Shown: piece by piece, positions 1-64,000 of the stretch
How positions within the stretch are numbered: the first letter of the stretch is position 1
How the letters are laid out: each line of letters starts with the position of its first letter
Virus record (IMG/VR): IMGVR_UViG_3300020045_009164
Location: 1-64,000 of that record
From: a virus
Taxonomy: Duplodnaviria > Caudoviricetes
Length of the DNA stretch: 64,000 bases
Direction: 5' to 3' (one strand)
Program-made: the position numbers and the translations under genes
Notes under the pieces: generated by a model
Told to the model about the DNA's origin: nothing
What the model saw: the letters and a program-made list of their open reading frames with translations, nothing else
The model's database searches: none

Positions 1-1
1 G

Positions 2-154
2 ATGAAAATGAGAGATTCAGATTGTGCAATAATAACTATTACTATTATTTGTGGTATATGCCTTTCTATTGGTACTTTGCAGTATTTGCCTACAAGACTA
101 TTTATTGCTGATTATATCGCCGCCCCATTGTACCATCTGTTATCAATGTTCTGA
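2..154 (+). CDS. small hydrophobic protein (50 aa; may start before the window)
   Basis: Hand-translated ORF MKMRDSDCAIITITIICGICLSIGTLQYL..., followed directly by a terminator. Confidence 0.4.
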   Translation: MKMRDSDCAIITITIICGICLSIGTLQYLPTRLFIADYIAAPLYHLLSMF

Positions 155-160
155 AATATG

Positions 161-196
161 AAATACCAGACGGACAAAATCCGTCTGGTATTTTGT
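161..196 (+). terminator. intrinsic terminator
   Basis: AAATACCAGACGGA-caaaa-TCCGTCTGGTATTT perfect 14 bp stem, then a T-rich tail. Confidence 0.85.
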
Positions 197-225
197 TGTT
201 TGGTATTTAAGTATTTCGTTAAATG

Positions 226-290
226 TTTTAATTAGACGTAATTAAAATATTCCTGACAAGCTAACTTATTTTAATTACCTGTAATTAAAA
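226..290. promoter_or_regulatory. two tandem palindromic operator-like sites TTTTAATTA-N4-TAATTAAAA
   Basis: 226-247 (spacer gacg) and 269-290 (spacer cctg). The same motif recurs at 529-548, 2478-2497 and 7357-7374. Confidence 0.65.
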
Positions 291-299
291 AGATTTTGG

Positions 300-527
300 C
301 GTACCAGCAAGCCATGGTCTGGTAAAATTCAACACAATGAGTTCGCCATTGAGGGATAGAGCGCACGTGCAATATGTTCGATTATTCGTGAAGGCCTGCT
401 GTAGTATCCTGGGAGATACAGGCAAGTTATGCGGATTTCCGAAACAGCAAAGAGCAAAACTTGAAAAGAGTTTTGCTCACTCTTCAGCATAGCTGCGCTT
501 AATAGTTGTGCTGAAGAGTGAGCAAAA
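300..527 (+). ncRNA. candidate structured non-coding RNA or leader
   Basis: ORF-free run of hairpins (TACCAG/CTGGTA, CAATG/CATTG, CACG/CGTG, GTATC/GATAC, GAGCAAAAC/GTTTTGCTC) ending in a 24 bp stem, 471-494/504-527. Confidence 0.4.
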
Positions 528-568
528 ATTAATTAGATCTAATTAAAACTTAATCCAGGGAGATTAAA

Positions 569-814
569 ATGGAAAGATACATGATCCAACAAATAATGTT
601 AGAAAACATGGCTAATCCGCAGTCAGCATTTAGAAAGAGAAACAGAAGGAAAGTAAAAGCCTTTAAAAATTCTTTGGTAGTAATAAATAGCTGGAATGTT
701 GAAAAATGTCAAGACTGGCTCGTCAAGAGGGAAAGACAGAATTTCTTGTTGTGGCATAAATACAGAAACAGCGTAGAAAATCGACTGGAAGAACTTGGTG
801 GCTGGTTATTTTAA
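569..814 (+). CDS. hypothetical protein
   Basis: ORF with GGGAG RBS; basic protein. Confidence 0.7.
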   Translation: MERYMIQQIMLENMANPQSAFRKRNRRKVKAFKNSLVVINSWNVEKCQDWLVKRERQNFLLWHKYRNSVENRLEELGGWLF

Positions 815-828
815 AGGAGGTTAAAATC

Positions 829-1182
829 ATGCAAGTAGTAATCTATAAAAACCGTGGGGCGATTGTCCCACGTCCTGAAGCGTTTGTCAAGGATCATCCA
901 GAGTGTGGTATGTTGTCTCTGGGTGATGTCCGTAGCATGGAAGTGTACCGTTTTGACTGTACCTTCCAAGGATTGCCCGCTGCTCAGTGGGCATGGTTCT
1001 GGCTTAAGAAGCATGATAACCGTGCTCGCAAATTTGGTACTTATGTTCCGGTGCCATATCTTGTCAAGGAGTCTGCAATAACTCCTAGGGCGTGTTTTAA
1101 AGCATTTAAGAAGAGTAAAAAACGCAGCAAGCCGACGCGCGTAAAAATGGTGTCGAGCCTTTACAATAGCTCGTTATTTTAA
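829..1182 (+). CDS. hypothetical protein
   Basis: AAGGAGG RBS; followed by a terminator. Confidence 0.8.
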   Translation: MQVVIYKNRGAIVPRPEAFVKDHPECGMLSLGDVRSMEVYRFDCTFQGLPAAQWAWFWLKKHDNRARKFGTYVPVPYLVKESAITPRACFKAFKKSKKRSKPTRVKMVSSLYNSSLF

Positions 1183-1183
1183 T

Positions 1184-1220
1184 AAAAGGCCCACTAGACT
1201 AACCTCTGGTGGGCCTTTTT
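1184..1220 (+). terminator. intrinsic terminator (possibly bidirectional)
   Basis: AAAAGGCCCACTAGA-ctaacc-TCTGGTGGGCCTTTT plus T. Confidence 0.85.
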
Positions 1221-1234
1221 GCGTTTAAGGGACT

Positions 1235-1417
1235 ATGAAAAATATAAATATTCAAGACCTTGGAATGGCTGGGAAGCGTTACCAGCTAGAGGTTAATGGC
1301 AGGATCATAAAAGAAGAGTTTAGAAGAGACGGTGTTATACCTTCATGGTGTGGCACCAAGAAGAAAGGGGGAGTAGCCAGCTGGAAGAATGGCTGGACTA
1401 CTTACGAGATAGACTAA
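1235..1417 (+). CDS. hypothetical protein
   Basis: ORF between two terminators; AGGGA RBS. Confidence 0.6.
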   Translation: MKNINIQDLGMAGKRYQLEVNGRIIKEEFRRDGVIPSWCGTKKKGGVASWKNGWTTYEID

Positions 1418-1444
1418 GCCAAACCAGCAATGGCTGGGCTTTTT
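1416..1444 (+). terminator. intrinsic terminator (bulged stem)
   Basis: CCAGC/GCTGG plus AAGC/GCTT stem, then a T run. Confidence 0.55.
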
Positions 1445-1606
1445 GCGTTTAAAAGCATGAAATTTTAACCCACAAAATGTGGAGAAAAGAACTTATAAAA
1501 CAATGGTTTACAAAGATTGGCTGAACAATCATTCATTTTTACAATTTTATAATATTTTGGGATAATTGTGTAAATTTTTTATTAATCTTAATGAGGAAGC
1601 CACAAA

Positions 1607-1705
1607 ATGGTTGTTTTATCTCCGGTGTACAGCAAACCAAGAAGATCCTTTAGAGTTTTGAAAGGATTGATTTTGATTCTCATTTGGGTTTTGGTTTTGA
1701 ATTGA
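1607..1705 (+). CDS. 32 aa basic/hydrophobic peptide, copy 1
   Basis: MVVLSPVYSKPRRSFRVLKGLILILIWVLVLN; GAGGA RBS; paralog at 2510-2608 of the same length with 7 synonymous differences. Confidence 0.65.
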   Translation: MVVLSPVYSKPRRSFRVLKGLILILIWVLVLN

Positions 1706-1764
1706 AATATGATTTGGATTCTCGTTTCACCCATAAGAATTTGTTCTTATGGGCCATTATTAAT

Positions 1765-2289
1765 TCAGTGCAAATCAATATACTGCTTTGCACTGGAACA
1801 GTCATCTGAAGGATAGAAACCTATACACTGCTCAGCAGCAAAACGAGCGCAGGCAGCGTCTAAAAGAGTATCAAAATTACCTATATGCTTAAGCTTCTTA
1901 TCTACAGTAATACTTGCATTCCACTTTGATGTTTTAGCAATAAATTTAACGCCTGTAACTCTGTGTTTGTTTTTTCTGAAAATAGTACGATTTCTAGATT
2001 GCTCTTGTGTGGTTGTCACCCTCAAATTACTATATCTATTATCATTTCTAACCCTATTTATGTGATCCACAGAGTATTTTGGCAAGTAACCATCCATATA
2101 TAGAATGGCTAATCTATGAGCCATACAATCCCCTCCCTGGTAGCTAATCTGAACATAGCCTCCAGCACTACTCCAACCAGCAGCCTCCCCAACTTTACTG
2201 CTACAATTACGGAAAGGCTCTATTCTAACAAATACTCCAGTATTAGGATCGTAACTGAATAACTCCTTCAATCTTTCTTGTGTTAGCAT
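1765..2289 (-). CDS. HNH homing endonuclease with AP2-like C-terminal domain
   Basis: AHRL...VDHINRVRNDNRYSNLR (HNH_3 pattern), then VTGV..W.A.I...KHIGNF (AP2-like). Confidence 0.9.
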   Translation of the reverse strand: MLTQERLKELFSYDPNTGVFVRIEPFRNCSSKVGEAAGWSSAGGYVQISYQGGDCMAHRLAILYMDGYLPKYSVDHINRVRNDNRYSNLRVTTTQEQSRNRTIFRKNKHRVTGVKFIAKTSKWNASITVDKKLKHIGNFDTLLDAACARFAAEQCIGFYPSDDCSSAKQYIDLH

Positions 2290-2438
2290 TTCTTAACCTC
2301 AAAGTCTTTTAAACCTTTAGCTACAAGATCATCTAGCACTTCAACCATAGACTTCTCTTCTTTAGCAGCAAGAAGCCTGAGGTTTTTTCTTGTACGCCGC
2401 CATATCCTAATGTTTGTGTACTCTGTCTCGTTTTTCAT
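2283..2438 (-). CDS. ribbon-helix-helix (CopG/Arc-like) DNA-binding protein, 51 aa
   Basis: MKNETEYTNIRIWRRTRKNLRLLAAKEEKSMVEVLDDLVAKGLKDFEVKKC; its stop overlaps the HNH start; TTGATT-17-TAATAT promoter ends 6 nt before the ATG. Confidence 0.75.
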   Translation of the reverse strand: MKNETEYTNIRIWRRTRKNLRLLAAKEEKSMVEVLDDLVAKGLKDFEVKKC

Positions 2439-2509
2439 GTTAACATATTACAACAAGGCTTAGTACAAATCAAGAAATTAATTAGATATAATTAAAAGGA
2501 GGCCCTAAA

Positions 2510-2608
2510 ATGGTTGTTTTGTCCCCAATGTACAGCAAGCCAAAAAGATCCTTTCGAGTTTTGAAGGGATTGTTTTTGATTCTCATCTGGGTTTCAATTT
2601 CGATTTGA
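2510..2608 (+). CDS. 32 aa basic/hydrophobic peptide, copy 2
   Basis: MVVLSPMYSKPKRSFRVLKGLFLILIWVSISI; AAGGAGG RBS. Confidence 0.7.
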   Translation: MVVLSPMYSKPKRSFRVLKGLFLILIWVSISI

Positions 2609-2821
2609 AATCTGATTTGGATTTAAAATTTAGCGAAGGTTAACTTAAGTATTTAACTAAATTCTTAAATACCTCCATAGAAAAAATTTTATACCACCCC
2701 CAAAATCAGCTCCATTATGAAAATTGTTGTTAGGAAACGCCAAAACAGCCCCTAGAATCAACGACAGACAACATCCATACCAACCTATACCTTGCACCAT
2801 GATCGTGCAACAGGAGGCCAA

Positions 2822-2968
2822 ATGAAGACCTTAAAGCAAGCGATCCACGCCTATTTAAACCGCAAGACAGAAACTCCAACCATAATCAGGAAGGTGACAA
2901 GATTCAGCAAGCCACCTCACCCCGAAAGATTACGCACCCATAGAAACCAAGGATACCCACTCATTTAA
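2822..2968 (+). CDS. small basic hypothetical protein (48 aa)
   Basis: AGGAGG RBS; MKTLKQAIHAYLNRK... Confidence 0.5.
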   Translation: MKTLKQAIHAYLNRKTETPTIIRKVTRFSKPPHPERLRTHRNQGYPLI

Positions 2969-3380
2969 CTATCTGCCTTAGCCTGTCATTCCAATCTGGT
3001 GGTGTTACCCAGTTAATACCATCAGATTTTCTAATCTGGAAATTATACTGGATCAACTTCAGAAAGAACTGTCCCTTCTTGAGCGGCGATATTCCGTTGT
3101 CTTCACAGTAGTCTAAATAAGACAGCCAAACTTGCGCCCGATTCACTTTAGTTTCTATTTGGGTGATAAATTGGTGGCTGTTACCCTCACTAGCTTCCCT
3201 CACGCCTTTCTCCACCTTTGCTGCTAGAGCAAATGCTCTTTCAGCAACAGAAAGGGCCAAAGAAGCTGATTTAGTGTTCGTTGCTTCCTTAGCTGCCTTC
3301 AAATATTTCTTCCCCAACTCCGAAGCATCAGCAATTACTCCATCGAGGCTCGGATCTAGCTCTAACAAATTATTTTCCAT
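2961..3380 (-). CDS. protein with a winged-helix domain resembling the primase-helicase C-terminus
   Basis: RAQVWLSYLDYCEDNGISPLKKGQFFLKL...IRKSDG aligns by eye to primase RADMWKRFQEFCVTGGYGDWKKGDFFADL...IKKSDG. Start chosen by a TAAGGA RBS. Confidence 0.7.
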   Translation of the reverse strand: MENNLLELDPSLDGVIADASELGKKYLKAAKEATNTKSASLALSVAERAFALAAKVEKGVREASEGNSHQFITQIETKVNRAQVWLSYLDYCEDNGISPLKKGQFFLKLIQYNFQIRKSDGINWVTPPDWNDRLRQIVK

Positions 3381-3407
3381 ATAATATTCCTTAGTTATGT
3401 AACCCAA

Positions 3408-3822
3408 AAACCTAACAGTGCACTGTCAGGGCATTTCTCAGGGCACTTTTTATTTTTGTAGATCCTTGCTGGGCTTGGCCTTGCTGTCAGAACAGGGTCT
3501 TTTTTAAAAGATTTTTTGAGAGACCCCTATAGAGATGAATGCATAGAGAGGCCGCTCCATTTTGAGAATCATTATCGCTATTATGCTTCATCAGATTGTT
3601 ACCAGTATACCCTCTACAAAATATACACCTATTAGAAAATCCTTTAAAAAAGACCCTGTTTCTTAACTAAGAGCATAATATCTTTAAAAATATTATGCCC
3701 TAAATTCTGCCAAATTATACCACTCTAGGTTTTGCCAAATTCTGCCCTGATACATTGTGGTACCCCATTTTGAGCAAATGGGTCATTTTGACCCATAGTG
3801 ACCAGAAATTGACCACCCAAAA
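3408..3822. other. candidate replication origin
   Basis: 415 bp non-coding gap downstream of the primase, with inverted repeats (3491-3515/3636-3660; TCAGGGCA x2 versus TGCCCTGA/TGCCCTA) and short direct repeats (AAATTCTGCC x2, CCATTTTGAG x2). Confidence 0.45.
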
Positions 3823-6513
3823 TTAACCCCACTTGGCCCTAAACACCTTCCAAACTCCATCCGATTTCTTAATCGGACCGATCTTTGAGTTCTTGTCCAG
3901 GTCAGCAAAGAAGTCCCCCTTCTTCCAATCCCCGTAGCCTCCTGTGACACAAAACTCTTGAAACCTTTTCCACATATCAGCCCTGATAATATAATCTCTG
4001 ACACTGCCAGTAACGACAACATTTTCGTCAAGAAAGAGAGCTACTGGATCTGTACTTAACTCCCATCTCTTGTACAACTCCAAACTCAAACTGTCTTCCA
4101 ATCCATACTGAAAATACAGCTTGACTCCCTCAATAGCCCAAGCCAAGACCCCAGGAAGTTCGTCAGCAATGATCATATCGGCCAAACCAACAATCTCCTC
4201 CATGGAGGCATGTTTGGTGAACTGTACCATTGAGTGGCCAAACCTTCGCTCAGTCTCCGGGCCTACTGGATGTAGAGAGAAGTTGTCATTCATAGAAATG
4301 ACAAAACTACAAGTGGACTTGAAATTAAAAGGAACACCATAAGCGAATCTAGCATTGATAACTCCACCACCCGTTATCTCTTTCAGTCCGGTTATATCAA
4401 TTTTCTTGGCTCCTCTTCCCGTCCTTACCTCAGAGCTAAAGTTAACCCTGGACTGAGCAATGTGCGCCCTGTAATACTCCTGATTGAGTTGATCTAAAGA
4501 TACGGAGGTGATTCTATTGGAGGGAAGCATGGCCATCATGATGTCACTGATAGTGCCTTTACCAGCTCCACCCATGCCTTTCATCACCATAACCTTTTGG
4601 GCCTTATTCAAATACCCACTTATAGCAAGGCCAAACAGCTGCTGGAAAAGGACCGGGTTCTCAATGTTGGCGAGGATCTTATCAAACAAAGGAGTATTCA
4701 TGCTGAAATCAGGTTTGATGCCCATTTTAAATCGACACATAAGATCCTTATTATACTCAACTTTCTCCACTTTACCATCCTTGATAAGGTAAAATCCATC
4801 AGAGCAAGGGAAGCCAAACGCCTCCTCCCACTGCAAGACATTAGCATCGCTGTCATTAACAACCATTCTTACCAGTGAGCTGTAATGCCCATCTGTTTTA
4901 CAAAGCTTCACGTGGTTATAATGACTTCGCAGTTTCTTTCTGATGACTCTTTGGGTGTGTTCTTGCCAGATGGTGCCGCCCTCCCAAGCGTAGACACTGC
5001 CGCCAAAAGTCTTGCAGTCACCAGTGTTACGGACGTAATCCTCCATAACGTCCCCGTGGCTAGCTTCTGGGCTTACTGCGACTCCATACATGCACTCAGG
5101 GTCAATCGGCTCACCAGTGGCATCCTCAGGCTTTTTATCAACAACCCTGGTCTTAATGTCCTTTCTGACTGCCACTACGCTTATGTCCAGCTGCTTAGCA
5201 GCTGACTTGGCAATCTTTTCTAACTGGATGTCATTCATATCAGAATTGGCTACGTGAATTCCAATCCAATCTTCAATTACATCCTGTTCAGAGTTTTCAA
5301 GCCAGTCGTTAAGATCCTCATAAGTCCATTTCAGTGCATATTTAACTCCACCATGATTAAAACTATGCAGGAAGGGCTCAGTGTCCTGGCCCATGATCTT
5401 GCCGACATTTCTGTCTGGCTCACAATTGACAGGGTCGTTGAATTTATCTTTGCCAATCCATTTGTCAGGGTTGGACAGGATCTCGCTGACTCTTACTTCT
5501 GTGCCGTCTGTGCGTCTTAAAACTACACTAGATAACAGTATGGAATTACTGAGGCTTTGTGCTGATTTTTTAGCCTCTTTTTCTGACATTCCAGACTCAG
5601 TGTTCTTTTCAACTCGCTCTAAAATCCATGCACTTTTAGCAGCTACTACATCAGGAGCTGTTTCTTTGCTCCGCTTGTATATTCCCCACTCTTTCTCAAA
5701 ATCAACCGTCAGTTCTCGTAAAATACCAACGGCCAGTTCAGCATCTATGACGCCTCCAGGTTGGTAATTGCAAGTCCTGTCAATATGCCTGTAATATTCA
5801 GCGGGGCCTTCCACTAAGGCATCTGAAGAGTATACTACTCTCTCTGGACTACCGACAGCTGGGTCGATAAGACTTTCAGATGTAATGCTTCCGGCTTTGC
5901 TAACTTTGTAACCTCTGTAGTCAGGGGAGGTCAGCCAGCAGAATTTGTGGATAAGCTTAATAAGCTCACTGGAGCATTTCTTGACGGGGAGGAAGACGTG
6001 GAGGCCGTTGCCTCGTTTTCCGTTGATTTCGACACTGGAGCTAGTTGAAGGTCTGAGCCAGCGGCAAATACGCGCTCTCTGGCCGCTAGTTTCACCGATC
6101 AGAGCATCATGTAGGATAACATCCAGCTCCTTCAAAAAACGCTGTCTGAGGGCGTCTGGGGCGTCAGAATCGAAATCCAAATAGAGTAAAGATATGTTGC
6201 CAGAGTTACACCAGTTGAAAAATTCAAGAGTCCGGGCTATGGTGCCTTGCTCTCGCTTGGAATTTTCCGCTGTGGTCAGGTTGAATTCCTCGCCGGTCTT
6301 GCCACAGACCCCTAGAAGTAGGCACTTTTCTGGAGATTTGGCGAGGTTGTCAAGGTATTCTGAGACATTATCAAAGGTGAGTTCGATGTTTTTCGCTATG
6401 CCTGAATATATAGCGGGTGCTGAAATGATATTCACTTCACCATCAGGAGAGATTTGATATTTTTTCGCAATCGTGCCCTGCCGTGAGGTGAGTTCAGTGA
6501 GTCTGATTGTCAT
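3823..6513 (-). CDS. P4/D5-type primase-helicase (SF3 helicase)
   Basis: 896 aa; N-terminal primase-like motifs (YLDFD, GLHVF); Walker A MKGMGGAGKGT; LKEITGG; C-terminal wHTH. Confidence 0.85.
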   Translation of the reverse strand: MTIRLTELTSRQGTIAKKYQISPDGEVNIISAPAIYSGIAKNIELTFDNVSEYLDNLAKSPEKCLLLGVCGKTGEEFNLTTAENSKREQGTIARTLEFFNWCNSGNISLLYLDFDSDAPDALRQRFLKELDVILHDALIGETSGQRARICRWLRPSTSSSVEINGKRGNGLHVFLPVKKCSSELIKLIHKFCWLTSPDYRGYKVSKAGSITSESLIDPAVGSPERVVYSSDALVEGPAEYYRHIDRTCNYQPGGVIDAELAVGILRELTVDFEKEWGIYKRSKETAPDVVAAKSAWILERVEKNTESGMSEKEAKKSAQSLSNSILLSSVVLRRTDGTEVRVSEILSNPDKWIGKDKFNDPVNCEPDRNVGKIMGQDTEPFLHSFNHGGVKYALKWTYEDLNDWLENSEQDVIEDWIGIHVANSDMNDIQLEKIAKSAAKQLDISVVAVRKDIKTRVVDKKPEDATGEPIDPECMYGVAVSPEASHGDVMEDYVRNTGDCKTFGGSVYAWEGGTIWQEHTQRVIRKKLRSHYNHVKLCKTDGHYSSLVRMVVNDSDANVLQWEEAFGFPCSDGFYLIKDGKVEKVEYNKDLMCRFKMGIKPDFSMNTPLFDKILANIENPVLFQQLFGLAISGYLNKAQKVMVMKGMGGAGKGTISDIMMAMLPSNRITSVSLDQLNQEYYRAHIAQSRVNFSSEVRTGRGAKKIDITGLKEITGGGVINARFAYGVPFNFKSTCSFVISMNDNFSLHPVGPETERRFGHSMVQFTKHASMEEIVGLADMIIADELPGVLAWAIEGVKLYFQYGLEDSLSLELYKRWELSTDPVALFLDENVVVTGSVRDYIIRADMWKRFQEFCVTGGYGDWKKGDFFADLDKNSKIGPIKKSDGVWKVFRAKWG

Positions 6514-6704
6514 ACAGCCCCCTTGATCAAACTCCTAAAATCTACTTCATCACCTATGGCATTGATAATCTTATTAATATCACAAACTCGGAGGACTTCT
6601 GGGTGTTGGCAAATCTTCCAGGTATAACTCTTGGAGAAGCCCAGCTTCTTGCTGAGTTTCTCATAGCTGAGACCTTTTTCTTCTCTATATCTTCCTAAGT
6701 CCAT
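6510..6704 (-). CDS. Cro/CI-type HTH regulator, translationally coupled to the primase
   Basis: LGRYREEKGLSYEKLSKKLGFSKSYTWKI; 4 bp overlap with the primase start. Confidence 0.8.
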   Translation of the reverse strand: MDLGRYREEKGLSYEKLSKKLGFSKSYTWKICQHPEVLRVCDINKIINAIGDEVDFRSLIKGAV

Positions 6705-6824
6705 CTTCCCTCCAAAAATCGTTTTTAATTAGGAACAAAGTATTAGTTGACGGTTTCAATAATATCGTTTTTAATTACGACCATCAACTGAAAAGTAAAT
6801 TAAATTTGATTGGAGGTCGTACTA
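6705..6824. promoter_or_regulatory. divergent control region between HTH-primase and HNH/early genes
   Basis: ATCGTTTTTAATTA direct repeat (6718-6731, 6764-6777) and AGTTGACGGT/ACCATCAACT inverted repeat (6745-6754/6780-6789). Confidence 0.6.
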
Positions 6825-7343
6825 ATGCCACAGAGTATCACTCAGGATAGATTGAAAGAGTTGCTGGATTATGATGCAGAGACTGGAATTTTTACTTGGA
6901 AATCTAGCAGAAGTGGAACAAATGGAGCGGGATCAGAAGCAGGGGCAGTAGATAGCAAAGGTTATAGGCAGATAGCTATAAACGGCGTTCTCAGCTTAGC
7001 CCATAGGTTGGTATTCCTCTACATAGATGGTTATATGCCAGAAAACTCCGTTGACCACATAAACCGCAACAAGCTAGACAACAGAAGAGTAAATTTAAGA
7101 GAAGTGTCAAAACAATGCCAGATGAGAAACAGAGATGTTCGGAGAGACAACTCATCTAGTGTTACAGGGGTAGTATGGCATAAGCGCAGCTCAAGTTGGC
7201 GTGCCCGCATTGGTGTAAATGGGAAGCACAGGAATTTGGGTCACTTTACAGATCTCTTGGAAGCTGCCTACCACCGCTATGCAGGAGAGCAATGCTTAGG
7301 ATTTCCTGATTGTGACATAAATCCAGTGCTAAGAAATACATAG
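6825..7343 (+). CDS. HNH homing endonuclease with AP2-like domain (C-terminus probably frameshifted; alternative stop 7360)
   Basis: AHRL...VDHINRNKLDNRRVNLR; paralog of 1765-2289. The shifted frame after 7322 reads SSAKKYID, matching SSAKQYID in the paralog. Confidence 0.9.
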   Translation: MPQSITQDRLKELLDYDAETGIFTWKSSRSGTNGAGSEAGAVDSKGYRQIAINGVLSLAHRLVFLYIDGYMPENSVDHINRNKLDNRRVNLREVSKQCQMRNRDVRRDNSSSVTGVVWHKRSSSWRARIGVNGKHRNLGHFTDLLEAAYHRYAGEQCLGFPDCDINPVLRNT

Positions 7344-7375
7344 ATGCTAACAAGTCCTAATTAGAGGTAATTAGA

Positions 7376-7669
7376 ATGGAAACAGGAATCTAAAAAGCTC
7401 AAAGAATAAATCGAGAGCGGAGAGAGTCTGGAGAAGCAACCACAGTCACTCACAACTGGATTGTCAAGGCAAAGAGAAAACCAGCCAGCCTAAAGACAGC
7501 TATCAACGCCATGTGCTTTAGCTGTATGGGTGGGACAGAGGATGATATTACTGATCCTGGGTGGAAAGGTGAGATTAAAACCTGTACAGCAGTGGATTGT
7601 CCTTTGTATCCACATCGGCCATACAGAAAAGATGTATCTGAGGACGAGGAAGACAACGAGAGCGAGTAA
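7376..7669 (+). pseudogene. Cys-rich phage protein interrupted by TAA at codon 6
   Basis: ATG GAA ACA GGA ATC TAA AAA GCT... continues in frame to AINAMCFSCMGG...CTAVDCPLYPHRPY; RBS present; not in the ORF track. Confidence 0.6.
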
Positions 7670-7742
7670 ATTTGAACGATAATAGGTTGGTCTATACATT
7701 GGTATGGGTCAGCCTTAAAAATGATTCTAGGAGGCATACACA

Positions 7743-8013
7743 ATGAAAATCAGAAAACACATAAAATGCGCCGATGGCTTCACCATGTCAATCCAGGCCA
7801 GCAGATACCACTACTGCATCCCAAGGGACGATTTTGGGCCATACACCCACGTAGAGGTAGGCTTCCCCGTCAGCCTATGAACCTCTGCTTATGCCCTATG
7901 TGGAGGGTTCTGGAGATCCAACAGAAACTGTATATCCCTACGTACCAAGGGAGGTTGTTGAGGCTATTGTAGCAAAGCATGATGGTGGAGTGGCAGTTAA
8001 AGAAATTAACTAG
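7743..8013 (+). pseudogene. conserved-looking phage protein split by a +1 shift at TTCCCCG (7863-7869)
   Basis: MKIRKHIKCADGFTMSIQASRYHYCIPRDDFGPYTHVEVGFP joins SAYEPLLMPYVEG...TETVYPYVPREVVEAIVAKHDG if one C is removed. Confidence 0.65.
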
Positions 8014-8022
8014 GAGACAAAT

Positions 8023-8397
8023 ATGATAATAAAAGATGCTAGTTTCTCTGTTTTAGTGGGGAAGACATTAACAGCAGTAGAGAATGTTGATAATGAGGAA
8101 ATATTTTTCGCTACCTCAGATGGGAGCAAGTACTGGATGGGGCACCACCAGGACTGTTGTGAATCTGTAGAGGTAGAGGAGATTATAGGTGATTTACAGG
8201 ACTTGATTGGTAGCCCTATACTATTGGCAGAGGAGGTTACTAAAGAATCAGAAACAACTGACATTGATTTTAGACAGACTTGGACATTTTATAAGTTATC
8301 CACAGTCAAGAGCAGTGTGACTATCCGGTGGCTGGGGGAGAGCAACGGTTACTATTCTGAGAGTGTTGATTTCGGTTTGGTAAAGTATTCAAAGTAG
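8023..8397 (+). CDS. conserved phage hypothetical protein (HHQDCCESV motif)
   Basis: AGGAGA RBS; motif pattern typical of phage early proteins. Confidence 0.85.
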   Translation: MIIKDASFSVLVGKTLTAVENVDNEEIFFATSDGSKYWMGHHQDCCESVEVEEIIGDLQDLIGSPILLAEEVTKESETTDIDFRQTWTFYKLSTVKSSVTIRWLGESNGYYSESVDFGLVKYSK

Positions 8398-8406
8398 GAG
8401 ACAAAC

Positions 8407-9912
8407 ATGGACAGACAAGAGTGGAGCAGCTACAAACATGAAAACAACGGTTATGTCAGCACTGAGCTGTGGAGAATTGTAAGAGATGCTTGTGACCAAT
8501 GCTCAATCACTAACACCTTAATGGTAACTGGTTTCGGTGGTGGATGGGCAGCTATCGAGGGCCTCAGAAACTACAACTACATAACTTTCGGGCTGGCTGA
8601 CGAATCAAGGATATCGGCTTTCCCAGCTAGTTTCTTCTACAACATGGTCTGGGATACTTTCGTAGATCCAACTATTGAGAGCGATGCTAGACTTATCAGT
8701 GTACTCAGATCCTACTGGAATGACGAACCTTCAAGCGGTAAGCGAATGGAGAAAGCCTTCTTCATTAAAATTGGTAAGTTCCTGACCGCCATGGGCCTGG
8801 ACGGGGCGGACTCTTGTCTCTGTGCCAACATCGCTGAGAGGCTGAGACTGAGGGCTAAAGTGGACCTGTCAGTCATTAAAGTGACTGGTCAGGTGAGTAG
8901 TATATACAACACTACTCATGCACCTAGTGGCTCGATAGGTAGTAGCTGTATGCGAAGCTCAAACCAAGATAGGTTTCAGATTTACGAGGACATCGGTTGC
9001 CAGATTGCCTACATTCTCGATGAAAACAACAGACTGGCTGGCAGAGCATTGCTCCATGAAAACGTACACAGAGGTGACGAGACTTTCAAACTCATGGATC
9101 GGATCTATTTTGACTGTGAAAAGACCAAAGCCATATTCTACTCCTGGGCGAGGGAGAACGGCTATACCAGAAAGGAGAGGCAGGAGCTTAACTGTGACAG
9201 TTATATCAGACCTGGCGGCAGCTGCTTTGAAGACTCAGCGCTGTACATAGAGACTGGCAGCAGCCTGTTGGGTAAATACGAAGAAGTGCCGTATATAGAC
9301 ACCTTTGCCCATTACAATGACAAAGAGCAGAGGCTCTACAATTACAGTGCAGATGGGGTTATAACCTGCATGAAGGAGACTGACGGGAATGACTCTGAAG
9401 GTGTTATAGCTATCAGAGCAGGTGAAACGTGCTGCTGCTGTGGAGAACGTGACAGAGAGTATGGTAGGCGGCACGACGACGAGTTTTATTGTGAAGAGTG
9501 CTTTAACGGCAGATTTATACGGTGTGAGTGTTGTGGAGATTACAGTAGTAACGACTGCACCTATAATGTAGGTGGTGGCTACGTCTGTGAATACTGTTTT
9601 GACAGAAACTACTTCACCTGTGATGCCTGCGGTGATAACCATGAGCGTAGTGAATACAATGAGACTCAAGATGGCGATGTTATCTGCCGAGGCTGTTATG
9701 AGAATAACTACTTCACCTGTGATGACTGTGGCGAGATATGCCATATCAATGATTCAAGGTCTACAGCCGATGGAGATGATATCTGCCGAGGCTGTTATGA
9801 GAATAACTACTTCACCTGTGGTGGGTGCGGTGAAATTCATAACGATAGCGACGGGGTAGATGGAAAATCTATCTGTATCAGTTGCCACGAGTCAATGGAG
9901 GTGGAGGCATGA
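8407..9912 (+). CDS. hypothetical protein with C-terminal tandem CxxC zinc-finger repeats
   Basis: SSCM...GRALL...MDRIY core, then several YFTCxxCG...CxxCY repeats of 33 aa. Confidence 0.85.
   Translation: MDRQEWSSYKHENNGYVSTELWRIVRDACDQCSITNTLMVTGFGGGWAAIEGLRNYNYITFGLADESRISAFPASFFYNMVWDTFVDPTIESDARLISVLRSYWNDEPSSGKRMEKAFFIKIGKFLTAMGLDGADSCLCANIAERLRLRAKVDLSVIKVTGQVSSIYNTTHAPSGSIGSSCMRSSNQDRFQIYEDIGCQIAYILDENNRLAGRALLHENVHRGDETFKLMDRIYFDCEKTKAIFYSWARENGYTRKERQELNCDSYIRPGGSCFEDSALYIETGSSLLGKYEEVPYIDTFAHYNDKEQRLYNYSADGVITCMKETDGNDSEGVIAIRAGETCCCCGERDREYGRRHDDEFYCEECFNGRFIRCECCGDYSSNDCTYNVGGGYVCEYCFDRNYFTCDACGDNHERSEYNETQDGDVICRGCYENNYFTCDDCGEICHINDSRSTADGDDICRGCYENNYFTCGGCGEIHNDSDGVDGKSICISCHESMEVEA
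9681..9820 (+). repeat. coding direct repeat, 41 bp exact x2, 99 bp period
   Basis: TATCTGCCGAGGCTGTTATGAGAATAACTACTTCACCTGTG at 9681-9721 and 9780-9820; partial third copy near 9608. Confidence 0.95.
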
Positions 9913-10763
9913 AGGTAGAAGACATCTTGGTTATGACTGAACATGAATTGAGAGGTTATGTAGTTTCTTGCTTAAAGAAAAAGAAGACCCCTCACACAGT
10001 GACTAAGGATTACATCATCACTCAAAATGAGGGGACACTGCCTCTCATCTGTGTCCACACTGATATAGTTGGGAATGTGCCACCAACTAAGAGCCAGATT
10101 GTGAAAAAGGGTAAGGTGCTGTCCGTCAAGGGTGCTAGAGTTTTGGGAGCTGATGACAGGGCTGGAGTGTTTATTGCTTTGAACCTCTTATCTAGAGATG
10201 ATTTCAATTTCGCCTTTTTTGCCCAGGAGGAAGCTGGTTGTAAAGGCAGCTCACAATTCACTTTTACTGAGGACCTGTATCAATACAGTTGCTTTATAGG
10301 GCTGGACAGAGCCTCAAGAGGCGGAATGCAGAACATAGCTAAATATGACTATGACAACCAAGAACTGATGGATCTCTTTGACTACCCAGAGAGTAGTGGC
10401 AGCGTTTGTGACGCCTCTGTACTCTCAGAAAATTCTGATATAGCCTGTGTCAATCTATCTGTCGGCTATGACAATGAACACACCAATCGAGAGACTCTTG
10501 ATCTGGATTTGATGTATGAAACACTTCAGATCATGGAGGACATCGTCATACCTGAGACAATCTACAAATACCAAGTCAATAGAAATAGTTGGAGGAAGTG
10601 GCTGAGTTGGGAGAAAGATGTTGAAACGAAATACAGTCCGGTAGTTTGTGATAATTGTGGGCTACACAGCGTTTTGTACATAGTTGACGGCATGTATGTT
10701 TGCGAGGATTGTATCGTTGAAGTGGAGGATGCCTATATGATAGGCTCAGTGGCTCAAATTTAA
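9909..10763 (+). CDS. M20/M28-like zinc metallopeptidase
   Basis: HTD, GADDRAG, EEAGCKGS, DR and EHT metal-ligand motifs. Confidence 0.8.
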   Translation: MKVEDILVMTEHELRGYVVSCLKKKKTPHTVTKDYIITQNEGTLPLICVHTDIVGNVPPTKSQIVKKGKVLSVKGARVLGADDRAGVFIALNLLSRDDFNFAFFAQEEAGCKGSSQFTFTEDLYQYSCFIGLDRASRGGMQNIAKYDYDNQELMDLFDYPESSGSVCDASVLSENSDIACVNLSVGYDNEHTNRETLDLDLMYETLQIMEDIVIPETIYKYQVNRNSWRKWLSWEKDVETKYSPVVCDNCGLHSVLYIVDGMYVCEDCIVEVEDAYMIGSVAQI

Positions 10764-10837
10764 ACTATTAGGTGCCAGTCCATGTCTGAGTATGGACTGG
10801 CTTGGAAAACGATTCTAGACCTATTGGAGGAGGCAGC

Positions 10838-11026
10838 ATGTTCATAGTGACAGTCATCAACAATGAATATAAATGGTATCTCAAGTCAACAACCTGGACA
10901 GGTTTCTTGGACAGAGCTGACAAATTCATGACTGAGCAAGAAGCAAGAGATGCAGCTAAGAGAGCAGAAAAATTTATGCATCCAAGGATCAAGAGAAATT
11001 ATAAAATTGATGATTTAACAAAGTGA
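10838..11026 (+). CDS. hypothetical protein
   Basis: GGAGG RBS; part of the tandem early cluster. Confidence 0.7.
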   Translation: MFIVTVINNEYKWYLKSTTWTGFLDRADKFMTEQEARDAAKRAEKFMHPRIKRNYKIDDLTK

Positions 11027-11041
11027 GAACGGAGGAGACAA

Positions 11042-11311
11042 ATGCATACTAAAGGGCCTTGGTTGCTTCAGAAGTCAACCATATACGTTATGAAACCAGA
11101 ATATGAGTGGGTTGCTACCACCAACCGTATAATTGGTGGGATGCCGGAAGACAGAGAAAAGGAAGAGGCAAACGCCAGACTCATAGCTGCTGCTCCTGAT
11201 CTTCTTGAGGCTGCTGAGATGGTAGCGATTGATTTGGAAAATGCTGTTGGTAACAGGGAGACAATGGCTGCTTGTCTTAGAGCCGCAATCAACAAAGCCA
11301 AAGGAGAATAG
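11042..11311 (+). CDS. phage hypothetical protein (HTxGPW...ANARLIAAAPDLLEA family)
   Basis: Common phage motif; RBS. Confidence 0.85.
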   Translation: MHTKGPWLLQKSTIYVMKPEYEWVATTNRIIGGMPEDREKEEANARLIAAAPDLLEAAEMVAIDLENAVGNRETMAACLRAAINKAKGE

Positions 11312-11313
11312 TA

Positions 11314-11619
11314 ATGAATTCAAGAATATGCCAACATTGCGGGGTGGATACCAATAACGAGAATCACGCTTGTGATTGCCCTTTTGTGACAGGAATGTGG
11401 CAGGAAAAGATTGATGTTTTGCTTGAGGCTCTAACTTATGCTTTTAAAGGTATGCCAGAAGTAGTATATCGCCGTCCCTCTGAGTATATTGATGGATATA
11501 TGGAACGCGATCTGGATTTCATGGAGAATAACAAAGACGCCTGTATATGGTTCCTTGAGAATAGGGATTTCATATTTAATAATGTTAATCGAGCAATTAA
11601 TAGAGCCAGAGGAGAATGA
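11314..11619 (+). CDS. hypothetical protein
   Basis: Tandem ORF. Confidence 0.7.
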   Translation: MNSRICQHCGVDTNNENHACDCPFVTGMWQEKIDVLLEALTYAFKGMPEVVYRRPSEYIDGYMERDLDFMENNKDACIWFLENRDFIFNNVNRAINRARGE

Positions 11620-11799
11620 TATGATAACTACGGAAGTCGTTATTGCAAAACATGACCCATCAGAACGGTTGTGCAAGCACTGGAAAAAGATATGGCTGAA
11701 GAGGAGGAGAAATACAGAAGATTTGAGTGGGCCTACGCCCTGCTGAAAGTTATGGAGGATGATCCAGAAGAGTTGTCAGTCTTATTGTATGGCCATTGA
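11616..11799 (+). pseudogene. probable disrupted small gene
   Basis: ATG overlaps the previous stop; the shifted frame reads DNYGSRYCKT*PIRTVVQALEKDMAEEEEKYRRFEWAYALLK... and ends just before the next ATG. Confidence 0.4.
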
Positions 11800-11800
11800 T

Positions 11801-11977
11801 ATGATCAAAAATCTACCGAAAGAAATTCAAGAAGCCCTTCAACTTTTATGGGATTATTCTGACGACGCCTGTTTGTCAGGACGAACTCAGGAGGAGTGTG
11901 AAGAAGAAGGATTTGATTGTCAGGGTGAGAGTGCTCACTATGTAACTTTTGTTATTTCGAGGAGATCACAATGCTAA
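11801..11977 (+). CDS. hypothetical protein
   Basis: Tandem ORF; start chosen after the preceding stop. Confidence 0.55.
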   Translation: MIKNLPKEIQEALQLLWDYSDDACLSGRTQEECEEEGFDCQGESAHYVTFVISRRSQC

Positions 11978-12246
11978 CCAAGAATCACTTCCAACAAGCT
12001 ATAGATGCTCAGTCAGCATGTAATCTTTCAGGCATCGTCCATAGTTTTAGTGAAACCTTAACTCACATCTGGGAGGATTCAGATGGTAGGGGTACAGATT
12101 GGGTGAACAAACATCCCATCTGCCGCCTGTACGCTGAACAGATTTGCTTCTTGTCAGGAGGTGGGGCTACTATGGATGGAAACTCTTATAGGGTGGCTTA
12201 TAACCAGGTTGAGGAAATTATAGCTCAGTGGAGGGACTATGATTGA
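11971..12246 (+). CDS. hypothetical protein
   Basis: GGAG RBS; overlapping tandem ORF. Confidence 0.8.
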   Translation: MLTKNHFQQAIDAQSACNLSGIVHSFSETLTHIWEDSDGRGTDWVNKHPICRLYAEQICFLSGGGATMDGNSYRVAYNQVEEIIAQWRDYD

Positions 12247-12442
12247 CTTCATCCTAGCCTCAACAACAGGGGTGATACTTTACAATCTCTTCCCAAAGCT
12301 CTATGAAACCCCAGTAAAATTTTTGTTTGTGTTAGTCGTATTGACAATGTTGGTAATGTATATAAGTGATTTAATCAAGAGGAGATTTACAGATGAAACC
12401 AGGAGAAGAAATAGAAAAGGCCAAAATCAGGCTGGCAGATGA
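12239..12442 (+). CDS. small membrane protein
   Basis: Two hydrophobic segments. Confidence 0.7.
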   Translation: MIDFILASTTGVILYNLFPKLYETPVKFLFVLVVLTMLVMYISDLIKRRFTDETRRRNRKGQNQAGR

Positions 12443-12572
12443 CATTTTCTACATGATCAGGGACTTTAACGAGAAACATGGGTGCATGATTTCTAGTATA
12501 AATCTCAGATATGCCAGCACTGTGGGTTGTAATGAGGAGTTATTTCAAGTTGCTTTAACAGTGGAGATTTAA
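12393..12572 (+). CDS. hypothetical protein (59 aa)
   Basis: MKPGEEIEKAKIRLADDIFYMIRDF...; GGAG RBS; fills the gap before 12575. Confidence 0.65.
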   Translation: MKPGEEIEKAKIRLADDIFYMIRDFNEKHGCMISSINLRYASTVGCNEELFQVALTVEI

Positions 12573-12574
12573 CC

Positions 12575-12970
12575 ATGGGAACCAACTATTACTTACACCA
12601 AGAACCGTGTCCACACTGTAAACACCAACCAGAACCTCTACACATCGGTAAGTCATCTGGGGGTTGGTGCTTCTCCCTCCATGTCATACCTGAACTTGGC
12701 TTGAATAGCTTGGAGGATTGGAAGGAGTTGTGCCAGGACCAATATACCTATACCATTAAAGATGAGTATGGATATATTATCTCTTTACAGAAGCTACTTG
12801 GGATTATTACGGAGAGATCACAAAAGAGGGTGCCACAAGACAACTTTGACTTTGAAAGAAACTATGCTGAACCAGGACCAAATGGTTTAGTAAGGAGCAA
12901 GATAGATGGTGAGCGTTGTCTTGGCCATGGTGAAGGAACTTGGGATTACATTATAGGAGATTTTTCATGA
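12575..12970 (+). CDS. conserved phage hypothetical protein (MGTNYY...HIGKSSGGW)
   Basis: Recognisable phage motif. Confidence 0.85.
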   Translation: MGTNYYLHQEPCPHCKHQPEPLHIGKSSGGWCFSLHVIPELGLNSLEDWKELCQDQYTYTIKDEYGYIISLQKLLGIITERSQKRVPQDNFDFERNYAEPGPNGLVRSKIDGERCLGHGEGTWDYIIGDFS

Positions 12971-13134
12971 TCTGCTATAGAGACATCACGTTCTGCACCT
13001 TCTACGAAACCTGTAAAGAGCCATGCTACAGGGCGCTGACACCTGATGTAATTGCCGCTGCTGAATTATGGTGGGGGAGTGAGGATGTACCAATAGCTAC
13101 TTTTATGGAAAAACCTGAATGTTATAAACCTTAA
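12967..13134 (+). CDS. small Cys-containing phage protein
   Basis: MICYRDITFC...; ATGA overlap. Confidence 0.75.
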   Translation: MICYRDITFCTFYETCKEPCYRALTPDVIAAAELWWGSEDVPIATFMEKPECYKP

Positions 13135-13181
13135 TACTTTCTCCCAAACTATCATCCAGTAAAAATTCAAAGGAGACAAAA

Positions 13182-13572
13182 ATGAGAATCAAAAATGGTT
13201 TCATAACCAAGTATGAAGACAACACCATTAAATTTCACAACGTAAGACCTACATGTACCCACAGCTTCTGGTACTCAGACAATTATGTCATATTGAGGCC
13301 GGAGATGTTTGATGACGTTGACCTGGGAGATCGGGATAAATCTTTGAAGCAGGTACACGGTGGTAAGTTGATTATGCCTCTGCCTGAGTTGAGGGTGGAC
13401 GATAAGGTGATGGATAGCAGTGGATTAAGATTCCACTTCTCTCACTTTAACGAGGAGGGGGGAGATGATGGTCTTTCAAGACGGCGGGACATCATGGACA
13501 TCAACTATTACTTTTGTACTGAAAAAATGGAAACTTCCCAATGAGGAGAAACAAAATGACCAAGAATTCTAA
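13182..13572 (+). pseudogene. phage protein with an apparent +1 shift in the G6 run (13457-13462)
   Basis: FHFSHFNEEG continues as EMMVFQDGGTSWTS...KWKLP in the +1 frame, a typical FSHF..G...F.dG.TSW pattern. Confidence 0.6.
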
Positions 13573-13777
13573 GCAAGCAGTAAGAGAAATGAAGCCAGTG
13601 GATATGACTGATCACGGCTTCTCTGATTATCTTTTCAGAGCAGATCCCAATTGGCAGTATGAATCTGTCACAACTACGCCACCTTACACAAAATACTTCA
13701 CGAAGAATAAGAAGAAAATTCTGGCTATTGTTATATACGACAACGCTAGATCAACTCGGAGGATTTACATACCATGA
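13556..13777 (+). CDS. hypothetical protein
   Basis: GAGGAG RBS. Confidence 0.7.
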   Translation: MTKNSKQAVREMKPVDMTDHGFSDYLFRADPNWQYESVTTTPPYTKYFTKNKKKILAIVIYDNARSTRRIYIP

Positions 13778-14817
13778 GACTAATAAAGTTTCCGTCAATA
13801 GAGCAATACAGGAATGTAATAAGGAATGTAAAACACAAAGCTCAATTTGTTGGTCTTGATGAAAACGGGGAGCCAATTGTAAACACCAGGGCGAAACTAC
13901 CAACCTTGGATTTTGAAGGAACAGTAAAGCTCCACGGTACCAACGCTGGAGTTGGTATAGATCCCAGATGTAATATGCGGGTGCAATCAAGAACAAACAT
14001 AATCACACCTGAAAAAGACAATGCTGGATTTGCTATGTTTGTTCATAACAATAAAAATATATTTATAGACATAGTAGGTGAGTCAGTTGACCTTAGAACA
14101 GGAACACTTGACAAAGATGTGATTGTATTTGGAGAGTGGTGTGGGGGAAGCATTCAGAAAGGGGTTGCTATTTGTCAACTGCCAAAGATGTTTGTTGTAT
14201 TTAATATATCTCTGGTGGATAGCGAAGGTAATAAGGACTACTTGAGTAGAAACGAAATTGAATATGTTACGAGAGGTTGTGATGATGGTTTAGTAAAATC
14301 TATCTATAGCTTCCCCACTTGGACTATGAAAATAGACTTTGACAATCCAGCTTTATACCAGAATGAATTAAACACTATAACTGAGGGGGTAGAAACTGAA
14401 TGCCCTGTAGGGAAGTCGCTAGGTGTCACAGGTGTGGGAGAAGGTGTTGTATGGAGGTGTGTTACTCTAGGGTATGAGGATTCTGGCTTCTGGTTTAAGG
14501 TCAAAGGGGAGAAGCACAGTCAGAGTAAGGTCAGAACACTAGCCAAAGTTGATGTAGAAAAACTAAATAGTATAAAAGAGTTGGCGGATAAAGTAGCTAA
14601 TAATGAAAGGCTTGAGCAAGCCCACCAAGTAGTATTCGACACTCTTAATGGCGGGGAAACTGATATTAAAAAGATGGGAGATTTTATAAAGGCTGTGATG
14701 GCTGACATATTCAAGGAGGAGATGGATACTGTCTCTGCTAGTGGGTTTACAGGGAAGGAGTTGAGCCAACCTGTTTACAAAATATGTCGGGATTTTATCA
14801 TGAGAAGGTTAAATTAA
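13774..14817 (+). CDS. Rnl2-like RNA ligase
   Basis: VKLHGTN (motif I KxxG), FGEW, GEGVVW and FKVK nucleotidyltransferase motifs. Confidence 0.8.
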   Translation: MRLIKFPSIEQYRNVIRNVKHKAQFVGLDENGEPIVNTRAKLPTLDFEGTVKLHGTNAGVGIDPRCNMRVQSRTNIITPEKDNAGFAMFVHNNKNIFIDIVGESVDLRTGTLDKDVIVFGEWCGGSIQKGVAICQLPKMFVVFNISLVDSEGNKDYLSRNEIEYVTRGCDDGLVKSIYSFPTWTMKIDFDNPALYQNELNTITEGVETECPVGKSLGVTGVGEGVVWRCVTLGYEDSGFWFKVKGEKHSQSKVRTLAKVDVEKLNSIKELADKVANNERLEQAHQVVFDTLNGGETDIKKMGDFIKAVMADIFKEEMDTVSASGFTGKELSQPVYKICRDFIMRRLN

Positions 14818-14833
14818 GGGGGTGTGGTGTGTG

Positions 14834-15088
14834 ATGAGAATTCTTTCGATTGACGCTTGGGCTGATGGTGACGGCTGGTCCTGGAACCAGTGGTGGATAG
14901 TAGGTGAGATAACCAAAGAGGAATTTGAAGCTATCACTGACTATGCTCAGTGGTTTGTTGATAACGGCTACATAGAACCTCACGCTGAGTCTTTGGTAGA
15001 TACTGAAGATGATCAATATAACATTGTGCTGTTTGAGAAAGAGAATGGTATGCCCATATACGCTATTGAATATGGCCCAGAATACTAA
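14834..15088 (+). CDS. hypothetical protein
   Basis: Tandem ORF with protein-like composition. Confidence 0.8.
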   Translation: MRILSIDAWADGDGWSWNQWWIVGEITKEEFEAITDYAQWFVDNGYIEPHAESLVDTEDDQYNIVLFEKENGMPIYAIEYGPEY

Positions 15089-15327
15089 ATGAAACTTATA
15101 GAACTTAAATGTGGGGCTGTGGGGCGCAGGGGTGTCTATATGTGACGACTGCGCTTTCTGGGCCGACAACTCAATACACCTTGGGAGAAGATATGGGCAT
15201 AGAAGAAACCAACCAACTCTTAGACGAAATCATCAACCAAATCCATGTAGATATAATTTTACCTGGAACTATGACCATTGATGAGGTGGTATCAGCTGTT
15301 GAAATAGGACTGAGGACAGACAGATGA
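15089..15327 (+). CDS. hypothetical protein; 5' part possibly frameshifted
   Basis: The ATG right after the previous stop is out of frame with the 15109-15327 ORF; the junction lies in a G run. Confidence 0.5.
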
Positions 15328-15587
15328 TCCTAGAACTCAGAGTCCTCCACGACGACGCCAAAGTAAGAATGTTGACTACAGTCTGGCCAGCCAGGTCATT
15401 TGGACCAAGTGATCTGGCTAGGGCCGGGAAACTTCTTTTAAGTTCTGATAGTACAATAATTTCAGTTAGATCTAATTACTTATCTAAAATATTTGACTCA
15501 AAACAATGGACTTGGCAGCGATCAGACTTGACTTCAGATCAAGAACGTCTGGTGGATCTGCTGGAGGAGGAGGAGGTGACATGGTGA
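15324..15587 (+). CDS. hypothetical protein
   Basis: ATGA overlaps. Confidence 0.7.
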   Translation: MILELRVLHDDAKVRMLTTVWPARSFGPSDLARAGKLLLSSDSTIISVRSNYLSKIFDSKQWTWQRSDLTSDQERLVDLLEEEEVTW

Positions 15588-15772
15588 CAATGAAAGCAAA
15601 AGAGCTTGCTGAACAATTGCTCAGACACCCTGATTTTGATGTTGAGTTTGGGTTTCTAGAGCCTGATGGATCATCTTGGGGGATTAGGCTTCGTAGGTTT
15701 GTGGTGATGATTGACGACATAGGTTACAGCAGTAAGAAAGTTATTCTTGGACCGAGAGAGGAGATAAAATGA
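15581..15772 (+). CDS. hypothetical protein
   Basis: AGGAGG RBS. Confidence 0.75.
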   Translation: MVTMKAKELAEQLLRHPDFDVEFGFLEPDGSSWGIRLRRFVVMIDDIGYSSKKVILGPREEIK

Positions 15773-15996
15773 AACCGGGAGACTTGGTTGCTATTAGAGG
15801 GGATTTACGTCTAAATATGAATGGTCAGTGTAGCTATACTCCAGATCAGCTAGTAGATGGTAAGTATGTGAAACATACCGGACACGGTGGGATTTGGACT
15901 GGTGTTGTGAAGAAGATTAGAGGAGACAGGGTTCTGGTTGGAGGAGGTTGGTGGTATTATAATTTGTGTGAAGTTATAACTGAAGGAGACAAATAA
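15769..15996 (+). CDS. hypothetical protein (SH3/KOW-like beta-rich)
   Basis: MKPGDLVAI...GVVKKIRGDRVLV pattern. Confidence 0.75.
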   Translation: MKPGDLVAIRGDLRLNMNGQCSYTPDQLVDGKYVKHTGHGGIWTGVVKKIRGDRVLVGGGWWYYNLCEVITEGDK

Positions 15997-16427
15997 TGAA
16001 TATAACAATCAAAAAACTTACAGAAAACACCAACATTCCAGCAAAACTTGTACGATCAGTAATCACTCAACTCGGAGGGTGGGAATCATTTCAGCAATCA
16101 GCACCTGATATCACCAACCATGGAATTGATGGTGGCTTCCATGGCTTCATCTACTACACCGACACAGTAGCCTTCTTCAAGAAAAATAGAGCTGCTATTT
16201 TGGAGCTGGCCGAAGATGAATGGCGAGACATTGGTTACGAGGGAATGTTCTCCATGTTTGCCTCGTTCAACTGTATGAAGAGTTTGGAAGTGAGGGAGGA
16301 TGAAATAGCCAAAGTCATCTACACTTACAAAGGTGAGTGCGCTGACCAGATTATGAATTGTCTGGCTTGGTATGCCGGTGAGGAAGTGGCTAGAGCCTAC
16401 TGTGATTTAGTGGAGGAGTCGAAATGA
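15996..16427 (+). CDS. conserved phage hypothetical protein (GIDGGFHGFIYY)
   Basis: RBS; phage-typical motif. Confidence 0.85.
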   Translation: MNITIKKLTENTNIPAKLVRSVITQLGGWESFQQSAPDITNHGIDGGFHGFIYYTDTVAFFKKNRAAILELAEDEWRDIGYEGMFSMFASFNCMKSLEVREDEIAKVIYTYKGECADQIMNCLAWYAGEEVARAYCDLVEESK

Positions 16428-16747
16428 AAAAGAAAGTGAGAGCAGAAGTTTTTGCCGGGGGTATAGGAAATCTAACTGGGGGTCTGGCTGTTGTTACCAA
16501 GAAGTTTAATGAGTGGTTGGAGAGTGTGCCGGAGGAATATAGGAGTAGTGTTGAGTTAGAAATATCTTGTAATGATTGTGGTGAATATGGGTTCTCTACA
16601 GTAGAAATATACTACTACAGAGATGAGACTGACGAGGAAGAGGCAGCGAGGGAGAAGAAAGAGGCTAGAGGAAGGAAGTACGCTGAGGAAGAGGAGAGAA
16701 GAAAATACTTAGAACTCAAGAGAAAGTTTGAGGGAGACAACAAATGA
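16424..16747 (+). CDS. hypothetical protein
   Basis: RBS; YYRDETDEE...YLELKRKFE pattern. Confidence 0.85.
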   Translation: MKKKVRAEVFAGGIGNLTGGLAVVTKKFNEWLESVPEEYRSSVELEISCNDCGEYGFSTVEIYYYRDETDEEEAAREKKEARGRKYAEEEERRKYLELKRKFEGDNK

Positions 16748-17088
16748 CCAGAGACATAACCCCTAACTGTCCTGATTGCGGGGCTGGAATAGGAGAGATT
16801 CATTACAACTATTGTGATGTGGAGAGGTGTGCTGAGTGTGGAGGTCAGTATATATCATGTGGCTGTCCCGAAAACATCCACCCAAGACTACCTTGGACAG
16901 GACACTGGCCAGGAATTTTTGAATGTCAAGAGTTCGGTTGGTATTGTAAGTTTGTACGTGGCAAGGGGTGGGTTAGTTGCAGTGAGGAAGATACAGAAGC
17001 CACGGAGGATTTAAATAAGTTAAGTTTTGAAGCAGTATGGAGTGTTGAAAAGGGAAGATTCATAAAGTTTGAAGGAGAAGACAAATGA
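16744..17088 (+). CDS. Cys-rich zinc-binding hypothetical protein
   Basis: CPDCG...H...CDVERCAECGGQYISCGC. Confidence 0.85.
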   Translation: MTRDITPNCPDCGAGIGEIHYNYCDVERCAECGGQYISCGCPENIHPRLPWTGHWPGIFECQEFGWYCKFVRGKGWVSCSEEDTEATEDLNKLSFEAVWSVEKGRFIKFEGEDK

Positions 17089-17516
17089 TCCACACACTTG
17101 ATAGCAGAGACCTACAGAAAGAACTGGAACAACTAGAAGATGATCTCGAATCAATAACTGCTGAGTGGCAGGATCTCGTTGATGAACTGGCTGAAATGAG
17201 AGAGGATGAGGAAGTATCTCTCGGAGAAGAGAGGGAAATGGAAGAGAAAATAAAAGCCAAGGAGGAGGAAATCGAGGATTGGAAGGGAGACAATCAGGAG
17301 AGGTTGGACGATCTAAAGCAACTGTTCACCTCAATCGACGACGACTGTACTTTGGTCAGAGAGGACAGCTTTGAGGAATACGTACAGGAGTTGACTGAAG
17401 ATATAGCAGGAGATATACCAAGCTGGTTGGTGATTGACTGGGAGGCTACAGCTAGAGACGTACAGATGGATTATACAGCTGTGGAATTTGACGGTGAAAC
17501 TTGGTTGGTGAGGTGA
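17085..17516 (+). CDS. acidic protein, possibly ArdA-like antirestriction (DNA mimic)
   Basis: Very D/E-rich; C-terminal IDWEATARDVQMDYTAVEFDG resembles ArdA-like C-termini. Confidence 0.5.
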   Translation: MIHTLDSRDLQKELEQLEDDLESITAEWQDLVDELAEMREDEEVSLGEEREMEEKIKAKEEEIEDWKGDNQERLDDLKQLFTSIDDDCTLVREDSFEEYVQELTEDIAGDIPSWLVIDWEATARDVQMDYTAVEFDGETWLVR

Positions 17517-17520
17517 TGGT

Positions 17521-17868
17521 ATGAACTTATTAAAAGAAACACTGGAAGAATTGGAACGCAACAAAAAGACCATAGACGATGTGGTTTGGATTGGAACCAG
17601 AAACATAGAAATATCTAAAGAAAATTTTCTGGTCTTGGCTGATACAGACTACGACAACGGCTACGGAGGTCAAGAGGTTGCTATTAACTTGATTATTGTC
17701 GGAGAGGGGTGGTGGATGGAGCGGGCTGAGTACGATGGTTCAGAGTGGTGGGCGTTTAAAATCAGTCCAGAAAGGCCACCTAAGAAGGTTAGTGTTAAGG
17801 CACTGACTGTTCACCAAAGTGAAGAGGGTAGCTGGTCCAGCCTGGAGGATTTGAATAATGTAATCTGA
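17521..17868 (+). CDS. conserved phage hypothetical protein (YDNGYGGQEV...RAEYDGSEWW)
   Basis: Recognisable phage motif. Confidence 0.85.
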   Translation: MNLLKETLEELERNKKTIDDVVWIGTRNIEISKENFLVLADTDYDNGYGGQEVAINLIIVGEGWWMERAEYDGSEWWAFKISPERPPKKVSVKALTVHQSEEGSWSSLEDLNNVI

Positions 17869-17871
17869 AAC

Positions 17872-17907
17872 AAAAACTGGCCTCCAGAAACAAGCTCTGG
17901 AGGCCAG
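17872..17907. terminator. 12 bp GC-rich hairpin; U tract on the minus strand
   Basis: AAAAA-CTGGCCTCCAGA-aacaagc-TCTGGAGGCCAG. Confidence 0.65.
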
Positions 17908-17976
17908 CGGCCTAGGGAGGAGGCGTGAAGGAGACTCTTAAATAGTACCATAGTTGTATTTTAATACAATTAAATA

Positions 17977-18005
17977 TTTACGTCTAAAGTTTATGGTGGT
18001 ATTAT
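17977..18005 (+). promoter_or_regulatory. sigma70-type promoter overlapped by a 10 bp inverted repeat
   Basis: TTTACG-17-TATTAT with TGn; AAGTTTATGG/CCATAAACTT flank the -10 box; palindrome TTGTATT/AATACAA upstream. Confidence 0.6.
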
Positions 18006-18037
18006 TTTTCCATAAACTTTTATAAAGGGTGGAGACA

Positions 18038-18304
18038 ATGGACACAGAAGAAGAGAAAAAGAAATTGGCCAGAACATCAATGCTGCTCATGAAGGGAATG
18101 TTATCAGAGCAGACTCCAGCTGTACAAGCGGCTGTAAAGCTATGTAAAGAACAGCTAGGCAAAGTATGTGATGTTTACGACAACATAGGTGGGCCTGTCA
18201 TAGCCTCAGTAGCTATGGCCCTGCTGACGTTGGAAAGGAGCCTAGGGATTAAAGATACTAAGCCTGTGGTTAAGGATGAACAACCTAATGTAGTAAAACA
18301 TTAA
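18038..18304 (+). CDS. hypothetical protein
   Basis: GGAG RBS downstream of the promoter. Confidence 0.75.
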   Translation: MDTEEEKKKLARTSMLLMKGMLSEQTPAVQAAVKLCKEQLGKVCDVYDNIGGPVIASVAMALLTLERSLGIKDTKPVVKDEQPNVVKH

Positions 18305-18316
18305 AACGGAGACAAC

Positions 18317-19138
18317 ATGAAGAAGATTATGGCTATGGTAGTTGTTGGTTTGTTGGTGTCGTCAGTGTGTGCTGCTGATGGAATTTCTACTGGAAAATCA
18401 ACTGGGACTTACTACAAAGTAGGTCACAATATTGCAGCTGGTCTGGGCATGAGTAAGGACAAAGTACTGGAGTCCAAAGGCTCAGTTGAGAATCTGGACA
18501 GGTTGGTTAAAGGAGAGGCTGATATTGCTATGGTACAGATGGACGCCCTAGCCTTTTACATGACCCAGAATCCTGGAGCTGCTCAAGTTGTGGAGGTGGT
18601 CGGCCCACTCTATGAGGAGTGTGTCTACGTGGCTGTCAACAAAGAAGGTAAGGTCAAATCTGAAGATGACCTCCAGAAGAAAGGAGCGGTAATTGCTATA
18701 GGTGAAGAGGGTACTGGCTCTGTAGTGACCTGGGATTACATGAGACAACTGGAGCCTGGGTACAAAGAATCTGCTGTGTCTTTTACCAGCGGTAACAGAG
18801 CACTAGGTAAACTTGCCTCTTCACCAGACTCCGGACTAGATGCTGTGATGTGGGTGGCTAGACCTGATGCTAAGAACGACCTCCTTCAAACTGTCATGAA
18901 GAACAAGAGCTTGAAGATGATCAACATTAACGACAGTAATCTTAATAATGTCTACAAGCCAACCGGAAAGCCGGTGTATCGTTTTGATAATTTTAAGGTT
19001 GAGTCAGGTTTCTTCGCTGACAAAGTAAAGACTATTTATGTTGACGCCGTGGTTGTAGCAAGATCAGAGGCTGACCCAAAGCTGTTGGAGAAGCTCTCTA
19101 ACTTGGTCTTAAACTATAAGGAGACATTACTCAAGTGA
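18317..19138 (+). CDS. TAXI-family TRAP transporter solute-binding protein
   Basis: Signal peptide; TGKSTGTYY, SKGSVENL, ADIAMVQMD, LYEE, IGEEGTGS motifs. Confidence 0.85.
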   Translation: MKKIMAMVVVGLLVSSVCAADGISTGKSTGTYYKVGHNIAAGLGMSKDKVLESKGSVENLDRLVKGEADIAMVQMDALAFYMTQNPGAAQVVEVVGPLYEECVYVAVNKEGKVKSEDDLQKKGAVIAIGEEGTGSVVTWDYMRQLEPGYKESAVSFTSGNRALGKLASSPDSGLDAVMWVARPDAKNDLLQTVMKNKSLKMININDSNLNNVYKPTGKPVYRFDNFKVESGFFADKVKTIYVDAVVVARSEADPKLLEKLSNLVLNYKETLLK

Positions 19139-19227
19139 TCATAGACACTATCCTATTTATGGCTGGTATTTTCTTGGGTTGGACGGTCAGAAAGTGGAGA
19201 AATAAGATCCTCTTCTGGAAGAATTAA
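19135..19227 (+). CDS. 30 aa single-TM peptide coupled to the TAXI gene
   Basis: The GTG start overlaps the TAXI stop; MIIDTILFMAGIFLGWTVRKWRNKILFWKN. Confidence 0.55.
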   Translation: MIIDTILFMAGIFLGWTVRKWRNKILFWKN

Positions 19228-19235
19228 TATTAAGG

Positions 19236-19259
19236 AGGCTCCTATTAATTTAGGAGCCT
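19236..19259. terminator. hairpin between the TAXI unit and thymidylate synthase
   Basis: AGGCTCCTA-ttaatt-TAGGAGCCT; no strong U tract. Confidence 0.45.
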
Positions 19260-19278
19260 TAGGAGTAAGGATACAGCG

Positions 19279-20004
19279 ATGATAAACCTTGAGACAAATT
19301 TTGTAAAAGCTCCAACCATAGACTCTTTATGGCGGGAAGCAATGTCCCTATGTGTTCAGAAAGGAGAAGACTTCCTGGTAAAGGGTGGAAGTTATGTAGG
19401 CCAGATCAGGAAGCAACTCCCATATTTCACAGGATTCATAACAGACCCAGGAACATATCCTTACGCTCCGATAACTCCCCCAGGAATACCACCGCCCACT
19501 TCTGAGGAGAAGATTGAGAAATATTTTCAGAGGTATATTGTAGGGAGAGAGAAGGAGCCAAACGAAGTTTACACATACGGGGAGTTTATACTCCAGCAAG
19601 TTGACCAGATAATTGTTCTGTTGAACGACTCCAAAGGTAACACTAATCAGGCAACTATTTGTATTGGTGATGTGTCAACTACCTTCCTGTCCGACCCACC
19701 TTGTCTCAGATCTATTTCATTCAAGGTAGTAAAAGGTAAGCTCCAGATGTGTGTCTACTTCCGGTCTTGGGATCTCTACGCTGGCCTGCCTGAGAACCTT
19801 GGAGGGCTTCAGATGTTGAAGGAGTATGTGTGGTCACATATGGAATTCAATGTTGATGATGGACCTATTATAGCCTTCAGTGACGGTCTCCACTTGTATG
19901 AGCAGTACTTCAGTATTGTTGACTGTTTGAATGTAGACAAGATAAAGGTGAGTGAAGAGGCATTAGGTGATAAGGAGGAGTTCGTAGGAGTTCACGGGGT
20001 GTGA
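19279..20004 (+). CDS. thyA: thymidylate synthase (short, archaeal/deltaproteobacterial-like form)
   Basis: YTYG, PPCL (catalytic Cys), FRSWD, PEN and LHLY motifs. Confidence 0.8.
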   Translation: MINLETNFVKAPTIDSLWREAMSLCVQKGEDFLVKGGSYVGQIRKQLPYFTGFITDPGTYPYAPITPPGIPPPTSEEKIEKYFQRYIVGREKEPNEVYTYGEFILQQVDQIIVLLNDSKGNTNQATICIGDVSTTFLSDPPCLRSISFKVVKGKLQMCVYFRSWDLYAGLPENLGGLQMLKEYVWSHMEFNVDDGPIIAFSDGLHLYEQYFSIVDCLNVDKIKVSEEALGDKEEFVGVHGV

Positions 20005-20195
20005 GTATGAGAACAGATGAGATAATTCATGAGAGGGTGGGGGGGGATCTGTTAGGTAAGGAAGTGAGATTCATTCTACCAAGTACCAGAAAGAAGAAAG
20101 GCTACATAAGAGCTGTTGCAAAAAAAGAAGCACTCATAACAGGTAGAGATGATGTTGATAGATGGATAGCCTGGGAGTACGTCTTCTATGTCTAA
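20001..20195 (+). CDS. hypothetical protein
   Basis: Overlapping tandem ORF. Confidence 0.65.
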   Translation: MSMRTDEIIHERVGGDLLGKEVRFILPSTRKKKGYIRAVAKKEALITGRDDVDRWIAWEYVFYV

Positions 20196-20679
20196 ATCCT
20201 ACCGCCAGACCATGACCATGATGGGAGTCATAGCTGGTTGTTTCAAGCAGCTTGACTCCCATAAGTACTTCTCAAGATTGGACATGAGAAGGATGTGCTC
20301 AAAGATATACATGGACACGTATAAGGTTTTAGAGGAATGGCCGGAAGAACATAACGATGACTTCAAAGAAAGAATGAAATCAATCCTACTCCTAAGGGAG
20401 TGGGGAGCTTATCTAGATAAAAATGAGGAAAGGATTAAGGTCCAGACTTTAGTCTTTATAGCCGGAAGACTAAAGGAAGATTTGAGAATAACTTTTAAAC
20501 AGGAGAAGAAGAGAAGGCTCCTTGAGTATCTTGACGAGCCGCTAGAGACACTTCAAAATTTTGTAGACCCGGCTGGTTGGCATCATGAAGCTTGTGATGA
20601 AGGCAATGAAATGCTGGACTTTCTGTATAATTTAATTAACTGGGACTGGACAAAATGCGCGAAAACGAAAGTGAAGTGA
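20188..20679 (+). CDS. hypothetical protein
   Basis: Tandem ORF, 163 aa. Confidence 0.8.
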   Translation: MSKSYRQTMTMMGVIAGCFKQLDSHKYFSRLDMRRMCSKIYMDTYKVLEEWPEEHNDDFKERMKSILLLREWGAYLDKNEERIKVQTLVFIAGRLKEDLRITFKQEKKRRLLEYLDEPLETLQNFVDPAGWHHEACDEGNEMLDFLYNLINWDWTKCAKTKVK

Positions 20680-20823
20680 CGGTGACTGTGGCGAAGGAAG
20701 TATTTGACACCTGGACAAGGGGTAAGTTCTACAAGGATATAGATGGGGATTATCTTTGTATTCTTTGTGGTGGAGTGGACGGGTATCACTTTGATTTTTG
20801 CGCTCATAAAATAGCTAAAGCTC

Positions 20824-21267
20824 ATGTTTGCTAATCTAGTAGAGAAGATTGGTGAGATGGAGAAGGAGGCCCTCTCGGTGGAGAGGGCCAGGAGGGAGAA
20901 ACGTCTGGTGAGTTCTCTGAATAGATCAGAGAGTATCAGGGTACACAGAGTTTCTTATACCAGTAGGGTTATAATCGAGAAGGAGATAGAAAGACACAAG
21001 CTACTAGCCAAACAGCCATTAACATACTGGGTTGGTAAAGTAAATGCCCTGCCGGTGAGATTTCAGCAGAAGGTACTTCACATAGTTTATTGGGACTATG
21101 GTGGGAGAGAGTTGGATAAATTATTGAAACATAGAGTGGAGGATGTAGACCAGAATGAGCTAGCAGTGGTGTTGTACTCTCTTGGCTACTCTGCTACCAA
21201 GGCATTGTTCAGGGCCAAGTACATCGAAGACGGAGGCACAATTCTAGAGGATCTTTTAGCTGCTTGA
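20824..21267 (+). CDS. hypothetical protein
   Basis: Tandem ORF. Confidence 0.75.
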   Translation: MFANLVEKIGEMEKEALSVERARREKRLVSSLNRSESIRVHRVSYTSRVIIEKEIERHKLLAKQPLTYWVGKVNALPVRFQQKVLHIVYWDYGGRELDKLLKHRVEDVDQNELAVVLYSLGYSATKALFRAKYIEDGGTILEDLLAA

Positions 21268-21623
21268 TGGGAGGAGGATGTGTTTGATCTATTAGAAGAA
21301 AAATATAATAAGCCAGAGTGTAAGGGACAGATCTATCGATGCAATGTAAATATGTTTCTCAATAGTTCAGGTAACTACGTAGAGAAGGTGACTATGCGCC
21401 ACCTAAGAACAAAGTCTTGCCGGGGCTGTGAGTGCTGTGGCTATTTGGAGGACGATCTCAGGGAGTTCATTGCTATAGGAGAGGGTGCTAGTATCAGGCC
21501 AGCCATAAAACATGGTGAGTTGTATAGGTTACAGATAGTTGATGTTGGAGTTGATTGGGAGACAGGAGCTGCTGATGAGTGGCACATTGCTTTTGTTCTT
21601 TTAGCTGCTTGATGGGAGGAGGA
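21253..21623 (+). repeat. 26 bp exact direct repeat flanking one gene
   Basis: CTTTTAGCTGCTTGATGGGAGGAGGA at 21253-21278 and 21598-21623. Confidence 0.95.
21280..21612 (+). CDS. conserved phage hypothetical protein (KSCRGCECC)
   Basis: Strong RBS; Cys motif. Confidence 0.85.
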   Translation: MFDLLEEKYNKPECKGQIYRCNVNMFLNSSGNYVEKVTMRHLRTKSCRGCECCGYLEDDLREFIAIGEGASIRPAIKHGELYRLQIVDVGVDWETGAADEWHIAFVLLAA

Positions 21624-21624
21624 G

Positions 21625-21876
21625 ATGATCTGTACCATACCTGTGAAAATTGACGACAACATGTTACTGGTGGTGACGGAGTTTGAACACGTACCAGAAC
21701 AGAAACAGACTTTTAATTTTGAATACCTGCCTGAGTATTTTGAGGCGGTTGACGGCTATCTGGTTGACATAAATAATAACGAGCTGCCGAGAAGATTGTT
21801 TTGGGACTGCCTGGAGGAAAATGAGATGAAGATAGTGAGACTAATTAAGGAATGGTTTTTTAAGGGAGATTACTAA
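21625..21876 (+). CDS. hypothetical protein
   Basis: Strong RBS. Confidence 0.8.
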   Translation: MICTIPVKIDDNMLLVVTEFEHVPEQKQTFNFEYLPEYFEAVDGYLVDINNNELPRRLFWDCLEENEMKIVRLIKEWFFKGDY

Positions 21877-22358
21877 TGATTAACTACGCACCCCACCCTC
21901 AGGAGTTTTACTGCCTCAATTTACCATTCAAGAACAAGATGATGAAGGAGCTGATCCTAGGAATTGGGGACTTAAAACATGTTAATGACCCAGCCCTTTG
22001 GAATCTCTTAGTTATTACCTCAAAGCTTCCATATATGTGGGAATCTAGCAGCGTGAAAAAGGGAGACAGGCCAGCTCAATTCGCTACCCTTGAAGCGGCG
22101 AAGAAGGATATCACCAACTACATAGGAAATAATCTGATTGGGAACATGGTCAGGAATTTAAATCCTCTGGAGTTTCTGGAGGAAGTTAAGAAGAACATCC
22201 TCAGCCATTTGGAGCTTTGTAAGTTCTTCAATGGGGACGAAGGCGGTTTGAAGTTGATAATAGAAGCCAGGGCCAAGACATGGGCTGCTGCCAATGGCTA
22301 TAAGCTAACCAAGCGTGACCAGACTATCATTGGTATGATCAAGGGAGTTGAGATATGA
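21876..22358 (+). CDS. hypothetical protein
   Basis: TAATG coupling. Confidence 0.8.
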   Translation: MINYAPHPQEFYCLNLPFKNKMMKELILGIGDLKHVNDPALWNLLVITSKLPYMWESSSVKKGDRPAQFATLEAAKKDITNYIGNNLIGNMVRNLNPLEFLEEVKKNILSHLELCKFFNGDEGGLKLIIEARAKTWAAANGYKLTKRDQTIIGMIKGVEI

Positions 22359-22672
22359 TACAGGTTGTGGGAACCATAGAAGGATTTAAATACAAAGAAG
22401 AAAGACACCACATCATATCAAGATTCCCCTTGCCTACCAAGTCTGTTCCAGAGCAAGTCAAGATCAACCCCAACTTCATAGACTATACAGGCTTCGAGGT
22501 TGGGTCGTTGAAGGTCTTAGGGATGTCAAGAAGTGTCAAGAAGAGGTGGGTGGTCAGATGTATCTGTGGAAACTACGAGCTTCGTAAGTCCATGGCTTTG
22601 AAGTTTGGTGGTGAGAGGTCGAGATGTTCTGTTTGTGATAAGAGATTAACTGGAGGCTACGGAGATGACTGA
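22355..22672 (+). CDS. small protein with a zinc-ribbon unit like those N-terminal to HNH endonucleases
   Basis: TGFEVGSLKVLG...WVVRCICGNYE resembles GNRYGKLVVV...WRCECDCG in 27934-28809; no HNH core. Confidence 0.65.
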   Translation: MIQVVGTIEGFKYKEERHHIISRFPLPTKSVPEQVKINPNFIDYTGFEVGSLKVLGMSRSVKKRWVVRCICGNYELRKSMALKFGGERSRCSVCDKRLTGGYGDD

Positions 22673-22862
22673 GGCAGAAATAGTGAGGAAGGTTTGTGTC
22701 AAGGCATACAATATGGATTTTGACGAGTTCAAGCAACTGCTTTTTCCTGATGATGATAAGAATTATGCCTGGGAAAAGTGGCAGTTGATGCAGAAGGATT
22801 TCTCTAGATTTTTCTGTAGGCTTGACTCGGAGAAGGCAGAGAAATTTTGTAAGGAGGTTTGA
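22665..22862 (+). CDS. hypothetical protein
   Basis: Tandem ORF. Confidence 0.75.
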   Translation: MTEAEIVRKVCVKAYNMDFDEFKQLLFPDDDKNYAWEKWQLMQKDFSRFFCRLDSEKAEKFCKEV

Positions 22863-22863
22863 T

Positions 22864-23154
22864 ATGACTATGCTAGTGTTAGGGATAATCATAGGTGTGG
22901 GTTCAGCAGGTTACATTTTATCTTTCTACAAAGACCCAATCATGGCTGTGCTAATAGGCTTGACTATATGTGCTTCAGTTACTGCCACCTATGTACAGGG
23001 GGAACAGTATAAAAAGCTCCAGGTACAATTCAAAGTCCAATCAGAACTACTGGACAAAGCCAACGACAGTAACTTCAAGCTGCTGAGTAAGTTGACTGAC
23101 AAAACTGTCCAGGAGTTGTGGGATATGGCTGACAAGATGGAGGTAGAAGAATGA
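22864..23154 (+). CDS. membrane protein (2 TM plus coiled tail)
   Basis: AGGAGG RBS; hydrophobic N-terminus. Confidence 0.8.
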   Translation: MTMLVLGIIIGVGSAGYILSFYKDPIMAVLIGLTICASVTATYVQGEQYKKLQVQFKVQSELLDKANDSNFKLLSKLTDKTVQELWDMADKMEVEE

Positions 23155-23390
23155 TCTGGCTTGTTATTCAGCTGGTGTGCAGTGCTGCTATAGGGTATCT
23201 GGTGGCGGGTAGAACAAGTGACATTTTGTTAGGTGCCATGATCGCTGTTGCCATGGCTATCCCAATATACTTTTCATACAGAAAGGATGGGTTTATAGAG
23301 TTCTGGAAGGAAAGATCAGAGTACTGGAAGGAGTCGGCGGATCGTTGGAAGTCTGCTTACTACATAGGAGTAAAGAGGTATGAGGATTAA
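23151..23390 (+). CDS. membrane protein (2 TM)
   Basis: Hydrophobic N-terminal half. Confidence 0.75.
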   Translation: MIWLVIQLVCSAAIGYLVAGRTSDILLGAMIAVAMAIPIYFSYRKDGFIEFWKERSEYWKESADRWKSAYYIGVKRYED

Positions 23391-24864
23391 GACACCCGTG
23401 GAAATTATTTTAGAAAAAATAAATTTACCATTCAAAGGGAAGTTGCATGACTACCAAGTAGCTGACATCAACAGAGCTTGTTCAGAACCAAACTTTGGGT
23501 GGTGGCTAGATCTTGGTTTGGGAAAATCAGTTTGTTCAGCAATTACAGGAGCTTACAAGCTTCTCATAGAGAATTACTACTCCTGTTATGTTCTCACGCC
23601 TGCGGCGTTGGTGAATCAATGGTATGAAGTTCTAACCAAGATGGGGTTGAAGGCAACTATCTATGGAGGTCCACCTAAAACCAGAGCCAAGATAGATAGA
23701 GATGTGGATGCTCTTATCATGTCATTCCAGATCTTTCAGAAGGACTATGAAATCTTGAAACGAGATGATGTATATTGGATTGTGGATGAGGGCACCATAC
23801 TCTGCAATCCAAATAACTTACTTTACAAAATGATAAATGGAGGGGTAGTTGAGAAGGTTAAGAAGGTTCCTGGAAAACTCATGCCGGAAACAACGAAAAC
23901 AGTTTATCCAAAACTCAACAAAGGAATATCAATCCTTACCGCCACTCCAATTAACAAACCTGCCGATGCCTACGGCTTGATCAAAACAATTTCCCCAGGT
24001 ATATATGAAAACTATTCACAATTCTATAGGCTTCACGTAAAATCTGAGGACCATTTTGATGCACCAAGTGAGTATAAAAACCTTGACCTTCTAAATGACA
24101 ACCTATTGTTCAGAGCAACCAGGAGATTGACCACGGATCATTTAGATCTCCCACCATTAATATTCAAGACTATAGTCTATGACCTAGATCCGAAACACCA
24201 AGCTCTCTACGACAAACTCATAGATGAAAGGTACATAGAGATGGAGGGTGTTGAATCAATTGACGCGTTAGGCGCCGGAGCCTTGTATAACTGGAGCCAG
24301 AAGATAGTCCTGAACCCAGAACACATGGGATATGAAAAAGACCCCGTAGGAGTGGAGATCCTAGACGGGCTGGTACATGCTGTAAAGAAGTACCTGATCT
24401 TTGCCAACTACAGAATGACAAATACCAAGATCATGAACAGATATAAGATAGGAGGAATCTATGGTGACATAACAGCGAAACAACAACAAGAGTATATCAA
24501 GATGTTCAAGGGAGGTCAGTTACATGGGGTCACTGCCAACCCGAAATCTGGAGGAGTTGGACTAGACTTACCGATGTGTCAGCAAGTCTTCTTCCCAGAG
24601 TTGCCAATTACTCCAAGGGATCTGTTACAGTCAGTGGGGAGATGCCACAGACAAGGCCAGAAAGAGACTGTCTTTGTGACTCTGACAGTAGCTCGTAAGA
24701 CTATCCAGGAGTCGCTGTTCAAAAGGATTATCGAGAAGGATGATCTTATGAGAGCAGTAGTTAGAGCAGCTGGTGCTTTATCTGATGACCTGCTGGCTAA
24801 CATGGTTATGGATGAGCCTAAGACTCGTGAACAGGTGTTTAAGGAGTTGAGGGGAGAGATATGA
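23380..24864 (+). CDS. SF2 (SNF2-like) DNA helicase
   Basis: DLGLGKS (motif I), IVDEG (II), TATP (III), GVGLDL (V), QSVGRCHRQGQ (VI). Confidence 0.9.
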   Translation: MRIKTPVEIILEKINLPFKGKLHDYQVADINRACSEPNFGWWLDLGLGKSVCSAITGAYKLLIENYYSCYVLTPAALVNQWYEVLTKMGLKATIYGGPPKTRAKIDRDVDALIMSFQIFQKDYEILKRDDVYWIVDEGTILCNPNNLLYKMINGGVVEKVKKVPGKLMPETTKTVYPKLNKGISILTATPINKPADAYGLIKTISPGIYENYSQFYRLHVKSEDHFDAPSEYKNLDLLNDNLLFRATRRLTTDHLDLPPLIFKTIVYDLDPKHQALYDKLIDERYIEMEGVESIDALGAGALYNWSQKIVLNPEHMGYEKDPVGVEILDGLVHAVKKYLIFANYRMTNTKIMNRYKIGGIYGDITAKQQQEYIKMFKGGQLHGVTANPKSGGVGLDLPMCQQVFFPELPITPRDLLQSVGRCHRQGQKETVFVTLTVARKTIQESLFKRIIEKDDLMRAVVRAAGALSDDLLANMVMDEPKTREQVFKELRGEI

Positions 24865-24916
24865 AAGTAGAAATCACTCCGCACTCGATGAATACAGAAA
24901 CGACTAAGAGGTTAAT

Positions 24917-25219
24917 ATGCCCTTTAATAATACAGACTATCAATATTGTCCATGCCATAACTGCTCTGTCCAGGCTGTCCCGGATGGCGAGCCTTATGAT
25001 TGCAGTTGTGACATGGCCGGACCACTCTTGGAGTATTGCAGCGAGCTGTGCCCAAGTGTCGATAAATGTAGGGCAGTTCGGGATGTGAGCACCCACCTTG
25101 AAATGCACAAAAATAAATGTCCCAGGTGTAAAAGCGATACTGGTATAAAATGGCCGCGAGGAGATCAGCCTTACTGTGAGGGTTGCGGATGGCCTCATGA
25201 GGATTTTGAAGCTGAATAA
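24917..25219 (+). CDS. Cys-rich zinc-finger protein
   Basis: Multiple CxxC/CxC motifs. Confidence 0.7.
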   Translation: MPFNNTDYQYCPCHNCSVQAVPDGEPYDCSCDMAGPLLEYCSELCPSVDKCRAVRDVSTHLEMHKNKCPRCKSDTGIKWPRGDQPYCEGCGWPHEDFEAE

Positions 25220-25348
25220 TGTCAGGCACCGAGCCGGTATAATGTGGCCTGAATCAAACTAACCCGGCAATTTCACGATTGCCGGTGGTTTTGTGGCATA
25301 GTTGAAAGTAGTATTGGTTTTTGACCGGTACTGAAAATGGAGCGGAAT

Positions 25349-25480
25349 ATGGGCGAAAAAATAATACTTACAGCGAAAGAAATTGAAGACTTGGCAAAGT
25401 TTGCGGGATTCGAGGCATCACGAAAAGGAATAGGCAACGACAAGGAGGCTGGAGACTCATGGATTGAACTTAACAAGTAA
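25349..25480 (+). CDS. small hypothetical protein (43 aa)
   Basis: MGEKIILTAKEIEDLAKFAGF...; GGAG RBS. Confidence 0.5.
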   Translation: MGEKIILTAKEIEDLAKFAGFEASRKGIGNDKEAGDSWIELNK

Positions 25481-25507
25481 AACTTTAAAAGAGGAAGAAG
25501 ATAAGGA

Positions 25508-25536
25508 TTGACATACTACCACCACTAGGATATAAA
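25508..25536 (+). promoter_or_regulatory. sigma70-type promoter
   Basis: TTGACA-17-TATAAA upstream of 25588. Confidence 0.8.
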
Positions 25537-25587
25537 GATTAATACGCTGTACCAACCAATAACCTAAAACTAGAAAGGACACAAACC

Positions 25588-26412
25588 ATGGGACTCAGGA
25601 CCAATAAGACCACAATGCCAGAAACCGAGACTGAAGAAACAACTGTTAACCAAGAAACCCAAAAGGAAGAAGAAACCATGACTGAAACCACAACTGAAGT
25701 AGCCGTAAGCGCCCCAAAGGAAGTAGCCGTAGTCGGTGAGCGTATCGCCCCGTCCCTCATGTCGCTTGAGAACAAGCTCAACCCGGAGGAATTTGGCAAC
25801 CTATTCCCCCGTATCGTCGGCTCCAACGGTGCTGCCTGTGTCTCTGGCGCTGGTGGAATCATCTTCGGTAAGTACATCGACGTTCAAGTCCTGTCCCTGT
25901 CTGATCGCTGGATGGTCACACCTGTGGCTGAACAGAATGATAAGGGTGCCAAGAAGCTCTGTCGTGCTTCCTACGATGGTAAGAATATCATCGACCGTGA
26001 GGGTAACTCAATCACGGTTGAGTCTTATATCGAGTCGATCCAGAAGGCTGTTGACACCAAAGGTAATCCACTCTTCCTCAACCCCAAGACTGGTAAGGTC
26101 TACGAGTTCAACGCCGTGTCCAAGTATCGTGACATCTTCGGTGTGATCTTCAATTCTGATGCCAACGCTGACAAAGCCAATGAGCTGGGTATCGTTCAGA
26201 TCTCTGTCTCACCCACAGCCATGAAGCAGTTGAAAGCCTTCTCCATGCAAGCCCCTCTCTTTATCATGAGAGGCTTGATGGCTAAGACCCATCAGGATTG
26301 TATCCGTCTTGAGGCAGATCCTAAGTCTGGGGATAGCGGCAACTACACTATCTTCAACTTCAAGACTGTTCCGATGGATGTTATCAACGGTTACAGCCCT
26401 GTGTCTATGTAG
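25588..26412 (+). CDS. probably highly expressed replication-region protein (possible ssDNA-binding protein)
   Basis: Own promoter; strongly C-ending codon bias unlike its neighbours; acidic low-complexity N-terminus. Function inferred from context only. Confidence 0.6.
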   Translation: MGLRTNKTTMPETETEETTVNQETQKEEETMTETTTEVAVSAPKEVAVVGERIAPSLMSLENKLNPEEFGNLFPRIVGSNGAACVSGAGGIIFGKYIDVQVLSLSDRWMVTPVAEQNDKGAKKLCRASYDGKNIIDREGNSITVESYIESIQKAVDTKGNPLFLNPKTGKVYEFNAVSKYRDIFGVIFNSDANADKANELGIVQISVSPTAMKQLKAFSMQAPLFIMRGLMAKTHQDCIRLEADPKSGDSGNYTIFNFKTVPMDVINGYSPVSM

Positions 26413-26500
26413 TCTGAACCTGTGGGCCATACAATATCTTTGATAAGCCAGCCAGCTAATACAGTGACCGAGGTTTAAACTTGTATGGCCCACTTTCTTT
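26411..26500 (+). terminator. long-loop hairpin with U tract (terminator or structured 3' UTR)
   Basis: GTGGGCCATACAA (26422-34) / TTGTATGGCCCAC (26481-93), then TTTCTTTT. Confidence 0.55.
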
Positions 26501-26521
26501 TAAAAATATGTGGGAGAAGAG

Positions 26522-26806
26522 ATGAAATTTACACAGAGTGAAATTCTAGAGATTCTGGAGTTTGTACAAGAGGCTGATCAGTTTCTACCAGTTGCTGAAA
26601 AGGTTACTGAGGTTGTAGGGAAGTTCTCACCATTCATTTACGGGCTGATGGAGAAGATGGTTTTAGGTAGTGTTGATTTGACCACTGCTTGCTACAAGAG
26701 ATACATGGACAACGGCTTTAGTAGTGAAGAAGCAATGCTTCTGACACTTAACTCCAAGGAGAGTCTCAGGCTAGCTGTTGATAAATTAAACGGGGGAGGG
26801 AGATAA
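26522..26806 (+). CDS. hypothetical protein
   Basis: GGGAG RBS. Confidence 0.8.
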   Translation: MKFTQSEILEILEFVQEADQFLPVAEKVTEVVGKFSPFIYGLMEKMVLGSVDLTTACYKRYMDNGFSSEEAMLLTLNSKESLRLAVDKLNGGGR

Positions 26807-26807
26807 C

Positions 26808-27065
26808 ATGGAAGACTTAAAAGTGTTGACCATCAAAGAAGCTGAGGAAGAGTTGTTCCTTATTGGTACTGAGAAGGAGGAGTTCCTGGAGGAAATTAAG
26901 AAACGAATTGAGGAAGTTGTTGGTCGAATGGATGATAGCACCACGGCTGCTGAAATAGACGCTGTGAAGAAGTATGCTGAGGCAAGAAGTAAGTTGAAGA
27001 TGAAAAAATATATCCAAGATCACGATGCTAGGGAGAAGGTGATTGCGGAGCTGGCAAATGCCTAG
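26808..27065 (+). CDS. hypothetical protein
   Basis: Tandem ORF with RBS. Confidence 0.75.
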   Translation: MEDLKVLTIKEAEEELFLIGTEKEEFLEEIKKRIEEVVGRMDDSTTAAEIDAVKKYAEARSKLKMKKYIQDHDAREKVIAELANA

Positions 27066-27714
27066 ATATCTGGTTCTCGATACAGAAACAACTGGCCTAG
27101 TAGACCCAGGAGTAGCTGAGATTGGTTGGAGCGAGATAGAGGAAGATCTCAATGTTGTATCAGAGTTCTCCTCCATTGTGAACCCAATGAAACCTATGGA
27201 ACCTGGGGCCTCTGCTGTAAATGCCATAACGGATGAGATGTTGGTTGATGCTCCTAAGATCCATGAGTTGCCTTGGATTGATGGCGAGGTGGTTTTGATT
27301 TGCCACAATACTAAGTTCGACAGACCACTGGTTGAGCCTTATATGAATATCGTGGATGAGATCTGTACTATGAGGTTGGCCAGAAGACTATTACCTAATG
27401 CGGAAAGTCACAAGTTGAGTGTACTGAATGCTTATTGTGAGCTACCCCCAAGTCTAGGACACCGTGCTAATTTGGATGTCCGTATGGTCATAGGTATCTT
27501 GGACTACATGATAGAGGGGCTAGCATTATCTGGCCATAACATGACGTTGTTGGAAATAGTTGAGTGGCTGAAGGTGCCAAGGCGATTTAAAACAATGCCT
27601 TATGGAAAATTTCGGGGTACACCAATAGATAAGGTTAGTTGGTCATACCTAAGGTGGTTAAAGGCACAGTCAGGTCACGACCCAGACATGGAACTGACAC
27701 TCAGTCACATCTGA
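27058..27714 (+). CDS. DEDDh 3'-5' exonuclease (ExoX/epsilon-like)
   Basis: LDTETTG, HNTKFD, HRANLD; C-terminal MPYGKFRG. Confidence 0.9.
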   Translation: MPRYLVLDTETTGLVDPGVAEIGWSEIEEDLNVVSEFSSIVNPMKPMEPGASAVNAITDEMLVDAPKIHELPWIDGEVVLICHNTKFDRPLVEPYMNIVDEICTMRLARRLLPNAESHKLSVLNAYCELPPSLGHRANLDVRMVIGILDYMIEGLALSGHNMTLLEIVEWLKVPRRFKTMPYGKFRGTPIDKVSWSYLRWLKAQSGHDPDMELTLSHI

Positions 27715-27719
27715 GAAAG

Positions 27720-27756
27720 TAGCCTAAAGATATTAATACTTCTTTAGGCTATTTTT
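27720..27756 (+). terminator. intrinsic terminator
   Basis: TAGCCTAAAGA/TCTTTAGGCTA plus TTTTT. Confidence 0.85.
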
Positions 27757-27766
27757 AAGTTTTTTG

Positions 27767-27793
27767 TTTACAACCTGTAGGTGGTGCTATAAT
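27767..27793 (+). promoter_or_regulatory. extended -10 promoter
   Basis: TGcTATAAT (27785-93), with TTTACA upstream at a short 15 nt spacer. Confidence 0.7.
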
Positions 27794-27812
27794 ATTAACG
27801 GAGGTATTAAAG

Positions 27813-27965
27813 ATGAGAACAAGATTAGTAGTAGAGTTAGAGTGCAAAAACTGCGGCAATCTCTGGGTTCCTATGGTCGATAACCCAAAGAAATGTCCAC
27901 AATGTCAAAGTAGAAAATGGAATGAGGAGAAAGATGAGCGCGACAAAAAACGAGGTAGGAAATAG
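27813..27965 (+). CDS. 50 aa zinc-ribbon protein
   Basis: MRTRLVVELECKNCGNLWVPMVDNPKKCPQCQSRKW...; GGAGG RBS; overlaps the HNH start. Confidence 0.75.
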   Translation: MRTRLVVELECKNCGNLWVPMVDNPKKCPQCQSRKWNEEKDERDKKRGRK

Positions 27966-28809
27966 GTATGGTAAATTAGTTGTGGTTGAGAGAGTGGAAA
28001 GTGATAGTAATTACGCCAAGTGGAGGTGCGAGTGTGACTGTGGTGGGGAGTACGTAACTACAGGTAACAGGTTAAGGACTGGAGATAATAATGTTAAATC
28101 TTGTTTAATGTGTAAAGCTGAGGATATAACAGGAAAAAGATTTAATAAGCTGCTGGTTATATGTAAAGTGGCCAGGAGAATGAAAGGTAAGAGCAGACAT
28201 AGAAAGTGGTTGTGTCTATGTAACTGTGGTGGAACTACTATAACAACAAGGCAGAATTTACGGGGTGGCCACACCAACTCCTGTGGTTGTTATGCTAAAA
28301 AGCGAGCGGCTGAAGCTAAAACATCTCACGGGATGTCAAGATTTTCCTTATTTCAAGTGTGGAGAAACATGAAATCCAGATGTGAAAATCCAGATAACCC
28401 CTGGTATGAGTTGTATTCTGCTAAAGGTCGTGAGGTTTGTGATAAGTGGAAACATAACCCTAAGGAATTTATAGATTGGGCCAATGTTAATGGCTGGAGC
28501 AGTAATTTGCAATTAGATAGGAGAGATAATTCACAAGGTTACTCCCCAGAAAACTGTAGGTTTGTAACACCGCAAGTGAATACACATAATTCAGATAGGC
28601 AGAGGAGAAACAAAACAGGGTATACTGGAGTTTGGTATGACAAAAGATATAGTACTTACATTAGTTACATAACAGGAATAGACGTACCCTTGTCTAGGAA
28701 GAGGAAACATCTAGGTAGTTTCTTCACTGCTGAACAAGCAGTTACCACTAGAAATAACTACATCAAGGAACATAACTTACCTCACCAAATACAGGAGATA
28801 AAAGGATGA
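27934..28809 (+). CDS. HNH-type homing endonuclease with N-terminal zinc-ribbon repeats and AP2-like C-terminus
   Basis: Two G..(F/Y).(K/R)L.V...W.C.C.CG units; SCGC; LQLDRRDNSQGYSPENCRF; KTGYTGV...HLGSF. Confidence 0.85.
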   Translation: MSATKNEVGNRYGKLVVVERVESDSNYAKWRCECDCGGEYVTTGNRLRTGDNNVKSCLMCKAEDITGKRFNKLLVICKVARRMKGKSRHRKWLCLCNCGGTTITTRQNLRGGHTNSCGCYAKKRAAEAKTSHGMSRFSLFQVWRNMKSRCENPDNPWYELYSAKGREVCDKWKHNPKEFIDWANVNGWSSNLQLDRRDNSQGYSPENCRFVTPQVNTHNSDRQRRNKTGYTGVWYDKRYSTYISYITGIDVPLSRKRKHLGSFFTAEQAVTTRNNYIKEHNLPHQIQEIKG

Positions 28810-31800
28810 AGAGACTTTTAATTGACAGTTCATCTATTTTAAAGGCTTGTTTATACGCCGCCATCAATACTGATAGCGTTAAGCTAGTTCTGTTCGAAGA
28901 AAAACAGGTGAAGGTAGGGGATAGTCGGGAAGCCTATTTCATTTTTCTTTCATCGTTCGAAAAGACACTAGCTACTTTGGGCCTCACTCCATCGCAAGCT
29001 ATACTGATAAAAGATGGGAAGAACGCGAAGGCTTTTAGAAGACAGTTCATACCTGAATACTCAGTAAGAAAACCAGGGCCACCTGAGTTCATGACTGAGT
29101 TTGTAAAGCTCCAAGATACGGTTGAAGAGACACTGCTGAAATACGGGGCCATCTCTACATCTAAGGAAGGGGTTGAGGCAGACGATATTATAAATGCATT
29201 AAGTAGTTGTATTGATTCAGTAATCTGGAGCACCGACAAAGATTTGTTAGCATGTCCAGCAAACTTCTTCCACAACGACGAACTTAATCCCGATAAATTC
29301 TTTGGGATAAAGAAGGAACACATTGTTGTATACAAGAGTTTGGTGGGTGATCCGAGCGATTCTGTGAAGGCGGCAAAAGGTTACGGAAATCAAGCATTTA
29401 TAGACATGATTGCTAAGTACGGAGACAGCTGCCTTGATGACATTTTAGAGATGACCAAGGAAGAGTGTCTTGAAGAATTGGAGCCACATGTAAAGGACTT
29501 CAAACCTTTCCAGAAAATAATTGACAGTAAGGATCTTATCTATGCCAGTTATAAGGCCGTGAAATTTTACCACCCCGGTTACACAGGCTTACAATACAAA
29601 ATGCTCTACCCTGAAGGAAATGGAGACCTACCTCAATGGGAACCTAAGCAAGAGTTAGTAACCAAAGCCAAGCTTACCCCTGAATTCATAGCACAGCTCA
29701 GGCGAGAGAACGCTGCTGCCACCTGTACCAGCTTAGATATAGAAACCTCCATGACCCCAGAAGGACTAGCTTGGTCACTAGCCAACAAGTCCAAGAACAA
29801 AAAGACTGGACCTCTGGATGTATTTGGAGCAGAGCTGGCGGGTTTTTCCATCAACACAGGATCTAATAACCACAAGACCTATTACTTCCCAGTTGACCAC
29901 AAGGACACTGACAACATCAGCCTAGATCAGGCTAGAGAAATCCTGAACATGTTACCGAATGACAAACCTTGTCTGGTACACAACGCTATCTATGAGTTGC
30001 CTGTACTCAGAAACCACTTTGAACTGAAGTTTGATCGTGGCTATCTCCCTGAGTCAACCTACGACACAAGGATCATGGCTGGCTACGTGGATGAGAACTC
30101 CCCATATGGTTTAAAGGATCGCTCAAAGTCACTGATGGACTATGACCAAGTGCGATTTGATGACCTCATGGCCGACGATGAAGTACCCAATAAGCAGATG
30201 AGGGAAATGACTGGAGAGGAGGTACTGAGCTACGGATGTGATGACTCCGTCGTGACTTCTGCACTATATAGACACGCTGAATTAGTCATGAAGTATGAGG
30301 GAACTTGGGACTCCTACATCAATGTGGATCAGCCAGTTCAGTTCCTCCACGCTGAGAGCTTCCTGACTGGTGTGAAGTTTGACTTGGAGATGATCAAAGA
30401 CCTCCAGGCCAAGAACTCAGTAGTATACGAAGAGACTCTCTGTAACATTGAAGATTTCCTCCAGGATATGGAGTGGGAGACTTCAGAAGAGATAGTAAGG
30501 GAGCAGGTAAAGATCACTGTAGAAAACCTAGCTGCTATGAAAGAGTTAGCTAAACAAGGTCCAGAGTACACTACCACAAAGCACAGGTGGCCAGGGTGTG
30601 TCTTTGAGCCAGCCACTGAGCTAACACCAGCTGAGATTAAGAGACTATTCCAGATTTATTGTGGCAGGGAATTGAAGACCTCAGTCAGAAAGATTGAGAA
30701 GATAGTGGATAAGGTAAGAGAGGAGGGTGAGGTTGAGTTCGCTGACGCTCTTGAGTTAGGGCTTGATTCGCTCAACACTCTGACCCAATACAGCTTCTCA
30801 CCAAAACCTGAGTTGAACCTGCGATCCCCAAAGCAGCTGACGTACCTGTTGTATGAGGCATTAGGATACCCAATTAGGATCAGAAATAAACTCACTGACA
30901 AGCAGAAAGAAGCTGGCCAGACTCAGGGAAATCCAGCCTCAGATGATACAGCTTTAAAACATGCCATAATGTACGATGCTAGAAGTGAGGAAGAGAAACT
31001 CCTGCTCCACAATATCTTAGGAGCTAAGAGTTGCCTGACTGAGGATAGCCTGTTCTTCACACCATACCAGAACATGCCACACTGGAATGATGGCTTTGTC
31101 CACCCACAACCAGGGCAAGCCATGGCAACCTCCGGTAGAGCTACGCCAAGCGGCCCAAATGTCAGCCAAGTTTCTAAGATCAGTCTCATCCGTAGGGCTT
31201 ATGTGCCTCTGGAGGATGACCATGTATGGGTGTCGTTTGACTGTTCATCTCAAGAGCTGGCCCACGCAGCTTGGCACTCTCAAGATGAGAACATGCTCTC
31301 TTGTTTTGTTGGTGAGAGACGTGATATCCACTCGATTACCGGAGTAGGTATCTGGGCAATAGATCATGACCCGCTTGATTACGAAGCCTTCATGAGGATT
31401 AGAAAGGATGACAGCCACCCACTTCACAAAGATGTGGTTAAAGTAAGAAATAAGAAAGCTAAACCAACTAACTTCTTGTCACAGTACGGTGGTACGGCTG
31501 CTACCTTGGCTGAGGATCTGCTCATCACTGAGAGTGAGGCTCAGTCAATGCTGGACGCTAAGGAGCGGATGTTCCCTGGCGTACCCATATGGCAGGGTAA
31601 GATGAATGATCAGCACAGGGAGCTTGGTTACGCTGTGGAGCCAATGGGACGTAGGAAGCATCTGGTGTTGGACGGAAGCTGGAAAGACAACCATGAGTTG
31701 AGGTCTGCTCTGAACTTTGCCATCCAGGGTGGTGCTGCTTCACAGATAAAACTCATCCTGGCTAGGATCTGGAAAGAGAAGATCCTTGAGAAGTTCGAGG

Positions 31801-32036
31801 CTTACTTCCTCTTCCCAGTACATGATGAGATAAACTTCTCAGTGAAGAGGAGTCAGGTGCTAGACTTTATCAAGGCTGTCCACCCAATAATGACTATGAA
31901 GTATGCTGACTTTGGTATTGAGATAGAGTCCTCGATTGAGATTGGCCCCAACTTCGGTGAGTTGAAAGAGATAGGCAATCAAGTGGACGAGGGTAAGATT
32001 AATGAAGTACTTGAGGCTATGGTGGAGGTAGCGTGA
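28806..32036 (+). CDS. polA: family A DNA polymerase with fused 5'-3' and 3'-5' exonuclease domains
   Basis: EADD/DKDL/GDPSD (5'-3' exo); LDIET/HNAIYE/YGCDD (3'-5' exo); FDCSSQEL, KAKPTNFLSQYG and VHDE (motifs A, B, C). Confidence 0.93.
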   Translation: MKRLLIDSSSILKACLYAAINTDSVKLVLFEEKQVKVGDSREAYFIFLSSFEKTLATLGLTPSQAILIKDGKNAKAFRRQFIPEYSVRKPGPPEFMTEFVKLQDTVEETLLKYGAISTSKEGVEADDIINALSSCIDSVIWSTDKDLLACPANFFHNDELNPDKFFGIKKEHIVVYKSLVGDPSDSVKAAKGYGNQAFIDMIAKYGDSCLDDILEMTKEECLEELEPHVKDFKPFQKIIDSKDLIYASYKAVKFYHPGYTGLQYKMLYPEGNGDLPQWEPKQELVTKAKLTPEFIAQLRRENAAATCTSLDIETSMTPEGLAWSLANKSKNKKTGPLDVFGAELAGFSINTGSNNHKTYYFPVDHKDTDNISLDQAREILNMLPNDKPCLVHNAIYELPVLRNHFELKFDRGYLPESTYDTRIMAGYVDENSPYGLKDRSKSLMDYDQVRFDDLMADDEVPNKQMREMTGEEVLSYGCDDSVVTSALYRHAELVMKYEGTWDSYINVDQPVQFLHAESFLTGVKFDLEMIKDLQAKNSVVYEETLCNIEDFLQDMEWETSEEIVREQVKITVENLAAMKELAKQGPEYTTTKHRWPGCVFEPATELTPAEIKRLFQIYCGRELKTSVRKIEKIVDKVREEGEVEFADALELGLDSLNTLTQYSFSPKPELNLRSPKQLTYLLYEALGYPIRIRNKLTDKQKEAGQTQGNPASDDTALKHAIMYDARSEEEKLLLHNILGAKSCLTEDSLFFTPYQNMPHWNDGFVHPQPGQAMATSGRATPSGPNVSQVSKISLIRRAYVPLEDDHVWVSFDCSSQELAHAAWHSQDENMLSCFVGERRDIHSITGVGIWAIDHDPLDYEAFMRIRKDDSHPLHKDVVKVRNKKAKPTNFLSQYGGTAATLAEDLLITESEAQSMLDAKERMFPGVPIWQGKMNDQHRELGYAVEPMGRRKHLVLDGSWKDNHELRSALNFAIQGGAASQIKLILARIWKEKILEKFEAYFLFPVHDEINFSVKRSQVLDFIKAVHPIMTMKYADFGIEIESSIEIGPNFGELKEIGNQVDEGKINEVLEAMVEVA

Positions 32037-32587
32037 AACCTTTGAGACAGTCAGACTTTGGCTGGTCAGTTTCTCCTGTAGCTATAGAAAGCTACAGGAG
32101 GATTACTGGCAGCAAGAAGAGTGAGTTGGTTATAAGCAAAAAATTTGCTCAGATACTGATGCACGGTGTGTATGAAGGTAATAAAGATGGGATAGATTTC
32201 TACTACTCAACTAGCGGAGATATAGAAATAGCTATGAGTGGTGGTGAGGTTATTGATTGCTTTAAGAAGTCAGCGGATTTTATGGGTAAAATGAAACGGC
32301 GGGTGCCATCAGATATAAAAATAACAGCCCATGCTGTTGAGAGGTTTAAACAAAGGAGAGAGAGGAACGACTTAGACGACAGGGTAGTAGAGACGAGTAT
32401 CCTAAAGATGCTAACCCACGGCACAGAGGTTACTCCAGTTAATAAAGTAGCTTCACTTCTGTACAACAGACTACATGAGGCTAGGTATTTCCAACACGGT
32501 GATCTTATTGCTGTGTTGGTTGACAAGACGGTGGTCACATGTTCTAAAAATTTAAGTGGTAAATGGAGGGTTAAAGATGGGGATTGA
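32033..32587 (+). CDS. hypothetical protein with two tandem related domains
   Basis: VSPVAIESYRRI..ILMHG versus ITAHAVERFKQR..MLTHG. Confidence 0.75.
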   Translation: MKPLRQSDFGWSVSPVAIESYRRITGSKKSELVISKKFAQILMHGVYEGNKDGIDFYYSTSGDIEIAMSGGEVIDCFKKSADFMGKMKRRVPSDIKITAHAVERFKQRRERNDLDDRVVETSILKMLTHGTEVTPVNKVASLLYNRLHEARYFQHGDLIAVLVDKTVVTCSKNLSGKWRVKDGD

Positions 32588-32870
32588 TTACGATGGCGGG
32601 ATGATAGTTGGTGAGCTAGGACATAAGCTAGAAACTCCTTCAGGATTTAAAGGGGATTTGAGTGAATGGGTAGAGGAAGTGGAACTAGAGAGAATGTCTA
32701 AGTTCTACGATGCTGATATAGAGTACAACGTAATAGGATTCAGGGTGTCTGACGTTAAGGTAAGTGACATAGAAGGTGAGTGGCTTATCAAGGTGAAGAA
32801 ATTGGCTAAGAAGTTTGAAGCTTTGACAGGTGTTCCAGCTAGACTTATTGGAACTCAAGATATTTGGTAA
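32577..32870 (+). CDS. hypothetical protein
   Basis: GGAGG RBS. Confidence 0.8.
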   Translation: MGIDYDGGMIVGELGHKLETPSGFKGDLSEWVEEVELERMSKFYDADIEYNVIGFRVSDVKVSDIEGEWLIKVKKLAKKFEALTGVPARLIGTQDIW

Positions 32871-32894
32871 GTAGTACAGAAGGAGGTCCTGATC

Positions 32895-33110
32895 ATGACC
32901 AAAAGTGTAAGAAGGTACGTCACTAGAGATGATTTAGAATTCAAGACCAAGGCTGAGGCTGATCAACATGAGAGGTACTTGACCTATGTCGAGTGGTATG
33001 AAGAACAAGGCTTCAAAGGTCCATCATTCTGTATCAGCTGGGAGGATTGGCTGGGGTGGATGAAAGAGCATAAAGAGATGATAATGAAAATTATGGAGGA
33101 GTGCGTATGA
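32895..33110 (+). CDS. hypothetical protein
   Basis: AGGAGG RBS. Confidence 0.8.
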   Translation: MTKSVRRYVTRDDLEFKTKAEADQHERYLTYVEWYEEQGFKGPSFCISWEDWLGWMKEHKEMIMKIMEECV

Positions 33111-33520
33111 AGAACAGCGGAAAGTATCTCGAGGAAGCAATTGAGTCTGAGTTGAAAAAGAATACAGACACAAGTCGTCATTGGAGGCGACTTCATGATG
33201 GCAGGGCTGCTAAAAATTACATCCCAGCCCAACCAGCGGACTTCTTCCTATGTATTGCTGGGGGGGCAGTTTATTTGGAAAGCAAATCTCAGAAGGGTAA
33301 GACCAGGAGACTCAACAAGTTTTCCCAGCTCCCTGTGATGCAGAGGTGGAGTTCAGCTGGTGTAAAAGGGGCAGTGGTTGTCCACTTCCACGAATTGGAG
33401 GAGTTGTTTATGGTGGATGTGGATTGGTTTGATCCAAGTAAACCTTCGTGGGTTTTGAGTGAGGAGTTTATTATTGAGAGCCTTGAGGATGGGTTGGAGA
33501 AATTGGGGTGGAGGTCTTAA
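33107..33520 (+). CDS. Holliday junction resolvase (RecU/Hjc-like PD-(D/E)xK)
   Basis: GKYLE...PADF...YLESKS. Confidence 0.75.
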   Translation: MKNSGKYLEEAIESELKKNTDTSRHWRRLHDGRAAKNYIPAQPADFFLCIAGGAVYLESKSQKGKTRRLNKFSQLPVMQRWSSAGVKGAVVVHFHELEELFMVDVDWFDPSKPSWVLSEEFIIESLEDGLEKLGWRS

Positions 33521-34503
33521 TGAAATACCTTGTTCTGTCAGATTTACATTTTGCTCCAGATCGTAGAGCTGGCTGTAGTCAGGCCAGTAGGCTCTCCCTT
33601 GAAGACTACTTGTTTGATAGACTTAATCACATTCTCCAGACAGTTGAACATGACAAGGTTATTATTGCTGGAGATATATTTGATAAATTCTCAGTATCTG
33701 AGAAGACGCTTCTGAACACCTACCTAGCCCTTAGGGGTGAGAAGGCTATAATACTGCGAGGGAATCATGACGCCAACTCTGCTGTTAGAGTTGGCGAGAT
33801 ATCTAGCTTAGAACTCCTTGGAGCTTTGCTGCCAGAAACCCACTTGGTATTCAACGAACCGGAGACAGTCGATGGTATGCACTTCATCCCACACTGCTTT
33901 GACCAGACTCAACTTAATCAGTATGTAGATGAAATACCTGACAATGTTGTATGTTTCTTACATTGTAATTTTGACAACTCATTCACTGAACACGCCGACC
34001 ACAGCCTTAACATCACCAGTCAGCAATACCAGAAGCTGAAAGAGAGCAATGTTTTCTTGATACTTGGACACGAACACCAAGCCAGAGATCTGGAAAACCT
34101 ATACATCCTGGGGTGTACTTACCCCACCTCCATCAGCGATTGTCTTGGTGGATCAAAGCGCTGTCTCCTCTACGACTCAGAGGCCAAAACCTTTGAATCA
34201 ATAGAAACCTTCAACAAGGAAGCAGAGTACATTGAGCTACATTGGTCAGACACCAGACTTACTGATCACAAGTTTGTGAGGGTAGTAGGTGACTGTTCCG
34301 TAGTTGAATATCCCCAGATAGTTCGTTCTATTGCTCAGTTGCGGAAGACCAGTGATGCCTTCATCATAGCGAATGCTGTCAAGGTCCAGACGCCCGAGAG
34401 GGAGGAGATTGAAAAGCAGGAAGTCACAGGATTTAACATACTGTCACTTCTACTGGAGAATGTGGATGAGGAGTTCAGGGGGGAGGTAAAATTGTGTATA
34501 TAG
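33520..34503 (+). CDS. SbcD/Mre11-like metallophosphoesterase nuclease
   Basis: SDLH, AGDIFD, GNHD and GHEH; adjacent to an SMC-like ATPase. Confidence 0.88.
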   Translation: MKYLVLSDLHFAPDRRAGCSQASRLSLEDYLFDRLNHILQTVEHDKVIIAGDIFDKFSVSEKTLLNTYLALRGEKAIILRGNHDANSAVRVGEISSLELLGALLPETHLVFNEPETVDGMHFIPHCFDQTQLNQYVDEIPDNVVCFLHCNFDNSFTEHADHSLNITSQQYQKLKESNVFLILGHEHQARDLENLYILGCTYPTSISDCLGGSKRCLLYDSEAKTFESIETFNKEAEYIELHWSDTRLTDHKFVRVVGDCSVVEYPQIVRSIAQLRKTSDAFIIANAVKVQTPEREEIEKQEVTGFNILSLLLENVDEEFRGEVKLCI

Positions 34504-36608
34504 AATCAATAGAGATTTTCAATTTCGGGGCTATCAAATACAAGAAGCTGGATTTCGTGGATGGCCTCGTGGTGGTCAGAGGAGCGAATGAACAGGGTAA
34601 ATCTACTACAGTTATCCAGGCACCTTTGTACGCCTTCTTCGGTTCAAGTACATTGGACTCAAGCCTCGACTTCGTAGTCCATCACAACGAGCCAGTCAAC
34701 AGCCTCAAGGTAATAGTCAAGTACGGACCTTACACAGTTAGTCGTACAAAATCAAGTGCCTCAGTTATTGGGCCAGGAGTAGCTATATCTGGTCAGAAAG
34801 AGGTGAGTGACTTCTTCTACTCTCTCTTTGGAATATTCAAAGGCACAGAAACTATGGTGCTTGTGTCAGAACAAGGAGACACTGCGGGCGTGATCAAGCG
34901 CAAAAACGGGGAGATAACTTCATTTATTGAGGATATAGCTGGCTTCGACCAAATAGAGATGCTTCTTGACAGAATCAAAGAGACCTACCCAACTGGAAAT
35001 GACAAGGCTCTTAAAGCCCAGCTGGAAAATCTCGAAGCTGAAAAGACTCGGTATCAGCAAGAAGAATTACCGGATATGGCCTTACTCACATTGGAGAAAG
35101 AGCTGGCCGCTGATAAGGCTCTCATACATGAGGCCAACGTCAGTGCTAAGAGAGCAGCCATAAAGATCCTGGAAGAGGAACTCAAGAAGGTTGAGTTGTC
35201 CAACCAGAGTATCGAAGCTCTGGCCAAAGCTGTCAGTACCAAGAAGTCAGAGATCAAGTATTCAACTGCGGCGTTGGTATTAGCTGAGATGGAGCTAGAG
35301 AGGGTCCCCACGTTTGAAATGGGCGAGGTTGAATATGCTAGCAACTTCATAGACGACTTCCCTGCCCTGGAAAAAAGATACAAAGCCTACCAATGGGTGA
35401 GTAGCCTGAAGCCAGCTGAGGCTGTCTGGGATGAGTCTGAGGAGGCATTGGTCAAAGTTATAACAGGGTTAAACAAAAACATAGTCAAGGCCAGGGAACT
35501 TATTGCCAGTACTGAAGGAGAAATAAAAACCCTAAAGAAGGGTATCCAGGTGGATACAGTTTGTACCAAGTGTGGTACAGACGTGAAGGATAAGGTTGAG
35601 GCAATTAATAAGGAGATTGATGAAGATATAGGTTTCTTGGAGAGTAAGATAAGAAGTTACAGGCTAGCTCTACAGGGAGATGAGGAGGAGAAGTTGGTCC
35701 TTGATCAGATCCTTGCTGCTCACCAAAAGCTGGAAAGAGAGTTTAAACTCCATGAAGAGTATGTGTCTGCTGATTGTGAACTCATACCTCACACCTACTC
35801 GCTAGACGGTGACATACCAACAGAGCCTAGCTTACAGGAATTGAAAGACTCTAGGCAGCTTGTGTTTGATCACCAGAAGTCGGTATTCAACTCTGCTACT
35901 TGTAAAGCAGTCATCAAGGAGAAGACTTCTGCTATAGACAGACTTAAGGCAGAGCTAGCAGAAAAAGAACTGGAGCTAAAAGACGCTGGAGAGGTTCAGG
36001 ACCTGACCGAAAAGCGAAAGGAGATATTTGATGAGGAGATAAAATTAAAGAAGTTGTCACAAGCCCAGACAGAACTCAACACCCAACTCCTGAACAAAGA
36101 GAAAGAGATTGTGGCTGCTGAGGCTAAGATATCCACCAATAAGAAGAATATTGAACGTGTTGTAGCTTCAATAATTCAAACTGAGTCGGACCTTAGAGTT
36201 GAGGATCGTAATGGCAAGATCGTAAAATCGGTCAGAGACGCGAAGCCGAAGGTATTAAATCAGATATGGGGAAGAGTTCTCGACTACACCCAACAGGCTT
36301 TCTCTGAGATGAGGGGAGTTGAGTCAAAGGTTGAAAGGTCTGAGAAAGGATTTCTAACGGACGGCAGACCTGTGTCCCGTTTGTCTGGAAGCGCCAAGTC
36401 TATACTCGGTGTATCTTTGAGAGCAGCAGTCAGAGACATCTTTGCTCCTACATGTGGCTTCATGATATATGATGAACCCTTCGGGGACATGGACGAGGAG
36501 AGGACTGCTTCAGCACTAGCAGCAATACAAACTATAAGAGGGCAGAAGTTTATTGTGACTCATGAGAGTCAGTCGGAGATGGCCGCAGATCAGGTAGTAG
36601 AAATCTAG
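34494..36608 (+). CDS. SbcC/Rad50-like SMC ATPase
   Basis: Walker A GANEQGKST; coiled coils with central CTKC hook; LSGS signature; IYDEP Walker B. Confidence 0.9.
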   Translation: MYIESIEIFNFGAIKYKKLDFVDGLVVVRGANEQGKSTTVIQAPLYAFFGSSTLDSSLDFVVHHNEPVNSLKVIVKYGPYTVSRTKSSASVIGPGVAISGQKEVSDFFYSLFGIFKGTETMVLVSEQGDTAGVIKRKNGEITSFIEDIAGFDQIEMLLDRIKETYPTGNDKALKAQLENLEAEKTRYQQEELPDMALLTLEKELAADKALIHEANVSAKRAAIKILEEELKKVELSNQSIEALAKAVSTKKSEIKYSTAALVLAEMELERVPTFEMGEVEYASNFIDDFPALEKRYKAYQWVSSLKPAEAVWDESEEALVKVITGLNKNIVKARELIASTEGEIKTLKKGIQVDTVCTKCGTDVKDKVEAINKEIDEDIGFLESKIRSYRLALQGDEEEKLVLDQILAAHQKLEREFKLHEEYVSADCELIPHTYSLDGDIPTEPSLQELKDSRQLVFDHQKSVFNSATCKAVIKEKTSAIDRLKAELAEKELELKDAGEVQDLTEKRKEIFDEEIKLKKLSQAQTELNTQLLNKEKEIVAAEAKISTNKKNIERVVASIIQTESDLRVEDRNGKIVKSVRDAKPKVLNQIWGRVLDYTQQAFSEMRGVESKVERSEKGFLTDGRPVSRLSGSAKSILGVSLRAAVRDIFAPTCGFMIYDEPFGDMDEERTASALAAIQTIRGQKFIVTHESQSEMAADQVVEI

Positions 36609-36620
36609 AGGGAGAAAGAA

Positions 36621-36830
36621 ATGAAAACACAAGAGGACGACTCAAAGGTACTTGCTTCCCTACGCTACGTACTGGACATGACAGATTGTAGTGATTGGCA
36701 CCTAATTCATAATACTGCTAGAAAGTATGTGCAAGATGGAATACTCAGTAAAAGTGGTGAGATAATGTATAGTGAAATTGTGGACAATATGTTGAAGGTC
36801 AGGTTTCCTGATCAGACAGCGGAGACTTAA
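36621..36830 (+). CDS. hypothetical protein
   Basis: GGGAG RBS. Confidence 0.7.
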   Translation: MKTQEDDSKVLASLRYVLDMTDCSDWHLIHNTARKYVQDGILSKSGEIMYSEIVDNMLKVRFPDQTAET

Positions 36831-36840
36831 TACAAAAGTA

Positions 36841-36869
36841 TTGACAAAGTATTAATCTTAATGTATATG
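36841..36869 (+). promoter_or_regulatory. sigma70-type promoter
   Basis: TTGACA-17-TATATG. Confidence 0.7.
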
Positions 36870-36874
36870 TTTTC

Positions 36875-36980
36875 CTATCTCTGTGGCAAAAGACTCTCAT
36901 CGGGCTGCGGTGTAGTAAGTCCTGCAAACCTGGAGCGGATAGTCCGTTCCAGGTTTTCTTTTATGTAAGAGCAGAGATGG
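36875..36980 (+). ncRNA. candidate ~106 nt structured RNA upstream of RHH-tnpB
   Basis: Closing stem CTATCTCTG/CAGAGATGG; internal hairpins including the 14 bp AAACCTGGAGCGGA/TCCGTTCCAGGTTT; starts 5 nt after the -10 box. Confidence 0.5.
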
Positions 36981-37022
36981 ATTAACAAAGTAGTTGTAAT
37001 AAGAGTGCAATAGGAGTATGAT

Positions 37023-37193
37023 ATGCGCATGAGAAAAAAGAATACTTATTTTTCAATTATACAGTTGAAGCTACTGGAGGGGTTAGCGGAGGTCACTGGT
37101 ATCACAGTTGCTGAACACATACGCAGGGCTGTTGACCTGTATTTAAAGGAACAGAATGTATCTATCTCACAAAATAGAACTAAGACCTACTAA
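37023..37193 (+). CDS. ribbon-helix-helix DNA-binding protein, 56 aa
   Basis: MRMRKKNTYFSIIQLKLLEGLAEVTGITVAEHIRRAVDLYL...; overlaps the tnpB start by 38 nt. Confidence 0.8.
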   Translation: MRMRKKNTYFSIIQLKLLEGLAEVTGITVAEHIRRAVDLYLKEQNVSISQNRTKTY

Positions 37194-38253
37194 AGAACAA
37201 GAAGAATTTTTGAAGAAATCTTGTGGAGTAAAAAGATTTGTTTGGAACGCTTGCTTGAATGAATGGAATAAAGCCTACAAACTAGGCTTCAAGCCAGATG
37301 AAGATTATATCAGGTTCTACTTAAAGGTTTTGCGAGATAAACACCCGTGGATAGGTGAAGTTTCAAGCAAAGTTTACTATTCTTGTATAGCAGATCTAAA
37401 GGGTGCTTTTGTAAAGATGTTTAAGAAGCAAGCAAAGTACCCAAGGTTTAAGAAGAAAGGTCAAAGAGATTCTTTTACTATAAGCCAAAAAGAAGTGTTC
37501 AATGTTAACGGGAGGAGGCTGAAACTTCCTCGCTTAAATAAGACAATACTTATGAGGGAGTGTACACGGTTTAAGGGTGAGGTAAGATCATGTACGGTGG
37601 CTAGCATTGGTGGGAAGTGGTTTGTGTCAGTGTTGGTTAAGTTGAGTAGTAACCCATTCCTGAATAAATTTCCTGGCGAAAACCAAGTTGGGATTGATTT
37701 AGGTATAAAAGAAATGGCCGTCCTGTCAAATGGGGAGGTTTTTAAAGCTAACCAACCACTGAAAAATGAGTTAAAAAGACTGGCCAAACTACAGAGGTCT
37801 TTGGCTAAGAAAGAGAAAGGGAGTAACAGATGGGAGAGTAATAAGAAAAAGATTTCTAAGTTGTATAGGCGAGTGTCTAATAAGAGGTCTGCTGTCATCA
37901 ATGAATTTACAGACTACGTGACAAAGACCTTCAATAGGATTGTGATTGAGGATCTTAATATTGCTGGTATGATTAAGAATCATAATTTGTCCAGAGCATT
38001 GAGCGATGTGTCTTTATCAGAAATAAGAAGACAATTTTATTACAAGTCTGTTGCTAGACATGGTGAGTTGGTAATAGCCAATAGATTTTTTCCAAGCTCT
38101 AAAATATGTAGCAAGTGCGGCAGTATTGATAAAGATTTAACTCTAAATGATAGAGTTTATAAGTGCAGTTGTGGTTTAGTGATGGATCGTGACCTCAACG
38201 CTGCTATAAACCTGTTAAACTACAGTCCTGGACAGATTCAAGCCGGACTCTAA
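37156..38253 (+). CDS. tnpB: TnpB RNA-guided endonuclease (IS607/IS605-type), RuvC triad intact
   Basis: HKIELRPT N-terminus; GIDLG, VIEDL and DRDLNAA; CSKC/CSC zinc finger; no tnpA nearby. Confidence 0.92.
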   Translation: MYLSHKIELRPTKEQEEFLKKSCGVKRFVWNACLNEWNKAYKLGFKPDEDYIRFYLKVLRDKHPWIGEVSSKVYYSCIADLKGAFVKMFKKQAKYPRFKKKGQRDSFTISQKEVFNVNGRRLKLPRLNKTILMRECTRFKGEVRSCTVASIGGKWFVSVLVKLSSNPFLNKFPGENQVGIDLGIKEMAVLSNGEVFKANQPLKNELKRLAKLQRSLAKKEKGSNRWESNKKKISKLYRRVSNKRSAVINEFTDYVTKTFNRIVIEDLNIAGMIKNHNLSRALSDVSLSEIRRQFYYKSVARHGELVIANRFFPSSKICSKCGSIDKDLTLNDRVYKCSCGLVMDRDLNAAINLLNYSPGQIQAGL

Positions 38254-38356
38254 ACTTGCACAGAAGAGTAGACAGGTTGCTGTTTATGTTGACGCTGTGA
38301 ATAATGACCTAAGTTTAGGAAAATTTAATGAATCAGATGAAATCCTGTAAGCCCAC
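38224..38356 (+). ncRNA. TnpB omega-RNA (scaffold plus inferred guide)
   Basis: Overlaps the tnpB 3' end; stems AGTCC(T)GG/CCGGACT, CACAG/CTGTG enclosing AGACAG/CTGTTT, and CCTAA/TTAGG. The scaffold-guide boundary near 38336 is inferred. Confidence 0.6.
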
Positions 38357-38420
38357 CACCATGCTTATGTAAATAATGGTATTTGATACTAAACAAAATT
38401 TTAACTGGAGGAGAAAGAAA

Positions 38421-39758
38421 GTGAAACAAGTCTTGGATAGTATAAACCAGATAGCAGCAGTAGGTAGTACCAAAGCCAAGTCAGCGATCATCAAGCAGCA
38501 CTTGCCAGGAAATGAGTTGTTCCAGAAGGTAGTCAAGTATGCTCTGGATCAGAACAAGTCTTTCAATGTGACTGAGTTGGTCACAGGCAAACCCATTACA
38601 CAAGTTTATGTGGGGGAGATATTCAAAAAGTTGGATGACTTAGACTCCAAAAGAGGAGCCACAGATAAAGACATTCAAGAGTTGTCCAATCTAGCAGCCT
38701 CATTTGATGGGGGTTATGAAATAGTCACTAAGATAATACAGAAAGATCTCAAGTGTGGGTGTGGAGCCAAGGCTTTCAATGACGTAATGCCTGGACTGGT
38801 CTTTGAAGTTCCCTACCAGCGGTTCTCCAGCTTTAAGGCAATTGATAAAATAGATTTTGAGAGTGACACTGTAATTGCTCAGATAAAATATGACGGAACC
38901 TTCGCATACCTCATGCCAGATGGTTCATTCTTGTCTCGCAACGGCAGTAGCTACTCTCTCAATGGCGCCATAGAAAGATCTGAAGAATGGATCTCCGGCC
39001 TTGGTGATTATCTTATCTGGATGGGCGAGCTTCTAGTCCTTGGGCCTGATGGTAAGTTCCTCCCGAGGAAAACTGGGAATGGAATCATCAACAAGTTCAT
39101 TTCAGGTGAAGGTGATGGGGCCAACAGAGATAAGGTGAGGTACATCACCTGGGGGTGTATCACTGTCGAGGATTTCAACAGAGGCTATTCTAGTACCACA
39201 TATTTGGAGATGTTGGACACAATTCTGCCATTTCATCAGCATATTAAAGGAAGTAAGATCCAATTCTCCAAATCAGAATTTGTTAAAACTAAGGAAGAAG
39301 CCCTTGCCTTCTATAAGCGATGTAGGGAGCGGAAAGAAGAAGGAGCAATGGTCAAGGTAATCAACAAGCTCAAGTGGAAAGATGAGTCTTCAGGTAGCAA
39401 GTTTGGAGTGAAGTTGAAGCCTGTAGCTGAGGCAGAGTTCGTGATTGTTGATGCCTACCACGGGGACAAGAAAGGCAAGTATGCTTCAGCCTTAGGTGGG
39501 CTGGTTGTTAAGACCCAAGATGACAGGATACTCACCAAGATTGGCGGTGGCTTCTCAGACGAGGAGCGGTTCCTTGGAGTGGATTGGTGGAAGTCTCAGG
39601 TGGGCAGAATCATCACTGCTGAGTTCACTGGAATCACCACTGACAAATCATCCAGAGAAACCTTCTGCCTGGAACATTCAAGATTCTCAGAACTCAGGCA
39701 CGATAAAACTGAGGCTGATTCCTATAACTATTGCTTAGAGGCTGTGAACAATGCTTAG
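38421..39758 (+). CDS. ATP-dependent DNA ligase
   Basis: QIKYDG (KxDG), GELLV, EGAMVK, VKLKP and an OB-fold C-terminus; GTG start with GGAGG RBS. Confidence 0.9.
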   Translation: MKQVLDSINQIAAVGSTKAKSAIIKQHLPGNELFQKVVKYALDQNKSFNVTELVTGKPITQVYVGEIFKKLDDLDSKRGATDKDIQELSNLAASFDGGYEIVTKIIQKDLKCGCGAKAFNDVMPGLVFEVPYQRFSSFKAIDKIDFESDTVIAQIKYDGTFAYLMPDGSFLSRNGSSYSLNGAIERSEEWISGLGDYLIWMGELLVLGPDGKFLPRKTGNGIINKFISGEGDGANRDKVRYITWGCITVEDFNRGYSSTTYLEMLDTILPFHQHIKGSKIQFSKSEFVKTKEEALAFYKRCRERKEEGAMVKVINKLKWKDESSGSKFGVKLKPVAEAEFVIVDAYHGDKKGKYASALGGLVVKTQDDRILTKIGGGFSDEERFLGVDWWKSQVGRIITAEFTGITTDKSSRETFCLEHSRFSELRHDKTEADSYNYCLEAVNNA

Positions 39759-39936
39759 AGTTGAAATCACAGTTGATATTTTAAAGAGAACGCCCATGGC
39801 TATCCTGGTTGATGACGGTGACGTACAGGAATGGATACCTCTCAGCCTTATTGAAGAGGAGCCTGAGAAAGGTGATGTGTTGGGTGTGGAGATCTCTATT
39901 CCTGAATGGCTGGCTATTGATAAGGGGTTTGTATGA
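39751..39936 (+). CDS. conserved small phage protein (WIPLS...IPEWLA)
   Basis: Recognisable motif. Confidence 0.8.
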   Translation: MLRVEITVDILKRTPMAILVDDGDVQEWIPLSLIEEEPEKGDVLGVEISIPEWLAIDKGFV

Positions 39937-40154
39937 GAATCAATATAGGAGAGGTGCTGTGTCCTCAATGTACTTTCATGAAGCAAACAGGAGTGACGCC
40001 AGAGATGATGGGTAGACCATCAAAGCCTATAATGTACTGCCAAGCTCCTTATCCAGTTTACTGTAGACCTGCCATCGGTTTGAGTGAGCATGGCTTCCCC
40101 ATAATTGGAACTGTAATAGGATCAGGCTGTGACCTGTTTGAGGCAAAGAAATGA
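39933..40154 (+). CDS. Cys-containing hypothetical protein
   Basis: ATGA overlaps. Confidence 0.7.
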   Translation: MRINIGEVLCPQCTFMKQTGVTPEMMGRPSKPIMYCQAPYPVYCRPAIGLSEHGFPIIGTVIGSGCDLFEAKK

Positions 40155-40318
40155 AAGACTTACTAGCTAAAATAACTGAAGTGAAAGATCTAGCTTCCAA
40201 CATCGGGAGGACAGCCAAGATACCACCAAAGGACCATGAAAGGATCTTGGAGGTCTATGGATGTTTAGTGTTGGCCGAGAAGAGATTGAAGAGTTTGATG
40301 GAGGTGGAGGTTGACTGA
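40151..40318 (+). CDS. hypothetical protein (55 aa)
   Basis: ATGA overlap; fills the gap. Confidence 0.65.
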   Translation: MKDLLAKITEVKDLASNIGRTAKIPPKDHERILEVYGCLVLAEKRLKSLMEVEVD

Positions 40319-40625
40319 CTCAAAAGATAAGAAGTATGATGAAGGAAAACCAATGGTGGGCCTGATGAAGAAGGACTTCTCAAGGGCGTTGTTAGCAGTA
40401 GCTGAAGTAACTACCTATGGAGTGAAGAAGTATAACCAACCAGGATCTTGGAGACTGGTTGAGAACGGCTTGGATAGGTATGAAGATGCTCTTGGAAGGC
40501 ATGACTTGAATATGTCGTCTGAAGAATATGACCAAGAGTCTGGTCTTCTCCATGCTGCACACAGAGCATGGAATGCTCTTGCTACCCTTGAGCTTCTACT
40601 AACTCCCTCCTCTTCATCCAAGTAG
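40311..40625 (+). CDS. dATP/dGTP diphosphohydrolase-like protein (DUF5664 pattern)
   Basis: KYDEGKP...TYGVKKY...W...RH...DQESGLLHAAHRAWNAL. Confidence 0.8.
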   Translation: MTDSKDKKYDEGKPMVGLMKKDFSRALLAVAEVTTYGVKKYNQPGSWRLVENGLDRYEDALGRHDLNMSSEEYDQESGLLHAAHRAWNALATLELLLTPSSSSK

Positions 40626-42378
40626 ATTGATTAAAAATATCAGGGTATTTCTCTTTCATAAACTGCCAAAGAGGGATTCCCTGATATTTCCTACAAAGAA
40701 AATCTAGGCTCACCTCACTCAACATGTAGTCTCCATCATGGACTTCATGGAGAAGGAAGATGGCTCTCATCTCACCGTTCGCCTGTGGTCCCCGGTACTC
40801 CTCATCATGTAGGTAGCAGCTTGACGCCACTAAACCTCTGATAGTCTTACCAGTGTTGAGGAACCTACTTCCTACGAGGTAGGTCTGCTGATGCCCTTGT
40901 ACAAATGTAAAACTCAAATTTTTCAACCTAGTGTCAATTGAATATCCGCTGTAAGGTCTACCCGAAAGGGGGTTACAAAAGTAGTGGCTGTAGCTAACCC
41001 CATCTATAGTAACTATCTCTAGGAAAGGATGGACTTTCCAACCGAAGTCCTCATAGCCAAGATCCTTGATAGACATGAAGCCTTCAAGTGACGGATCAGA
41101 TTCTACAGCTCTAGTTATCCTACAGTTACCAGAAAAAATTGGTTTGTTGTCTCTTCTGATCATAAGAGTTTCGTTATCAACAACAGCACACCAAACTTTA
41201 CCAGTGTAATGTATTCTTTTCTTAAGAAATTTTTCAACTCTGCATTTAGTGGCCTTGGTTATATTCACCCTAAAGTGAGTGGGCCTGTATTCAGATATCG
41301 TAGCCCTGTATCCCTTAGTAATGCACAGTGCCTGTAGACTTTCGCATATTTCCTTCCTACCATAAAATACTCTTGAGTCAGTGGCTCTAGTTGGTATAGA
41401 CCCATCACAAAATATTAGAGTTTCTAAAAACACTTCAAACTGTTTTTGGTTCAGATTAAAAGCCCAGGGTGGCATTAGTTTGTTGTTATCTGGACACCAG
41501 TTAGGTCTTGTCATGTAGAATTCAAAAGCAACTTTAGCTCTGGCCTTTAGTTTTTTCCCACAAATATGAGTTATGTTCCTATCTCTTTCCTTTTCGTCAA
41601 AATCTACACCAGCTTCTAATATTATATTTCTAATGTGGTTTGCCTTCTCTCCAGATTGGTAAAAAGTTAGCCTTCTACTTAGTCCGTGGTGGGAGTCAGT
41701 CAAAGCTACAGCAGAAAATCTTATCTGTTCAAGGGACAGAGACACCCCATTACCAGAGGGAGCGCTAACAAACTGGTCACAAGCTGAAGGGCAGTCTTTG
41801 GCCATCCCTTCATGCATTTTAGTCCCTTCATTGTTAGTCCAGATAACTCTGTGATTAGGAGTCACACACATACTGACTGTTCTTGAGTGATGTATTAGCA
41901 TCTCTCCATTGTAGTCATTACATATAATCTCTTTTACTGGTTGCCACTCCCCACTCTGATTCTTTCTTATGGTGTATACCAATTCCCCTACCTGAAGTTC
42001 AGAGAATAGTTTCCATCCAGACTCAGTTAGTATCTCTGTTGCTGTATCATAACACTCATGGTTGCCTAACACTAGGCGCATCTCAGGCTTATACAGCTTA
42101 TGTTTCTGCCCTTCCATCTTGGAGTTGTAATTCTTGAGTGGCCTTAACAGCAACTCCATCCCCTCTTTAGCAGCCTCTATATCTTTCTTATACCGCTTTC
42201 CTTCGGCTCTGAGCTTTCCTTTGTCGTAGCTAGACAGGCTTTCCATATCAGCGAAGTCACCCAGATCAACGATAACATCTGGCTTCTTCTCAACTATGTA
42301 CTGGCCTATCCATGAGAGGTGGTCTTTTGGGGAGGTGGGTGTTACTTGAGTGTCAGGTATGACTAAATGTTTCCTCAT
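40582..42378 (-). CDS. calcineurin-like metallophosphoesterase precursor containing an intein
   Basis: PDTQ, GDFAD, GNHE, SHY and GHQQ motifs; about 288 aa after removing the intein. Confidence 0.88.
   Translation of the reverse strand: MRKHLVIPDTQVTPTSPKDHLSWIGQYIVEKKPDVIVDLGDFADMESLSSYDKGKLRAEGKRYKKDIEAAKEGMELLLRPLKNYNSKMEGQKHKLYKPEMRLVLGNHECYDTATEILTESGWKLFSELQVGELVYTIRKNQSGEWQPVKEIICNDYNGEMLIHHSRTVSMCVTPNHRVIWTNNEGTKMHEGMAKDCPSACDQFVSAPSGNGVSLSLEQIRFSAVALTDSHHGLSRRLTFYQSGEKANHIRNIILEAGVDFDEKERDRNITHICGKKLKARAKVAFEFYMTRPNWCPDNNKLMPPWAFNLNQKQFEVFLETLIFCDGSIPTRATDSRVFYGRKEICESLQALCITKGYRATISEYRPTHFRVNITKATKCRVEKFLKKRIHYTGKVWCAVVDNETLMIRRDNKPIFSGNCRITRAVESDPSLEGFMSIKDLGYEDFGWKVHPFLEIVTIDGVSYSHYFCNPLSGRPYSGYSIDTRLKNLSFTFVQGHQQTYLVGSRFLNTGKTIRGLVASSCYLHDEEYRGPQANGEMRAIFLLHEVHDGDYMLSEVSLDFLCRKYQGIPLWQFMKEKYPDIFNQSTWMKRRELVEAQG
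41125..42054 (-). mobile_element. intein (310 aa) with LAGLIDADG-type endonuclease region
   Basis: Starts CYDTATEILT right after GNHE; block B VTPNHRV; ETLIFCDGS; ends YTGKVWC...IFSGN followed by Cys+1. Confidence 0.9.
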
Positions 42379-42385
42379 CTAAGCC

Positions 42386-42422
42386 TCCAGTAGTATTTGT
42401 TTGTTAGACTTATACTACTGGA
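42386..42422 (-). promoter_or_regulatory. 11 bp hairpin overlapping the RBS of the phosphoesterase-intein gene
   Basis: mRNA reads TCCAGTAGTAT...ATACTACTGGA-GGCTTAG-ATG; the GGA of GGAGG is paired. Confidence 0.65.
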
Positions 42423-42444
42423 TTTACTGTGAGAAATCAATTAA

Positions 42445-42942
42445 TTAGATGTAATCAAGAAGGTCTGAGGCTCTATTAATCCAGCCAGTTATAAAACCTC
42501 GCTGGCTAGGATCTCTAGAGATGAGTTTAGAGTATCTTCTCATACGGTTGGAAACAATCTTGCCAGCTATGTTGTAAGGGTTACAACTCTCCAGCTTGGC
42601 CAGAGTGACTGGACCAATAACCCCGTCAACACCAATGTTGTCTCCCTGGGAGTTGATAGCCTTCTGGAGCCAGATAGCTCCTGAACCTACGCCGCAGTTG
42701 ACTGAGGAGTCAAATACAGCGATGGCTATGGGTGTAGGCATGAGGTGGCATTTATTCTTCAGCCAGTAGTCTCTAATGTAGATTTCATCAGCCTGTTCAA
42801 GAGTTAGGTTGGCTATATCCACATCAGGATACTGTTTCTTACATATGCCAAAACGGGTGAGACCTCCACGATCATTGACATCGTAACTGGTCCCACCTTC
42901 GTGGTCGTACATGAATTTAAATGCTAGGGTTTTTGAGTCCAC
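42445..42942 (-). CDS. endolysin, glycoside hydrolase family 108 with PG-binding domain
   Basis: HEGG..D..DRGGLTRFGI; FDSSVNCG; VDGVIGPVT; GWINRA. Confidence 0.9.
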   Translation of the reverse strand: MDSKTLAFKFMYDHEGGTSYDVNDRGGLTRFGICKKQYPDVDIANLTLEQADEIYIRDYWLKNKCHLMPTPIAIAVFDSSVNCGVGSGAIWLQKAINSQGDNIGVDGVIGPVTLAKLESCNPYNIAGKIVSNRMRRYSKLISRDPSQRGFITGWINRASDLLDYI

Positions 42943-43238
42943 TACGCCAGAACCTCGTAGCCAAGGTAGGCATTAGCAACTGTGACTGGCTTAACAATCC
43001 TATAGACTCCAGGGGCTGGCAACTTTACAGTGTTAGGTATAGCTGAGAGTACAACAGGGCCGCTCTCATTCATGTAGGCGTGGTAAGAAGTAGAAGGTCC
43101 GAGCCTAAAGACCTGGGCCACCTCTCCGACTCCGAAGCCATCTGCTGTGACCAAGGTGTCCTTAGTAGCCGGGATGTCTGTGGCTGCTGCTATTGCTACA
43201 GCCGTTTTTACACCATTAACTATTACTGTTATCGCCAT
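42942..43238 (-). CDS. hypothetical protein
   Basis: Tandem ORF in the lysis region. Confidence 0.75.
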   Translation of the reverse strand: MAITVIVNGVKTAVAIAAATDIPATKDTLVTADGFGVGEVAQVFRLGPSTSYHAYMNESGPVVLSAIPNTVKLPAPGVYRIVKPVTVANAYLGYEVLA

Positions 43239-43500
43239 TGAGAACTCCCTTTATCCAGAAAAATATTCCAACTGTAGAGGTACTAAGGTAAGCCCCAACA
43301 GCTATTGACTTTAAACCTATATATTTTAGAAGTGAATTGGCTCTGCCAGCTCTATTCCAGATTCCTGCGGCTAGAGCCAAGTCACTCTTTAATTTCAAAA
43401 TAAAACTACCAACTCTGTAAGCAGCGTCATGATCATAACAGAGATCACTAATATCAACCCCTAGGGGCTTATCCCAAAACCACGTACAGTAATCAGCCAA
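43216..43500 (-). CDS. phospholipase A2-like protein
   Basis: DYCT.F.D...CYDHDAAY...KSD fits the DxC...CxxHDxxY...D pattern. Confidence 0.55.
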   Translation of the reverse strand: MADYCTWFWDKPLGVDISDLCYDHDAAYRVGSFILKLKSDLALAAGIWNRAGRANSLLKYIGLKSIAVGAYLSTSTVGIFFWIKGVLNGDNSNS

Positions 43501-43708
43501 CTTTGTGCCTCAGATACTTCTTACTTTTCAATGCCCACCAGTCGTATTGCATGATAACTAACCCAGCTGTAAAGACCATCATGGCCCCTAAGACTTCGTA
43601 TTCATTACGATCAAAACAGACACAGGTGGCTAACAGTACCAACAACAGGGCTGAGTTATAGACTAACCAAGTAGCCAGGAGTTGACAGAGGAGTTCTTTG
43701 TTCGGCAT
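43493..43708 (-). CDS. membrane protein (2 TM)
   Basis: Two hydrophobic helices; basic C-terminus. Confidence 0.7.
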   Translation of the reverse strand: MPNKELLCQLLATWLVYNSALLLVLLATCVCFDRNEYEVLGAMMVFTAGLVIMQYDWWALKSKKYLRHKVG

Positions 43709-44023
43709 TTATTCTCTCCCAATGAGGTTTCTAATCATACTGAAGCCCTCAGCTGAGAGTAGGAACCGTACTATGTTGAGGCTTATAACACCAGCGGTGA
43801 AGCTGCCAGCATAAGGAAGAACTTCAGAAGACGATATGGTTGTGACCCAATGGCCAGCTATTATTCCTATAGGCATGGCAACGAAGAGGATTCTACCTAC
43901 CTCCCCCCACCAAGAGACTCTAGGATCGTTACTGGTTCCAGTAACGATCCTAGCTATACCACCACTAGCAGCGAGGAGTCCGAACACTGCTTCAATATCA
44001 AGTCCCGGTATTTTATCAAACAT
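43709..44023 (-). CDS. putative holin (3 TM)
   Basis: Three hydrophobic segments; lies upstream of the endolysin. Confidence 0.6.
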   Translation of the reverse strand: MFDKIPGLDIEAVFGLLAASGGIARIVTGTSNDPRVSWWGEVGRILFVAMPIGIIAGHWVTTISSSEVLPYAGSFTAGVISLNIVRFLLSAEGFSMIRNLIGRE

Positions 44024-44068
44024 TATGGCTCCGATAGTAGATTAGTTTATAGGAGCATTATACCATAA

Positions 44069-44302
44069 CTACTTTTTGAAAACTCCAGATTTGTTCAGAG
44101 CAGCAACCACAACACTGATTACTTTTTCAAGCATTGGCCAGATCTCAGAGACTCCTTCGTAGGTGGCTGTGAGGATCTCTTTAACAGCCTCCAGCTTCTC
44201 CTTTCCCTTACCAGAACCTTCCGGCCAGATCTCATTTTCAACTACCTTGAGTACTGCTACCAAGGCTGGGATCAATTGTAAAACTTTCAAGATTTTGTCC
44301 AT
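44069..44302 (-). CDS. small amphipathic protein, holin-like (GKGKEKLEAV)
   Basis: Resembles the G.EK motif of LL-H-type holins; context. Confidence 0.5.
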   Translation of the reverse strand: MDKILKVLQLIPALVAVLKVVENEIWPEGSGKGKEKLEAVKEILTATYEGVSEIWPMLEKVISVVVAALNKSGVFKK

Positions 44303-44356
44303 CTGAATAATCTCCTTATGGCTTTTAATATTTTCTCATCCCATTTAAGCGGTAGC

Positions 44357-44659
44357 TTAAACGTTACCTTCACCCCTGCTTTCAGCAGTGATTTTTTCGA
44401 TTCCGTGTCTAATTCCAATTCCTTTTACCCCAGCTGAGATCATGTAGAAGCCGCCAGTTAAAGCGGCTAGTGACACCTCAACATCAATTTCAGGAGTGAG
44501 GCCGAGATCTGGATAGGCGTAACTGATCAGTCCTACAAGGCCAGCTATGAGAGAGCCTATACCTGTGAGGATCTCTCCTGCTGCTCCCACATAAGCCTTC
44601 TTGCCATCAAACCTGTTGGCTAGGTATTTAATTCCTAGACTTACTAAGATCTTGTTCAT
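44357..44659 (-). CDS. membrane protein (2 TM)
   Basis: Hydrophobic G/A-rich helices. Confidence 0.7.
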   Translation of the reverse strand: MNKILVSLGIKYLANRFDGKKAYVGAAGEILTGIGSLIAGLVGLISYAYPDLGLTPEIDVEVSLAALTGGFYMISAGVKGIGIRHGIEKITAESRGEGNV

Positions 44660-45321
44660 TCAACTACCTCTGGAACTACCTCTGGAGTTACAATTTCTTC
44701 AGGAACTTCCTCTTCCAAAACTTCTTCCTCAGGAGGTGGAACATTAGTAGTGGAGTTGGAATCTACAGGCTCTATGGTCCCGTCACCAGTGCTGACCTGA
44801 GTCTGATTGACGTTGGTAGTATTCTTTGTACTGCTGTCGTTTATATCGTTGCCAGCAGTGCTAACATCCCCACCAGCTGTAGTCTTATTTCCGCTTATCT
44901 TATCACCAGCCGCCCCCATGAGAGAGTCAGCCAGCTTAACAGCTCCAGTGGTGAGTATTCCAACAGTGGCTACGCTCTTAACATCAGATGAGTATTGCCT
45001 CTTCGTCTTGCCTTGTTCCTGCGCCCACACAATATAGGCGTCCCATACATTTGTTCCAGGCTTACAGACATTCTGGTTTTTACCAAAAACATCCTTCACC
45101 ATGGACATAGTCTCCCGGTGCATCAAGGCATAGGCTTTGTCGTTACTAGCCAAGCTGTCATACTTTTCAAGCTCTTTCCCTTCTTTGTCCTGCACCCATT
45201 TTAGGCAGTCACTGACAGAAGAATCAGCCGTAGCTGGCAAGTCCTTGGCCATGTCCACAGGGGATTTAATAGAGCAGCCAGTCACCAACACCAAAATAAC
45301 AGCCAGTAAAGTTGTTTTCAT
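44656..45321 (-). CDS. lipoprotein
   Basis: MKTTLLAVILVLVTGC lipobox; acidic E/V/P tail. Confidence 0.8.
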   Translation of the reverse strand: MKTTLLAVILVLVTGCSIKSPVDMAKDLPATADSSVSDCLKWVQDKEGKELEKYDSLASNDKAYALMHRETMSMVKDVFGKNQNVCKPGTNVWDAYIVWAQEQGKTKRQYSSDVKSVATVGILTTGAVKLADSLMGAAGDKISGNKTTAGGDVSTAGNDINDSSTKNTTNVNQTQVSTGDGTIEPVDSNSTTNVPPPEEEVLEEEVPEEIVTPEVVPEVVE

Positions 45322-45340
45322 TTTGTCTCCTTCCTCCTTG

Positions 45341-45847
45341 TTAAGCCGCTACTGCTTTGATGACTGCGAAGTTCAGCGTGATTGCTTCAGCCAAAGCACC
45401 GACTGACAGGTTAGCCAAGGTAATATGACAAGAGCCAGTTGCCACACCATCAACGGAAATTTGGTAGGAGCTGACAGTAGCCACGCCTTTGATACAGACT
45501 ACGACAACGTCCGTAGCAGCGATGGTTGAGTTGGTGAGAGTAAAACCAACTTCAGCACCAGCAGCCAATTCAGCAGCGTGCATAGTGATAGTTCCACAGG
45601 TCTTATTCAGAGTTACTGCTGTGGTCTTGTCAGTCCCTTGAGTGACAGTCCCACCAGCACCAGTGGCATATCCCAAATTACCAGTGGCTGTGACGTTAGT
45701 TCCAGCTACAGAACCAGCCAGAGTAGCCCCTGTAATGGTTGGGGTAGTGATGGTACAGCCTGATAAGGTACAACCAGTCAAGGTTGAGGTTATCATGGTA
45801 CATGCTTCGAGTGCTGCTTTAAGACTTCCTGGCCAGTTGAATCTCAT
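45341..45847 (-). CDS. putative virion or tail-fibre-associated protein
   Basis: T/G/A-rich beta composition; late cluster. Confidence 0.65.
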   Translation of the reverse strand: MRFNWPGSLKAALEACTMITSTLTGCTLSGCTITTPTITGATLAGSVAGTNVTATGNLGYATGAGGTVTQGTDKTTAVTLNKTCGTITMHAAELAAGAEVGFTLTNSTIAATDVVVVCIKGVATVSSYQISVDGVATGSCHITLANLSVGALAEAITLNFAVIKAVAA

Positions 45848-45871
45848 TGTTGATCACCTTTTGTTTTGATT

Positions 45872-46525
45872 TTATTTAGTGGACTCTGTCCTGCTTCCAA
45901 GAGAGTCTCTCTCATAATGCATGTCTATGAAAGTGGCGTTGATGTTACCAGCCACGGCGTCAGTACGTGTCAGCTTAACTTGAATAACAGAAGACAAAGA
46001 TAAGCCTGTAGTATCTATAGATCCAAGGTTGGTAATTTGGTTGATAGTTCCACTGGTGTAAGGGAAGGCGTTAGTGGTTTCTCCAGAATTAACCACAACA
46101 TTAGAAGACCAAGCTGTTGCCTTAGCCCCTCCACAACTCTGCTTTCTGTACTTCCAGGTAAACTGCCTAGCTGTTGAATCTTTTTGCTCCCAATGGATAT
46201 GGAACTTCAGCATGGAGTCAACCTTCGTAGCGTGTCTCAACTGGTAGACCTGTGTAACAAGATCTGAGTTGTTGGCTATGTTACCGTTAGGAGCTAGAGT
46301 TACACACAACTCACCCCAATCATAGTCTGCTGTACCAGGGGTTGAGAACAGGTTGTCACCATTTAAGGGTTCAGATATATCCTCCCAGACTGTTGCTGTA
46401 CCACCAAGGTTTAAGAAGCCATCTTCACCTATAGATAGGTTAGAAGAGGCTGCTCCAACACTGAATTTCTCCGCTGAGGAATCGTAAAGGATAGCTTTTA
46501 ACTTTCCTGGCCAAGTAAATATCAT
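45872..46525 (-). CDS. putative virion protein
   Basis: Late cluster; shares the N-terminal M.F.WPG.LKA with 45341-45847. Confidence 0.65.
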   Translation of the reverse strand: MIFTWPGKLKAILYDSSAEKFSVGAASSNLSIGEDGFLNLGGTATVWEDISEPLNGDNLFSTPGTADYDWGELCVTLAPNGNIANNSDLVTQVYQLRHATKVDSMLKFHIHWEQKDSTARQFTWKYRKQSCGGAKATAWSSNVVVNSGETTNAFPYTSGTINQITNLGSIDTTGLSLSSVIQVKLTRTDAVAGNINATFIDMHYERDSLGSRTESTK

Positions 46526-46926
46526 GGAAACTCCCGCCTCATAATTCTGTCATATTCACTCTGAGAGATCAGGCCAATTGCAAGCAGATAACCCATACCC
46601 TGCTTCGGCCCGCCAACTGCGTCGTCAAAGTCAATCACATCGGCTGAGTTGAGTAGGTCCAAGAAATCGAATATTATTGGGTCAGTGCCTGCCGCTGCCC
46701 TGATTGCCAGCCGCAACTCTGTGCCTATGAGTCGCTTGAATGCGTAGGGGGATAGTTGTGCTGGGCCAACAGGGGCGGGTGGAACGTATTCGGGAAATTC
46801 CAAATCTCCTGAATAATCAGCGACGATAAACTCTCCAATTATATCTGTATTTGCAAATAGCGAAATATCGTCAGGGTAGACGATCAGGCTCTCGTTTTTC
46901 ACGAGTGGGAAATATATTCTTTTCAT
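46522..46926 (-). CDS. putative tail fibre assembly protein
   Basis: LSPYAFKRLI...FLDLLNSADVIDFDD pattern, seen next to phage fibre genes. Confidence 0.55.
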   Translation of the reverse strand: MKRIYFPLVKNESLIVYPDDISLFANTDIIGEFIVADYSGDLEFPEYVPPAPVGPAQLSPYAFKRLIGTELRLAIRAAAGTDPIIFDFLDLLNSADVIDFDDAVGGPKQGMGYLLAIGLISQSEYDRIMRREFP

Positions 46927-46930
46927 CTCA

Positions 46931-47773
46931 TCAGCTCCCTACGTGTTTGAATGTTGATGGTAGGCCAAGGCTGACCATGAATTCGTTTATTCCTCGGTAA
47001 AAATCTGCTACCGGGAAATAACATAATGTTGACCTGTCTCCGAAATAACCACTTGAAAGCTGACTTGCATAAACATAACTTCCGAATCTGACAAAACCTT
47101 GGTTGCTACCGTAGTTCGTAGACGCATATGGGTTAAACATTCGGAAAACTACACCGTTAGCCGAAGATAACCCAGACCCGATAAACATATTGTGATGGGT
47201 CATATTGTCAGTAGTTGACCTGCTCATCCTGGCCATCAAAAACTCAGATTCGCCCATATCGGCAAGCGATGAGTAAACTCCTGTTGTGATATCAACAGAG
47301 AGTTTTTTGTTGTATCCGTATATTGTGAGAGTGTTGCCGCTTAGAGTTTGCCACCCAAAATCTGAAAGATAAAAAACTATATCAGCAGACAATTGCTGTG
47401 CTGCTGCTGGCGTAGTCCCAGCGCCCGTAGCTATATTGATGCTGATAAACCTGATGGTGTCTGGAGTTGTGCTGGTTTCCACTGCCGTGACGTACAGTTT
47501 CCCCGCCGCTTTGTCGTAGTAAAACGCCCCTGGAGCCAGATAATCAGAAAGGGCTAAACCAGTGGTTATGGCATATGTCCACTGCACTACGGCTGCTGAA
47601 TTATATCTGACAATAGTTGTCGCGTTTATCATTTGGATATACGAGCTGTCCCCTAATTCCAAATCAAACCCCGAAAAACATGGTTGTGACGGCTCTTTAA
47701 ACCTGACGTTCTGGAATTGCAGGCATGGTATCCCAGAGTATTTTTTTGTTGGCGCTGTCGCTATCCTCCCCAT
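46931..47773 (-). CDS. putative tail fibre or receptor-binding protein
   Basis: Aromatic, beta-rich; position in the tail tip cluster. Confidence 0.5.
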   Translation of the reverse strand: MGRIATAPTKKYSGIPCLQFQNVRFKEPSQPCFSGFDLELGDSSYIQMINATTIVRYNSAAVVQWTYAITTGLALSDYLAPGAFYYDKAAGKLYVTAVETSTTPDTIRFISINIATGAGTTPAAAQQLSADIVFYLSDFGWQTLSGNTLTIYGYNKKLSVDITTGVYSSLADMGESEFLMARMSRSTTDNMTHHNMFIGSGLSSANGVVFRMFNPYASTNYGSNQGFVRFGSYVYASQLSSGYFGDRSTLCYFPVADFYRGINEFMVSLGLPSTFKHVGS

Positions 47774-48075
47774 CAGATCACCTCCTCGACACCAGCCAGA
47801 GTATAGTCAATATCAACATCAGACTGGACCTTCAGGATAGCGTCAGCGGGCAGCATCTCTTTTGTCCTGATAAACGGTGCGCCGTAAGTTATGACTAATC
47901 CGTGCTCTAAAAATGAGGTCATAGCCCCATTGACCACAGAGATATTTACCGTTGCTTCACCGGCTGATGTTTTGCACAGGTTTAGATCCACGATAGCATT
48001 TTTGCCAGTTGATATAGTCCTGACTGTGGTGAGTACGCCAGCTGCGGCAGTACCGTTATTGAAAACAAAGCTCAT
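47773..48075 (-). CDS. putative tail protein
   Basis: Coupled ORF in the tail tip cluster. Confidence 0.6.
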   Translation of the reverse strand: MSFVFNNGTAAAGVLTTVRTISTGKNAIVDLNLCKTSAGEATVNISVVNGAMTSFLEHGLVITYGAPFIRTKEMLPADAILKVQSDVDIDYTLAGVEEVI

Positions 48076-48509
48076 TATCTCCCCCCTTGGAAAAACGAAT
48101 TAAATGACATGAATTTTAATTGTGATGTGAGTTTTACCCAGTTTCCGGTTATGGATGTCACTGGGTTATCGTCCAGCACCCCAGTTCCCACGCATCTGTA
48201 GGTATTACCGTCAGTGCAGACTACAGCGTCAGGGAAATCATAAGTTGTGGCACCGCTATAGACTGCAACATTGGCGGCGGCTATTGCAGCTGTGCTGGCA
48301 GAAGCAGCTTCAGCAGCCGCCACCACTGCACCTGTAGCCAGTGACTGCATAGTCAATAGCGTGGAGTTTATCTGAGATATAACTGTGTTAACTTCACTTT
48401 GTAAAACCACCATAGCAGCCAGGAACAAGTCACTCTCTGTTGAGAAAGTACTTGGCCTAGTCCTGTTAGGGGACGGTGGCATAGTGGTTAGAATTTGTGT
48501 GATCGCCAT
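48075..48509 (-). CDS. putative tail protein with short C-terminal carbohydrate-binding-like motif
   Basis: YSGATTYDFPDAVVCTDGNTY...NP....W. Confidence 0.6.
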   Translation of the reverse strand: MAITQILTTMPPSPNRTRPSTFSTESDLFLAAMVVLQSEVNTVISQINSTLLTMQSLATGAVVAAAEAASASTAAIAAANVAVYSGATTYDFPDAVVCTDGNTYRCVGTGVLDDNPVTSITGNWVKLTSQLKFMSFNSFFQGGR

Positions 48510-48539
48510 AAGTGTATTAATCTCCTTATACTAATCGGT

Positions 48540-49445
48540 TTATGTTAACCCTTCCACTTCAATACTACAAGAACTTTCTTGGGCGTAGGGTATCACCACT
48601 GAAAAACTCTTGTAAAACCCATAGATAACTAAAGGAGAGGAGAGGTATTGAGCGTCGGTTGGTATCCAAATAACAGCTGTATCCGTGTAGCCTATGAGAG
48701 TGTTTAAGACGAATTCCATCTGGCTGTTGTCTAGTACTATATCAAAGTCTCCTCTCTTAGCAAAAGCTCTTGGGAGTATGGTGAAGTTACCAAAATCATC
48801 AACTGTTTTAACAGAGTAACTGGTTATTCCAACACTTGCTCCAAACTGAGTACAGCCCAAAAAGGCCGTTGTACCGATAACCATCTCGCCGCACTTAGCA
48901 GTCTCACCTGTAAAATCCACAGTGACATCAACAGTAGCGCCACTGTACGGGGGTATGTATGTTATTAGGTTCTTAGTATAAAGAAATGGCTCAAAGAAGT
49001 AGGAGAAGGCGTCTACAACATTACTGGTACTGATCAGGTCTATAGTATTGTTGTAAACCTCCCCATCAGCTGGGTCTGTAACTACTATGGTTACAGAGGC
49101 AGCATCTATGTTCATCAAGGACAAGGTCGTAGCCCCGCTGGACAACAGAGATACTTCAATGGTGTCAGCGTTGGAAGTCTGTACCCCAACCACACCATCA
49201 AACATTTTGTGAGCATTAGTAGCTCCAATGTCCAACCAGTAAGGAGTAGCTCCGGTAAGATAATCAGGAGGGTACTTACCAGAGGCGGATATCAAAGCCT
49301 CATAGATCCTGTGGGTGGCTACGACAATTACTTTATCACCAATACTGTAAGTTGTACCGATCACCCAAGCTGCGTGATCGGTTTCAGCCACGTTAGTACT
49401 AAGTAAGACGGAGTCTGTTACTACTATAGGTCTAACTATTTTCAT
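48540..49445 (-). CDS. putative distal tail or tail tip protein
   Basis: Directly after the tape measure; W.IGTTYSIGD CBM-like motif; YSVKTVDDFG. Confidence 0.65.
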   Translation of the reverse strand: MKIVRPIVVTDSVLLSTNVAETDHAAWVIGTTYSIGDKVIVVATHRIYEALISASGKYPPDYLTGATPYWLDIGATNAHKMFDGVVGVQTSNADTIEVSLLSSGATTLSLMNIDAASVTIVVTDPADGEVYNNTIDLISTSNVVDAFSYFFEPFLYTKNLITYIPPYSGATVDVTVDFTGETAKCGEMVIGTTAFLGCTQFGASVGITSYSVKTVDDFGNFTILPRAFAKRGDFDIVLDNSQMEFVLNTLIGYTDTAVIWIPTDAQYLSSPLVIYGFYKSFSVVIPYAQESSCSIEVEGLT

Positions 49446-52400
49446 ATGGTCCTCGTATCAGGCATACCGTTGCCGTCCCAGTCTTTCAGTTTAGTAGCTG
49501 TAGCAGCCGTATTTTTGGCTATGGCAAAGGCATTAGCCTTCGCCTCAGCTCTCATCGCCCGGACCTCTTGAATCAATTCCTTCATACTAAAGCCAACCTC
49601 CTCCATAACATCCTTAGTGGATACATTGACCATCTCACCAGCAGTGAGTCTAAGTCCTGGGAACTCCAGGTTATCATCACCAGCTGGGCCTGAGGCAACG
49701 AAATTACCACCTGTGGCAAAGCCGTTTATTACTGGATCTACAGATATTGACGGCCTGTCTTGCACAGGGTCAGTGACAAGAAGTATTTCAGCACTTTCTT
49801 CAGCGGCCCTGGCAGCAGCGGCATTTGCTGCTTGTAAAGCTGTCAGGTATCCTCTAGTCAAAGCTACTTGCTCAAGCAAGAGATCCCGCTGCTCTTCGAA
49901 CAAGGTGTTAGCGGCTAGTGCTACTTCCTGCTGTGCCTCGAATTGCTTCTGAGCTTCTTCAAGTGACAGTTCAGCTACCTCTTCAACTCCTAAGATAGCA
50001 TTGAGCTGGTCGTCGTAAGCCTCAAGATAGGCTTCGTATCTCTCTTCTTCAGCTAATACGTCAGCGTCATACTGAGTCTCAGCCTGAGCTATCTGGGCCT
50101 CAAGGCTGGCCACCATTTGTTCATCAAGGGTAAGCTGTGTTTCAGCTGCTCCTTTAAGATCATCCAACATGATTGAAGTCCTAAGGAAAGACCTCTGGTA
50201 GTCTACAGCTGTGGCATACTTATCTTTGTTAAAGTCTGTAGCAGATGAGACTGTCTCATCAAGCCCCTCAGATATGTCACCAGTCTGTGACCTTCTTAGT
50301 AAATCAGCTTGAGCATTGGCGAAAGATAGATCAGCCAGTAGCTCATCAGCAAACATCTTCTCTATGGCTGATGTCACAGAGGAGAGAGCGTCTTCAGTGT
50401 TGGCCAGAGAGTCACTAGCCTCATCTAAAGAGGTATTTAAGGATTCCATTAAGGAGTCGAAGGCATCCTCAAGGGCCTGGACATTACTTTCGTAATCCAA
50501 ACTAGCAGCTTCTTTGAGTACATCAAAAGCTCCAGAAAGAGCTGTTTGAGCCTCGTCAGCTTTCTTCTCCAGCTCATTAATATCGAGTTGCCACAGCTCC
50601 AGGGCCGCTTGTGTTCTTAGAGCGCTGAGTTCAGCTTCACTGGCCTCAAGCTCAATAGCCGCTGCTACACTTTCTTCCAGCGCTTTGTTGACTGCCTGAA
50701 CACTCTGCTCGTAGTCTGTGAGGTCCATACTATCGATGGTGGCCATCACTGATTCAAGCATGTTAGACAGACCGTCCAGCCTATCTAATTCATACTCAGC
50801 TCTAAGATCCTTGATCTCCATAACCCTGGCTGCTTCAATGAGAGCTAGGTCTTCTTCAGTGGCAGAAAGTTCTTTGAGGTTCTCTATAGCTTTGTCATAA
50901 GACTCATTGAGGTCTTTCAGAGCTATATCCAAATCGCTCATGTTAGCTGTGTCGAACATCTCCTTACTGTCTTCCAGTATGGCATCAATGTCTTCTCTAT
51001 TGGCATCATACAGATCTTGGAGTGCAATTGCTCTAGCGGCCTCCAGAACAGCTAGGTCAGCCTCAGTAGCTGAGAGTTCAACCAGCTCCTCATTAGTGTC
51101 ATCAAAGGATTTGTTGAGGTCCCTAAGCGCCATGTCCAGATCACTAACAGTCTCTGAGTCTATGAGTTCTTTGCTGCTCTCAAGAATGTTGTCAATGTCC
51201 TCTCTGTTAGCGTCATACAAGTCTTGGATGGCTATGGCTCTCGCTGCCTCAACCACAGCTAAGTCCTCTTGAGAGGCTACTAGATCGTTCATCTCCTCAA
51301 TAGTTTCGTCGTAGGACTTGTTGAGGTCTTGGAGAGAAAGATCCAAATCACTAATGGTTTGCTCGTCAACGAGGCGCTGACTGTCTTCTTTTAAGCTATC
51401 AATTTCTTCACGATTGGCATCTATGAGTTCTTGTATAGCAAGTTCCTCAGCAGCGCGAATTATGGCTAGGTCTTCTTCAGCACCTGCCACACCCTTGAGC
51501 ATAGCAATCTGTTCGGCGTAAGACTCTTTAGTCTCAGTGAGTTCTCTGATGTAGTCAGAAACTCCACTGAACCTAAGCATATCAGCAGCATCTTCCACAG
51601 CCGACAGAGCGTCTTCAATACCTGATGTAGAGACGTAAGCTGCTGACAAACTGGTTATGGCATCTATCGCTTCTTGGGTGGCTGTTGACCCTCCTCCAGC
51701 AAAGTCTTTATTAATCCTCCCCAGCAGAGCCGCGTATTTTTTAGCAGATTTCTTATTTACGACAAACTCCCCTCCCATCCCGTAATGGTCAGTATTACCA
51801 GCAGAGCCAAGATAAACGTCGTCTTCATAACCAGATCCTTGTTTGATCCACCCACCCTGTGTGTTCTTACCTAACCAACCACCTGCGGCATGACCCCATT
51901 TGTCGTTGTAAGTGTCATCCCAAACAAGTGTTGATGGGTCTTTTTCAAACCAGTTACCGCCCTCATCTGCGTCATAGGCGTCTTCAGACCACCCGTAGGC
52001 CCCTGCCATAATTGTGGTTGTGTCGTAGACTATATCTTCAGCAGCAGAAGTAGCAAAATCAGCGAAGTCAGTAGTACCTGTCTTCATCATCTCAAAGGCT
52101 ATGGCTACTTCGTCAGCAGCGGATGGGAATCCTGCTAGTTCAGCTGCGTACTCAGCTGCTGCCTCAGCTGCTGCCCTGGTGGTTGGGTTAAGCTCCTCCA
52201 TGGTGGCCATCATATCCTCCCAAACTTTACGGGAGTCAACCCAAGCCTTGGTTGATTGGTCGTATATCTGCATATTCCAATCCATACTATCGACCACTCC
52301 AGTGCCACCATTAACTACGGCCTCAGCAGCTATCATAATCCCATCAGCAGTGCTCAGTGATATAGCCTCAAAATTTGAAAGTTGGTTGTTTAACGCCTGT

Positions 52401-55400
52401 AGATTTTCCTCTGCTTGATCAGACAAGTTTGCTGTGTCAACTAAGCCACCATCTTGGTTGATACCGGACGCCAGAGAGATGTGACCCATCTTTATGCCAC
52501 TATCGTTTAGCTGCTTGTATAGTTCCTTTGTTGCTCCTCCAAAAGTATTTCCCAAGGTCCACAGCATACCTGCGGCAGTTACAGCTGTGCCTAGTCCTTC
52601 AACCAGCGTAGCTAGAGCAGACCCAGCCCCGATTTCTATTCCAAGTTCTGCGGCTACTGGAGTTACAACATTTTCCATTATGTATTCACCTAGTGGCTTG
52701 ATAATGTTATCTTTCACTAGATCTTTTACAAAACTCTTGGTCAAACCAGCCAACAAATCCACAGCTATGTTACTACTTCCATCGCCGCTTCCTGTAGAAC
52801 CACCAGAGGCGAAGTTCTGTACCCCTCCAGTTCTCATGGCTTCAAGGAGGTCGTAGTATTTAGCCGTCTGTTCTGGAGGCATGATAAACTCACCACCCAT
52901 AGCCATTACTCTCTTGCCTTCTACTGTGCCGAGATACAGATCGTCTTTGGTTCCTGACCCACCTTGGATAAGTCCATAAGCTCCTCGTTTACCTTTGCCT
53001 CCGGTAGTCCCACCATCTGCGAAAACATCTGTGTAATCTCCAGTATCGCCCCAATCAATATCAGTCCAGTCACCAGTGTCCCAGTTCCAGCCGTTGTCGC
53101 TATCATCCCACCAGTCATCACTGCTGCTATCTCCACTGTTGAAGAAGCCATCATACCAGCTACTTCCACCACTACCGCTACCACTACCACCGACTACATC
53201 ACCCACCATTCCAGCTATGTTAGCCAACCCCCACTGGACAATCATCTGAGCTATCATATCAATGAACTTCTTGAGCATTGCGTCACACAGACTTTCCCAG
53301 GCGTCGTCGATCTTATCCCACACTGTTTCTGTCTGGTCAGCGTACTCATTGTTGAGCTTATCCAGATCATCAAGAGTCTGCTCATACAGCTTGGCGTATT
53401 CTTCAGGAGACATTTCCTCTTTGGCTTTATCAAGGTAGGTGTCAAGGTTAGACATGTAGTCCTGGAAAGCCTCTTCATTACCAGACATGGCGTCTTTCAG
53501 AGTGGAGTCGTATTCATTACGGAGGTACTCCAGCTGCGCCATACCTGATTCAAGGGCGTCGTATTGGAGTTGGTTTATCTTGTCGTCTATTGAATCCATC
53601 TCGTCGTCAAATGGATTTTCAAAATCTCCTTTTACTATGTCAAAGGTTACGTCTGAGAGGGCATTTGTTAACTCACTCTTGAGAGTTTGGGCCATCTCAT
53701 AACCTACTTTACCAAAGGTTATCAAGTCCTTAGTAGCAGTTTTGAGTCCAACCATGAAGCCGTCAAAGATGTTGTCACCGAGTTTGGCTCTGGCGATTTC
53801 AATCATCTCCTCCTTTAAGAGTTTGGCTTTTTCCGTCAATTCCTTTATAACTTCTGGGCTGTTCTTGCTGTCCCTGATCTTGTCAAAAAGTTTGTCGAAT
53901 TGATCATTGATGTCAGCTATTTCTTGTTCTAACTCACTCAGCCCACCTATACCAGCGTCCCTAGCCATCTCGTCCAGGGCTTCATTGAACTCGTTTACAG
54001 CCTCTGTTTTCTTGGCGTCGGCGTCAGTTTTCTTAGCATCTAGATTAAGTATCTTCCTCATCATGGCTTCGTAGCTAAGACCAGTCAGAATGTCTGCTTC
54101 CAGAGTCTTGCCTAGCTTATTCTCTATCTCAACAATCTCTTTCCTATAGAAATCCTTTATCGCAGCAAGTCTAGCATCATAGGTAGCGTCACCAGAATCT
54201 TCCAGTTGGTCAAGGAGCCCCTGCTGCTTATTGAGGAAGTAATCGTTTGCTTCGTCAGTGAGGGTCTGGTTCTTGATGTTGTAGGCTTGAGTACTAGCGG
54301 TGAGAGCAGCGTATTTCTCTTCATAAGAACCTTTGGAGTTCTCTATGAACATCTTTTCGTCATTGTACTGTTCTAACAAACTCTGCTTCTTATCAGCAGT
54401 TGACTTCACCTCAGAATTGGCGATGAAGGTATTGAGTTCATTGGTGAGATTTATGAGCTTCTGGTTGCTGTCAGCAGCACTGTCAGCCCGCTTGGTGTAA
54501 CTGGCACTAACTTTGTCCAACTTAGCAACAAGGCTCTCATCAAGAGACTTCGACAGCTTTATAACAGCAGCTTCGTCAAGACCAGCTGCTTTAGCAGCGG
54601 CTATCATAGCAGCAGCTTCTATCTCATGTTCTGCTGTGACTTTCTTCAAAGCCTTCTCATGCTCTGACAGACCTTGTTGCGCAACAAGCAACTGCATTTT
54701 ATTGTAGTCGGTAAGCTCCTTGCCTTTCAGAGAAGCAGCGTGGTCTTTGACAGACTTCGTGGCTTTGTCAGCAGCAGTAGCGTAGGCCCCAAAGTTGTCT
54801 TTCATTTCGTTGAGTCTGCTATCTTCTATCTCTTTATTCAGTTCAGACAACTGTTTCTTTATAGCTGTATAGGCAAGTTGGGCGTCTGTTAAAGAGGTGG
54901 TGTCCCCGAAATCATCGCTTGGGGCACTTGCCTTTTCCAGGTCAGCTATAGTGCTAGCCAGTTTAGCAGCCATAGTCTCAAGGGCTTCTGCCTTCTCTTG
55001 AACTGTAGCTGCTCTCTTCTCTGACCCTGCAAGACTCAACTCCAGAACCTTTACCTCGTCACCCATCGCCTTAGCATATAGCATCTCCCAGCCGTAGCGG
55101 GCCTTAATGACCATATCTAGGAAGCCAGCCACCATGTCCATGTTAGCAGCTGAAATGAGGTCACGCTGGAAAACAGCTAGCATCTCTTCCCACAGTGCTT
55201 TAGTCTCGCGGGCTACTTTGGCGGTTACTTCCTGCAAGAAAGTGACACCTTTGGCAGATTGCTCTACCTTAGCAGTCATATCAGTAAAGCCTGAGCCAAG
55301 TTTCTCTATTTCATCTACAAGTACACTGAATCCTTTAATGTTTCTGAGATCAGTTAAAGCACCCATAAGCTTGAGCTTGTCTTCTTTACCCAGAGAAGCG

Positions 55401-56560
55401 AGTATTTGACCAAGCTCAGTCATCTGCTCGTTCATAGACTTTATGGTGCCGTCAGCTCTAAAGGCGCTGAAAGTGACTCCCAACTCCTTCATGGCATCTC
55501 TGGCTGCTTCAGTCGGGCTAGCCAACCTGAGGAAAGTAGTTGTCAGAGCCGTACCAGCTTTGCTGCTCTCAATACCTTTGTTGGCTAGAACTGCCAGAGC
55601 AGCAGCAACTTCTGAAAGCTCAAATCCTAGTGTTGCCCCCAAAGGCGCGGTGTAGGACATGGCAGTACCCATTTCATGGATACCAGTAGCAGAGTATGTG
55701 GCAGCGTAAGCTATTTTATTGGCTACCTCGGCATATGTTTCACCAAAGGCGTTAGCCTGGGCTACAACCAACTTGGTTGCTTCTTTCATCTCAATCTCAC
55801 CAAGTGTAGCAAAGCGAGACATCTCCCCCATGTCTTTCATGGCGGCAGAAGCAGAAGCACCAGCTTTGACAAACTCCTGCAAGCCAGCTGCTAGCTCTAC
55901 TGGAGTAGACCTCAAACCTCTTAACTCCAGCAGCTCGTCTCTAATTTCCCCTGCTGACATTGCTGCTTTACCTTGTTCCTCATCTAGGATCGAGGTCATC
56001 TTAGCAGCGTAGCTAAAAGCTGCGCCCTGTTTAACGGCCTCAGCAGCCACCCCCACAGCAACAAAACCAGCCATCAAGGGGATTATGTTTCCGTAGGTCA
56101 TCCACAGCTGGCCCATCGCTCCGCTGGCTCCACGAAGGGCGCTGTGGAGATTCTTGTTAGAGGTAGAGTATGTGTTTGTGGCGGTAGTAGCCTGAGCTGA
56201 AGCAGAAGCTTGATTCTTTAGTGCCGTGATTTGAGTATTGAGGGCAGTATTAGTGCTTACCAGTTGCCCTTGTAAGGATCTGTTAGCGGCAGTGAGGTTG
56301 GTAACTTGGCCGGTTAGTGTAGCAAGTTGAGCCTGTGCTGAATTTAAAACAGTTGTCTGGTGTTGGAGTGCTGAGGTAGTAGTAGCCAGTTGGCCTTGTA
56401 CAGACTTGTATGCTTTCTCCAGCCCCTGACTTTCAAGATACTGCTTCCCCAAAGCTTGGGTAAGCGTATCAACTCTGGTGGCCATATTACCAAAAGCTTG
56501 CTCCAACTGGGAAATCTTTTGTTGGGAGCTACCTGTGTCAACATTGAGTTCAATGGCCAT
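49442..56560 (-). CDS. tail tape measure protein (TP901-like core), 2372 aa
   Basis: Ala-rich helical; LAVLANKGIESSKAGTAL core motif; follows the frameshifting chaperone. Confidence 0.92.
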   Translation of the reverse strand: MAIELNVDTGSSQQKISQLEQAFGNMATRVDTLTQALGKQYLESQGLEKAYKSVQGQLATTTSALQHQTTVLNSAQAQLATLTGQVTNLTAANRSLQGQLVSTNTALNTQITALKNQASASAQATTATNTYSTSNKNLHSALRGASGAMGQLWMTYGNIIPLMAGFVAVGVAAEAVKQGAAFSYAAKMTSILDEEQGKAAMSAGEIRDELLELRGLRSTPVELAAGLQEFVKAGASASAAMKDMGEMSRFATLGEIEMKEATKLVVAQANAFGETYAEVANKIAYAATYSATGIHEMGTAMSYTAPLGATLGFELSEVAAALAVLANKGIESSKAGTALTTTFLRLASPTEAARDAMKELGVTFSAFRADGTIKSMNEQMTELGQILASLGKEDKLKLMGALTDLRNIKGFSVLVDEIEKLGSGFTDMTAKVEQSAKGVTFLQEVTAKVARETKALWEEMLAVFQRDLISAANMDMVAGFLDMVIKARYGWEMLYAKAMGDEVKVLELSLAGSEKRAATVQEKAEALETMAAKLASTIADLEKASAPSDDFGDTTSLTDAQLAYTAIKKQLSELNKEIEDSRLNEMKDNFGAYATAADKATKSVKDHAASLKGKELTDYNKMQLLVAQQGLSEHEKALKKVTAEHEIEAAAMIAAAKAAGLDEAAVIKLSKSLDESLVAKLDKVSASYTKRADSAADSNQKLINLTNELNTFIANSEVKSTADKKQSLLEQYNDEKMFIENSKGSYEEKYAALTASTQAYNIKNQTLTDEANDYFLNKQQGLLDQLEDSGDATYDARLAAIKDFYRKEIVEIENKLGKTLEADILTGLSYEAMMRKILNLDAKKTDADAKKTEAVNEFNEALDEMARDAGIGGLSELEQEIADINDQFDKLFDKIRDSKNSPEVIKELTEKAKLLKEEMIEIARAKLGDNIFDGFMVGLKTATKDLITFGKVGYEMAQTLKSELTNALSDVTFDIVKGDFENPFDDEMDSIDDKINQLQYDALESGMAQLEYLRNEYDSTLKDAMSGNEEAFQDYMSNLDTYLDKAKEEMSPEEYAKLYEQTLDDLDKLNNEYADQTETVWDKIDDAWESLCDAMLKKFIDMIAQMIVQWGLANIAGMVGDVVGGSGSGSGGSSWYDGFFNSGDSSSDDWWDDSDNGWNWDTGDWTDIDWGDTGDYTDVFADGGTTGGKGKRGAYGLIQGGSGTKDDLYLGTVEGKRVMAMGGEFIMPPEQTAKYYDLLEAMRTGGVQNFASGGSTGSGDGSSNIAVDLLAGLTKSFVKDLVKDNIIKPLGEYIMENVVTPVAAELGIEIGAGSALATLVEGLGTAVTAAGMLWTLGNTFGGATKELYKQLNDSGIKMGHISLASGINQDGGLVDTANLSDQAEENLQALNNQLSNFEAISLSTADGIMIAAEAVVNGGTGVVDSMDWNMQIYDQSTKAWVDSRKVWEDMMATMEELNPTTRAAAEAAAEYAAELAGFPSAADEVAIAFEMMKTGTTDFADFATSAAEDIVYDTTTIMAGAYGWSEDAYDADEGGNWFEKDPSTLVWDDTYNDKWGHAAGGWLGKNTQGGWIKQGSGYEDDVYLGSAGNTDHYGMGGEFVVNKKSAKKYAALLGRINKDFAGGGSTATQEAIDAITSLSAAYVSTSGIEDALSAVEDAADMLRFSGVSDYIRELTETKESYAEQIAMLKGVAGAEEDLAIIRAAEELAIQELIDANREEIDSLKEDSQRLVDEQTISDLDLSLQDLNKSYDETIEEMNDLVASQEDLAVVEAARAIAIQDLYDANREDIDNILESSKELIDSETVSDLDMALRDLNKSFDDTNEELVELSATEADLAVLEAARAIALQDLYDANREDIDAILEDSKEMFDTANMSDLDIALKDLNESYDKAIENLKELSATEEDLALIEAARVMEIKDLRAEYELDRLDGLSNMLESVMATIDSMDLTDYEQSVQAVNKALEESVAAAIELEASEAELSALRTQAALELWQLDINELEKKADEAQTALSGAFDVLKEAASLDYESNVQALEDAFDSLMESLNTSLDEASDSLANTEDALSSVTSAIEKMFADELLADLSFANAQADLLRRSQTGDISEGLDETVSSATDFNKDKYATAVDYQRSFLRTSIMLDDLKGAAETQLTLDEQMVASLEAQIAQAETQYDADVLAEEERYEAYLEAYDDQLNAILGVEEVAELSLEEAQKQFEAQQEVALAANTLFEEQRDLLLEQVALTRGYLTALQAANAAAARAAEESAEILLVTDPVQDRPSISVDPVINGFATGGNFVASGPAGDDNLEFPGLRLTAGEMVNVSTKDVMEEVGFSMKELIQEVRAMRAEAKANAFAIAKNTAATATKLKDWDGNGMPDTRTI
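50620..51550 (-). repeat. 69 aa (207 bp) tandem repeats in the tape measure, about 4.5 units
   Basis: LD.AL.DLN.S.D...EDLA..EAARAIA.QDLYDANREDID units; boundaries approximate. Confidence 0.85.
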
Positions 56561-56563
56561 CTA

Positions 56564-57345
56564 CTACCTCTTCTTATAGGAGTTCTGCAAAAACATATTA
56601 TCCAAGGTCTGAATAATATCCAGAAAATCAGAATCTTTGAGTACTTTAGCGACTCTCTGATTGTAACTTAGTAATGTTCCTAAGTCAATTGGATTAGGGC
56701 GGCGGATGGTATATACAGAGCCAGTCTTAGCTGGGACTACTTCAGCGTAATAGGAGCGGGATCTGGATAGGGCGTAGAAGTGCTGGAGGATTTCACTATA
56801 GCAGGGAACTAACACTGGCATGTTCCTCAAACCTTCTGGAGTTTTACCAGTGTTAGCCTGGAACTGGAGGAGGGTGGGGAGGTTTGCTCCCCACTCGTTC
56901 TCCCACTCTAGGAAGGTTATTAGATCTTTTTTACGTCTTCTACGTCAACCTCATCTGGGAAGTTTTTACGGTCCCCGCAGAAGTCCAGGCAGTCAGATCG
57001 GAAGTCTGGGTATTTGATGAGCATTTCTTTGGCAGCGTCTACCGAGTATGGGATTGGCTTGCCTTTGTCGGCTACGCCTTTGCCCCAACCAATGAGGACG
57101 GTTTCAGCAATCACTTCGCAGAAAATGCTGGTATCACGGAGGGCGTGAGCTTTCTCGTCTTGGGCCTTCAGGATCTCCAACATCTTCTTGTTGGCAAGCA
57201 GAGTAGCAGAGAGTCTGGTCTTGTAGAGATCATTGGGAATTCTGCGGAGAAGAACATAGTCCTCAGCTTCGGGACCGACTGCCATCTTCACTCCATCTTC
57301 GGCTTTTGTCTTTGAGTATCCATACGATTTGTGCAAATCAAACAT
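56564..57345 (-). CDS. tail assembly chaperone, -1 frameshift-extended form (gpGT-like)
   Basis: A AAA AAG at 56932-56926; the -1 frame is open through DLITFLEWENEWG... to the stop at 56564. Confidence 0.8.
56920..57345 (-). CDS. tail assembly chaperone (gpG-like)
   Basis: ETVLIGW...PYSVDAAKEML..YPDF pattern; upstream of the tape measure. Confidence 0.85.
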   Translation of the reverse strand: MFDLHKSYGYSKTKAEDGVKMAVGPEAEDYVLLRRIPNDLYKTRLSATLLANKKMLEILKAQDEKAHALRDTSIFCEVIAETVLIGWGKGVADKGKPIPYSVDAAKEMLIKYPDFRSDCLDFCGDRKNFPDEVDVEDVKKI

Positions 57346-57446
57346 TGTGTGTCTCCTTTTAAAAAGTGGTTGTTAAGTGTTACACTCTAGTGTATGGTTG
57401 TAACTATAAAGTAGTTCACTAAAAATATCAATAGGAGACTTAAGCC

Positions 57447-57620
57447 ATGAGTATTAAAAAGGGCAACCGTATCATCCCGGTAAATTTACCGATCTATCAC
57501 CAAAAAAAGCTTGAGATGGTGTGTCAGAAGTTGGGAGTCAGCAAGTCAGAACTCATCAAGAGATTGATTGAGGGGTATTCACTGTTCCAAGAACCTACGA
57601 AGGAGGATAAAAATGGCTAA
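57447..57620 (+). CDS. ribbon-helix-helix DNA-binding protein, 57 aa
   Basis: MSIKKGNRIIPVNLPIYHQKKLEMVCQKLGVSKSELIKRLIE...; AGGAG RBS. Confidence 0.75.
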   Translation: MSIKKGNRIIPVNLPIYHQKKLEMVCQKLGVSKSELIKRLIEGYSLFQEPTKEDKNG

Positions 57621-57882
57621 ATTAAAAGATGTGAGGAAGACGGACTGGTACAGAAACCTACCAAGAAAGGTAAAAGCCTCAGTAAGGCAGTTTCCACCTG
57701 AGGCTGTTGTCATGATAGTTAAAAGTGGAGTCATAGCCCATGTTGAGGCTTATGACTGCAAGGGTAGAATACAGTTGTTAATAGACCAAGCTGACAACAT
57801 GGGTATAGAGGTAGCTCAATTAGAACCTTACCTAGTTAACGGGTATGATCTGGAAGAACTGGAACTTATCTGTGAGGTGTGA
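57613..57882 (+). CDS. hypothetical protein (89 aa), coupled to the RHH gene
   Basis: AGGAGG RBS; 8 nt overlap. Confidence 0.75.
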   Translation: MAKLKDVRKTDWYRNLPRKVKASVRQFPPEAVVMIVKSGVIAHVEAYDCKGRIQLLIDQADNMGIEVAQLEPYLVNGYDLEELELICEV

Positions 57883-57887
57883 AGTAA

Positions 57888-57910
57888 TTGGCTCCCCAAA
57901 AGGGAGCCAA
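57888..57910. terminator. hairpin between convergent genes
   Basis: TTGGCTCCC/GGGAGCCAA. Confidence 0.7.
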
Positions 57911-57914
57911 CTAT

Positions 57915-58787
57915 TTAAAGTTGGAGAAGGCATTGAGCGTGTGACGGATGGCATTTTACGCATAGAAGGATGTGGCTGTCAGATGATATAGCTTCCTTAC
58001 CAAAGATAGAAACAGGCTTTGTATGGTGAAGCTGTAGACTTTTAGATGGTGTGTCTGAACCACATTTTTCACAAAATGTGTAGTTGAACGCGTCCATCTG
58101 TAAAGCTAGCAGAGCTTTTCTTACCTGTCGCTGACACCTTCTGGCTTCTTTGGTTTCGGAGTCTGGTACATATTGAGAGGAGCGTGGGTCGATTTGTACG
58201 TGAGGTTTGAACCCAAAGGTAGGACATAACTCCTTACACTCTTCACTGCAATAAAAATTCAACTCCCCTTTAGATTTACCAGTTAGCGCTTGTATCCTCT
58301 TATTAACCTGTCTACTTGTAGGGGTGAATCTTTCGTTACAATATTTACAGACAACAGTTATTACTCCGTCAACAAACTCAGGCTCGTCTGTAACTGGCAA
58401 CTCCTTTATATACTTCTCTGATTTAGACGGTTTTCCAGATATGTCCCTCAGTTTCTCATTTAATATAGCTCTGTTGGCAGCACGGTAGTTCTTTGCATAT
58501 TCCAGTTTAGGCTCTTTTTTATCTATATACCTAGCCTTGTGGTAAACAGATCTCTTGTCCTTATTCTTTACATAAGTCTTCTTTGCTATCTCCCTAGCTC
58601 TGTCTGGGTTTTCTTTAACCCATTTAGCAGACGCAGCTCTCTGCTTATCGCGGTTCTTTAACCCCCATTCATATTGGGCTATCTTAGCACACTCTTTACA
58701 CATAGCCCTCCTTGATTTCTTCTTAGAATTCAACCACCCGAAATCTTCGTCTTCCTTCTCAGCCCCACACTTAGTACAAATTTTCAT
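57915..58787 (-). CDS. HNH endonuclease with zinc-finger N-terminus
   Basis: CTKC..CKEC; C-terminal CEKCG...LQLHH...LLCVKCH. Confidence 0.85.
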   Translation of the reverse strand: MKICTKCGAEKEDEDFGWLNSKKKSRRAMCKECAKIAQYEWGLKNRDKQRAASAKWVKENPDRAREIAKKTYVKNKDKRSVYHKARYIDKKEPKLEYAKNYRAANRAILNEKLRDISGKPSKSEKYIKELPVTDEPEFVDGVITVVCKYCNERFTPTSRQVNKRIQALTGKSKGELNFYCSEECKELCPTFGFKPHVQIDPRSSQYVPDSETKEARRCQRQVRKALLALQMDAFNYTFCEKCGSDTPSKSLQLHHTKPVSIFGKEAISSDSHILLCVKCHPSHAQCLLQL

Positions 58788-58891
58788 AAGATACCTCTTG
58801 CTTAAATTTAGTAAGTAATGCTATAGTGATCATGCTAGTAAAAGCATAAGCCAAAAGTAGCATTAACTCAACTAAAAACTTAGGAGATATT

Positions 58892-59080
58892 ATGAAATTT
58901 TTAGAGTTTAAAGAAAAGACTGGGTACTCTTACAGGGAGATATCTGAAGGGACAGGCATACCAGGGAGATCTTTACAGAGATTGTTTACAGAGAAGCCAG
59001 GAAGTATAAGTCTGAAGACAGCAAAGAAGATAGTGGATTGGAGTAGGGGTGAAGTTTCTTTCTGCGATCTATGTGAGTAG
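58892..59080 (+). CDS. Cro-like HTH protein, divergent from the HNH gene
   Basis: KEKTGYSYREISEGTGIPGRSLQRL; similar size and ending (GEVSF.DL) to 6510-6704 (DEVDF.SL). Confidence 0.75.
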   Translation: MKFLEFKEKTGYSYREISEGTGIPGRSLQRLFTEKPGSISLKTAKKIVDWSRGEVSFCDLCE

Positions 59081-59085
59081 AAACA

Positions 59086-59114
59086 ACTGGCTCCCTAAAC
59101 AGCAGGGAGCCAGT
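59086..59114. terminator. terminator after the tail tube gene (probably bidirectional)
   Basis: ACTGGCTCCCT/AGGGAGCCAGT; TTGTTT follows on the minus strand. Confidence 0.75.
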
Positions 59115-59124
59115 ATTCTATATC

Positions 59125-60327
59125 TTACAGAGCACCCATTACGTCGAAGGCAATCATAGAGCCTAACGTACTGTCGGAGCTTGTTTCCAGGTTAAAGGCC
59201 ATAAGTACATCACTGCCCGCCGCACCGCCATCAATACTAGCAGATGTGAGTTTAGCGCGAGGAATACTAAAGGCCAATCCATTGCCGTCAGCATCGGTAA
59301 CACACATAGACAAACTAATGGGTAAATCTGTTAATTGCTTGTTATAAAGAGCAGACGTAGCAGCCGTGCCAAAGAACACGCTACCGCTGCAAGTTATTGA
59401 AAAAGCGTCGAAAGCAATCCCAGAAGGAGCAAGACCACTGCCAAGGCACCTACGCTCTCTCGCGCCAGCACTTACATCCAGACTCAGGGAGGCAATACAC
59501 CCCTCACCCAAATCTGTACCATCAACCAGTGCGTGCGTACCAACCACCGTGTTATAGGTAGTCGAAACTGTAGCAGCAACAGCAGTAGCAATCCCTGGGA
59601 AAAGGGATGCCTCACCATGGACTTCGGGTTCTTTACACATAAAGCCGAAACTACCAGAAACTCTCTCTGAAGGAGAGTAGGAGAGATTCATTGACGTTAC
59701 ATAGGTATCACGGAAAGTAAAAAATTTGGCTACGTCCGCCAATTCACGCTCCAGTGTAAAAAATCTAGTTGTATCATTGCCTTGCTTATACCTTGTGCTT
59801 GAAATAATGCACTCGGAAGAAGTAGAGTCAGCACTAATATCCTTAACAACTGTCTCTACTACGATAGCAGTAGCCAGAGGAGCAGTAGTCAAACTGGCTC
59901 TATAGATACCGTTGTTGCCTGCTATGTTATCTCCAGCTATGCGAAACCATTGACCTTTTTCTAGAACAGGCAAGTTACCACCAGCAGACGAGATAATGTG
60001 GGTGGCCTTGGTCATGACTAGATCAGTAACAGTTTTAGTACCCCCCACTGCTACAGGGACAGGATCATCAGCCAACAGAGCCGACAAGAATTCCTCATGT
60101 GTCCCATGGGACCAGTTAATGTTAATGGAACCAGCAACAGAGCCGGATACCAAGGTGGAATCACCACGGCCACGATCTGCCCGCAACTCGTTGTCAGGGG
60201 AACTTGAGGTGGTCTGGGTGATAGCCCCACCAGTAACACGCCAAGTTTGGGGATTACCTGACTCAATGACTCCAGGGTCCTGCTGCTCTAAAAACCGCCA
60301 GACTGTACTAGATGAACTTGATGGCAT
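59125..60327 (-). CDS. major tail tube protein
   Basis: 400 aa; position and composition; ELRADR..GSV.G.INI; FFTLERE..D motifs. Confidence 0.8.
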   Translation of the reverse strand: MPSSSSSTVWRFLEQQDPGVIESGNPQTWRVTGGAITQTTSSSPDNELRADRGRGDSTLVSGSVAGSININWSHGTHEEFLSALLADDPVPVAVGGTKTVTDLVMTKATHIISSAGGNLPVLEKGQWFRIAGDNIAGNNGIYRASLTTAPLATAIVVETVVKDISADSTSSECIISSTRYKQGNDTTRFFTLERELADVAKFFTFRDTYVTSMNLSYSPSERVSGSFGFMCKEPEVHGEASLFPGIATAVAATVSTTYNTVVGTHALVDGTDLGEGCIASLSLDVSAGARERRCLGSGLAPSGIAFDAFSITCSGSVFFGTAATSALYNKQLTDLPISLSMCVTDADGNGLAFSIPRAKLTSASIDGGAAGSDVLMAFNLETSSDSTLGSMIAFDVMGAL

Positions 60328-60346
60328 ACTAAGCTCCTTTTAAATT

Positions 60347-60760
60347 TTATACATTGAAGTAGTCAATATCAAACGCCAAATAGTTCATCACACCATCGAA
60401 CCCTGGCTTACCTTTGTTGTCGTATGGTAGCACACTGTAGAAATTAATACCACTTAAATTCTTGTATCCGAAATAACTATAGAGCATATCTGAGTAATCA
60501 GTAAAAAGCTTCTCACCCTTACCAGCCCTAGCGTAGTGATTTAGTATTAATGCTCCAGCCACTTCCAAATCTGCTCTGGCATGAATACCCATCGTCTGTG
60601 ATTTCCAGGAAATCTCCACCCCAACAAAAGGATTGACAGAGTGTTCTACATCAGTCCTCCACGCTTTTGGGTAGTTAACTTCCATGGTTGGGTAGTTAGC
60701 ATCGTGGAAACTCTTCACAAGAGTCACTAGCTTAACCCTGGTTGATTCATATGGATTCAT
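60347..60760 (-). CDS. tail terminator-like protein
   Basis: Synteny just before the tube gene; size. Confidence 0.6.
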   Translation of the reverse strand: MNPYESTRVKLVTLVKSFHDANYPTMEVNYPKAWRTDVEHSVNPFVGVEISWKSQTMGIHARADLEVAGALILNHYARAGKGEKLFTDYSDMLYSYFGYKNLSGINFYSVLPYDNKGKPGFDGVMNYLAFDIDYFNV

Positions 60761-61326
60761 GATTTAGCCCTGAAAGCGTGAAACTCTGGAGAGTCGTAGA
60801 TTATGGTCTTGTTGGCCAGTGACTGCATCTGAGCAGCAGCTTGCGCCATAGCGTGAGCGCCCTCTTTATTCCCATCCCGTAGCTCCCCTGCCTCAAGACT
60901 CTCAACAATCTCAGAGTCTTCAAACCTGTTGTATATGGTTACCTCCTGTAACCACCCTGAGGACTTTTTTATGTGAGCGGTAAGGTTCTTTACGATGTTG
61001 GGGTTTTCCTTCCTGGCTATATAGACAGCAGCCATATTACCACGAATAAAGACATCTTGAATGTTTTGCTTGTGTGGAAAGTACTCCACTCCACCCTTGT
61101 TACCGCCATACGCTCCAGCTCTAACGGCCATATTAGCCACAAAGTTACCAGTGTACTGAGGAGCGTTCAGGAGCAGATCATCAAAGGCCACAGCGATCAT
61201 ACCAGCCATGCACTCAGCAACTTCTTTTCTGATGTTCATCTGTTTGGAGAGCATCTTGGCAGTCTTCCTACCTCCACTCACACCCGAGATGTCAACGCCG
61301 TCTATCTTAATGGATATATCCATCAT
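60757..61326 (-). CDS. tail completion or neck protein
   Basis: Synteny; APQYTGNFVAN motif. Confidence 0.6.
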   Translation of the reverse strand: MMDISIKIDGVDISGVSGGRKTAKMLSKQMNIRKEVAECMAGMIAVAFDDLLLNAPQYTGNFVANMAVRAGAYGGNKGGVEYFPHKQNIQDVFIRGNMAAVYIARKENPNIVKNLTAHIKKSSGWLQEVTIYNRFEDSEIVESLEAGELRDGNKEGAHAMAQAAAQMQSLANKTIIYDSPEFHAFRAKS

Positions 61327-62162
61327 AATATTTTCCTCCCCTGAACAGTCCAGAAGGTTCCGTTATCCTCAAAAGACTCTATCCGGTATTTCCCTATGGT
61401 ATCGCCAACCTTGACTGTGGTCACAACTGATTTTAGAAAGGAGATGGATCTATCGCCAGCCTCCAGCTTCACATATCCCAAGGCTTCGTGTTGGAAGTCA
61501 AAGACCACGTATTCTACGAAGCAAGCCACTCCAGTAACAGCAGCAGGAGGAGTATGAGTATCAGTAGCTGGGTCATATGTTGTACCAAGGGCCTGGAAGG
61601 TGTAGGACTGGATGGGACTCTGTAGTTCCACAGCCTCAACAGCCCCAAAGCCTATGTCGTCAATCCTGGAATCCTCTCTTGCTCTGTAATACTTACTCCC
61701 GCCATAGATTATGCTGCCTTGGGCAATTGTGTAGTAAGAGCTGAAGGTGATCTCGTAGCCACCAAGGTAATCCGACTGTTCCTCCAGTACGTTTCTACGA
61801 ACATAGGAAGGCACCATGTAAGCGTCTGTGGTGCCACCAGTATTTGAAAGCACCTGACCGATGTCTCTGATAGTGTACTGAGTTTCTACCGGCAGGATGG
61901 CGTATTTGGCCCTGATCTCATCACCCTGGAAGAAGTCTGAGGACTTGTGAGAGACAACAAACTTCATTCCACTACTGGTGACTGTCCTTTTGGTGGGGAT
62001 AGTCACAGCAGGGGAAACATCTAGGATTCTTCTGGTTGCAGAAGAAGCTGATCTGGTGCTGTCTGCAAAAGGTAGGATCTGACCATAGAAGAAAGCAGTC
62101 CCGTAGGAGTCAGTGAATAACTGCTCATTGAAATAACTCGCTGCTTCTTTGAGGGTCATCAT
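61323..62162 (-). CDS. head closure or head-tail joining protein
   Basis: Synteny. Confidence 0.55.
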   Translation of the reverse strand: MMTLKEAASYFNEQLFTDSYGTAFFYGQILPFADSTRSASSATRRILDVSPAVTIPTKRTVTSSGMKFVVSHKSSDFFQGDEIRAKYAILPVETQYTIRDIGQVLSNTGGTTDAYMVPSYVRRNVLEEQSDYLGGYEITFSSYYTIAQGSIIYGGSKYYRAREDSRIDDIGFGAVEAVELQSPIQSYTFQALGTTYDPATDTHTPPAAVTGVACFVEYVVFDFQHEALGYVKLEAGDRSISFLKSVVTTVKVGDTIGKYRIESFEDNGTFWTVQGRKIL

Positions 62163-62656
62163 ACGCCTGTCACCGGATCAACAGCAGGTTTCACAGTTGT
62201 CATAAACGGCATTGCTGTGATAGCTGAGGCATTGATGTTCTCTATGCGATATCTAACCTCGTCCAGCTTCTTGGTGATTGCCTCTATGACATCTTGAAAA
62301 GTTGCCTCTGGTGAGAATCTGACGAGAGATGCCTTGCCATCTGCAATGGACTTTGGAGCTTTCATTGACAAACTCGTGGCCACTTCCATGGAAACTGTGT
62401 AAGTAGCGAACATCCTTGTCAGATTGTAGAGTTTCTGTTGTAAAGCAGTTCTCTCTGTCATAGCTTTTATGGCTATGTATCTGGTGTCAAGAGGTCCAGG
62501 CCCAGGTTCTTCTGTGGGTATTGTGATCTCAGCCAGAGCAAGCCCAAGGACGTTGTCGTATATCTCCAGAGCGAGTTCCGTATCCGGGAGTTCCTTTTCA
62601 GAGACACCCAATGTAGTGCGCACCTCTGCATAGCTAGTATATGTAGTTATTGCCAT
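62159..62656 (-). CDS. head-tail adaptor
   Basis: YTSYAEVRTTLGVS N-terminus; synteny. Confidence 0.65.
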   Translation of the reverse strand: MAITTYTSYAEVRTTLGVSEKELPDTELALEIYDNVLGLALAEITIPTEEPGPGPLDTRYIAIKAMTERTALQQKLYNLTRMFATYTVSMEVATSLSMKAPKSIADGKASLVRFSPEATFQDVIEAITKKLDEVRYRIENINASAITAMPFMTTVKPAVDPVTGV

Positions 62657-62934
62657 AGCTTAACCAGACCTACATTCATTTGAGACTCAAGCCAGCCATC
62701 CATGTAGAGTTCAACCGGAGTGGTGGTGTCTACGTGCCTGTATTGGAAGGGATGGTACAGGTTGAACTTGGTAGCTATGTAGAGGAGCTTATCAGGATTA
62801 ATACTTTCTTGTGGGGTTGGTTCTGCTAAAATTTCTGGCTCTTGTGGCATGATTAGTTCTTCCGCGCCAAATGCTTCAGAAATTTCTAATTCTACAGGAG
62901 TCTTGAGTTCTACCTTCTTCTTGGGCCTTGCCAT
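62647..62934 (-). CDS. hypothetical virion-region protein
   Basis: AAGGAG RBS. Confidence 0.7.
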   Translation of the reverse strand: MARPKKKVELKTPVELEISEAFGAEELIMPQEPEILAEPTPQESINPDKLLYIATKFNLYHPFQYRHVDTTTPVELYMDGWLESQMNVGLVKLWQ

Positions 62935-63061
62935 TATGAGTCTCCTTTTATATTAAAGTGTTGTTGTGATTGTAATGTTTTTTGCTTAGGACCGCAATAT
63001 ATTACTTGTAATATGGTATTAGTCGGGGTAAGGTAGTGTAAATACCTAAAGGAGGAATAGT

Positions 63062-63229
63062 ATGCCTAGAAAGAAAACTGATATGCGCCGTAGGACAATG
63101 TTTATCTCAGATGCTATCTGGGAGAGGGTTGAGAAGTTGGCTGTGGTCAAAGGTTCTGGTGTTTCGGATCTTGTTCGTAGAGCTATTGTGGAGTTATTGG
63201 AGAAATTAGAGGTAAAGGAGAGCAGATGA
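63062..63229 (+). CDS. ribbon-helix-helix DNA-binding protein, 55 aa
   Basis: MPRKKTDMRRRTMFISDAIWERVEKLAVVKGSGVSDLVRRAIVELL...; AGGAGG RBS; ATGA overlap with the nuclease. Confidence 0.85.
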   Translation: MPRKKTDMRRRTMFISDAIWERVEKLAVVKGSGVSDLVRRAIVELLEKLEVKESR

Positions 63230-63780
63230 AAATATATGAAGGGTACTTAACAGAAGAGAAACTAGGTGATTTTCTTCAGCTAGTGTTTCCAGAAGGAGAA
63301 TGGATTTATAACAAAGTCATTCCAGGTTCTGGAAGCAAACTGCGACCAGATTACAGAAACGATTATTATATGTTAGTTGTAGAATATGATGGTCCAGGAC
63401 ATTATACAAATGTCAACACTACGCACAGAGATCTAGAAATATACGATGTGTGCTGCAAAAATGGTTACACATTCATATCCATACCATATTTCCTACAAAT
63501 AGATGATTGTCTGTTCAGCGCAGTATTCAAGCCAGCTGGAGCTATATGTCCAGACGGAGTAGAAATGAGTAACTACCCGCAGGGCTTTATACTAGATACC
63601 TGTGTTTTCCCCGCTAGCTACTGTCAGAATGGGTTATTACGATTTTCCCTAGAGATGGACAGGGAGTTTTGGCCATATAAAGATGATATAATGGCCACAC
63701 TTGACCGACACGCTGAGAGGATTGGAGAGACTAGAGTACACTCTCTGATCAGATATGAAAAATTTCTGGAATTACGTTAA
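63226..63780 (+). CDS. PD-(D/E)xK / Vsr-like (DUF559-type) putative homing endonuclease
   Basis: LRPDY...VVEYDGPGHY. Confidence 0.7.
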   Translation: MKIYEGYLTEEKLGDFLQLVFPEGEWIYNKVIPGSGSKLRPDYRNDYYMLVVEYDGPGHYTNVNTTHRDLEIYDVCCKNGYTFISIPYFLQIDDCLFSAVFKPAGAICPDGVEMSNYPQGFILDTCVFPASYCQNGLLRFSLEMDREFWPYKDDIMATLDRHAERIGETRVHSLIRYEKFLELR

Positions 63781-63786
63781 ATAAGA

Positions 63787-63818
63787 AAAGCCCTACCAGA
63801 TTTCTCTGGTGGGGCTTT
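63787..63818. terminator. bidirectional terminator
   Basis: AAAGCCCTACCAGA-tttc-TCTGGTGGGGCTTT. Confidence 0.85.
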
Positions 63819-63838
63819 AAGGAACTGCCAGCTATCTC

Positions 63839-64000
63839 TTAGATAGTCATGCTATAGACATCAAATGCTTCATCATACATACGCCCGACCAATGCTCCTT
63901 TATCAAACCTCAACTGGGTAGTTTTGAGCATGATTAAATTTTCCGAAGCCTCGTAATCAGCACTGGAGCTTGTTACCTTAAACAAAGCATCAGACCTGTC
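63839..64000 (-). CDS. 3' end of a late gene, probably the major capsid protein (partial)
   Basis: Open frame ...YEASENLIMLKTTQLRFDKGALVGRMYDEAFDVYSMTI*; followed by a strong terminator and head-completion genes. Confidence 0.55.
   Translation of the reverse strand, partial: DRSDALFKVTSSSADYEASENLIMLKTTQLRFDKGALVGRMYDEAFDVYSMTI

Follow-up and report, generated by a model that had tools for sequence, protein, structure and literature searches.

The window, i.e., the whole 64,000-nt stretch of DNA that was analysed, corresponds to the initial 64 kb of an IMG/VR contig of 74.7 kb (estimated completeness of 58%), recovered from groundwater and belonging to an uncultured phage. The gene content of this genome, which includes a tape-measure protein, a DNA polymerase, two ligases, SbcCD, and TnpB, points to a large tailed phage. 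No cultured phage is closely related to it: the DNA polymerase was at most 29% identical to that of any cultured phage, and a megablast search of the first 6.6 kb against phages returned no match. Positions 1-3000 form a plus-strand early region composed of very small genes, many of which have a recurrent palindrome, TTAATTAGAnnTAATTAAAA, upstream. This sequence, hereafter called the operator palindrome, was matched 11 times on both strands together versus 0.09 expected, with copies at positions 228, 271, 529, 2478, and 7357, and was also present throughout the related loci described below.

Within this early region, two direct repeats of 149 nt, each containing an ORF of 32 codons, were found to directly abut a unique insert of 754 nt (positions 1721-2474) on both sides (Table 1). 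The two copies differ at 29 positions (80.5% identity) and constitute a single two-copy family, with no further copy in the 74.7-kb record. From the 5' to the 3' end, identity amounted to 57% over the first 21 nt, 71% in the ribosome site, 88% in codons 1-28, 67% in the final four codons with the stop, and 93% (14/15) over the 15 nt past the stop; the extension of the similarity by about 15 nt beyond both TGA codons, noticed in the original prediction, was thus recovered. An assembly artefact is unlikely, as 80%-identical copies would not mislead an assembler and the junctions were clean. The insert consists only of a minus-strand unit, made of a promoter-like site, a gene encoding a 51-aa protein, an HNH endonuclease gene, and a hairpin, and contains no transposase or integrase gene.

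Table 1. Features of the twin micro-ORF locus; positions are those of the window.
Feature	Position	Strand	Description and evidence
Sigma-70-like promoter	1538..1566	+	TTTACA-17-GATAAT with extended -10 TG; consensus scan, 10/12 plus TG; putative function
Left repeat copy, 149 nt	1572..1720	+	Degenerate palindrome, Shine-Dalgarno site, 32-codon ORF, 15-nt tail; repeat search and alignment
Micro-ORF copy 1, 32 aa	1607..1705	+	Basic N-terminal half; hydrophobic C-terminal 12-mer, Kyte-Doolittle 3.3
Hairpin, perfect 10 bp		1730..1753		Between the convergent copy-1 ORF and HNH gene; folding
Free-standing HNH endonuclease gene, 174 aa	1765..2289	-	Own GAGG Shine-Dalgarno site; Pfam, PHROG
51-aa helical, RHH-like protein gene	2283..2438	-	No Shine-Dalgarno site
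Promoter-like site of the cassette, weak	2445..2473	-	TTGATT-17-TAATAT, 8/12; read from sequence; right edge of the insert
Right repeat copy, 149 nt	2475..2623	+	Intact operator palindrome (2478-2497), Shine-Dalgarno site, 32-codon ORF, 15-nt tail
Micro-ORF copy 2, 32 aa	2510..2608	+	Operator palindrome and ribosome site before the start and 48-aa gene downstream, as for the single micro-ORF of relatives
Conserved 48-aa gene	2822..2968	+	tblastn; 57-71% identity in relatives; anchor of the micro-gene slot

The presence of two 32-codon ORFs with ribosome-binding sites, whose products share 25 of their 32 residues, was confirmed. Shine-Dalgarno sites (GAGGA at 1593-1597 for copy 1 and GGAGG at 2498-2502 for copy 2) were located 7-9 nt 5' of the ATG, an in-frame stop was found just 5' of the ATG in both copies, and both ORFs end in TGA. 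Each peptide has a net charge of +5, and the best 12-residue Kyte-Doolittle window of copy 2 reached 2.8. The hydrophobic stretch, of 12-13 residues, is short for a membrane span and is shorter in copy 2, which ends in Ser-Ile-Ser-Ile. A degenerate 6-bp repeat had been proposed to give rise to the hydrophobic C-terminus of both peptides; TRF detected a weak TTGATT x5.7 tract underlying the tail of copy 1 (1667-1700; score 33), whereas the tail of copy 2 had no such support. We also considered that read-through or recoding of the TGA might extend the hydrophobic tail, but dropped this possibility, TGA being the commonest ordinary stop (47 of the 95 ORFs). Just 5' of the left repeat lies a sigma-70-like promoter, from which a copy-1 mRNA would start near position 1573. 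Overall, it is plausible that the micro-peptides are real and directed to the membrane.

To evaluate the coding signal, we compared codons 1-28 of the two copies by a Nei-Gojobori count. In the plus frame, there were 7 synonymous changes for 18.8 sites and 3 non-synonymous changes, all conservative, for 65.2 sites (pN/pS of 0.12), a recount that gave the same numbers of changes as initially reported. The complementary minus frame with common third positions was also open, with a pN/pS of 0.19, and the caveat raised beforehand about the conservation of this frame therefore holds; the remaining four frames of the repeat all contained stops. The antisense ORFs have no Shine-Dalgarno site, whereas the plus-frame ORFs have one each. 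The two copies differed by a pS of 0.37, indicating either that the duplication is old or that the copies come from two lineages, i.e., a donor and a recipient allele. With copies from two lineages, the selection signal would correspond to orthologous divergence and would be no proof that both copies still function.

Searches for other members of the 32-aa family gave no usable match. A degenerate DNA pattern of the peptide and repeat was not found in IMG/VR or in JGI metagenome contigs, nor did tblastn and blastn searches against 50,697 phage records return any match. The peptide had no match in Pfam and no usable match in the ESM Atlas, and a profile search of 1.84 billion protein representatives yielded one match, an unrelated sequence translated from a tandem repeat. 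With the 32-aa type represented by just two copies and by no database homologue, the coding assignment rests on 10 substitutions and on a 10-residue similarity to one relative.

The repeats might instead act as DNA or RNA, e.g., as an operator-plus-leader, as a recombination or homing target, or as a weak attenuator formed by a hairpin and a T-rich run, in which case the ORFs would be incidental. Copy 2 does contain a terminator-like hairpin (2547-2571) followed by GTTTTTGATT, and a weaker form of it exists in copy 1. Furthermore, the complementary frame is just as open, the protein searches returned no homologue, and identity over the 15 nt past the stop exceeds that at synonymous sites. However, the repeat RNA folded no better than shuffled sequences (z of +0.74 and -1.27), both substitutions in the internal stem were synonymous and not compensatory, and Rfam gave no match. 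Moreover, the changes are concentrated at the third positions of the frame that has an ATG and a Shine-Dalgarno site, and a micro-ORF that, judged by its substitutions, appears clearly translated is kept in the same slot of the relatives. A purely DNA- or RNA-level role is thus improbable. The conservation of the 15 nt past the stop is explained neither by the reading that we favour nor by its rivals; this segment might be a junction left by recombination or a site recognised by a nuclease.

To place the two ORFs in their genomic context, related loci were retrieved using primase homologues (42-76% identity) and the alignment of a conserved 117-aa neighbour. This provided nine metagenome loci and one IMG/VR locus, in addition to locus L010. 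When IMG/VR was scanned with single proteins, neither the 117-aa protein nor the primase gave a match, and a scan of GTDB genome contigs for closer relatives was also negative. The 117-aa gene, the 48-aa gene, a winged-helix gene, and the primase gene were syntenic in all recovered loci, and the HNH gene, the 51-aa gene, and the 149-nt repeat were absent from this locus in all recovered relatives. The interval between the 117-aa and 48-aa genes was hypervariable. In each of the nine relatives spanning this slot, we observed one micro-ORF for a hydrophobic peptide, located 55-60 nt 5' of the 48-aa gene, with a length of 20, 21, 26, or 43 aa and five distinct peptide sequences in total. A Shine-Dalgarno site (AAAGGAG) preceded the micro-ORF in seven loci; in L018, it was preceded by GAGG alone, within the operator palindrome, and in L016 and L025 (and the equivalent ORF of L010), its start overlapped the stop of the upstream gene (ATGA). 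The operator palindrome was found just 5' of the micro-ORF in four aligned loci, and directly 5' in L018. Most of the peptides ended in LAYLIVGFIETL, and the differences were nearly all synonymous; for example, the micro-ORFs of L021 and L023 exhibited 7 synonymous changes and 1 non-synonymous change in 14 codons. By this pattern of substitutions, the micro-ORFs of the relatives are evidently real, unannotated micro-protein genes under strong purifying selection.

The nearest relative (represented by L010, L016, and L025, which are of one type; primase identity of 76%) carries the 43-aa version, whose N-terminus, MIVISPSYKR, resembles the MVVLSPVYSK of the window (pairwise BLASTP E value of 0.003). 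When the window peptides were compared with those of the relatives using hhalign, residues 1-10 alone aligned, and this N-terminal motif was common to the window and its nearest relative only. The tail of the nearest relative's peptide, of aliphatic-aromatic-aliphatic type, resembled both the window group and the LAYLIVGFIETL-type group. In this relative, the antisense frame with common third positions contains a stop. The C-terminal motif of the relatives did not occur in any of the six frames of either the window or L028, and a pattern scan of IMG/VR with this motif gave no match. The spacer downstream of copy 2 (2609-2760) was considered as a decayed remnant of the relatives' micro-ORF, a candidate that was dropped as local alignments were no better than with shuffled sequences. 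Since the window contains no ORF of the LAYLIVGFIETL type and its spacer no detectable remnant of one, copy 2 occupies the slot itself. In the search of relatives for a single-copy allele without the HNH gene, suggested at the outset, a single micro-ORF without HNH was present in the slot, and no locus aligned with the window at the nucleotide level.

The protein encoded by the HNH gene matched the Pfam domain HNH_3 (PF13392; E value of 9e-13, residues 56-99) and PHROG 99 'HNH endonuclease' (E value of 8e-55), and is predicted to be a homing endonuclease. A total of 170 homologues was found, many of which also matched AP2; the nearest ones, with about 50% identity, originated from the same groundwater metagenomes and were located in unrelated phage contexts. 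A paralogue with 47% identity is encoded at 6826-7343, directly upstream of a copy of the operator palindrome, and a third HNH_3 gene was found near 73.3 kb; an HNH gene of the PHROG 374 type is also present at 27922-28809. Flanking duplications were sought around the HNH gene at 6826-7343, the third HNH gene near 73.3 kb, the HNH homologues of L003 and L006, and an HNH cassette in a related 81-kb phage (G001), and none was found.

As regards the expression of the cassette, the 51-aa gene, located upstream, overlaps the HNH gene such that its last codons contain the ATG of the latter. The ATG of the 51-aa gene is located 6 nt past a -10-like TAATAT, so that its mRNA may be leaderless. Because the promoter-like site at the right edge of the insert scored below the threshold of the promoter scan, it is regarded as putative. 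At the other end, it had been stated that no terminator is visible between the HNH stop (1765) and copy 1. This did not hold, as a perfect 10-bp hairpin was identified there, with a folding energy of -13.0 kcal/mol on the plus strand and -15.4 kcal/mol on the minus strand (z of about -4.7 and -4.9; 0/200 shuffles as stable). Because the U-tract that a canonical intrinsic terminator of the HNH transcript would have is missing from the minus strand, the hairpin does not qualify as one; its probable role is to define the 3' end of one or both transcripts, or to stabilise them.

The explanation that we favour, albeit with modest confidence, is that the twin ORFs are real paralogous micro-genes that were duplicated when the nuclease cassette inserted. 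A duplication of the target gene upon insertion was among the origins put forward in the original prediction, and several direct observations fit it: the repeats abut the edges of the insert, the substitutions between them are of the coding type, no cassette was present in the recovered relatives, and these have a single micro-ORF in the slot. We infer the translation of the peptides and their arrival at the membrane, as well as the origin of the duplication at the time of insertion. No empty site aligning at the nucleotide level was found among the relatives, whose recognisable similarity was confined to the operator and the 10-residue motif of the nearest one, so that duplication at insertion is a likely step rather than a demonstrated one.

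According to this favoured explanation, the 32-codon ORFs would encode a small, tail-anchored membrane peptide, belonging to an early-gene 'micro-protein slot' located 5' of the 48-aa gene. A selfish unit of 754 nt, comprising genes for a 51-aa RHH-like regulator and an HNH/AP2-type homing endonuclease between a weak promoter and a hairpin, would have entered directly 5' of the operator of this slot, in antisense orientation. This insertion, or the recombination that imported the unit, would have duplicated the 149-nt expression module, consisting of the operator, the ribosome site, the ORF, and the 15-nt tail. Because the whole module would be duplicated, an intact micro-gene would lie on each side of the cassette. 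Copy 2 would have retained the native operator and downstream neighbour; in copy 1, the operator would have decayed, but this copy would have a host-type promoter and a 3' end marked by the hairpin. As to function, we can only guess that the peptide acts early on a component of the host inner membrane.

The two micro-genes might also be tandem paralogues that predate the cassette, generated, for instance, by unequal recombination between operator palindromes, as in PeSL-mediated shuffling, which is documented (PMC2839356, PMC4122927); the peptides would still be real, and the HNH gene would have landed between them later. This order of events would account for a repeat unit that starts at the recurrent operator palindrome, itself found at several positions of the window and in the relatives, and it fits a synonymous divergence of about 0.4-0.5, which corresponds to an old duplication. 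The HNH paralogue at 6826-7343, which is directly upstream of an operator copy and has no flanking duplication, also argues in its favour. The cassette must, however, have hit the exact junction between the two units, since no spacer is left on either side, and two copies were observed in none of the nine slot-spanning relatives. We consider a duplication older than the cassette possible but unlikely.

Another proposal, made in the original prediction, was that of an addiction-like or superinfection-exclusion system resembling type I toxins, in which the translation of membrane toxins would be checked by antisense transcription from the RHH-HNH cassette. Copy 1 would be covered by transcripts reading through the hairpin and copy 2 by those from a promoter located within or beyond it, and retention of the cassette would be tied to the control of the peptides. 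The peptides are indeed small, basic, and hydrophobic; the cassette is convergent to copy 1 and divergent to copy 2, so that its transcripts could overlap both; a minus-strand promoter-like site is present within copy 2 (2597-2569); and the hairpin lacks a minus-strand U-tract. Nevertheless, copy 1 has not retained this antisense promoter-like site, its -35 reading CAAAAC. No discrete antisense RNA gene was identified, leaving a hypothetical read-through of the HNH operon past the -15 kcal/mol hairpin, a stable structure that separates the HNH gene from copy 1. Moreover, the RNA of the repeats folds no better than shuffles, and no similarity to a known type I toxin family was detected in Pfam, the 1.84 billion representatives, or the ESM Atlas. 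Finally, the HNH-less relatives keep the slot micro-ORF without an antisense partner, a pattern more in keeping with an ordinary phage gene than with a toxin linked to the cassette. No specific support was thus obtained for a type I toxin, and we consider this proposal very improbable.

This is also reflected in the comparison with characterized toxins. Hok, Ldr, TisB, Ibs, and Fst resemble the micro-peptides in size and in their hydrophobic-plus-basic composition, but differ in that the present peptides show no homology to them, have no antisense RNA gene, and contain a short hydrophobic stretch. In addition, most type I toxins have a polarity of charge and hydrophobicity that is the reverse of a basic N-terminus followed by a hydrophobic tail of 12-13 residues.

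It is likewise highly doubtful that the cassette carries its own membrane micro-protein gene. Under such an arrangement, copy 1 would be a cargo, equipped with a host-type promoter and the hairpin and favouring carriers, e.g., by exclusion of competitor phages devoid of the cassette or by making the loss of the cassette costly, and its RHH-like partner would be a shared control element. If true, this would be an as yet undescribed kind of mobile module combining a nuclease and a peptide.

Returning to the duplication of a micro-gene by cassette insertion, we compared the locus with known mobile and modular systems. Free-standing HNH genes of phages (T4 MobA-E, Seg, 'intronless homing' and HNH_3 + AP2 genes) share many of its traits, namely a small HNH_3 gene with AP2-type relatives, an intergenic position among early genes, absence from the recovered relatives, paralogues in the same genome, and nearest homologues in unrelated phage contexts. 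The present case differs by the 149-nt flanking duplication that contains a whole gene, by the RHH-like gene that comes first in the operon, and by its orientation against the surrounding genes. Insertion with long target duplication has been described for restriction-modification gene units (Furuta et al. 2010, PMC2853133). The likeness lies in a selfish nuclease unit without transposase or integrase, flanked by direct repeats much longer than the target duplications of transposons. In the restriction-modification cases, however, the repeats hardly differed and an empty site that could be aligned was presented (PMC2853133), whereas here the repeats are 80% identical and the divergence of the 'empty' relatives limits alignment to the operator and the 10-residue motif.

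A third comparison concerns the PeSL promoter-terminator cassettes, which mediate modular shuffling in T4-type phages (PMC2839356, PMC4122927). Both involve a recurrent regulatory motif (here the TTAATTA..TAATTAA palindrome) before small early genes in a hypervariable region, and here this palindrome marks the left limit of the duplicated unit. The two cases differ in motif and in phage group, and neither circular intermediates nor recombination products were seen in the present one.

If the favoured explanation is true, the insertion of a homing endonuclease can duplicate a complete gene and not just a few bases, which would offer selfish nucleases a simple route to make paralogues of very small phage genes. 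The relatives also reveal an unannotated family of hydrophobic peptides of 20-43 aa, occupying a fixed position of the early region in a groundwater phage group and clearly under purifying selection; such peptides are overlooked by gene callers and missing from databases. These findings refine current views and overturn none.

The 51-aa protein encoded in the insert had been labelled as an RHH protein. Its match to the Pfam family Antitox_RHH was sub-threshold (E value of 0.07), and a single-sequence AF2 model exhibited two helices and no strand (pLDDT of 87). With this model, the top Foldseek matches were mostly RHH proteins (ParG, AmrZ, MazE, Arc, and PutA), but all with E values above 2; taken together, model and matches weakly suggest an RHH protein, and the label is retained here in this qualified sense, as 'RHH-like'. 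A word-based search with the 51-aa protein retrieved itself alone. Its sole homologue was identified in G001, the related phage of 81 kb (44% identity over 39 residues; pairwise E value of 7e-10), where it is immediately 5' of an HNH gene of a different family (PHROG 374; E value of 3e-70); no HNH_3 gene is present in the whole 81 kb of G001. The block formed by the homologue and its HNH gene is flanked by two genes that are direct neighbours in the window (33101-33520 and 33508-34503). In two related phages, the same small protein is thus associated with HNH genes that are unrelated to each other and lie at different insertion sites; these two independent cases hint at a shared regulator of such nucleases. 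An RHH_3 protein encoded at 37023-37193 was also considered as kin of the 51-aa protein and was dropped, the two having no detectable relationship. The gene encoding this RHH_3 protein overlaps the start of TnpB.

In all related phage loci that span the position just upstream of the conserved 48-aa gene, this position is occupied by a micro-ORF. The micro-proteins form an unannotated family of 20 to 43 aa, with a C-terminal LAYLIVGFIETL in most members, and gene calling on the relatives' contigs did not pick up the micro-ORFs. Strong purifying selection acts on the family. A 9-bp repeat, encoding Ile-Pro-Ile units and variable in copy number, makes up the N-terminal part of these proteins. In the relatives, the operator of the micro-ORF is preceded by one or two copies of a GC-rich conserved element, ACTGAGCGCTC(G/A)CTCAATTTT; in L016, it falls within the 43-aa ORF. 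The window lacks this element; there, its position is filled by the nuclease cassette.

Positions of the features described for the window and for the loci of relatives (L numbers; G001, 81-kb relative genome)
Feature	Location	Strand	Remark
RHH-like/HNH cassette	window 1721-2474	minus	
Paralogous HNH_3/AP2 gene	window 6826-7343		47% identity to cassette HNH
Operator palindrome	window 7357-7376		
Fourth HNH-type gene, 295 aa	window 27922-28809		38% identical to G001 PHROG-374 nuclease
Homologue of 51-aa RHH-like protein + HNH	L029:625-1671 (G001 about 51.3-52.3 kb)	minus	compared with window 33101-34503
56-aa RHH_3/RHH_1 protein	window 37023-37193		Pfam E 4e-5
Micro-ORFs of relatives	L021:1724-1804, L017:3885-3965, L024:1221-1301, L023:3227-3289, L018:959-1024, L016:5628-5759		
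Further micro-ORF, same family	L012:11319-11411	minus	
GC-rich element	L021:1590-1650, L024:1090-1150, L016:5660-5680, L010:12150-12180		
TATTTAAGTATTT...TAAAT motif copies	window 204-224, 2642-2671		

The HNH_3/AP2 paralogue of the cassette nuclease has no counterpart in the relative L010; its gene is inserted in the divergent intergenic region that precedes the HTH-primase operon. Immediately to the right of this gene is an operator palindrome, as is also the case for the cassette; the palindrome or the sequence flanking it may serve as a preferred landing site. The fourth HNH-type gene directly precedes the DNA polymerase gene, the start of which it overlaps.

In G001, a homologue of the 51-aa RHH-like protein was observed directly upstream of the PHROG-374 HNH gene. 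Both belong to a block of about 1.9 kb with six small genes; this block is an insertion that separates two genes whose window counterparts overlap. This HNH gene is apparently split into ORFs of 63 aa and 255 aa, each of which contains an FGxLxV...WLCxCDCG repeat. In the phage of the window, the 56-aa RHH_3/RHH_1 gene overlaps the start of TnpB, a second instance in which a small RHH gene directly precedes a selfish nuclease; no sequence relationship was found between the 56-aa and 51-aa proteins.

Another recurrent motif, TATTTAAGTATTT...TAAAT, gave 4 matches versus 0.11 expected. The copy located 3' of the window's second 32-codon micro-ORF is palindromic, and stretches similar to this motif were detected by blastn in the early regions of relatives.

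Follow-up and report, generated by a model that had tools for sequence, protein, structure and literature searches.

The window analysed here comprises the first 64,000 nt of a siphophage contig 74.7 kb long. Eight free-standing nuclease genes lie on this contig and make up 8% of the genome, in which around half of the 131 called genes encode fewer than 100 aa. All ORFs named in a preliminary description of this DNA, seven small ones and their neighbours, are present in the window, and five of the seven small proteins are shorter than 60 aa (51, 56, 55, 50 and 57 aa). Codon scores were positive for all seven and a GGAG-type RBS precedes six. The overlapping stop and start codons reported earlier were also confirmed, spanning 7 nt for RHH1/HNH1, 38 nt for RHH2/TnpB, 4 nt for RHH3/g110 and 32 nt for Znr/HNH4. 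As the RHH and nuclease ORFs overlap by 4-38 nt, each pair forms one transcription unit and is probably translationally coupled.

Three nucleases directly behind small RHH genes

RHH1 (2283..2438, minus strand; 51 aa) encodes a probable ribbon-helix-helix (RHH) protein and its stop overlaps the start of HNH1 (1765..2289, minus strand), a 174-aa HNH_3 homing-type endonuclease (HNH_3, 8.9e-13). The fold assignment of RHH1 is weak. Its Pfam match was to Antitox_RHH with an E-value of only 0.07, the AF2 monomer is a helical hairpin, and the Foldseek list holds mostly RHH chains of Arc, CopG, ParG and MazE, none of them significant (E > 1). HNH1 is absent from the relative phage R, which encodes an RHH1 homolog (44-46% identical) overlapping a gene of another HNH family (PHROG_374-type). 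Members of the RHH1 family stand ahead of genes from two different HNH families, and in L189 one of them precedes a non-nuclease gene. An RHH-like ORF also overlaps an HNH_3 gene in L094, in the structural-gene context of a different phage.

The RHH1-HNH1 cassette is flanked on the opposite strand by two copies of a 32-aa ORF, copy A (1607..1705, plus strand) and copy B (2510..2608, plus strand). Both belong to a direct repeat of ~125 nt that spans the RBS and the ORF, with differences that are mostly synonymous in frame. Between RHH1 and copy B lies the palindrome TTAATTA-N4-TAATTAA (2478..2495). Six such sites were observed against 0.44 expected and, because this is one of the six, it probably serves as an operator for a regulator acting phage-wide, not for RHH1.

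RHH2 (37023..37193, plus strand; 56 aa) matched the Pfam families RHH_3 (23.9 bits) and RHH_1 (22.0 bits), both above the cut-off. Its final 38 nt are shared with tnpB (37156..38253, plus strand), which encodes a 365-aa RNA-guided nuclease of the IS607-associated clade without TnpA and is absent from R. TnpB is complete, with matches to OrfB_IS605, Cas12f1-like_TNB and HTH_OrfB_IS605, and its RuvC residues D181, E265 and D346 and its zinc finger are invariant in A3. The closest homolog of RHH2 is the RHH gene of L198 (75% aa identity; 78% nt identity over 37010-37155), which leads an HTH_3 gene followed by an HNH_3-type gene. From the tnpB ATG on, nucleotide identity drops to 27%; homology stops exactly there. 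Among TnpB relatives, the IS607 serine-recombinase TnpA overlaps the tnpB start in ~13 of 68.

RHH3 (63062..63229, plus strand; 55 aa) is an Arc-like RHH protein with a Pfam score of 19.2, just below the cut-off of 20.5, and a PHROG Arc-like repressor match of 1.6e-4. It is paralogous to RHH2 (blastp E 6e-5), the two leading the Vsr-like gene and tnpB, respectively. Its gene shares an ATGA overlap with g110 (63226..63780, plus strand), which encodes a protein of 184 aa with a Vsr-like (PD-(D/E)xK-type) nuclease fold whose family is rare. A sequence-family search with g110 gave no match. The best fold matches of its N-terminal domain (model pLDDT 67) were Vsr (1vsr) and the EDxHD homing endonuclease I-Bth0305I (3r3p), with prob 0.99-1.0 and E 0.02. 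Conserved acidic and histidine residues lie on the matching strand region, but g110 differs from both enzymes in its extra C-terminal helical half and in belonging to no sequence family. Six homologs were found, one labelled very-short-patch-repair endonuclease by JGI, and D42, E53, D55, H59 and D69 are invariant. The RHH3-g110 pair is kept in the window phage, R and L180; since it is conserved at one site in these three related phages, g110 does not look recently mobile. In L191, an RHH3 homolog overlaps an Endonuclease_7 gene (8e-20). The stretch GGTAGTGTAAATACC (63032..63046) is identical in the window and R and is a candidate RHH3 operator; it overlaps the -35 element of a promoter predicted to read leftward.

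Other small DNA-binding genes

A fourth RHH gene, RHH7 (57447..57620, plus strand; 57 aa), is CopG-like and divergent from the tail-chaperone/tape-measure operon; its domain evidence is weak (PHROG CopG-like, 1e-4). It is followed by g100 (57613..57882, plus strand), an 89-aa gene with no family match that is particular to the window phage and absent from R. The RHH7 ortholog of R (53% identical) stands alone and converges on an ortholog of HNH6. In the window, HNH6 (57915..58787, minus strand) encodes an HNH endonuclease of 290 aa whose N-terminal region is zinc-ribbon/Endo VII-like and whose HNH match is weak (19.3 bits); its ortholog in R, at the same site, is 48% identical and 406 aa long.

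Two HTH genes had been described as similar to each other and as divergent partners of HNH genes. Comparison with R led us to reject both pairings. HTH5 (6510..6704, minus strand; 64 aa, Cro-like, domain score near the cut-off) is the first gene of a primase operon and has an ATGA overlap with an 896-aa primase-like gene; in R, which lacks HNH5, a 70% identical ortholog stands ahead of the primase. HNH5 (6825..7343, plus strand) encodes a 172-aa HNH_3 endonuclease, 45-46% identical to HNH1, and is a single-gene insertion at the divergent promoter region. HTH6 (58892..59080, plus strand; 62 aa) has a weak HTH (HTH_3 E 0.005) and is lacking from R, which keeps HNH6. HTH5 and HTH6 did not match each other by BLAST. 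A role for either as a nuclease partner is not supported, placing both outside the RHH design. After HTH6 lies a two-way terminator hairpin (59086..59114), the stem of which resembles that of the hairpin after g100 (about 57888-57910).

Znr (27813..27965, plus strand) encodes a 50-aa C4 zinc-ribbon protein with a clear domain match. It overlaps the start of HNH4 (27934..28809, plus strand), a 291-aa endonuclease inserted just 5' of DNA polymerase I that has no Pfam match but belongs with PHROG_374 (HNH, 1e-73). A terminator hairpin (27716..27755, plus strand) lies ahead of this unit and is followed by an extended -10 (TGCTATAAT). Both genes are missing from R at the corresponding site, and an HNH4 paralog at 68409-69284 has no Znr. 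In L159, a Znr homolog (49% identical) overlaps an HNH_3 gene; in L195, the zinc ribbon and an HNH_3-type HNH form one fused protein; in L192/L193, Znr homologs sit ahead of an anti-repressor gene. Small zinc-ribbon proteins beside phage HNH endonucleases were described in 2013, with their role, regulator or mini specificity subunit, left open (Xu and Gupta 2013, PMC3592412). The fusion in L195 and this known adjacency disfavour the earlier reading of the zinc ribbon as a regulator, and the small protein more likely assists the HNH enzyme as a DNA-binding accessory.

Frequency of the pairing

A tiny DNA-binding gene had been proposed for every free-standing nuclease. This was too broad: three HNH genes, HNH5, g116 (68409-69284) and g127 (72954-73586), stand without a partner, and a search for a DNA-binding neighbour at the latter two, which lie beyond the window, found none. 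On inspection g128 is an ordinary neighbour gene. An RHH gene lies immediately 5' of a nuclease gene in three of four cases (P = 4e-4 in a label shuffle of 4 RHH genes and 8 nucleases among 131 genes, scoring RHH directly upstream of nuclease), with the reservation that the shuffle was run post hoc and its null takes no account of accessory genes gathering at variable sites. The excess of RHH genes upstream of nucleases seen within the genome did not extend to nuclease relatives: small ORFs upstream of HNH_3 relatives gave RHH/HTH family matches in 0/38 and none of 68 TnpB relatives carried an RHH. Judged from these relatives, RHH pairing appears rare within the HNH_3 and TnpB families. The notion of a small RHH gene with an interchangeable nuclease stood up better: counting the window and its relatives, homologous RHH genes precede TnpB, HNH_3, PHROG_374-type HNH, Vsr-like and Endonuclease VII genes. 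The promoter-like upstream regions did not hold, consensus scans giving sites no more frequent than in shuffled sequence. The boundary hairpins are ordinary terminators, and the candidate operators of the RHH proteins are guesses.

Discussion

We put at about 55% the probability that a subset of the phage's nucleases is transcribed and translated behind a 51-57 aa RHH gene of the Arc/CopG type that represses its own unit. Arc has 53 aa and CopG 45 aa; the phage RHH proteins are of similar size and consist of the RHH core only. By analogy with Arc, we infer that an RHH dimer would bind repeats at the promoter of the unit and repress transcription of its own gene and the nuclease gene. Because of this proposed repression, nuclease dose would be low after a brief early pulse, as experiments showed for Arc at IS605 tnpB promoters. 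The burst on entry suggested earlier is likewise hypothetical. The promoter regions at which RHH3 and RHH7 would act also serve divergent structural operons, which the two proteins may control too. Comparison between phages shows the RHH gene as a separate module, placed by recombination before unrelated nucleases.

The alternative that survives best, which we consider unlikely but deserving of weight, is that the phage's own resident regulators, for instance of divergent late operons, are what the RHH genes encode, and that mobile nucleases land or survive behind them. A small promoter-proximal gene would tolerate insertion while supplying transcription and translational coupling, any nuclease control would be a by-product, and the pairing would mark where insertions are tolerated rather than a co-evolved cassette. 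The end of RHH2 homology at the tnpB ATG, with the RHH tail remade from tnpB-overlapping sequence, fits such hitch-hiking, as does TnpA normally occupying that slot in TnpB relatives. So do the RHH1-family member ahead of a non-nuclease, the solo RHH7 of R, and RHH3 and RHH7 keeping their places in R, where they head structural operons and the same spacers contain promoters predicted to read leftward. However, three independent RHH lineages recur with different nuclease families in unrelated phages, RHH1+HNH1 and Znr+HNH4 are present or absent as pairs relative to R, and the RHH+HNH_3 pair of L094 lies in a structural-gene context.

It is very doubtful that the RHH or zinc-ribbon protein serves the nuclease as a detached module for DNA recognition, setting or extending its cleavage site. 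Modularity is known from homing endonucleases (PMC10055350), Xu and Gupta list both adjacent and fused zinc-ribbon proteins and offer such a role (PMC3592412), and the zinc ribbon of L195 is fused to its enzyme. Yet no RHH-nuclease fusion was seen, RNA-guided TnpB requires no protein specificity subunit, and some zinc-ribbon homologs are followed by an anti-repressor gene. Slightly more doubtful still is direct binding and neutralisation of the nuclease by the RHH protein, as in a toxin-antitoxin module. Type II antitoxins are often RHH proteins, such modules are typically overlapping two-gene operons, and archaeal RHH/MazE-TnpB pairs with a rearranged RuvC-III site were read as toxin and RHH antitoxin (Altae-Tran et al. 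2023, PMC10691335). Those pairs likewise have a small RHH gene directly 5' of a non-mobile tnpB, but the phage TnpB has a canonical and intact D-E-D triad, and the phage RHH proteins lack a C-terminal toxin-binding extension. Direct binding also explains poorly how one RHH family precedes structurally unrelated nucleases. Chance adjacency is the least credible reading: many genes here are small, and both HTH cases and g128 proved ordinary neighbours, but the shuffle and the recurrence of the arrangement across unrelated contigs argue against it.

The RHH-nuclease arrangement fits a repressor-plus-nuclease design already known from IS605 transposons since 2026, which weakens its claim to novelty. 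Moon, Zedaveinyte, Wiegand and Sternberg reported that Arc, an RHH protein, binds and represses IS605 tnpB promoters, that arc genes of the same clade also adjoin homing endonuclease genes, and that some elements consist of arc and tnpB alone, with arc often unannotated (bioRxiv 10.64898/2026.09.24.754181). The phage likewise has a tiny RHH gene beside tnpB. Its TnpB differs in belonging to the IS607-associated clade without TnpA. The RHH gene is co-directional and overlaps tnpB, whereas many published cases are divergent, and it lies outside the tnpB-derived DNA, the ATG of tnpB being the point where homology stops. The host element is a lytic-type phage, and members of these RHH families also stand ahead of HNH, Endonuclease VII and Vsr-like genes.

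Phage homing endonucleases such as T4 seg/mob (PMC2988022) and the ICP1 HEGs (PMC10055350) are likewise inserted between conserved essential genes, variably present in relatives and expressed at low levels. These and I-TevI differ in relying on their own DNA-binding domain (I-TevI), RNA structure or late promoters, with no RHH gene. Group 4 zinc-ribbon HNH endonucleases (PMC3592412) resemble Znr-HNH4 in their adjacent, sometimes fused, zinc-ribbon gene but lie by the cos site and terminase; Znr-HNH4 is ahead of DNA polymerase, and the phage's terminase-side HNH paralog has no zinc-ribbon gene. From their layouts, RHH3 and RHH7 may be RHH repressors at compact divergent promoters, as in P22 immI, although the phage RHH genes lead nucleases and have no anti-repressor gene behind them. 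In P22 immI, Arc and Mnt have overlapping divergent promoters, Pant and Pmnt. For RHH families in phages, our sequence comparisons show that related small genes stand before several unrelated nuclease types.

Gene content and nuclease load of the phage genome

The window spans bases 1-64000 of a 74,752-bp IMG/VR viral contig (CheckV 58%), in which our own gene call placed 131 genes, about half of them shorter than 100 aa. The gene set identifies a siphophage; it includes a DUF5906 primase-like protein, an SNF2 helicase, DNA polymerase I, SbcCD, a ligase, a tape-measure protein, a tail tube protein and a terminase. Its relationship to Vibrio and Pseudomonas phages is distant (PolA identity 28%). 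The TnpB region had no megablast match among GenBank phages, single-protein searches for related loci with TnpB, PolA and primase found no close relatives, and neither the Rfam nor the tRNA scan of the window gave a hit.

Nuclease genes number eight and occupy 5,955 nt, or 8% of the genome. HNH1 and HNH5 are HNH_3 paralogs (45-46% identical), HNH4 is a PHROG_374-type HNH and HNH6 a weak HNH. TnpB (37156-38253) is complete, with three Pfam TnpB domains; its RuvC triad (D181, E265, D346) is intact and, together with the zinc-finger CxxC pairs, invariant in our TnpB alignment. The Vsr-like gene g110 (63226-63780) has no Pfam match and no sequence-family membership, and a PDB sequence search gave nothing useful. 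Its top three Foldseek matches, obtained with an alignment-based structure model of pLDDT 67, were 1vsr (Vsr), 3r3p (I-Bth0305I) and 1cw0 (a Vsr-DNA complex), at E 0.02 to 0.1. Residues D42, E53, D55 and H59 of g110 are invariant in 7 homologs. Two HNH genes lie past base 64000: g116 (68409-69284, minus strand, at the portal-terminase junction), a 39% identical paralog of HNH4, and g127 (72954-73586), a NUMOD4-HNH_3-HTH_7 gene. Neither has a DNA-binding neighbour gene, and the HTH gene at 71360-71551 is unconnected with any nuclease.

Identity of the small genes

All ORFs named in the preliminary description were present with positive codon scores, and every one except RHH1 carries a GGAG-type RBS. 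The reported overlaps are real, measuring 7 nt for RHH1/HNH1, 38 nt for RHH2/TnpB, 4 nt for RHH3/g110 and 32 nt for the zinc-ribbon gene Znr with HNH4.

Of the small proteins assigned to the RHH fold, RHH2 (37023-37193, plus strand) exceeds the Pfam cut-off for RHH_3 and RHH_1, a beta-alpha-alpha RHH profile. RHH3 (63062-63229, plus strand) scores 19.2 against a Pfam cut-off of 20.5, with a PHROG match to an Arc-like repressor at 1.6e-4; a member of its family on contig L191 reaches 25.2 bits with the RHH profile. RHH2 and RHH3 are paralogs (E 6e-5), leading TnpB and the Vsr-like gene respectively. Matches of RHH7 (57447-57620, plus strand) are weak (RHH_1 E 0.016; PHROG CopG-like 3e-4), and those of RHH1 (2283-2438, minus strand) weaker still (Pfam E 0.07). 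The Foldseek list for RHH1 holds mostly RHH chains, all weak (E > 1), and in hhalign the RHH1 family showed no relation to the RHH2/3 profile (probability 3%). Because the AF2 monomer of RHH1 is a helical hairpin and not beta-alpha-alpha, it was not taken as proof of the fold. The RHH proteins are 51-57 aa long and filled entirely by the RHH core, with no toxin-binding extension past it. Among the other small genes, the zinc-ribbon assignment of Znr is clear, whilst HTH5 is near the cut-off and HTH6 weak.

Comparison with a related phage

A search for g110 homologs led to a syntenic relative phage, R, also present in IMG/VR, whose proteins are 50-90% identical. HNH1, HNH4, HNH5, TnpB, g116 and g127 are absent from the same sites in R while the flanking genes are conserved, a trait of free-standing homing endonuclease genes; g116 and g127 each represent the insertion of one gene between such flanks. 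The pairs Znr+HNH4, RHH2+TnpB and RHH1+HNH1 are each missing as a pair. By contrast, g110 and HNH6 are conserved in place, and so lack the presence/absence pattern of free-standing homing endonuclease genes. RHH3 and g110 are kept together in R, and the pair also occurs in a more distant relative (L180), in which a 70-aa Lar-like zinc-ribbon gene (L180:3796-4008) lies between the two orthologs.

The HTH genes fared differently. R keeps HTH5 together with the primase gene and lacks HNH5, indicating that HTH5 leads the primase operon and that HNH5 is a lone insertion. HNH6 is also kept in R, where HTH6 and g100, the 89-aa gene behind RHH7, are absent, and RHH7 is kept without a partner gene, converging on the HNH6 ortholog. 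These results remove the divergent pairings HTH5/HNH5 and HTH6/HNH6 proposed in the preliminary description, along with its claim that every free-standing nuclease has a small DNA-binding gene: across the whole genome HNH5, g116 and g127 are partnerless. The RHH cases stay. For the HTH genes, adjacency by itself was misleading, and one related genome was enough to reveal it.

Two intervals differ in content between the phages. One is the spacer that separates the tail chaperone from the tail tube genes, a hot spot of variation (57346-59124 here, L174:3724-5337 in R), holding RHH7, g100, HNH6 (290 aa) and HTH6 here and only RHH7 and a 406-aa HNH6 ortholog in R, their 3' ends overlapping by 77 nt. 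The other is the portal-terminase junction, where the endonuclease-like gene differs per phage: in this genome it is the minus-strand PHROG_374 HNH at 68409-69284, in R a plus-strand Endo VII/HNH-like gene of 373 aa (L174:15306-16427). A 139-aa protein adjoining the primase gene (2961-3380), with a weak Pox_D5/RFX-type winged-helix match, is also kept in R.

Exchange of RHH genes between nucleases

The strongest result of the analysis is the swapping of RHH genes between nucleases. A homolog of RHH1 (44-46% identical) lies at a different site in R, where it overlaps by 41 nt the start of a PHROG_374-type HNH, a family other than that of HNH1. The RHH3 homolog on L191, a 69-kb viral contig of high GC content, overlaps a gene for Endonuclease VII (Pfam 8e-20). 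In L094, the best HNH1/HNH5 relative in IMG/VR, an RHH-like ORF overlaps the start of the nuclease gene in a structural-gene context. The closest database relative of RHH2 (75% protein identity) lies on a 1.7-kb contig (L198), followed by an HTH_3 gene and then by the N-terminus of an HNH_3-type endonuclease. Nucleotide identity between the window and this contig is 78% over 37010-37155, 27% from 37156, the tnpB ATG, and 32% upstream of the RBS. Homology thus ends at the tnpB start codon, which indicates that the RHH gene and tnpB have separate histories. An interchangeable nuclease behind a small DNA-binding gene, as earlier proposed, is supported for RHH families, with HNH types, TnpB, Vsr-like and Endonuclease VII genes as partners, and not for the HTH genes.

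Three of the four RHH genes in the genome are directly upstream of a nuclease (gene-label shuffle P = 4e-4, a post hoc value, the pattern having been seen first, under a null that disregards clustering of accessory genes). No match to an RHH or HTH family came from the 38 small ORFs ahead of HNH_3 relatives, no RHH gene was found beside any of 68 TnpB relatives, and one RHH1-family member is followed by a non-nuclease gene. The RHH-nuclease design is a minority among these nuclease families. The PHROG_374-type HNH behind the RHH1 homolog of R carries the same frameshift split in two independent assemblies (L187:10809-11674, L188:2628-3493), which indicates either decay of the gene or recoding at this site.

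The zinc ribbon ahead of HNH4

Znr and HNH4 lie between an RNase T-like exonuclease gene and DNA polymerase I. One homolog of Znr overlaps an HNH_3 gene (L159) and another is fused to one (L195); in L192/L193 the homologs stand ahead of an anti-repressor gene. Zinc-ribbon proteins encoded beside phage HNH enzymes, or fused to them, have been described, the choice between regulator and specificity subunit being left undecided (Xu and Gupta, PMC3592412). Like the Group 4 zinc-ribbon HNH endonucleases, the Znr-HNH4 family has both a small zinc-ribbon protein beside the HNH and fused forms; unlike them, the Znr-HNH4 pair of this phage does not sit by a cos site and terminase genes. The fusion in L195 favours Znr as an accessory of the HNH enzyme. 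A programmed frameshift from Znr into HNH4 was set aside, as HNH4 starts from an ATG and RBS of its own and the L195 fusion is encoded by one plain ORF.

Promoters, repeats and candidate operators

A conserved candidate operator, GGTAGTGTAAATACC, lies at 63032-63046, and TGTAAT/TGCAAT repeats lie ahead of RHH2 at about 36995-37012. A further candidate, TTGTAATA, was rejected: it occurs just upstream of RHH1, RHH2 and RHH3, yet it is no more frequent in the window than chance predicts. The palindrome TTAATTA-N4-TAATTAA is present in six copies against 0.44 expected (228-245, 271-288, 529-546, 2478-2495, 7357-7374 and 42441-42458), with half-sites at 6715-6737 and 6761-6783. Copies lie mostly in the early control region, the HTH5/HNH5 spacer included. 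Its probable role is that of operator for a global early regulator, which is perhaps HTH5.

A direct repeat of about 125 nt flanks the RHH1-HNH1 cassette (1593-1720 and 2496-2623). It spans exactly an RBS and a plus-strand ORF of 32 aa whose tail is hydrophobic. The two copies differ mainly at synonymous positions, which marks the ORF as a real tiny gene, and the nuclease cassette lies antisense between its copies. Upstream of RHH2 (36841-36980), a near-consensus promoter (TTGACA-17-TATATG) precedes an ORF-free structured stretch ending in a 14-bp hairpin and T run; possible identities are a small RNA, an attenuator and the SbcC operon terminator.

Discussion

The closest experimental case to the RHH cassettes is Arc in IS605 elements, which gave a ChIP-seq signal on the transposon promoter and, in reporters, repressed tnpB expression (bioRxiv 10.64898/2026.09.24.754181). 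The same work notes that arc genes of 50 aa or less are missed by annotation and that some adjoin homing endonucleases. The RHH proteins here are the same size as Arc and core-only, and the TnpB nuclease is intact, as in the Arc-regulated elements. In those elements, however, arc and tnpB (and Y1 tnpA) lie within transposon boundaries, which is not the case for RHH2-TnpB, and no TnpA was found in the genome region around TnpB. An IS607 serine-recombinase TnpA accompanies about 13 of the 68 TnpB relatives, and in three others of the set the TnpA slot holds a 66-aa MerR-HTH stub. This ORF, in two Vibrio phages (L010:1338-1538, L012:1341-1541) and one viral contig (L037:354-554), consists of the N-terminal domain of IS607 TnpA, the recombinase domain being absent, and occupies the slot taken by RHH2 here; its overlap with the tnpB start is 38-41 nt in both Vibrio phages and 4 nt in L037.

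Our preferred reading is that RHH gene and nuclease gene are co-transcribed and that the RHH protein would repress its own unit, to which we give a probability of roughly 0.55. It is favoured by the Arc precedent, the shared size, the core-only form and the occurrence of one RHH family with unrelated nucleases. The main rival, that nuclease genes settle behind resident regulators, draws on the exact breakpoint at the tnpB ATG, on RHH7 standing solo in R, and on the location of RHH3 and RHH7 in spacers shared with structural operons. We consider it unlikely, and under it too the RHH protein would control the nuclease transcript. An antitoxin that directly grips a nuclease toxin, as proposed for archaeal RHH-TnpB pairs (PMC10691335), is argued against by the core-only, Arc-sized proteins and by the service of unrelated nucleases by one RHH family.

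The RHH-TnpB pairing with its function, and arc genes beside homing endonucleases, are already published. New here are three RHH lineages on three nuclease types in one phage, a breakpoint at a gene boundary that demonstrates modular exchange, and Endonuclease VII and Vsr-like genes as additional RHH partners. We tentatively suggest, as a possibility we still regard as rather doubtful, that Arc-like microproteins form a portable "safety-switch" module. Such a module would move by gene-boundary recombination among unrelated selfish phage nucleases (HNH families, Endonuclease VII, Vsr-like and TnpB), would impose one pulse-then-silence expression pattern on them all, and would account for the tolerance of phages towards nucleases that fill about 8% of the genome.

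ORFs of about 50 aa that annotation drops can be control genes of mobile elements. If autorepression is true, the cassettes would yield small repressors, promoters and nucleases in matched sets that could be tested, and the Arc-IS605 result would extend from transposons to phage homing endonucleases. Should the RHH genes repress their cassettes, a single shared solution would explain why phages are unharmed by the many selfish DNA-cutting genes that they carry.

Follow-up and report, generated by a model that had tools for sequence, protein, structure and literature searches.

What does a TnpB nuclease do in a virulent phage when no transposase accompanies it? The question is raised by a cassette of ~1.35 kb in the viral record IMGVR_UViG_3300020045_009164, a 74.7-kb contig that is ~58% complete and whose first 64,000 nucleotides are the stretch of DNA analysed here (hereafter, the window). 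The cassette is made up of an arc-type ribbon-helix-helix (RHH) gene, tnpB, and an omega RNA, and resides as a single copy in the genome of an uncultured virulent siphophage (Caudoviricetes). It is a transposase-less arc-tnpB-omegaRNA unit of the IS200/IS605 superfamily with an IS1341-like, tnpB-only layout, and every one of its components is of an already described kind. We consider it probable (at roughly 60%) that this unit is a promoter-driven, Arc-repressed TnpB that behaves like a homing endonuclease gene (HEG), through RNA-guided homing or drive among phage genome copies.

The cassette occupies an intergenic slot, with sbcD/sbcC and a 69-aa open reading frame (ORF) on the left (33508-36830) and an ATP-dependent DNA ligase on the right. 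This Pfam annotation agrees with an earlier sequence-only reading, which had placed it between the SbcC region and the ligase; no functional link with SbcCD or the ligase follows from this neighbourhood. That reading had also noticed no transposase with the cassette and no second copy in the window. Both observations extend to the 74.7-kb contig (~58% complete), where profile searches for the Y1 TnpA (PF01797) and the serine recombinase (PF00239), run with positive controls, returned nothing and where tnpB and the omega RNA each matched exactly once. At this level of completeness, the contig displayed neither a TnpA within the element nor several copies per genome, the two marks of an autonomous IS200/IS605 or IS607 element.

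The nuclease gene (tnpB, 37156-38253; plus strand, as are all features below) encodes 365 aa and was identified by Pfam, NCBIfam, matches to solved structures, and a family alignment. Its domains follow the order HTH, OrfB_IS605 (RuvC), and zinc ribbon (PF12323 HTH_OrfB_IS605, PF01385 OrfB_IS605, and PF07282 Cas12f1-like_TNB), and the protein scored 261 bits on the NCBIfam guided_TnpB model (NF040570; cut-off 100). Of the two family models, that for IS200/IS605 fits it better (278 bits, against 214 bits for IS607). Solved TnpBs were matched at E=1.6e-39 (ISDra2, 8bf8) and 7e-51 (8iaz). The complete D-E-D triad and zinc finger proposed from the letters alone were confirmed by a 29-member family alignment, aligned to the solved TnpBs: The RuvC triad is D181/E265/D346 and the zinc finger C318, C321, C337, and C339 (CxxC...CxC), with D181, E265, D346, C318, and C321 invariant in the family and C337 nearly so. 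Judged from its sequence, TnpB is intact, carries a canonical catalytic site, and is close to solved active TnpBs.

Upstream, the RHH gene (37023-37193; 56 aa) extends 38 nt into tnpB. Its ORF passes the Pfam cut-offs for both RHH_3 (E=4e-5) and RHH_1 (E=1.5e-4) and shares 61% identity with the RHH protein of a related element, L007, which itself lies inside mapped element ends; its position suggests that the RHH gene of the window is likewise part of the element. By its RHH fold and its place next to tnpB, it is of the "Arc" repressor type reported inside IS605-family elements. The presence of arc in such elements was reportedly first noted by Zedaveinyte et al. in 2024 and Altae-Tran et al. 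in 2023. Arc homologs repress the promoters of IS605 elements, including elements that carry arc and tnpB only (Moon, Zedaveinyte, Wiegand, Sternberg; bioRxiv 10.64898/2026.09.24.754181). The initial view that the RHH gene stands where TnpA would be did not hold: It belongs to the class of Arc-type repressors, and within the clade the small ORF is interchangeable, being a Zn ribbon in L009 and a MerR-HTH in Vibrio phages, or is missing altogether (L147, L175, and L178).

Directly 5' of the RHH gene, a promoter scan located the cassette promoter at 36994-37022, with TTGTAA (36994-36999) and TATGAT (37017-37022) separated by 17 nt. Between these -35 and -10 boxes, an 11-nt sequence is repeated in tandem (TGTAATAAGAG/TGCAATAGGAG, 36995-37016) and may serve as an Arc operator, by analogy with the role described by Moon et al. 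2026. A TTGACA-17-TATAxT layout directly 5' of the small ORF recurs in L007, L172 (as TTGGCA), L009, L010, L173, and L180. The real RHH start is likely the second ATG, at 37029, only 7 nt beyond the -10 box, which would yield a leaderless mRNA. Of the cassette bounds first given, 37023-38356, the right, guide-bearing side stood, and the left one had to be moved, as the promoter places the start upstream of 37023.

Because this phage has no close relative, no direct mapping of the left end was possible. Sequence features place it within 36831-36993, most likely at ~36966-36980, just past a terminator-like hairpin of 14 bp with a T-run that lies 3' of the sbcCD-orf69 genes and outside the cassette (36926-36965; terminator scan, fold, and inverted repeat; RNA fold of -34.5 kcal/mol, z = -4.07). 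A promoter-hairpin unit at 36841-36965 was considered as a part of the cassette and rejected, since the sister elements described below have only 56-62 nt between their left end and the RHH start. BLAST of the left (36831-37022) and right (38338-38420) flanks against all fetched loci gave nothing informative, no match to 35500-40500 came from a megablast of 50,697 phage records, and IMG/VR, scanned with the ligase and TnpB as separate queries, returned one distant relative for each. On the right, the ligase gene (38421-39758) was delimited by Pfam and by the starts of its relatives: Ancestrally, it begins at GTG 38421, preceded by GGAGGAG, the relatives P0122 to P0125 measure 436-446 aa, and L192 begins with MREVLG... 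at the corresponding position. The nearest phage relatives share 58-70% ligase identity. Distant relatives lack the cassette and carry other content between sbcC and the ligase, a comparison that marks the slot as variable and the cassette as inserted in it.

The stems at the 3' end that had been likened to an omega RNA proved to be conserved as structure. The 3' part of the omega-RNA scaffold (38185-38336), defined by a 10-locus alignment, RNAalifold, pair counts, and a covariance model, overlaps the final 69 nt of tnpB and lies in conserved DNA 3' of the RuvC-III codons. Its helices are 38236-38240/38329-38333, 38259-38263/38295-38299, and 38268-38275/38280-38287, together with a hairpin at 38308-38312/38315-38319. 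Across the 10 related loci, 15 of the 18 scaffold base pairs displayed compensatory changes, and 97% of the cells in the alignment were paired, as compared to 29-44% in slid controls; by these measures, the scaffold is under structural selection. The covariance model scored 141.8 bits at the locus and found no other copy in the 74.7-kb contig (~58% complete), whereas no Rfam family matched 36500-38800 at E<=1.

Homology among the related elements stops at 38336|38337, and the flanks are unrelated between loci. This is also where homology to the mapped L007 junction (...CTG|TAC) places the scaffold end, so the guide start near 38337 that had been read from the sequence agrees with both lines of evidence. 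The right flank from there on (38337-38356, ATGAAATCCTGTAAGCCCAC) is predicted to template the guide, whose length of 16-20 nt we took over from ISDra2, and it would be the target of TnpB cleavage in an element-free allele when a transposon-adjacent motif (TAM) precedes it. The 20-mer is unique in the window. A search of the 16-mer against IMG/VR yielded six matches, which we regard as chance since none extends beyond the 16-18-nt seed. The suggestion that the nuclease is retargeted against the host or competitors thus found nothing in its favour: The guide consists of ordinary flanking sequence that matches elsewhere only by chance. The right end also carries an ATG that opens a 14-codon ORF (38328-38372), with a stop 3 nt before ATG 38376. 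In sister elements (L007, L009, L010, and L172), the corresponding ATG gives the displaced downstream gene a new start; at the present locus, its role may be limited to translational coupling towards the ligase.

The closest TnpB relatives have 49-65% identity, and the ten loci inspected were all in phage-like contigs with no tnpA nearby. Their neighbourhoods (portal, small terminase, primase, DNA methyltransferase, and giant structural genes) are unrelated to each other. Cellular matches across 185,579 species genomes went no higher than 44%, except for one phage-like MAG contig, and scans of metagenomes and genomes with the TnpB alignment brought up mostly 31-44% relatives of no use for end mapping. 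Most informative was a sister element present as L007 and L172, with tnpB copies of 91% nucleotide identity that occupy a different site in each of two related phages, whose flanks are 88.7% identical. The phage of L172 holds the element-free allele of the L007 site, and comparison of the two sets the junction at exactly ATG|TAC, without duplication. The guide region of L007 is identical to this element-free allele, its guide match lying in the empty allele of L189. The L007 allele also lacks 2.4 kb present in the empty one, so that the two are not a clean plus/minus pair. Joining the flanks of L172 restores an uninterrupted 75-codon ORF; the right flank of L172 matched only itself in IMG/VR. 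The sister ends supply a stop codon at the left and a start codon for the displaced gene at the right. The dN/dS of the sister tnpB genes is 0.10 (L007 versus L172), a value that indicates strong purifying selection since the two copies diverged. PF01797 was absent from the 80-kb contig of the sister phage. A search for the TAM from the two mapped sister junctions gave left 5-nt flanks of AAATG and AGACT, without a consensus, a difference that is odd under a strict TAM. The nested insertion at L010 was tried for end definition and rejected, as the interrupted host tnpB is short of ~130 codons and offers no clean junction.

From these features we infer expression, Arc repression, cleavage, and homing at the locus along the following lines. 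The promoter would drive both the Arc-type RHH gene, whose mRNA is probably leaderless, and tnpB, which overlaps it, with the RHH protein most likely binding the promoter repeats and keeping expression low. The 3' end of the transcript would fold into the omega-RNA scaffold up to 38336, with the next 16-20 nt from 38337 serving as the guide. In an occupied genome, the TAM in the left flank and the target in the right flank would be held 1.35 kb apart, sparing the phage from cutting itself. In a related, cassette-free phage that co-infects the same cell, the TAM would adjoin the target and TnpB would cut; repair of the break by phage recombination from the occupied genome would then copy the cassette in. 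Equally, the same steps could drive the cassette through the multiple genome copies present while a phage replicates.

Homing between co-infecting phages, which the sequence-only reading had put forward, is plausible by analogy with the sister elements, given a phage-only clade, scarless junctions, a guide that matches the empty allele, and purifying selection. Their exact junctions, guide identity, and dN/dS fit the claim, yet homing alone cannot explain why the same sister element is found at two sites, and a route to new sites is needed. An element-free allele of the phage in the window was not found by the guide search of IMG/VR or among the relatives at 58-70% ligase identity. More tentatively, at a confidence somewhat short of even odds, one can extend this reading to the entire lineage: Phage-specific, tnpB-only elements would be RNA-guided homing genes built for "polite" insertion into packed operons, with the nuclease held in check by an exchangeable micro-repressor (RHH, Zn ribbon, or MerR-HTH), and the copy in the window would be live and driving through co-infecting relatives by phage recombination. 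In this extended form, the left end would give the truncated gene its stop codon, while the right end, which doubles as the last helix of the guide RNA, would give an ATG-NNN-CTG restart.

The strongest competitor, unlikely in our judgement yet deserving of serious weight, is that the cassette is simply a non-autonomous IS of the IS1341 type, which moved in from a host chromosome by means of a host TnpA in trans and became stranded, its TnpB serving retention or nothing, without any homing from phage to phage. The two sites of the sister element speak for it, as they require transposition-like moves, and a contig of ~58% completeness leaves room for a transposase or a second copy in the rest of the genome. 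Insertions of IS200/IS605 elements are likewise scarless and without target duplication, so the clean junctions count for it as well. Against it stands the distribution of the family, as the inspected relatives (49-65%) lie entirely in phage-like contigs while cellular matches, apart from the single phage-like MAG contig, stay at <=44%. Nor does either phage contig (75 kb and 80 kb) contain tnpA, the sister tnpB has been kept under strong purifying selection since the copies separated, and the element ends suit phage gene arrays, the left one providing a stop codon and the right one a start codon.

A small RHH gene that overlaps a larger nuclease gene also resembles a type II toxin-antitoxin module, and such a role was proposed for an archaeal RHH/MazE-TnpB clade (Altae-Tran et al. 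2023, PMC10691335). TnpB would then be a toxin or a nuclease against competitors or the host, which covers retargeting, and the RHH protein its antidote or switch. We find this improbable: The archaeal clade has a rearranged catalytic site, whereas the TnpB of the window has the canonical triad; a small ORF that can be replaced or lost fits a promoter regulator and not a specific antidote; the guide is flanking DNA without another target; and Arc homologs repress the element promoter (bioRxiv 10.64898/2026.09.24.754181). Even less credence, indeed very little, goes to a domesticated, non-cutting RNA-guided regulator of the TldR kind, acting on the ligase or repair genes next to it. Such exaptations are reported (Wiegand 2024), and the cassette lies immediately 5' of the co-oriented ligase, whose upstream region would be the target; the RuvC residues and zinc finger are, however, all intact and conserved, the target in the occupied genome by construction has no adjoining TAM, and the relatives sit at unrelated loci.

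If homing or drive is indeed what the cassette does, phage tnpB-only cassettes would be the RNA-guided counterpart of classical phage HEGs, which would help to explain why TnpB without a transposase is so common. They would also amount to compact, self-regulated pairs of nuclease and guide, here with a protein of 365 aa and a scaffold of ~100-150 nt. No new principle is involved, as the pairing of Arc with TnpB, homing by TnpB, and TnpA-independent drive are already published; the locus is a clean, intact example whose guide RNA is backed by conservation of structure and which is directly testable.

Among known systems, the cassette shares with ISDra2 and other IS200/IS605 TnpBs (Karvelis 2021, PMC8612924; Meers 2023; PDB 8bf8, 8exa, and 8h1j) the domain order, the D-E-D RuvC, the zinc finger, a guide RNA overlapping the tnpB 3' end, a right flank that would template the guide, and scarless insertion. 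It differs from ISDra2 in lacking a Y1 TnpA, in being single-copy, and in its shorter scaffold (~100 nt supported), and homing, which Meers 2023 reportedly described for TnpB, would here act between co-infecting genomes and not between sister chromosomes after excision. With the Arc-containing IS605 elements (Moon et al., bioRxiv 10.64898/2026.09.24.754181), it has in common a small RHH gene beside tnpB inside the element and a promoter directly 5'; in many of those elements, which reside in bacterial chromosomes, tnpB is oriented divergently from arc and tnpA, whereas here arc is co-directional and overlaps tnpB, in a virulent phage and without tnpA. The archaeal RHH/MazE-TnpB pairs (Altae-Tran 2023) are immobile and have a rearranged site, in contrast to the canonical triad, phage carrier, and mobile sister copies seen here, and TldRs have lost the RuvC catalytic residues that this TnpB retains.

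Another comparison is with the TnpA-independent gene drive of IS605 by TnpB in multicopy plasmids (Mears et al. 2025, PMC11870625), where element-free copies of the same replicon are cut and inheritance is biased in a polyploid setting. There, the element is an autonomous IS on plasmids, whereas the present one lacks TnpA, is carried by a lytic phage, and would drive by prediction. The free-standing HEGs of phages (T4 Seg/Mob, intronless homing; PMC13565253) resemble the cassette in mode of action and not by descent: They, too, occupy a variable slot between conserved genes, are co-oriented with their neighbours, and are expected to be copied by break repair during co-infection; presence or absence varies among related phages, which for the cassette is seen in distant relatives and in the sister element. 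In the same review, "non-restorative transposon homing" that targets co-infecting phages figures only as a theoretical possibility. Unlike these HEGs, which recognize their sites by protein, the cassette would rely on a guide RNA and a TAM and would read the presence or absence of the element, not substitutions.

The 74.7-kb IMG/VR viral contig whose first 64 kb make up the window has an estimated completeness of 58%, and the window holds siphovirus tail genes, among them one for a 2372-aa tape measure, together with a replication and repair module of primase, helicase, family-A DNA polymerase, RNA ligase, SbcD/SbcC-like genes and an ATP-dependent ligase. No tRNA genes were found in the window. 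After sbcC, a 69-aa ORF ends at 36830, and two plus-strand ORFs that overlap each other, 37023–37193 and 37156–38253, occupy the interval from there to the ligase, which places the cassette between the SbcC region and the ligase, as the sequence-only reading had located it. Farther downstream, a 598-aa metallophosphoesterase (40582–42378, minus strand) matches phrog_221 over residues 2–561, although that profile has only 367 positions, and Pfam Metallophos over residues 6–120 only, a match pattern consistent with an intein insertion.

The larger ORF of the cassette encodes a 365-aa protein with the full TnpB architecture (Pfam HTH_OrfB_IS605, OrfB_IS605 and Cas12f1-like TNB). It passes the NCBIfam guided_TnpB model with 261 bits against a cut-off of 100, scores higher with the IS200/IS605 TnpB model than with the IS607 model, and matches solved TnpB structures by sequence alone (ISDra2 8bf8, E = 1.6e-39; 8iaz, E = 7e-51). 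The catalytic residues D181 (GIDLG), E265 (IEDLN) and D346 (DRDLN) and the zinc-finger cysteines C318 and C321 do not vary among 29 aligned relatives, and C337 hardly varies; with C339 as the fourth cysteine, the D-E-D triad and zinc finger are complete, as first noticed.

Nucleotide conservation continues past the tnpB stop codon into non-coding DNA, even among elements whose proteins share only 55–65% identity, and then ends abruptly. From an alignment of ten loci, which runs from the RuvC-III codons to this break point, RNAalifold predicted three helices on the plus strand (38236–38240 with 38329–38333, 38259–38263 with 38295–38299, and 38268–38275 with 38280–38287), with compensatory changes at 15 of 19 pairs. 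When an 18-pair structure was held fixed, 97.1% of the alignment cells were paired, versus 29–44% when the partners were slid by one to three columns; 15 pairs had changed on both sides, and the covariation score was reached by none of 500 shuffles. An additional covarying hairpin lies at 38308–38319 (plus strand). On this comparative evidence, the region following tnpB is a predicted omega-RNA scaffold under selection for structure, in keeping with the stems first seen at the 3′ end. No Rfam family corresponds to it. The covariance model derived from the alignment scored 141.8 bits at 38185–38337, found no second copy in the window or the remaining contig, and gave weaker matches 3′ of more distant tnpB genes as well.

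Both ends of a sister element could be mapped because its two copies, in the phage contigs L007 and L172, share 91% nucleotide and 92.5% amino acid identity in tnpB yet lie in different surroundings. Its left end, AAAAAGTTAATAG..., lies 56–62 nt before the RHH start, and its right end reads ...TTTTTATGAGTCTG. By homology with this right junction, the scaffold in the window ends at 38336|38337, and the guide therefore starts ATGAAATCCTGTAAGC, which bears out the originally proposed start near 38337. The guide sequence occurs once in the window, and a search of IMG/VR gave only chance 16–18-mer matches. Between the two sister copies, dN/dS was 0.10 for tnpB and 0.30 for the RHH gene, the former value indicating that, even with no transposase, purifying selection has maintained the nuclease.

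Downstream of the L007 copy, a gene encodes 143 aa beginning MSLYLDT, while its close homologs in other contigs (six fetched) begin MY(L/F)DT and mostly have 141 aa. One of these homologs lies in L189, a 79.7-kb contig of the phage that also carries the L172 copy; L189 has a single omega RNA, and no Y1 TnpA was found in it. By DNA comparison, the L007 insertion point falls precisely behind the start codon (...GAAATGAAATG / element / TACTTAGATACC), with no target duplication save for an ambiguous TG (2 nt). Between L007 and L189 the flanks show 88.7% identity, the guide region in L007 is identical to the empty allele, and the element's final nine bases (ATG AGT CTG) provide a new start for the displaced gene. 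In L172, joining the flanks restores an unbroken 75-codon ORF, a small gene that the element splits in frame, its left end giving a stop after seven codons and its right end a restart. The same pattern recurs in a further relative, L009, where residue 4 of the downstream protein aligns with residue 2 of its nearest homolog. These comparisons confirm start-codon replacement by the right end in this TnpB clade.

L007 and L189 are not a simple plus/minus pair, because the L007 allele also lacks 2.4 kb, comprising two genes (504 aa and 287 aa) between two near-identical ribosome-binding regions (L007 2592–2811 and 4187–5284 compared with L189 386–602 and 3002–4101). Both gene starts in the L189 region carry the motif GGAGAAATGAAATG or GGGGAAATGAAATG. 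Given this common motif, the DNA between two such similar sites may have been lost during insertion or repair, or the two genes may be a later acquisition. The left flanks of the two sister copies differ (AAATG versus AGACT), and no TAM could be derived from them.

In the window, the ORF that starts at the right-end ATG (38328) is only 14 codons long and ends 3 nt short of ATG 38376; judged by the starts of its relatives, the ligase had its ancestral start at GTG 38421, preceded by GGAGGAG. The slot between sbcC and ligase is filled differently in each relative found: just a 71-aa ORF in L005 (1564–1793; ligase 58% identical), ORFs of 218 and 112 aa in L181 (3994–5000; 61%), and an IS3-type, OrfA-like HTH_Tnp_1 ORF with others in two relatives with 69–70% ligase identity (L192 1–498 and the P0122 contig). 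We therefore regard the cassette as an insertion into a variable slot, one that, given the two IS3-type ORFs, several kinds of mobile gene use. None of these relatives (ligase 58–70%) was similar enough to reveal the cassette's empty allele, its left end or its TAM. The left end is predicted within 36831–36993, most likely just after a strong terminator hairpin (36926–36965; 14 bp plus a T-run, fold z = −4.07). A promoter-like site, TTGACA-17-TATATG (36841–36869), sits immediately before the cassette; a tandem AAAGTATT repeat spaced at 11 nt (36835–36853) overlaps it, and ~90 nt without an ORF follow, ending in this hairpin. The 36831–36965 unit, which is not conserved in the sister elements, may encode a small RNA or terminate the sbcCD operon.

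The small ORF (37023–37193, plus strand) encodes 56 aa that exceed the Pfam thresholds for RHH_3 and RHH_1. It abuts a promoter, TTGTAA-17-TATGAT (36994–37022, plus strand), and a TTGACA-17-TATAxT arrangement likewise directly precedes the small ORF in six related loci (L007, L172, L009, L010, L173 and L180). With the −10 box reaching to a single base short of ATG 37023, the transcript probably begins near the second ATG (37029), yielding a leaderless RHH mRNA; a tandem 11-nt repeat in the promoter spacer (36995–37016) is a candidate operator. RHH "Arc" proteins of IS605-family elements bind and repress the element's own promoter, elements with only arc and tnpB being among those tested (10.64898/2026.09.24.754181, preprint 2026), and Zedaveinyte et al. 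2024 and Altae-Tran et al. 2023 had noted the association of RHH genes with such elements earlier. An Arc-type repressor role would fit the cassette layout. The small ORF encodes an RHH protein in the window, L007/L172 (61% identical to that of the window), L010, L173 and L180, a 41-aa zinc ribbon in L009 (2541–2666), and a 66-aa MerR-type HTH in the nearest isolated Vibrio phages (L002 3841–4041; L003 3838–4038), and is absent in L147, L175 and L178; where its kind changes, its position and its overlap with the tnpB start stay constant. Such an exchangeable small DNA binder suggests promoter control rather than a transposase surrogate or specific antidote, so that the RHH gene, once taken as the occupant of the TnpA position, is better described as a putative Arc-type regulator.

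The nearest TnpB proteins among 5.8 billion are 65–49% identical, and all fetched loci lie among phage genes, with no tnpA near any of them: L172 is an IMG/VR contig, L147 a phage-like MAG contig with the gene beside portal, L180 has a small terminase nearby, and the gene follows a phage DNA methyltransferase in L173 and primase in L178 and is wedged between two giant structural genes in L175–L177. Among 185,579 prokaryote species (one genome each), the best matches reached ≤44%, except for L147, and among isolated phages 43%, in Vibrio phages. Vibrio phage IBT_VpB-34 has the unit 0.7 kb downstream of its ligase gene, which in turn follows an HNH endonuclease gene. The L010 RHH-TnpB cassette (flanks 2500–2865 and 4176–4505) separates what is left of another tnpB, an N-terminal piece with the HTH and a C-terminal piece from RuvC-II on; it is in frame with the C-terminal piece, and ~130 codons of the interrupted gene are missing. 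This arrangement looks like one TnpB element targeting another. In L178, a 288-aa ORF (4078–4944) ~400 nt downstream of the tnpB matches the NCBIfam TIGR-Tas RNA-guided endonuclease model under its cut-off (E = 2.6e-22) and PHROG 4285 "transposase", and may encode a second RNA-guided nuclease.

We consider RNA-guided homing, or drive among co-replicating phage genomes, by TnpB and its guide RNA the most likely mode of action (probability about 0.6), since the nuclease and guide RNA are intact and selected, the clade is phage-restricted and lacks tnpA, and the junctions are scarless, with a sister guide whose match lies in a related phage's empty allele. The proposal of homing between co-infecting phages is thus partly supported: it draws on the sister element and its purifying selection, while the window locus has no empty counterpart among the relatives found. 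The main rival, a non-autonomous IS that a host TnpA mobilized and that is now stranded, appears rather unlikely to us. The presence of the sister element at two sites does show that some route to new sites exists; neither a Y1 TnpA (PF01797) nor a serine recombinase (PF00239) was detected in the 74.7-kb, 58%-complete contig, control genomes being positive, and with one tnpB and one omega RNA there, neither a cognate TnpA nor multiple IS copies were found, so the description as transposase-free and single-copy stands within that contig.

A toxin-antitoxin or weapon module (cf. PMC10691335) is unlikely, and the swapping of the small ORF across the clade speaks against an antidote role; a TldR-like regulator is unlikely too. 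Nothing suggests the retargeting against host or competitors that was also raised, given the chance-level guide matches. Overall, the original observation is confirmed, and its interpretation has partial support.

Homing by TnpB has been shown experimentally (Meers 2023), as has TnpA-independent TnpB drive in plasmids (PMC11870625). For homing into co-infecting phages, a 2026 review makes a theoretical case only (PMC13565253), and we found no demonstration in the literature searched. The kind of cassette is thus already known, both the Arc-TnpB pairing and TnpB homing being published; new here are an omega-RNA model backed by covariation and a further clade in which the right end of the element supplies the start codon.
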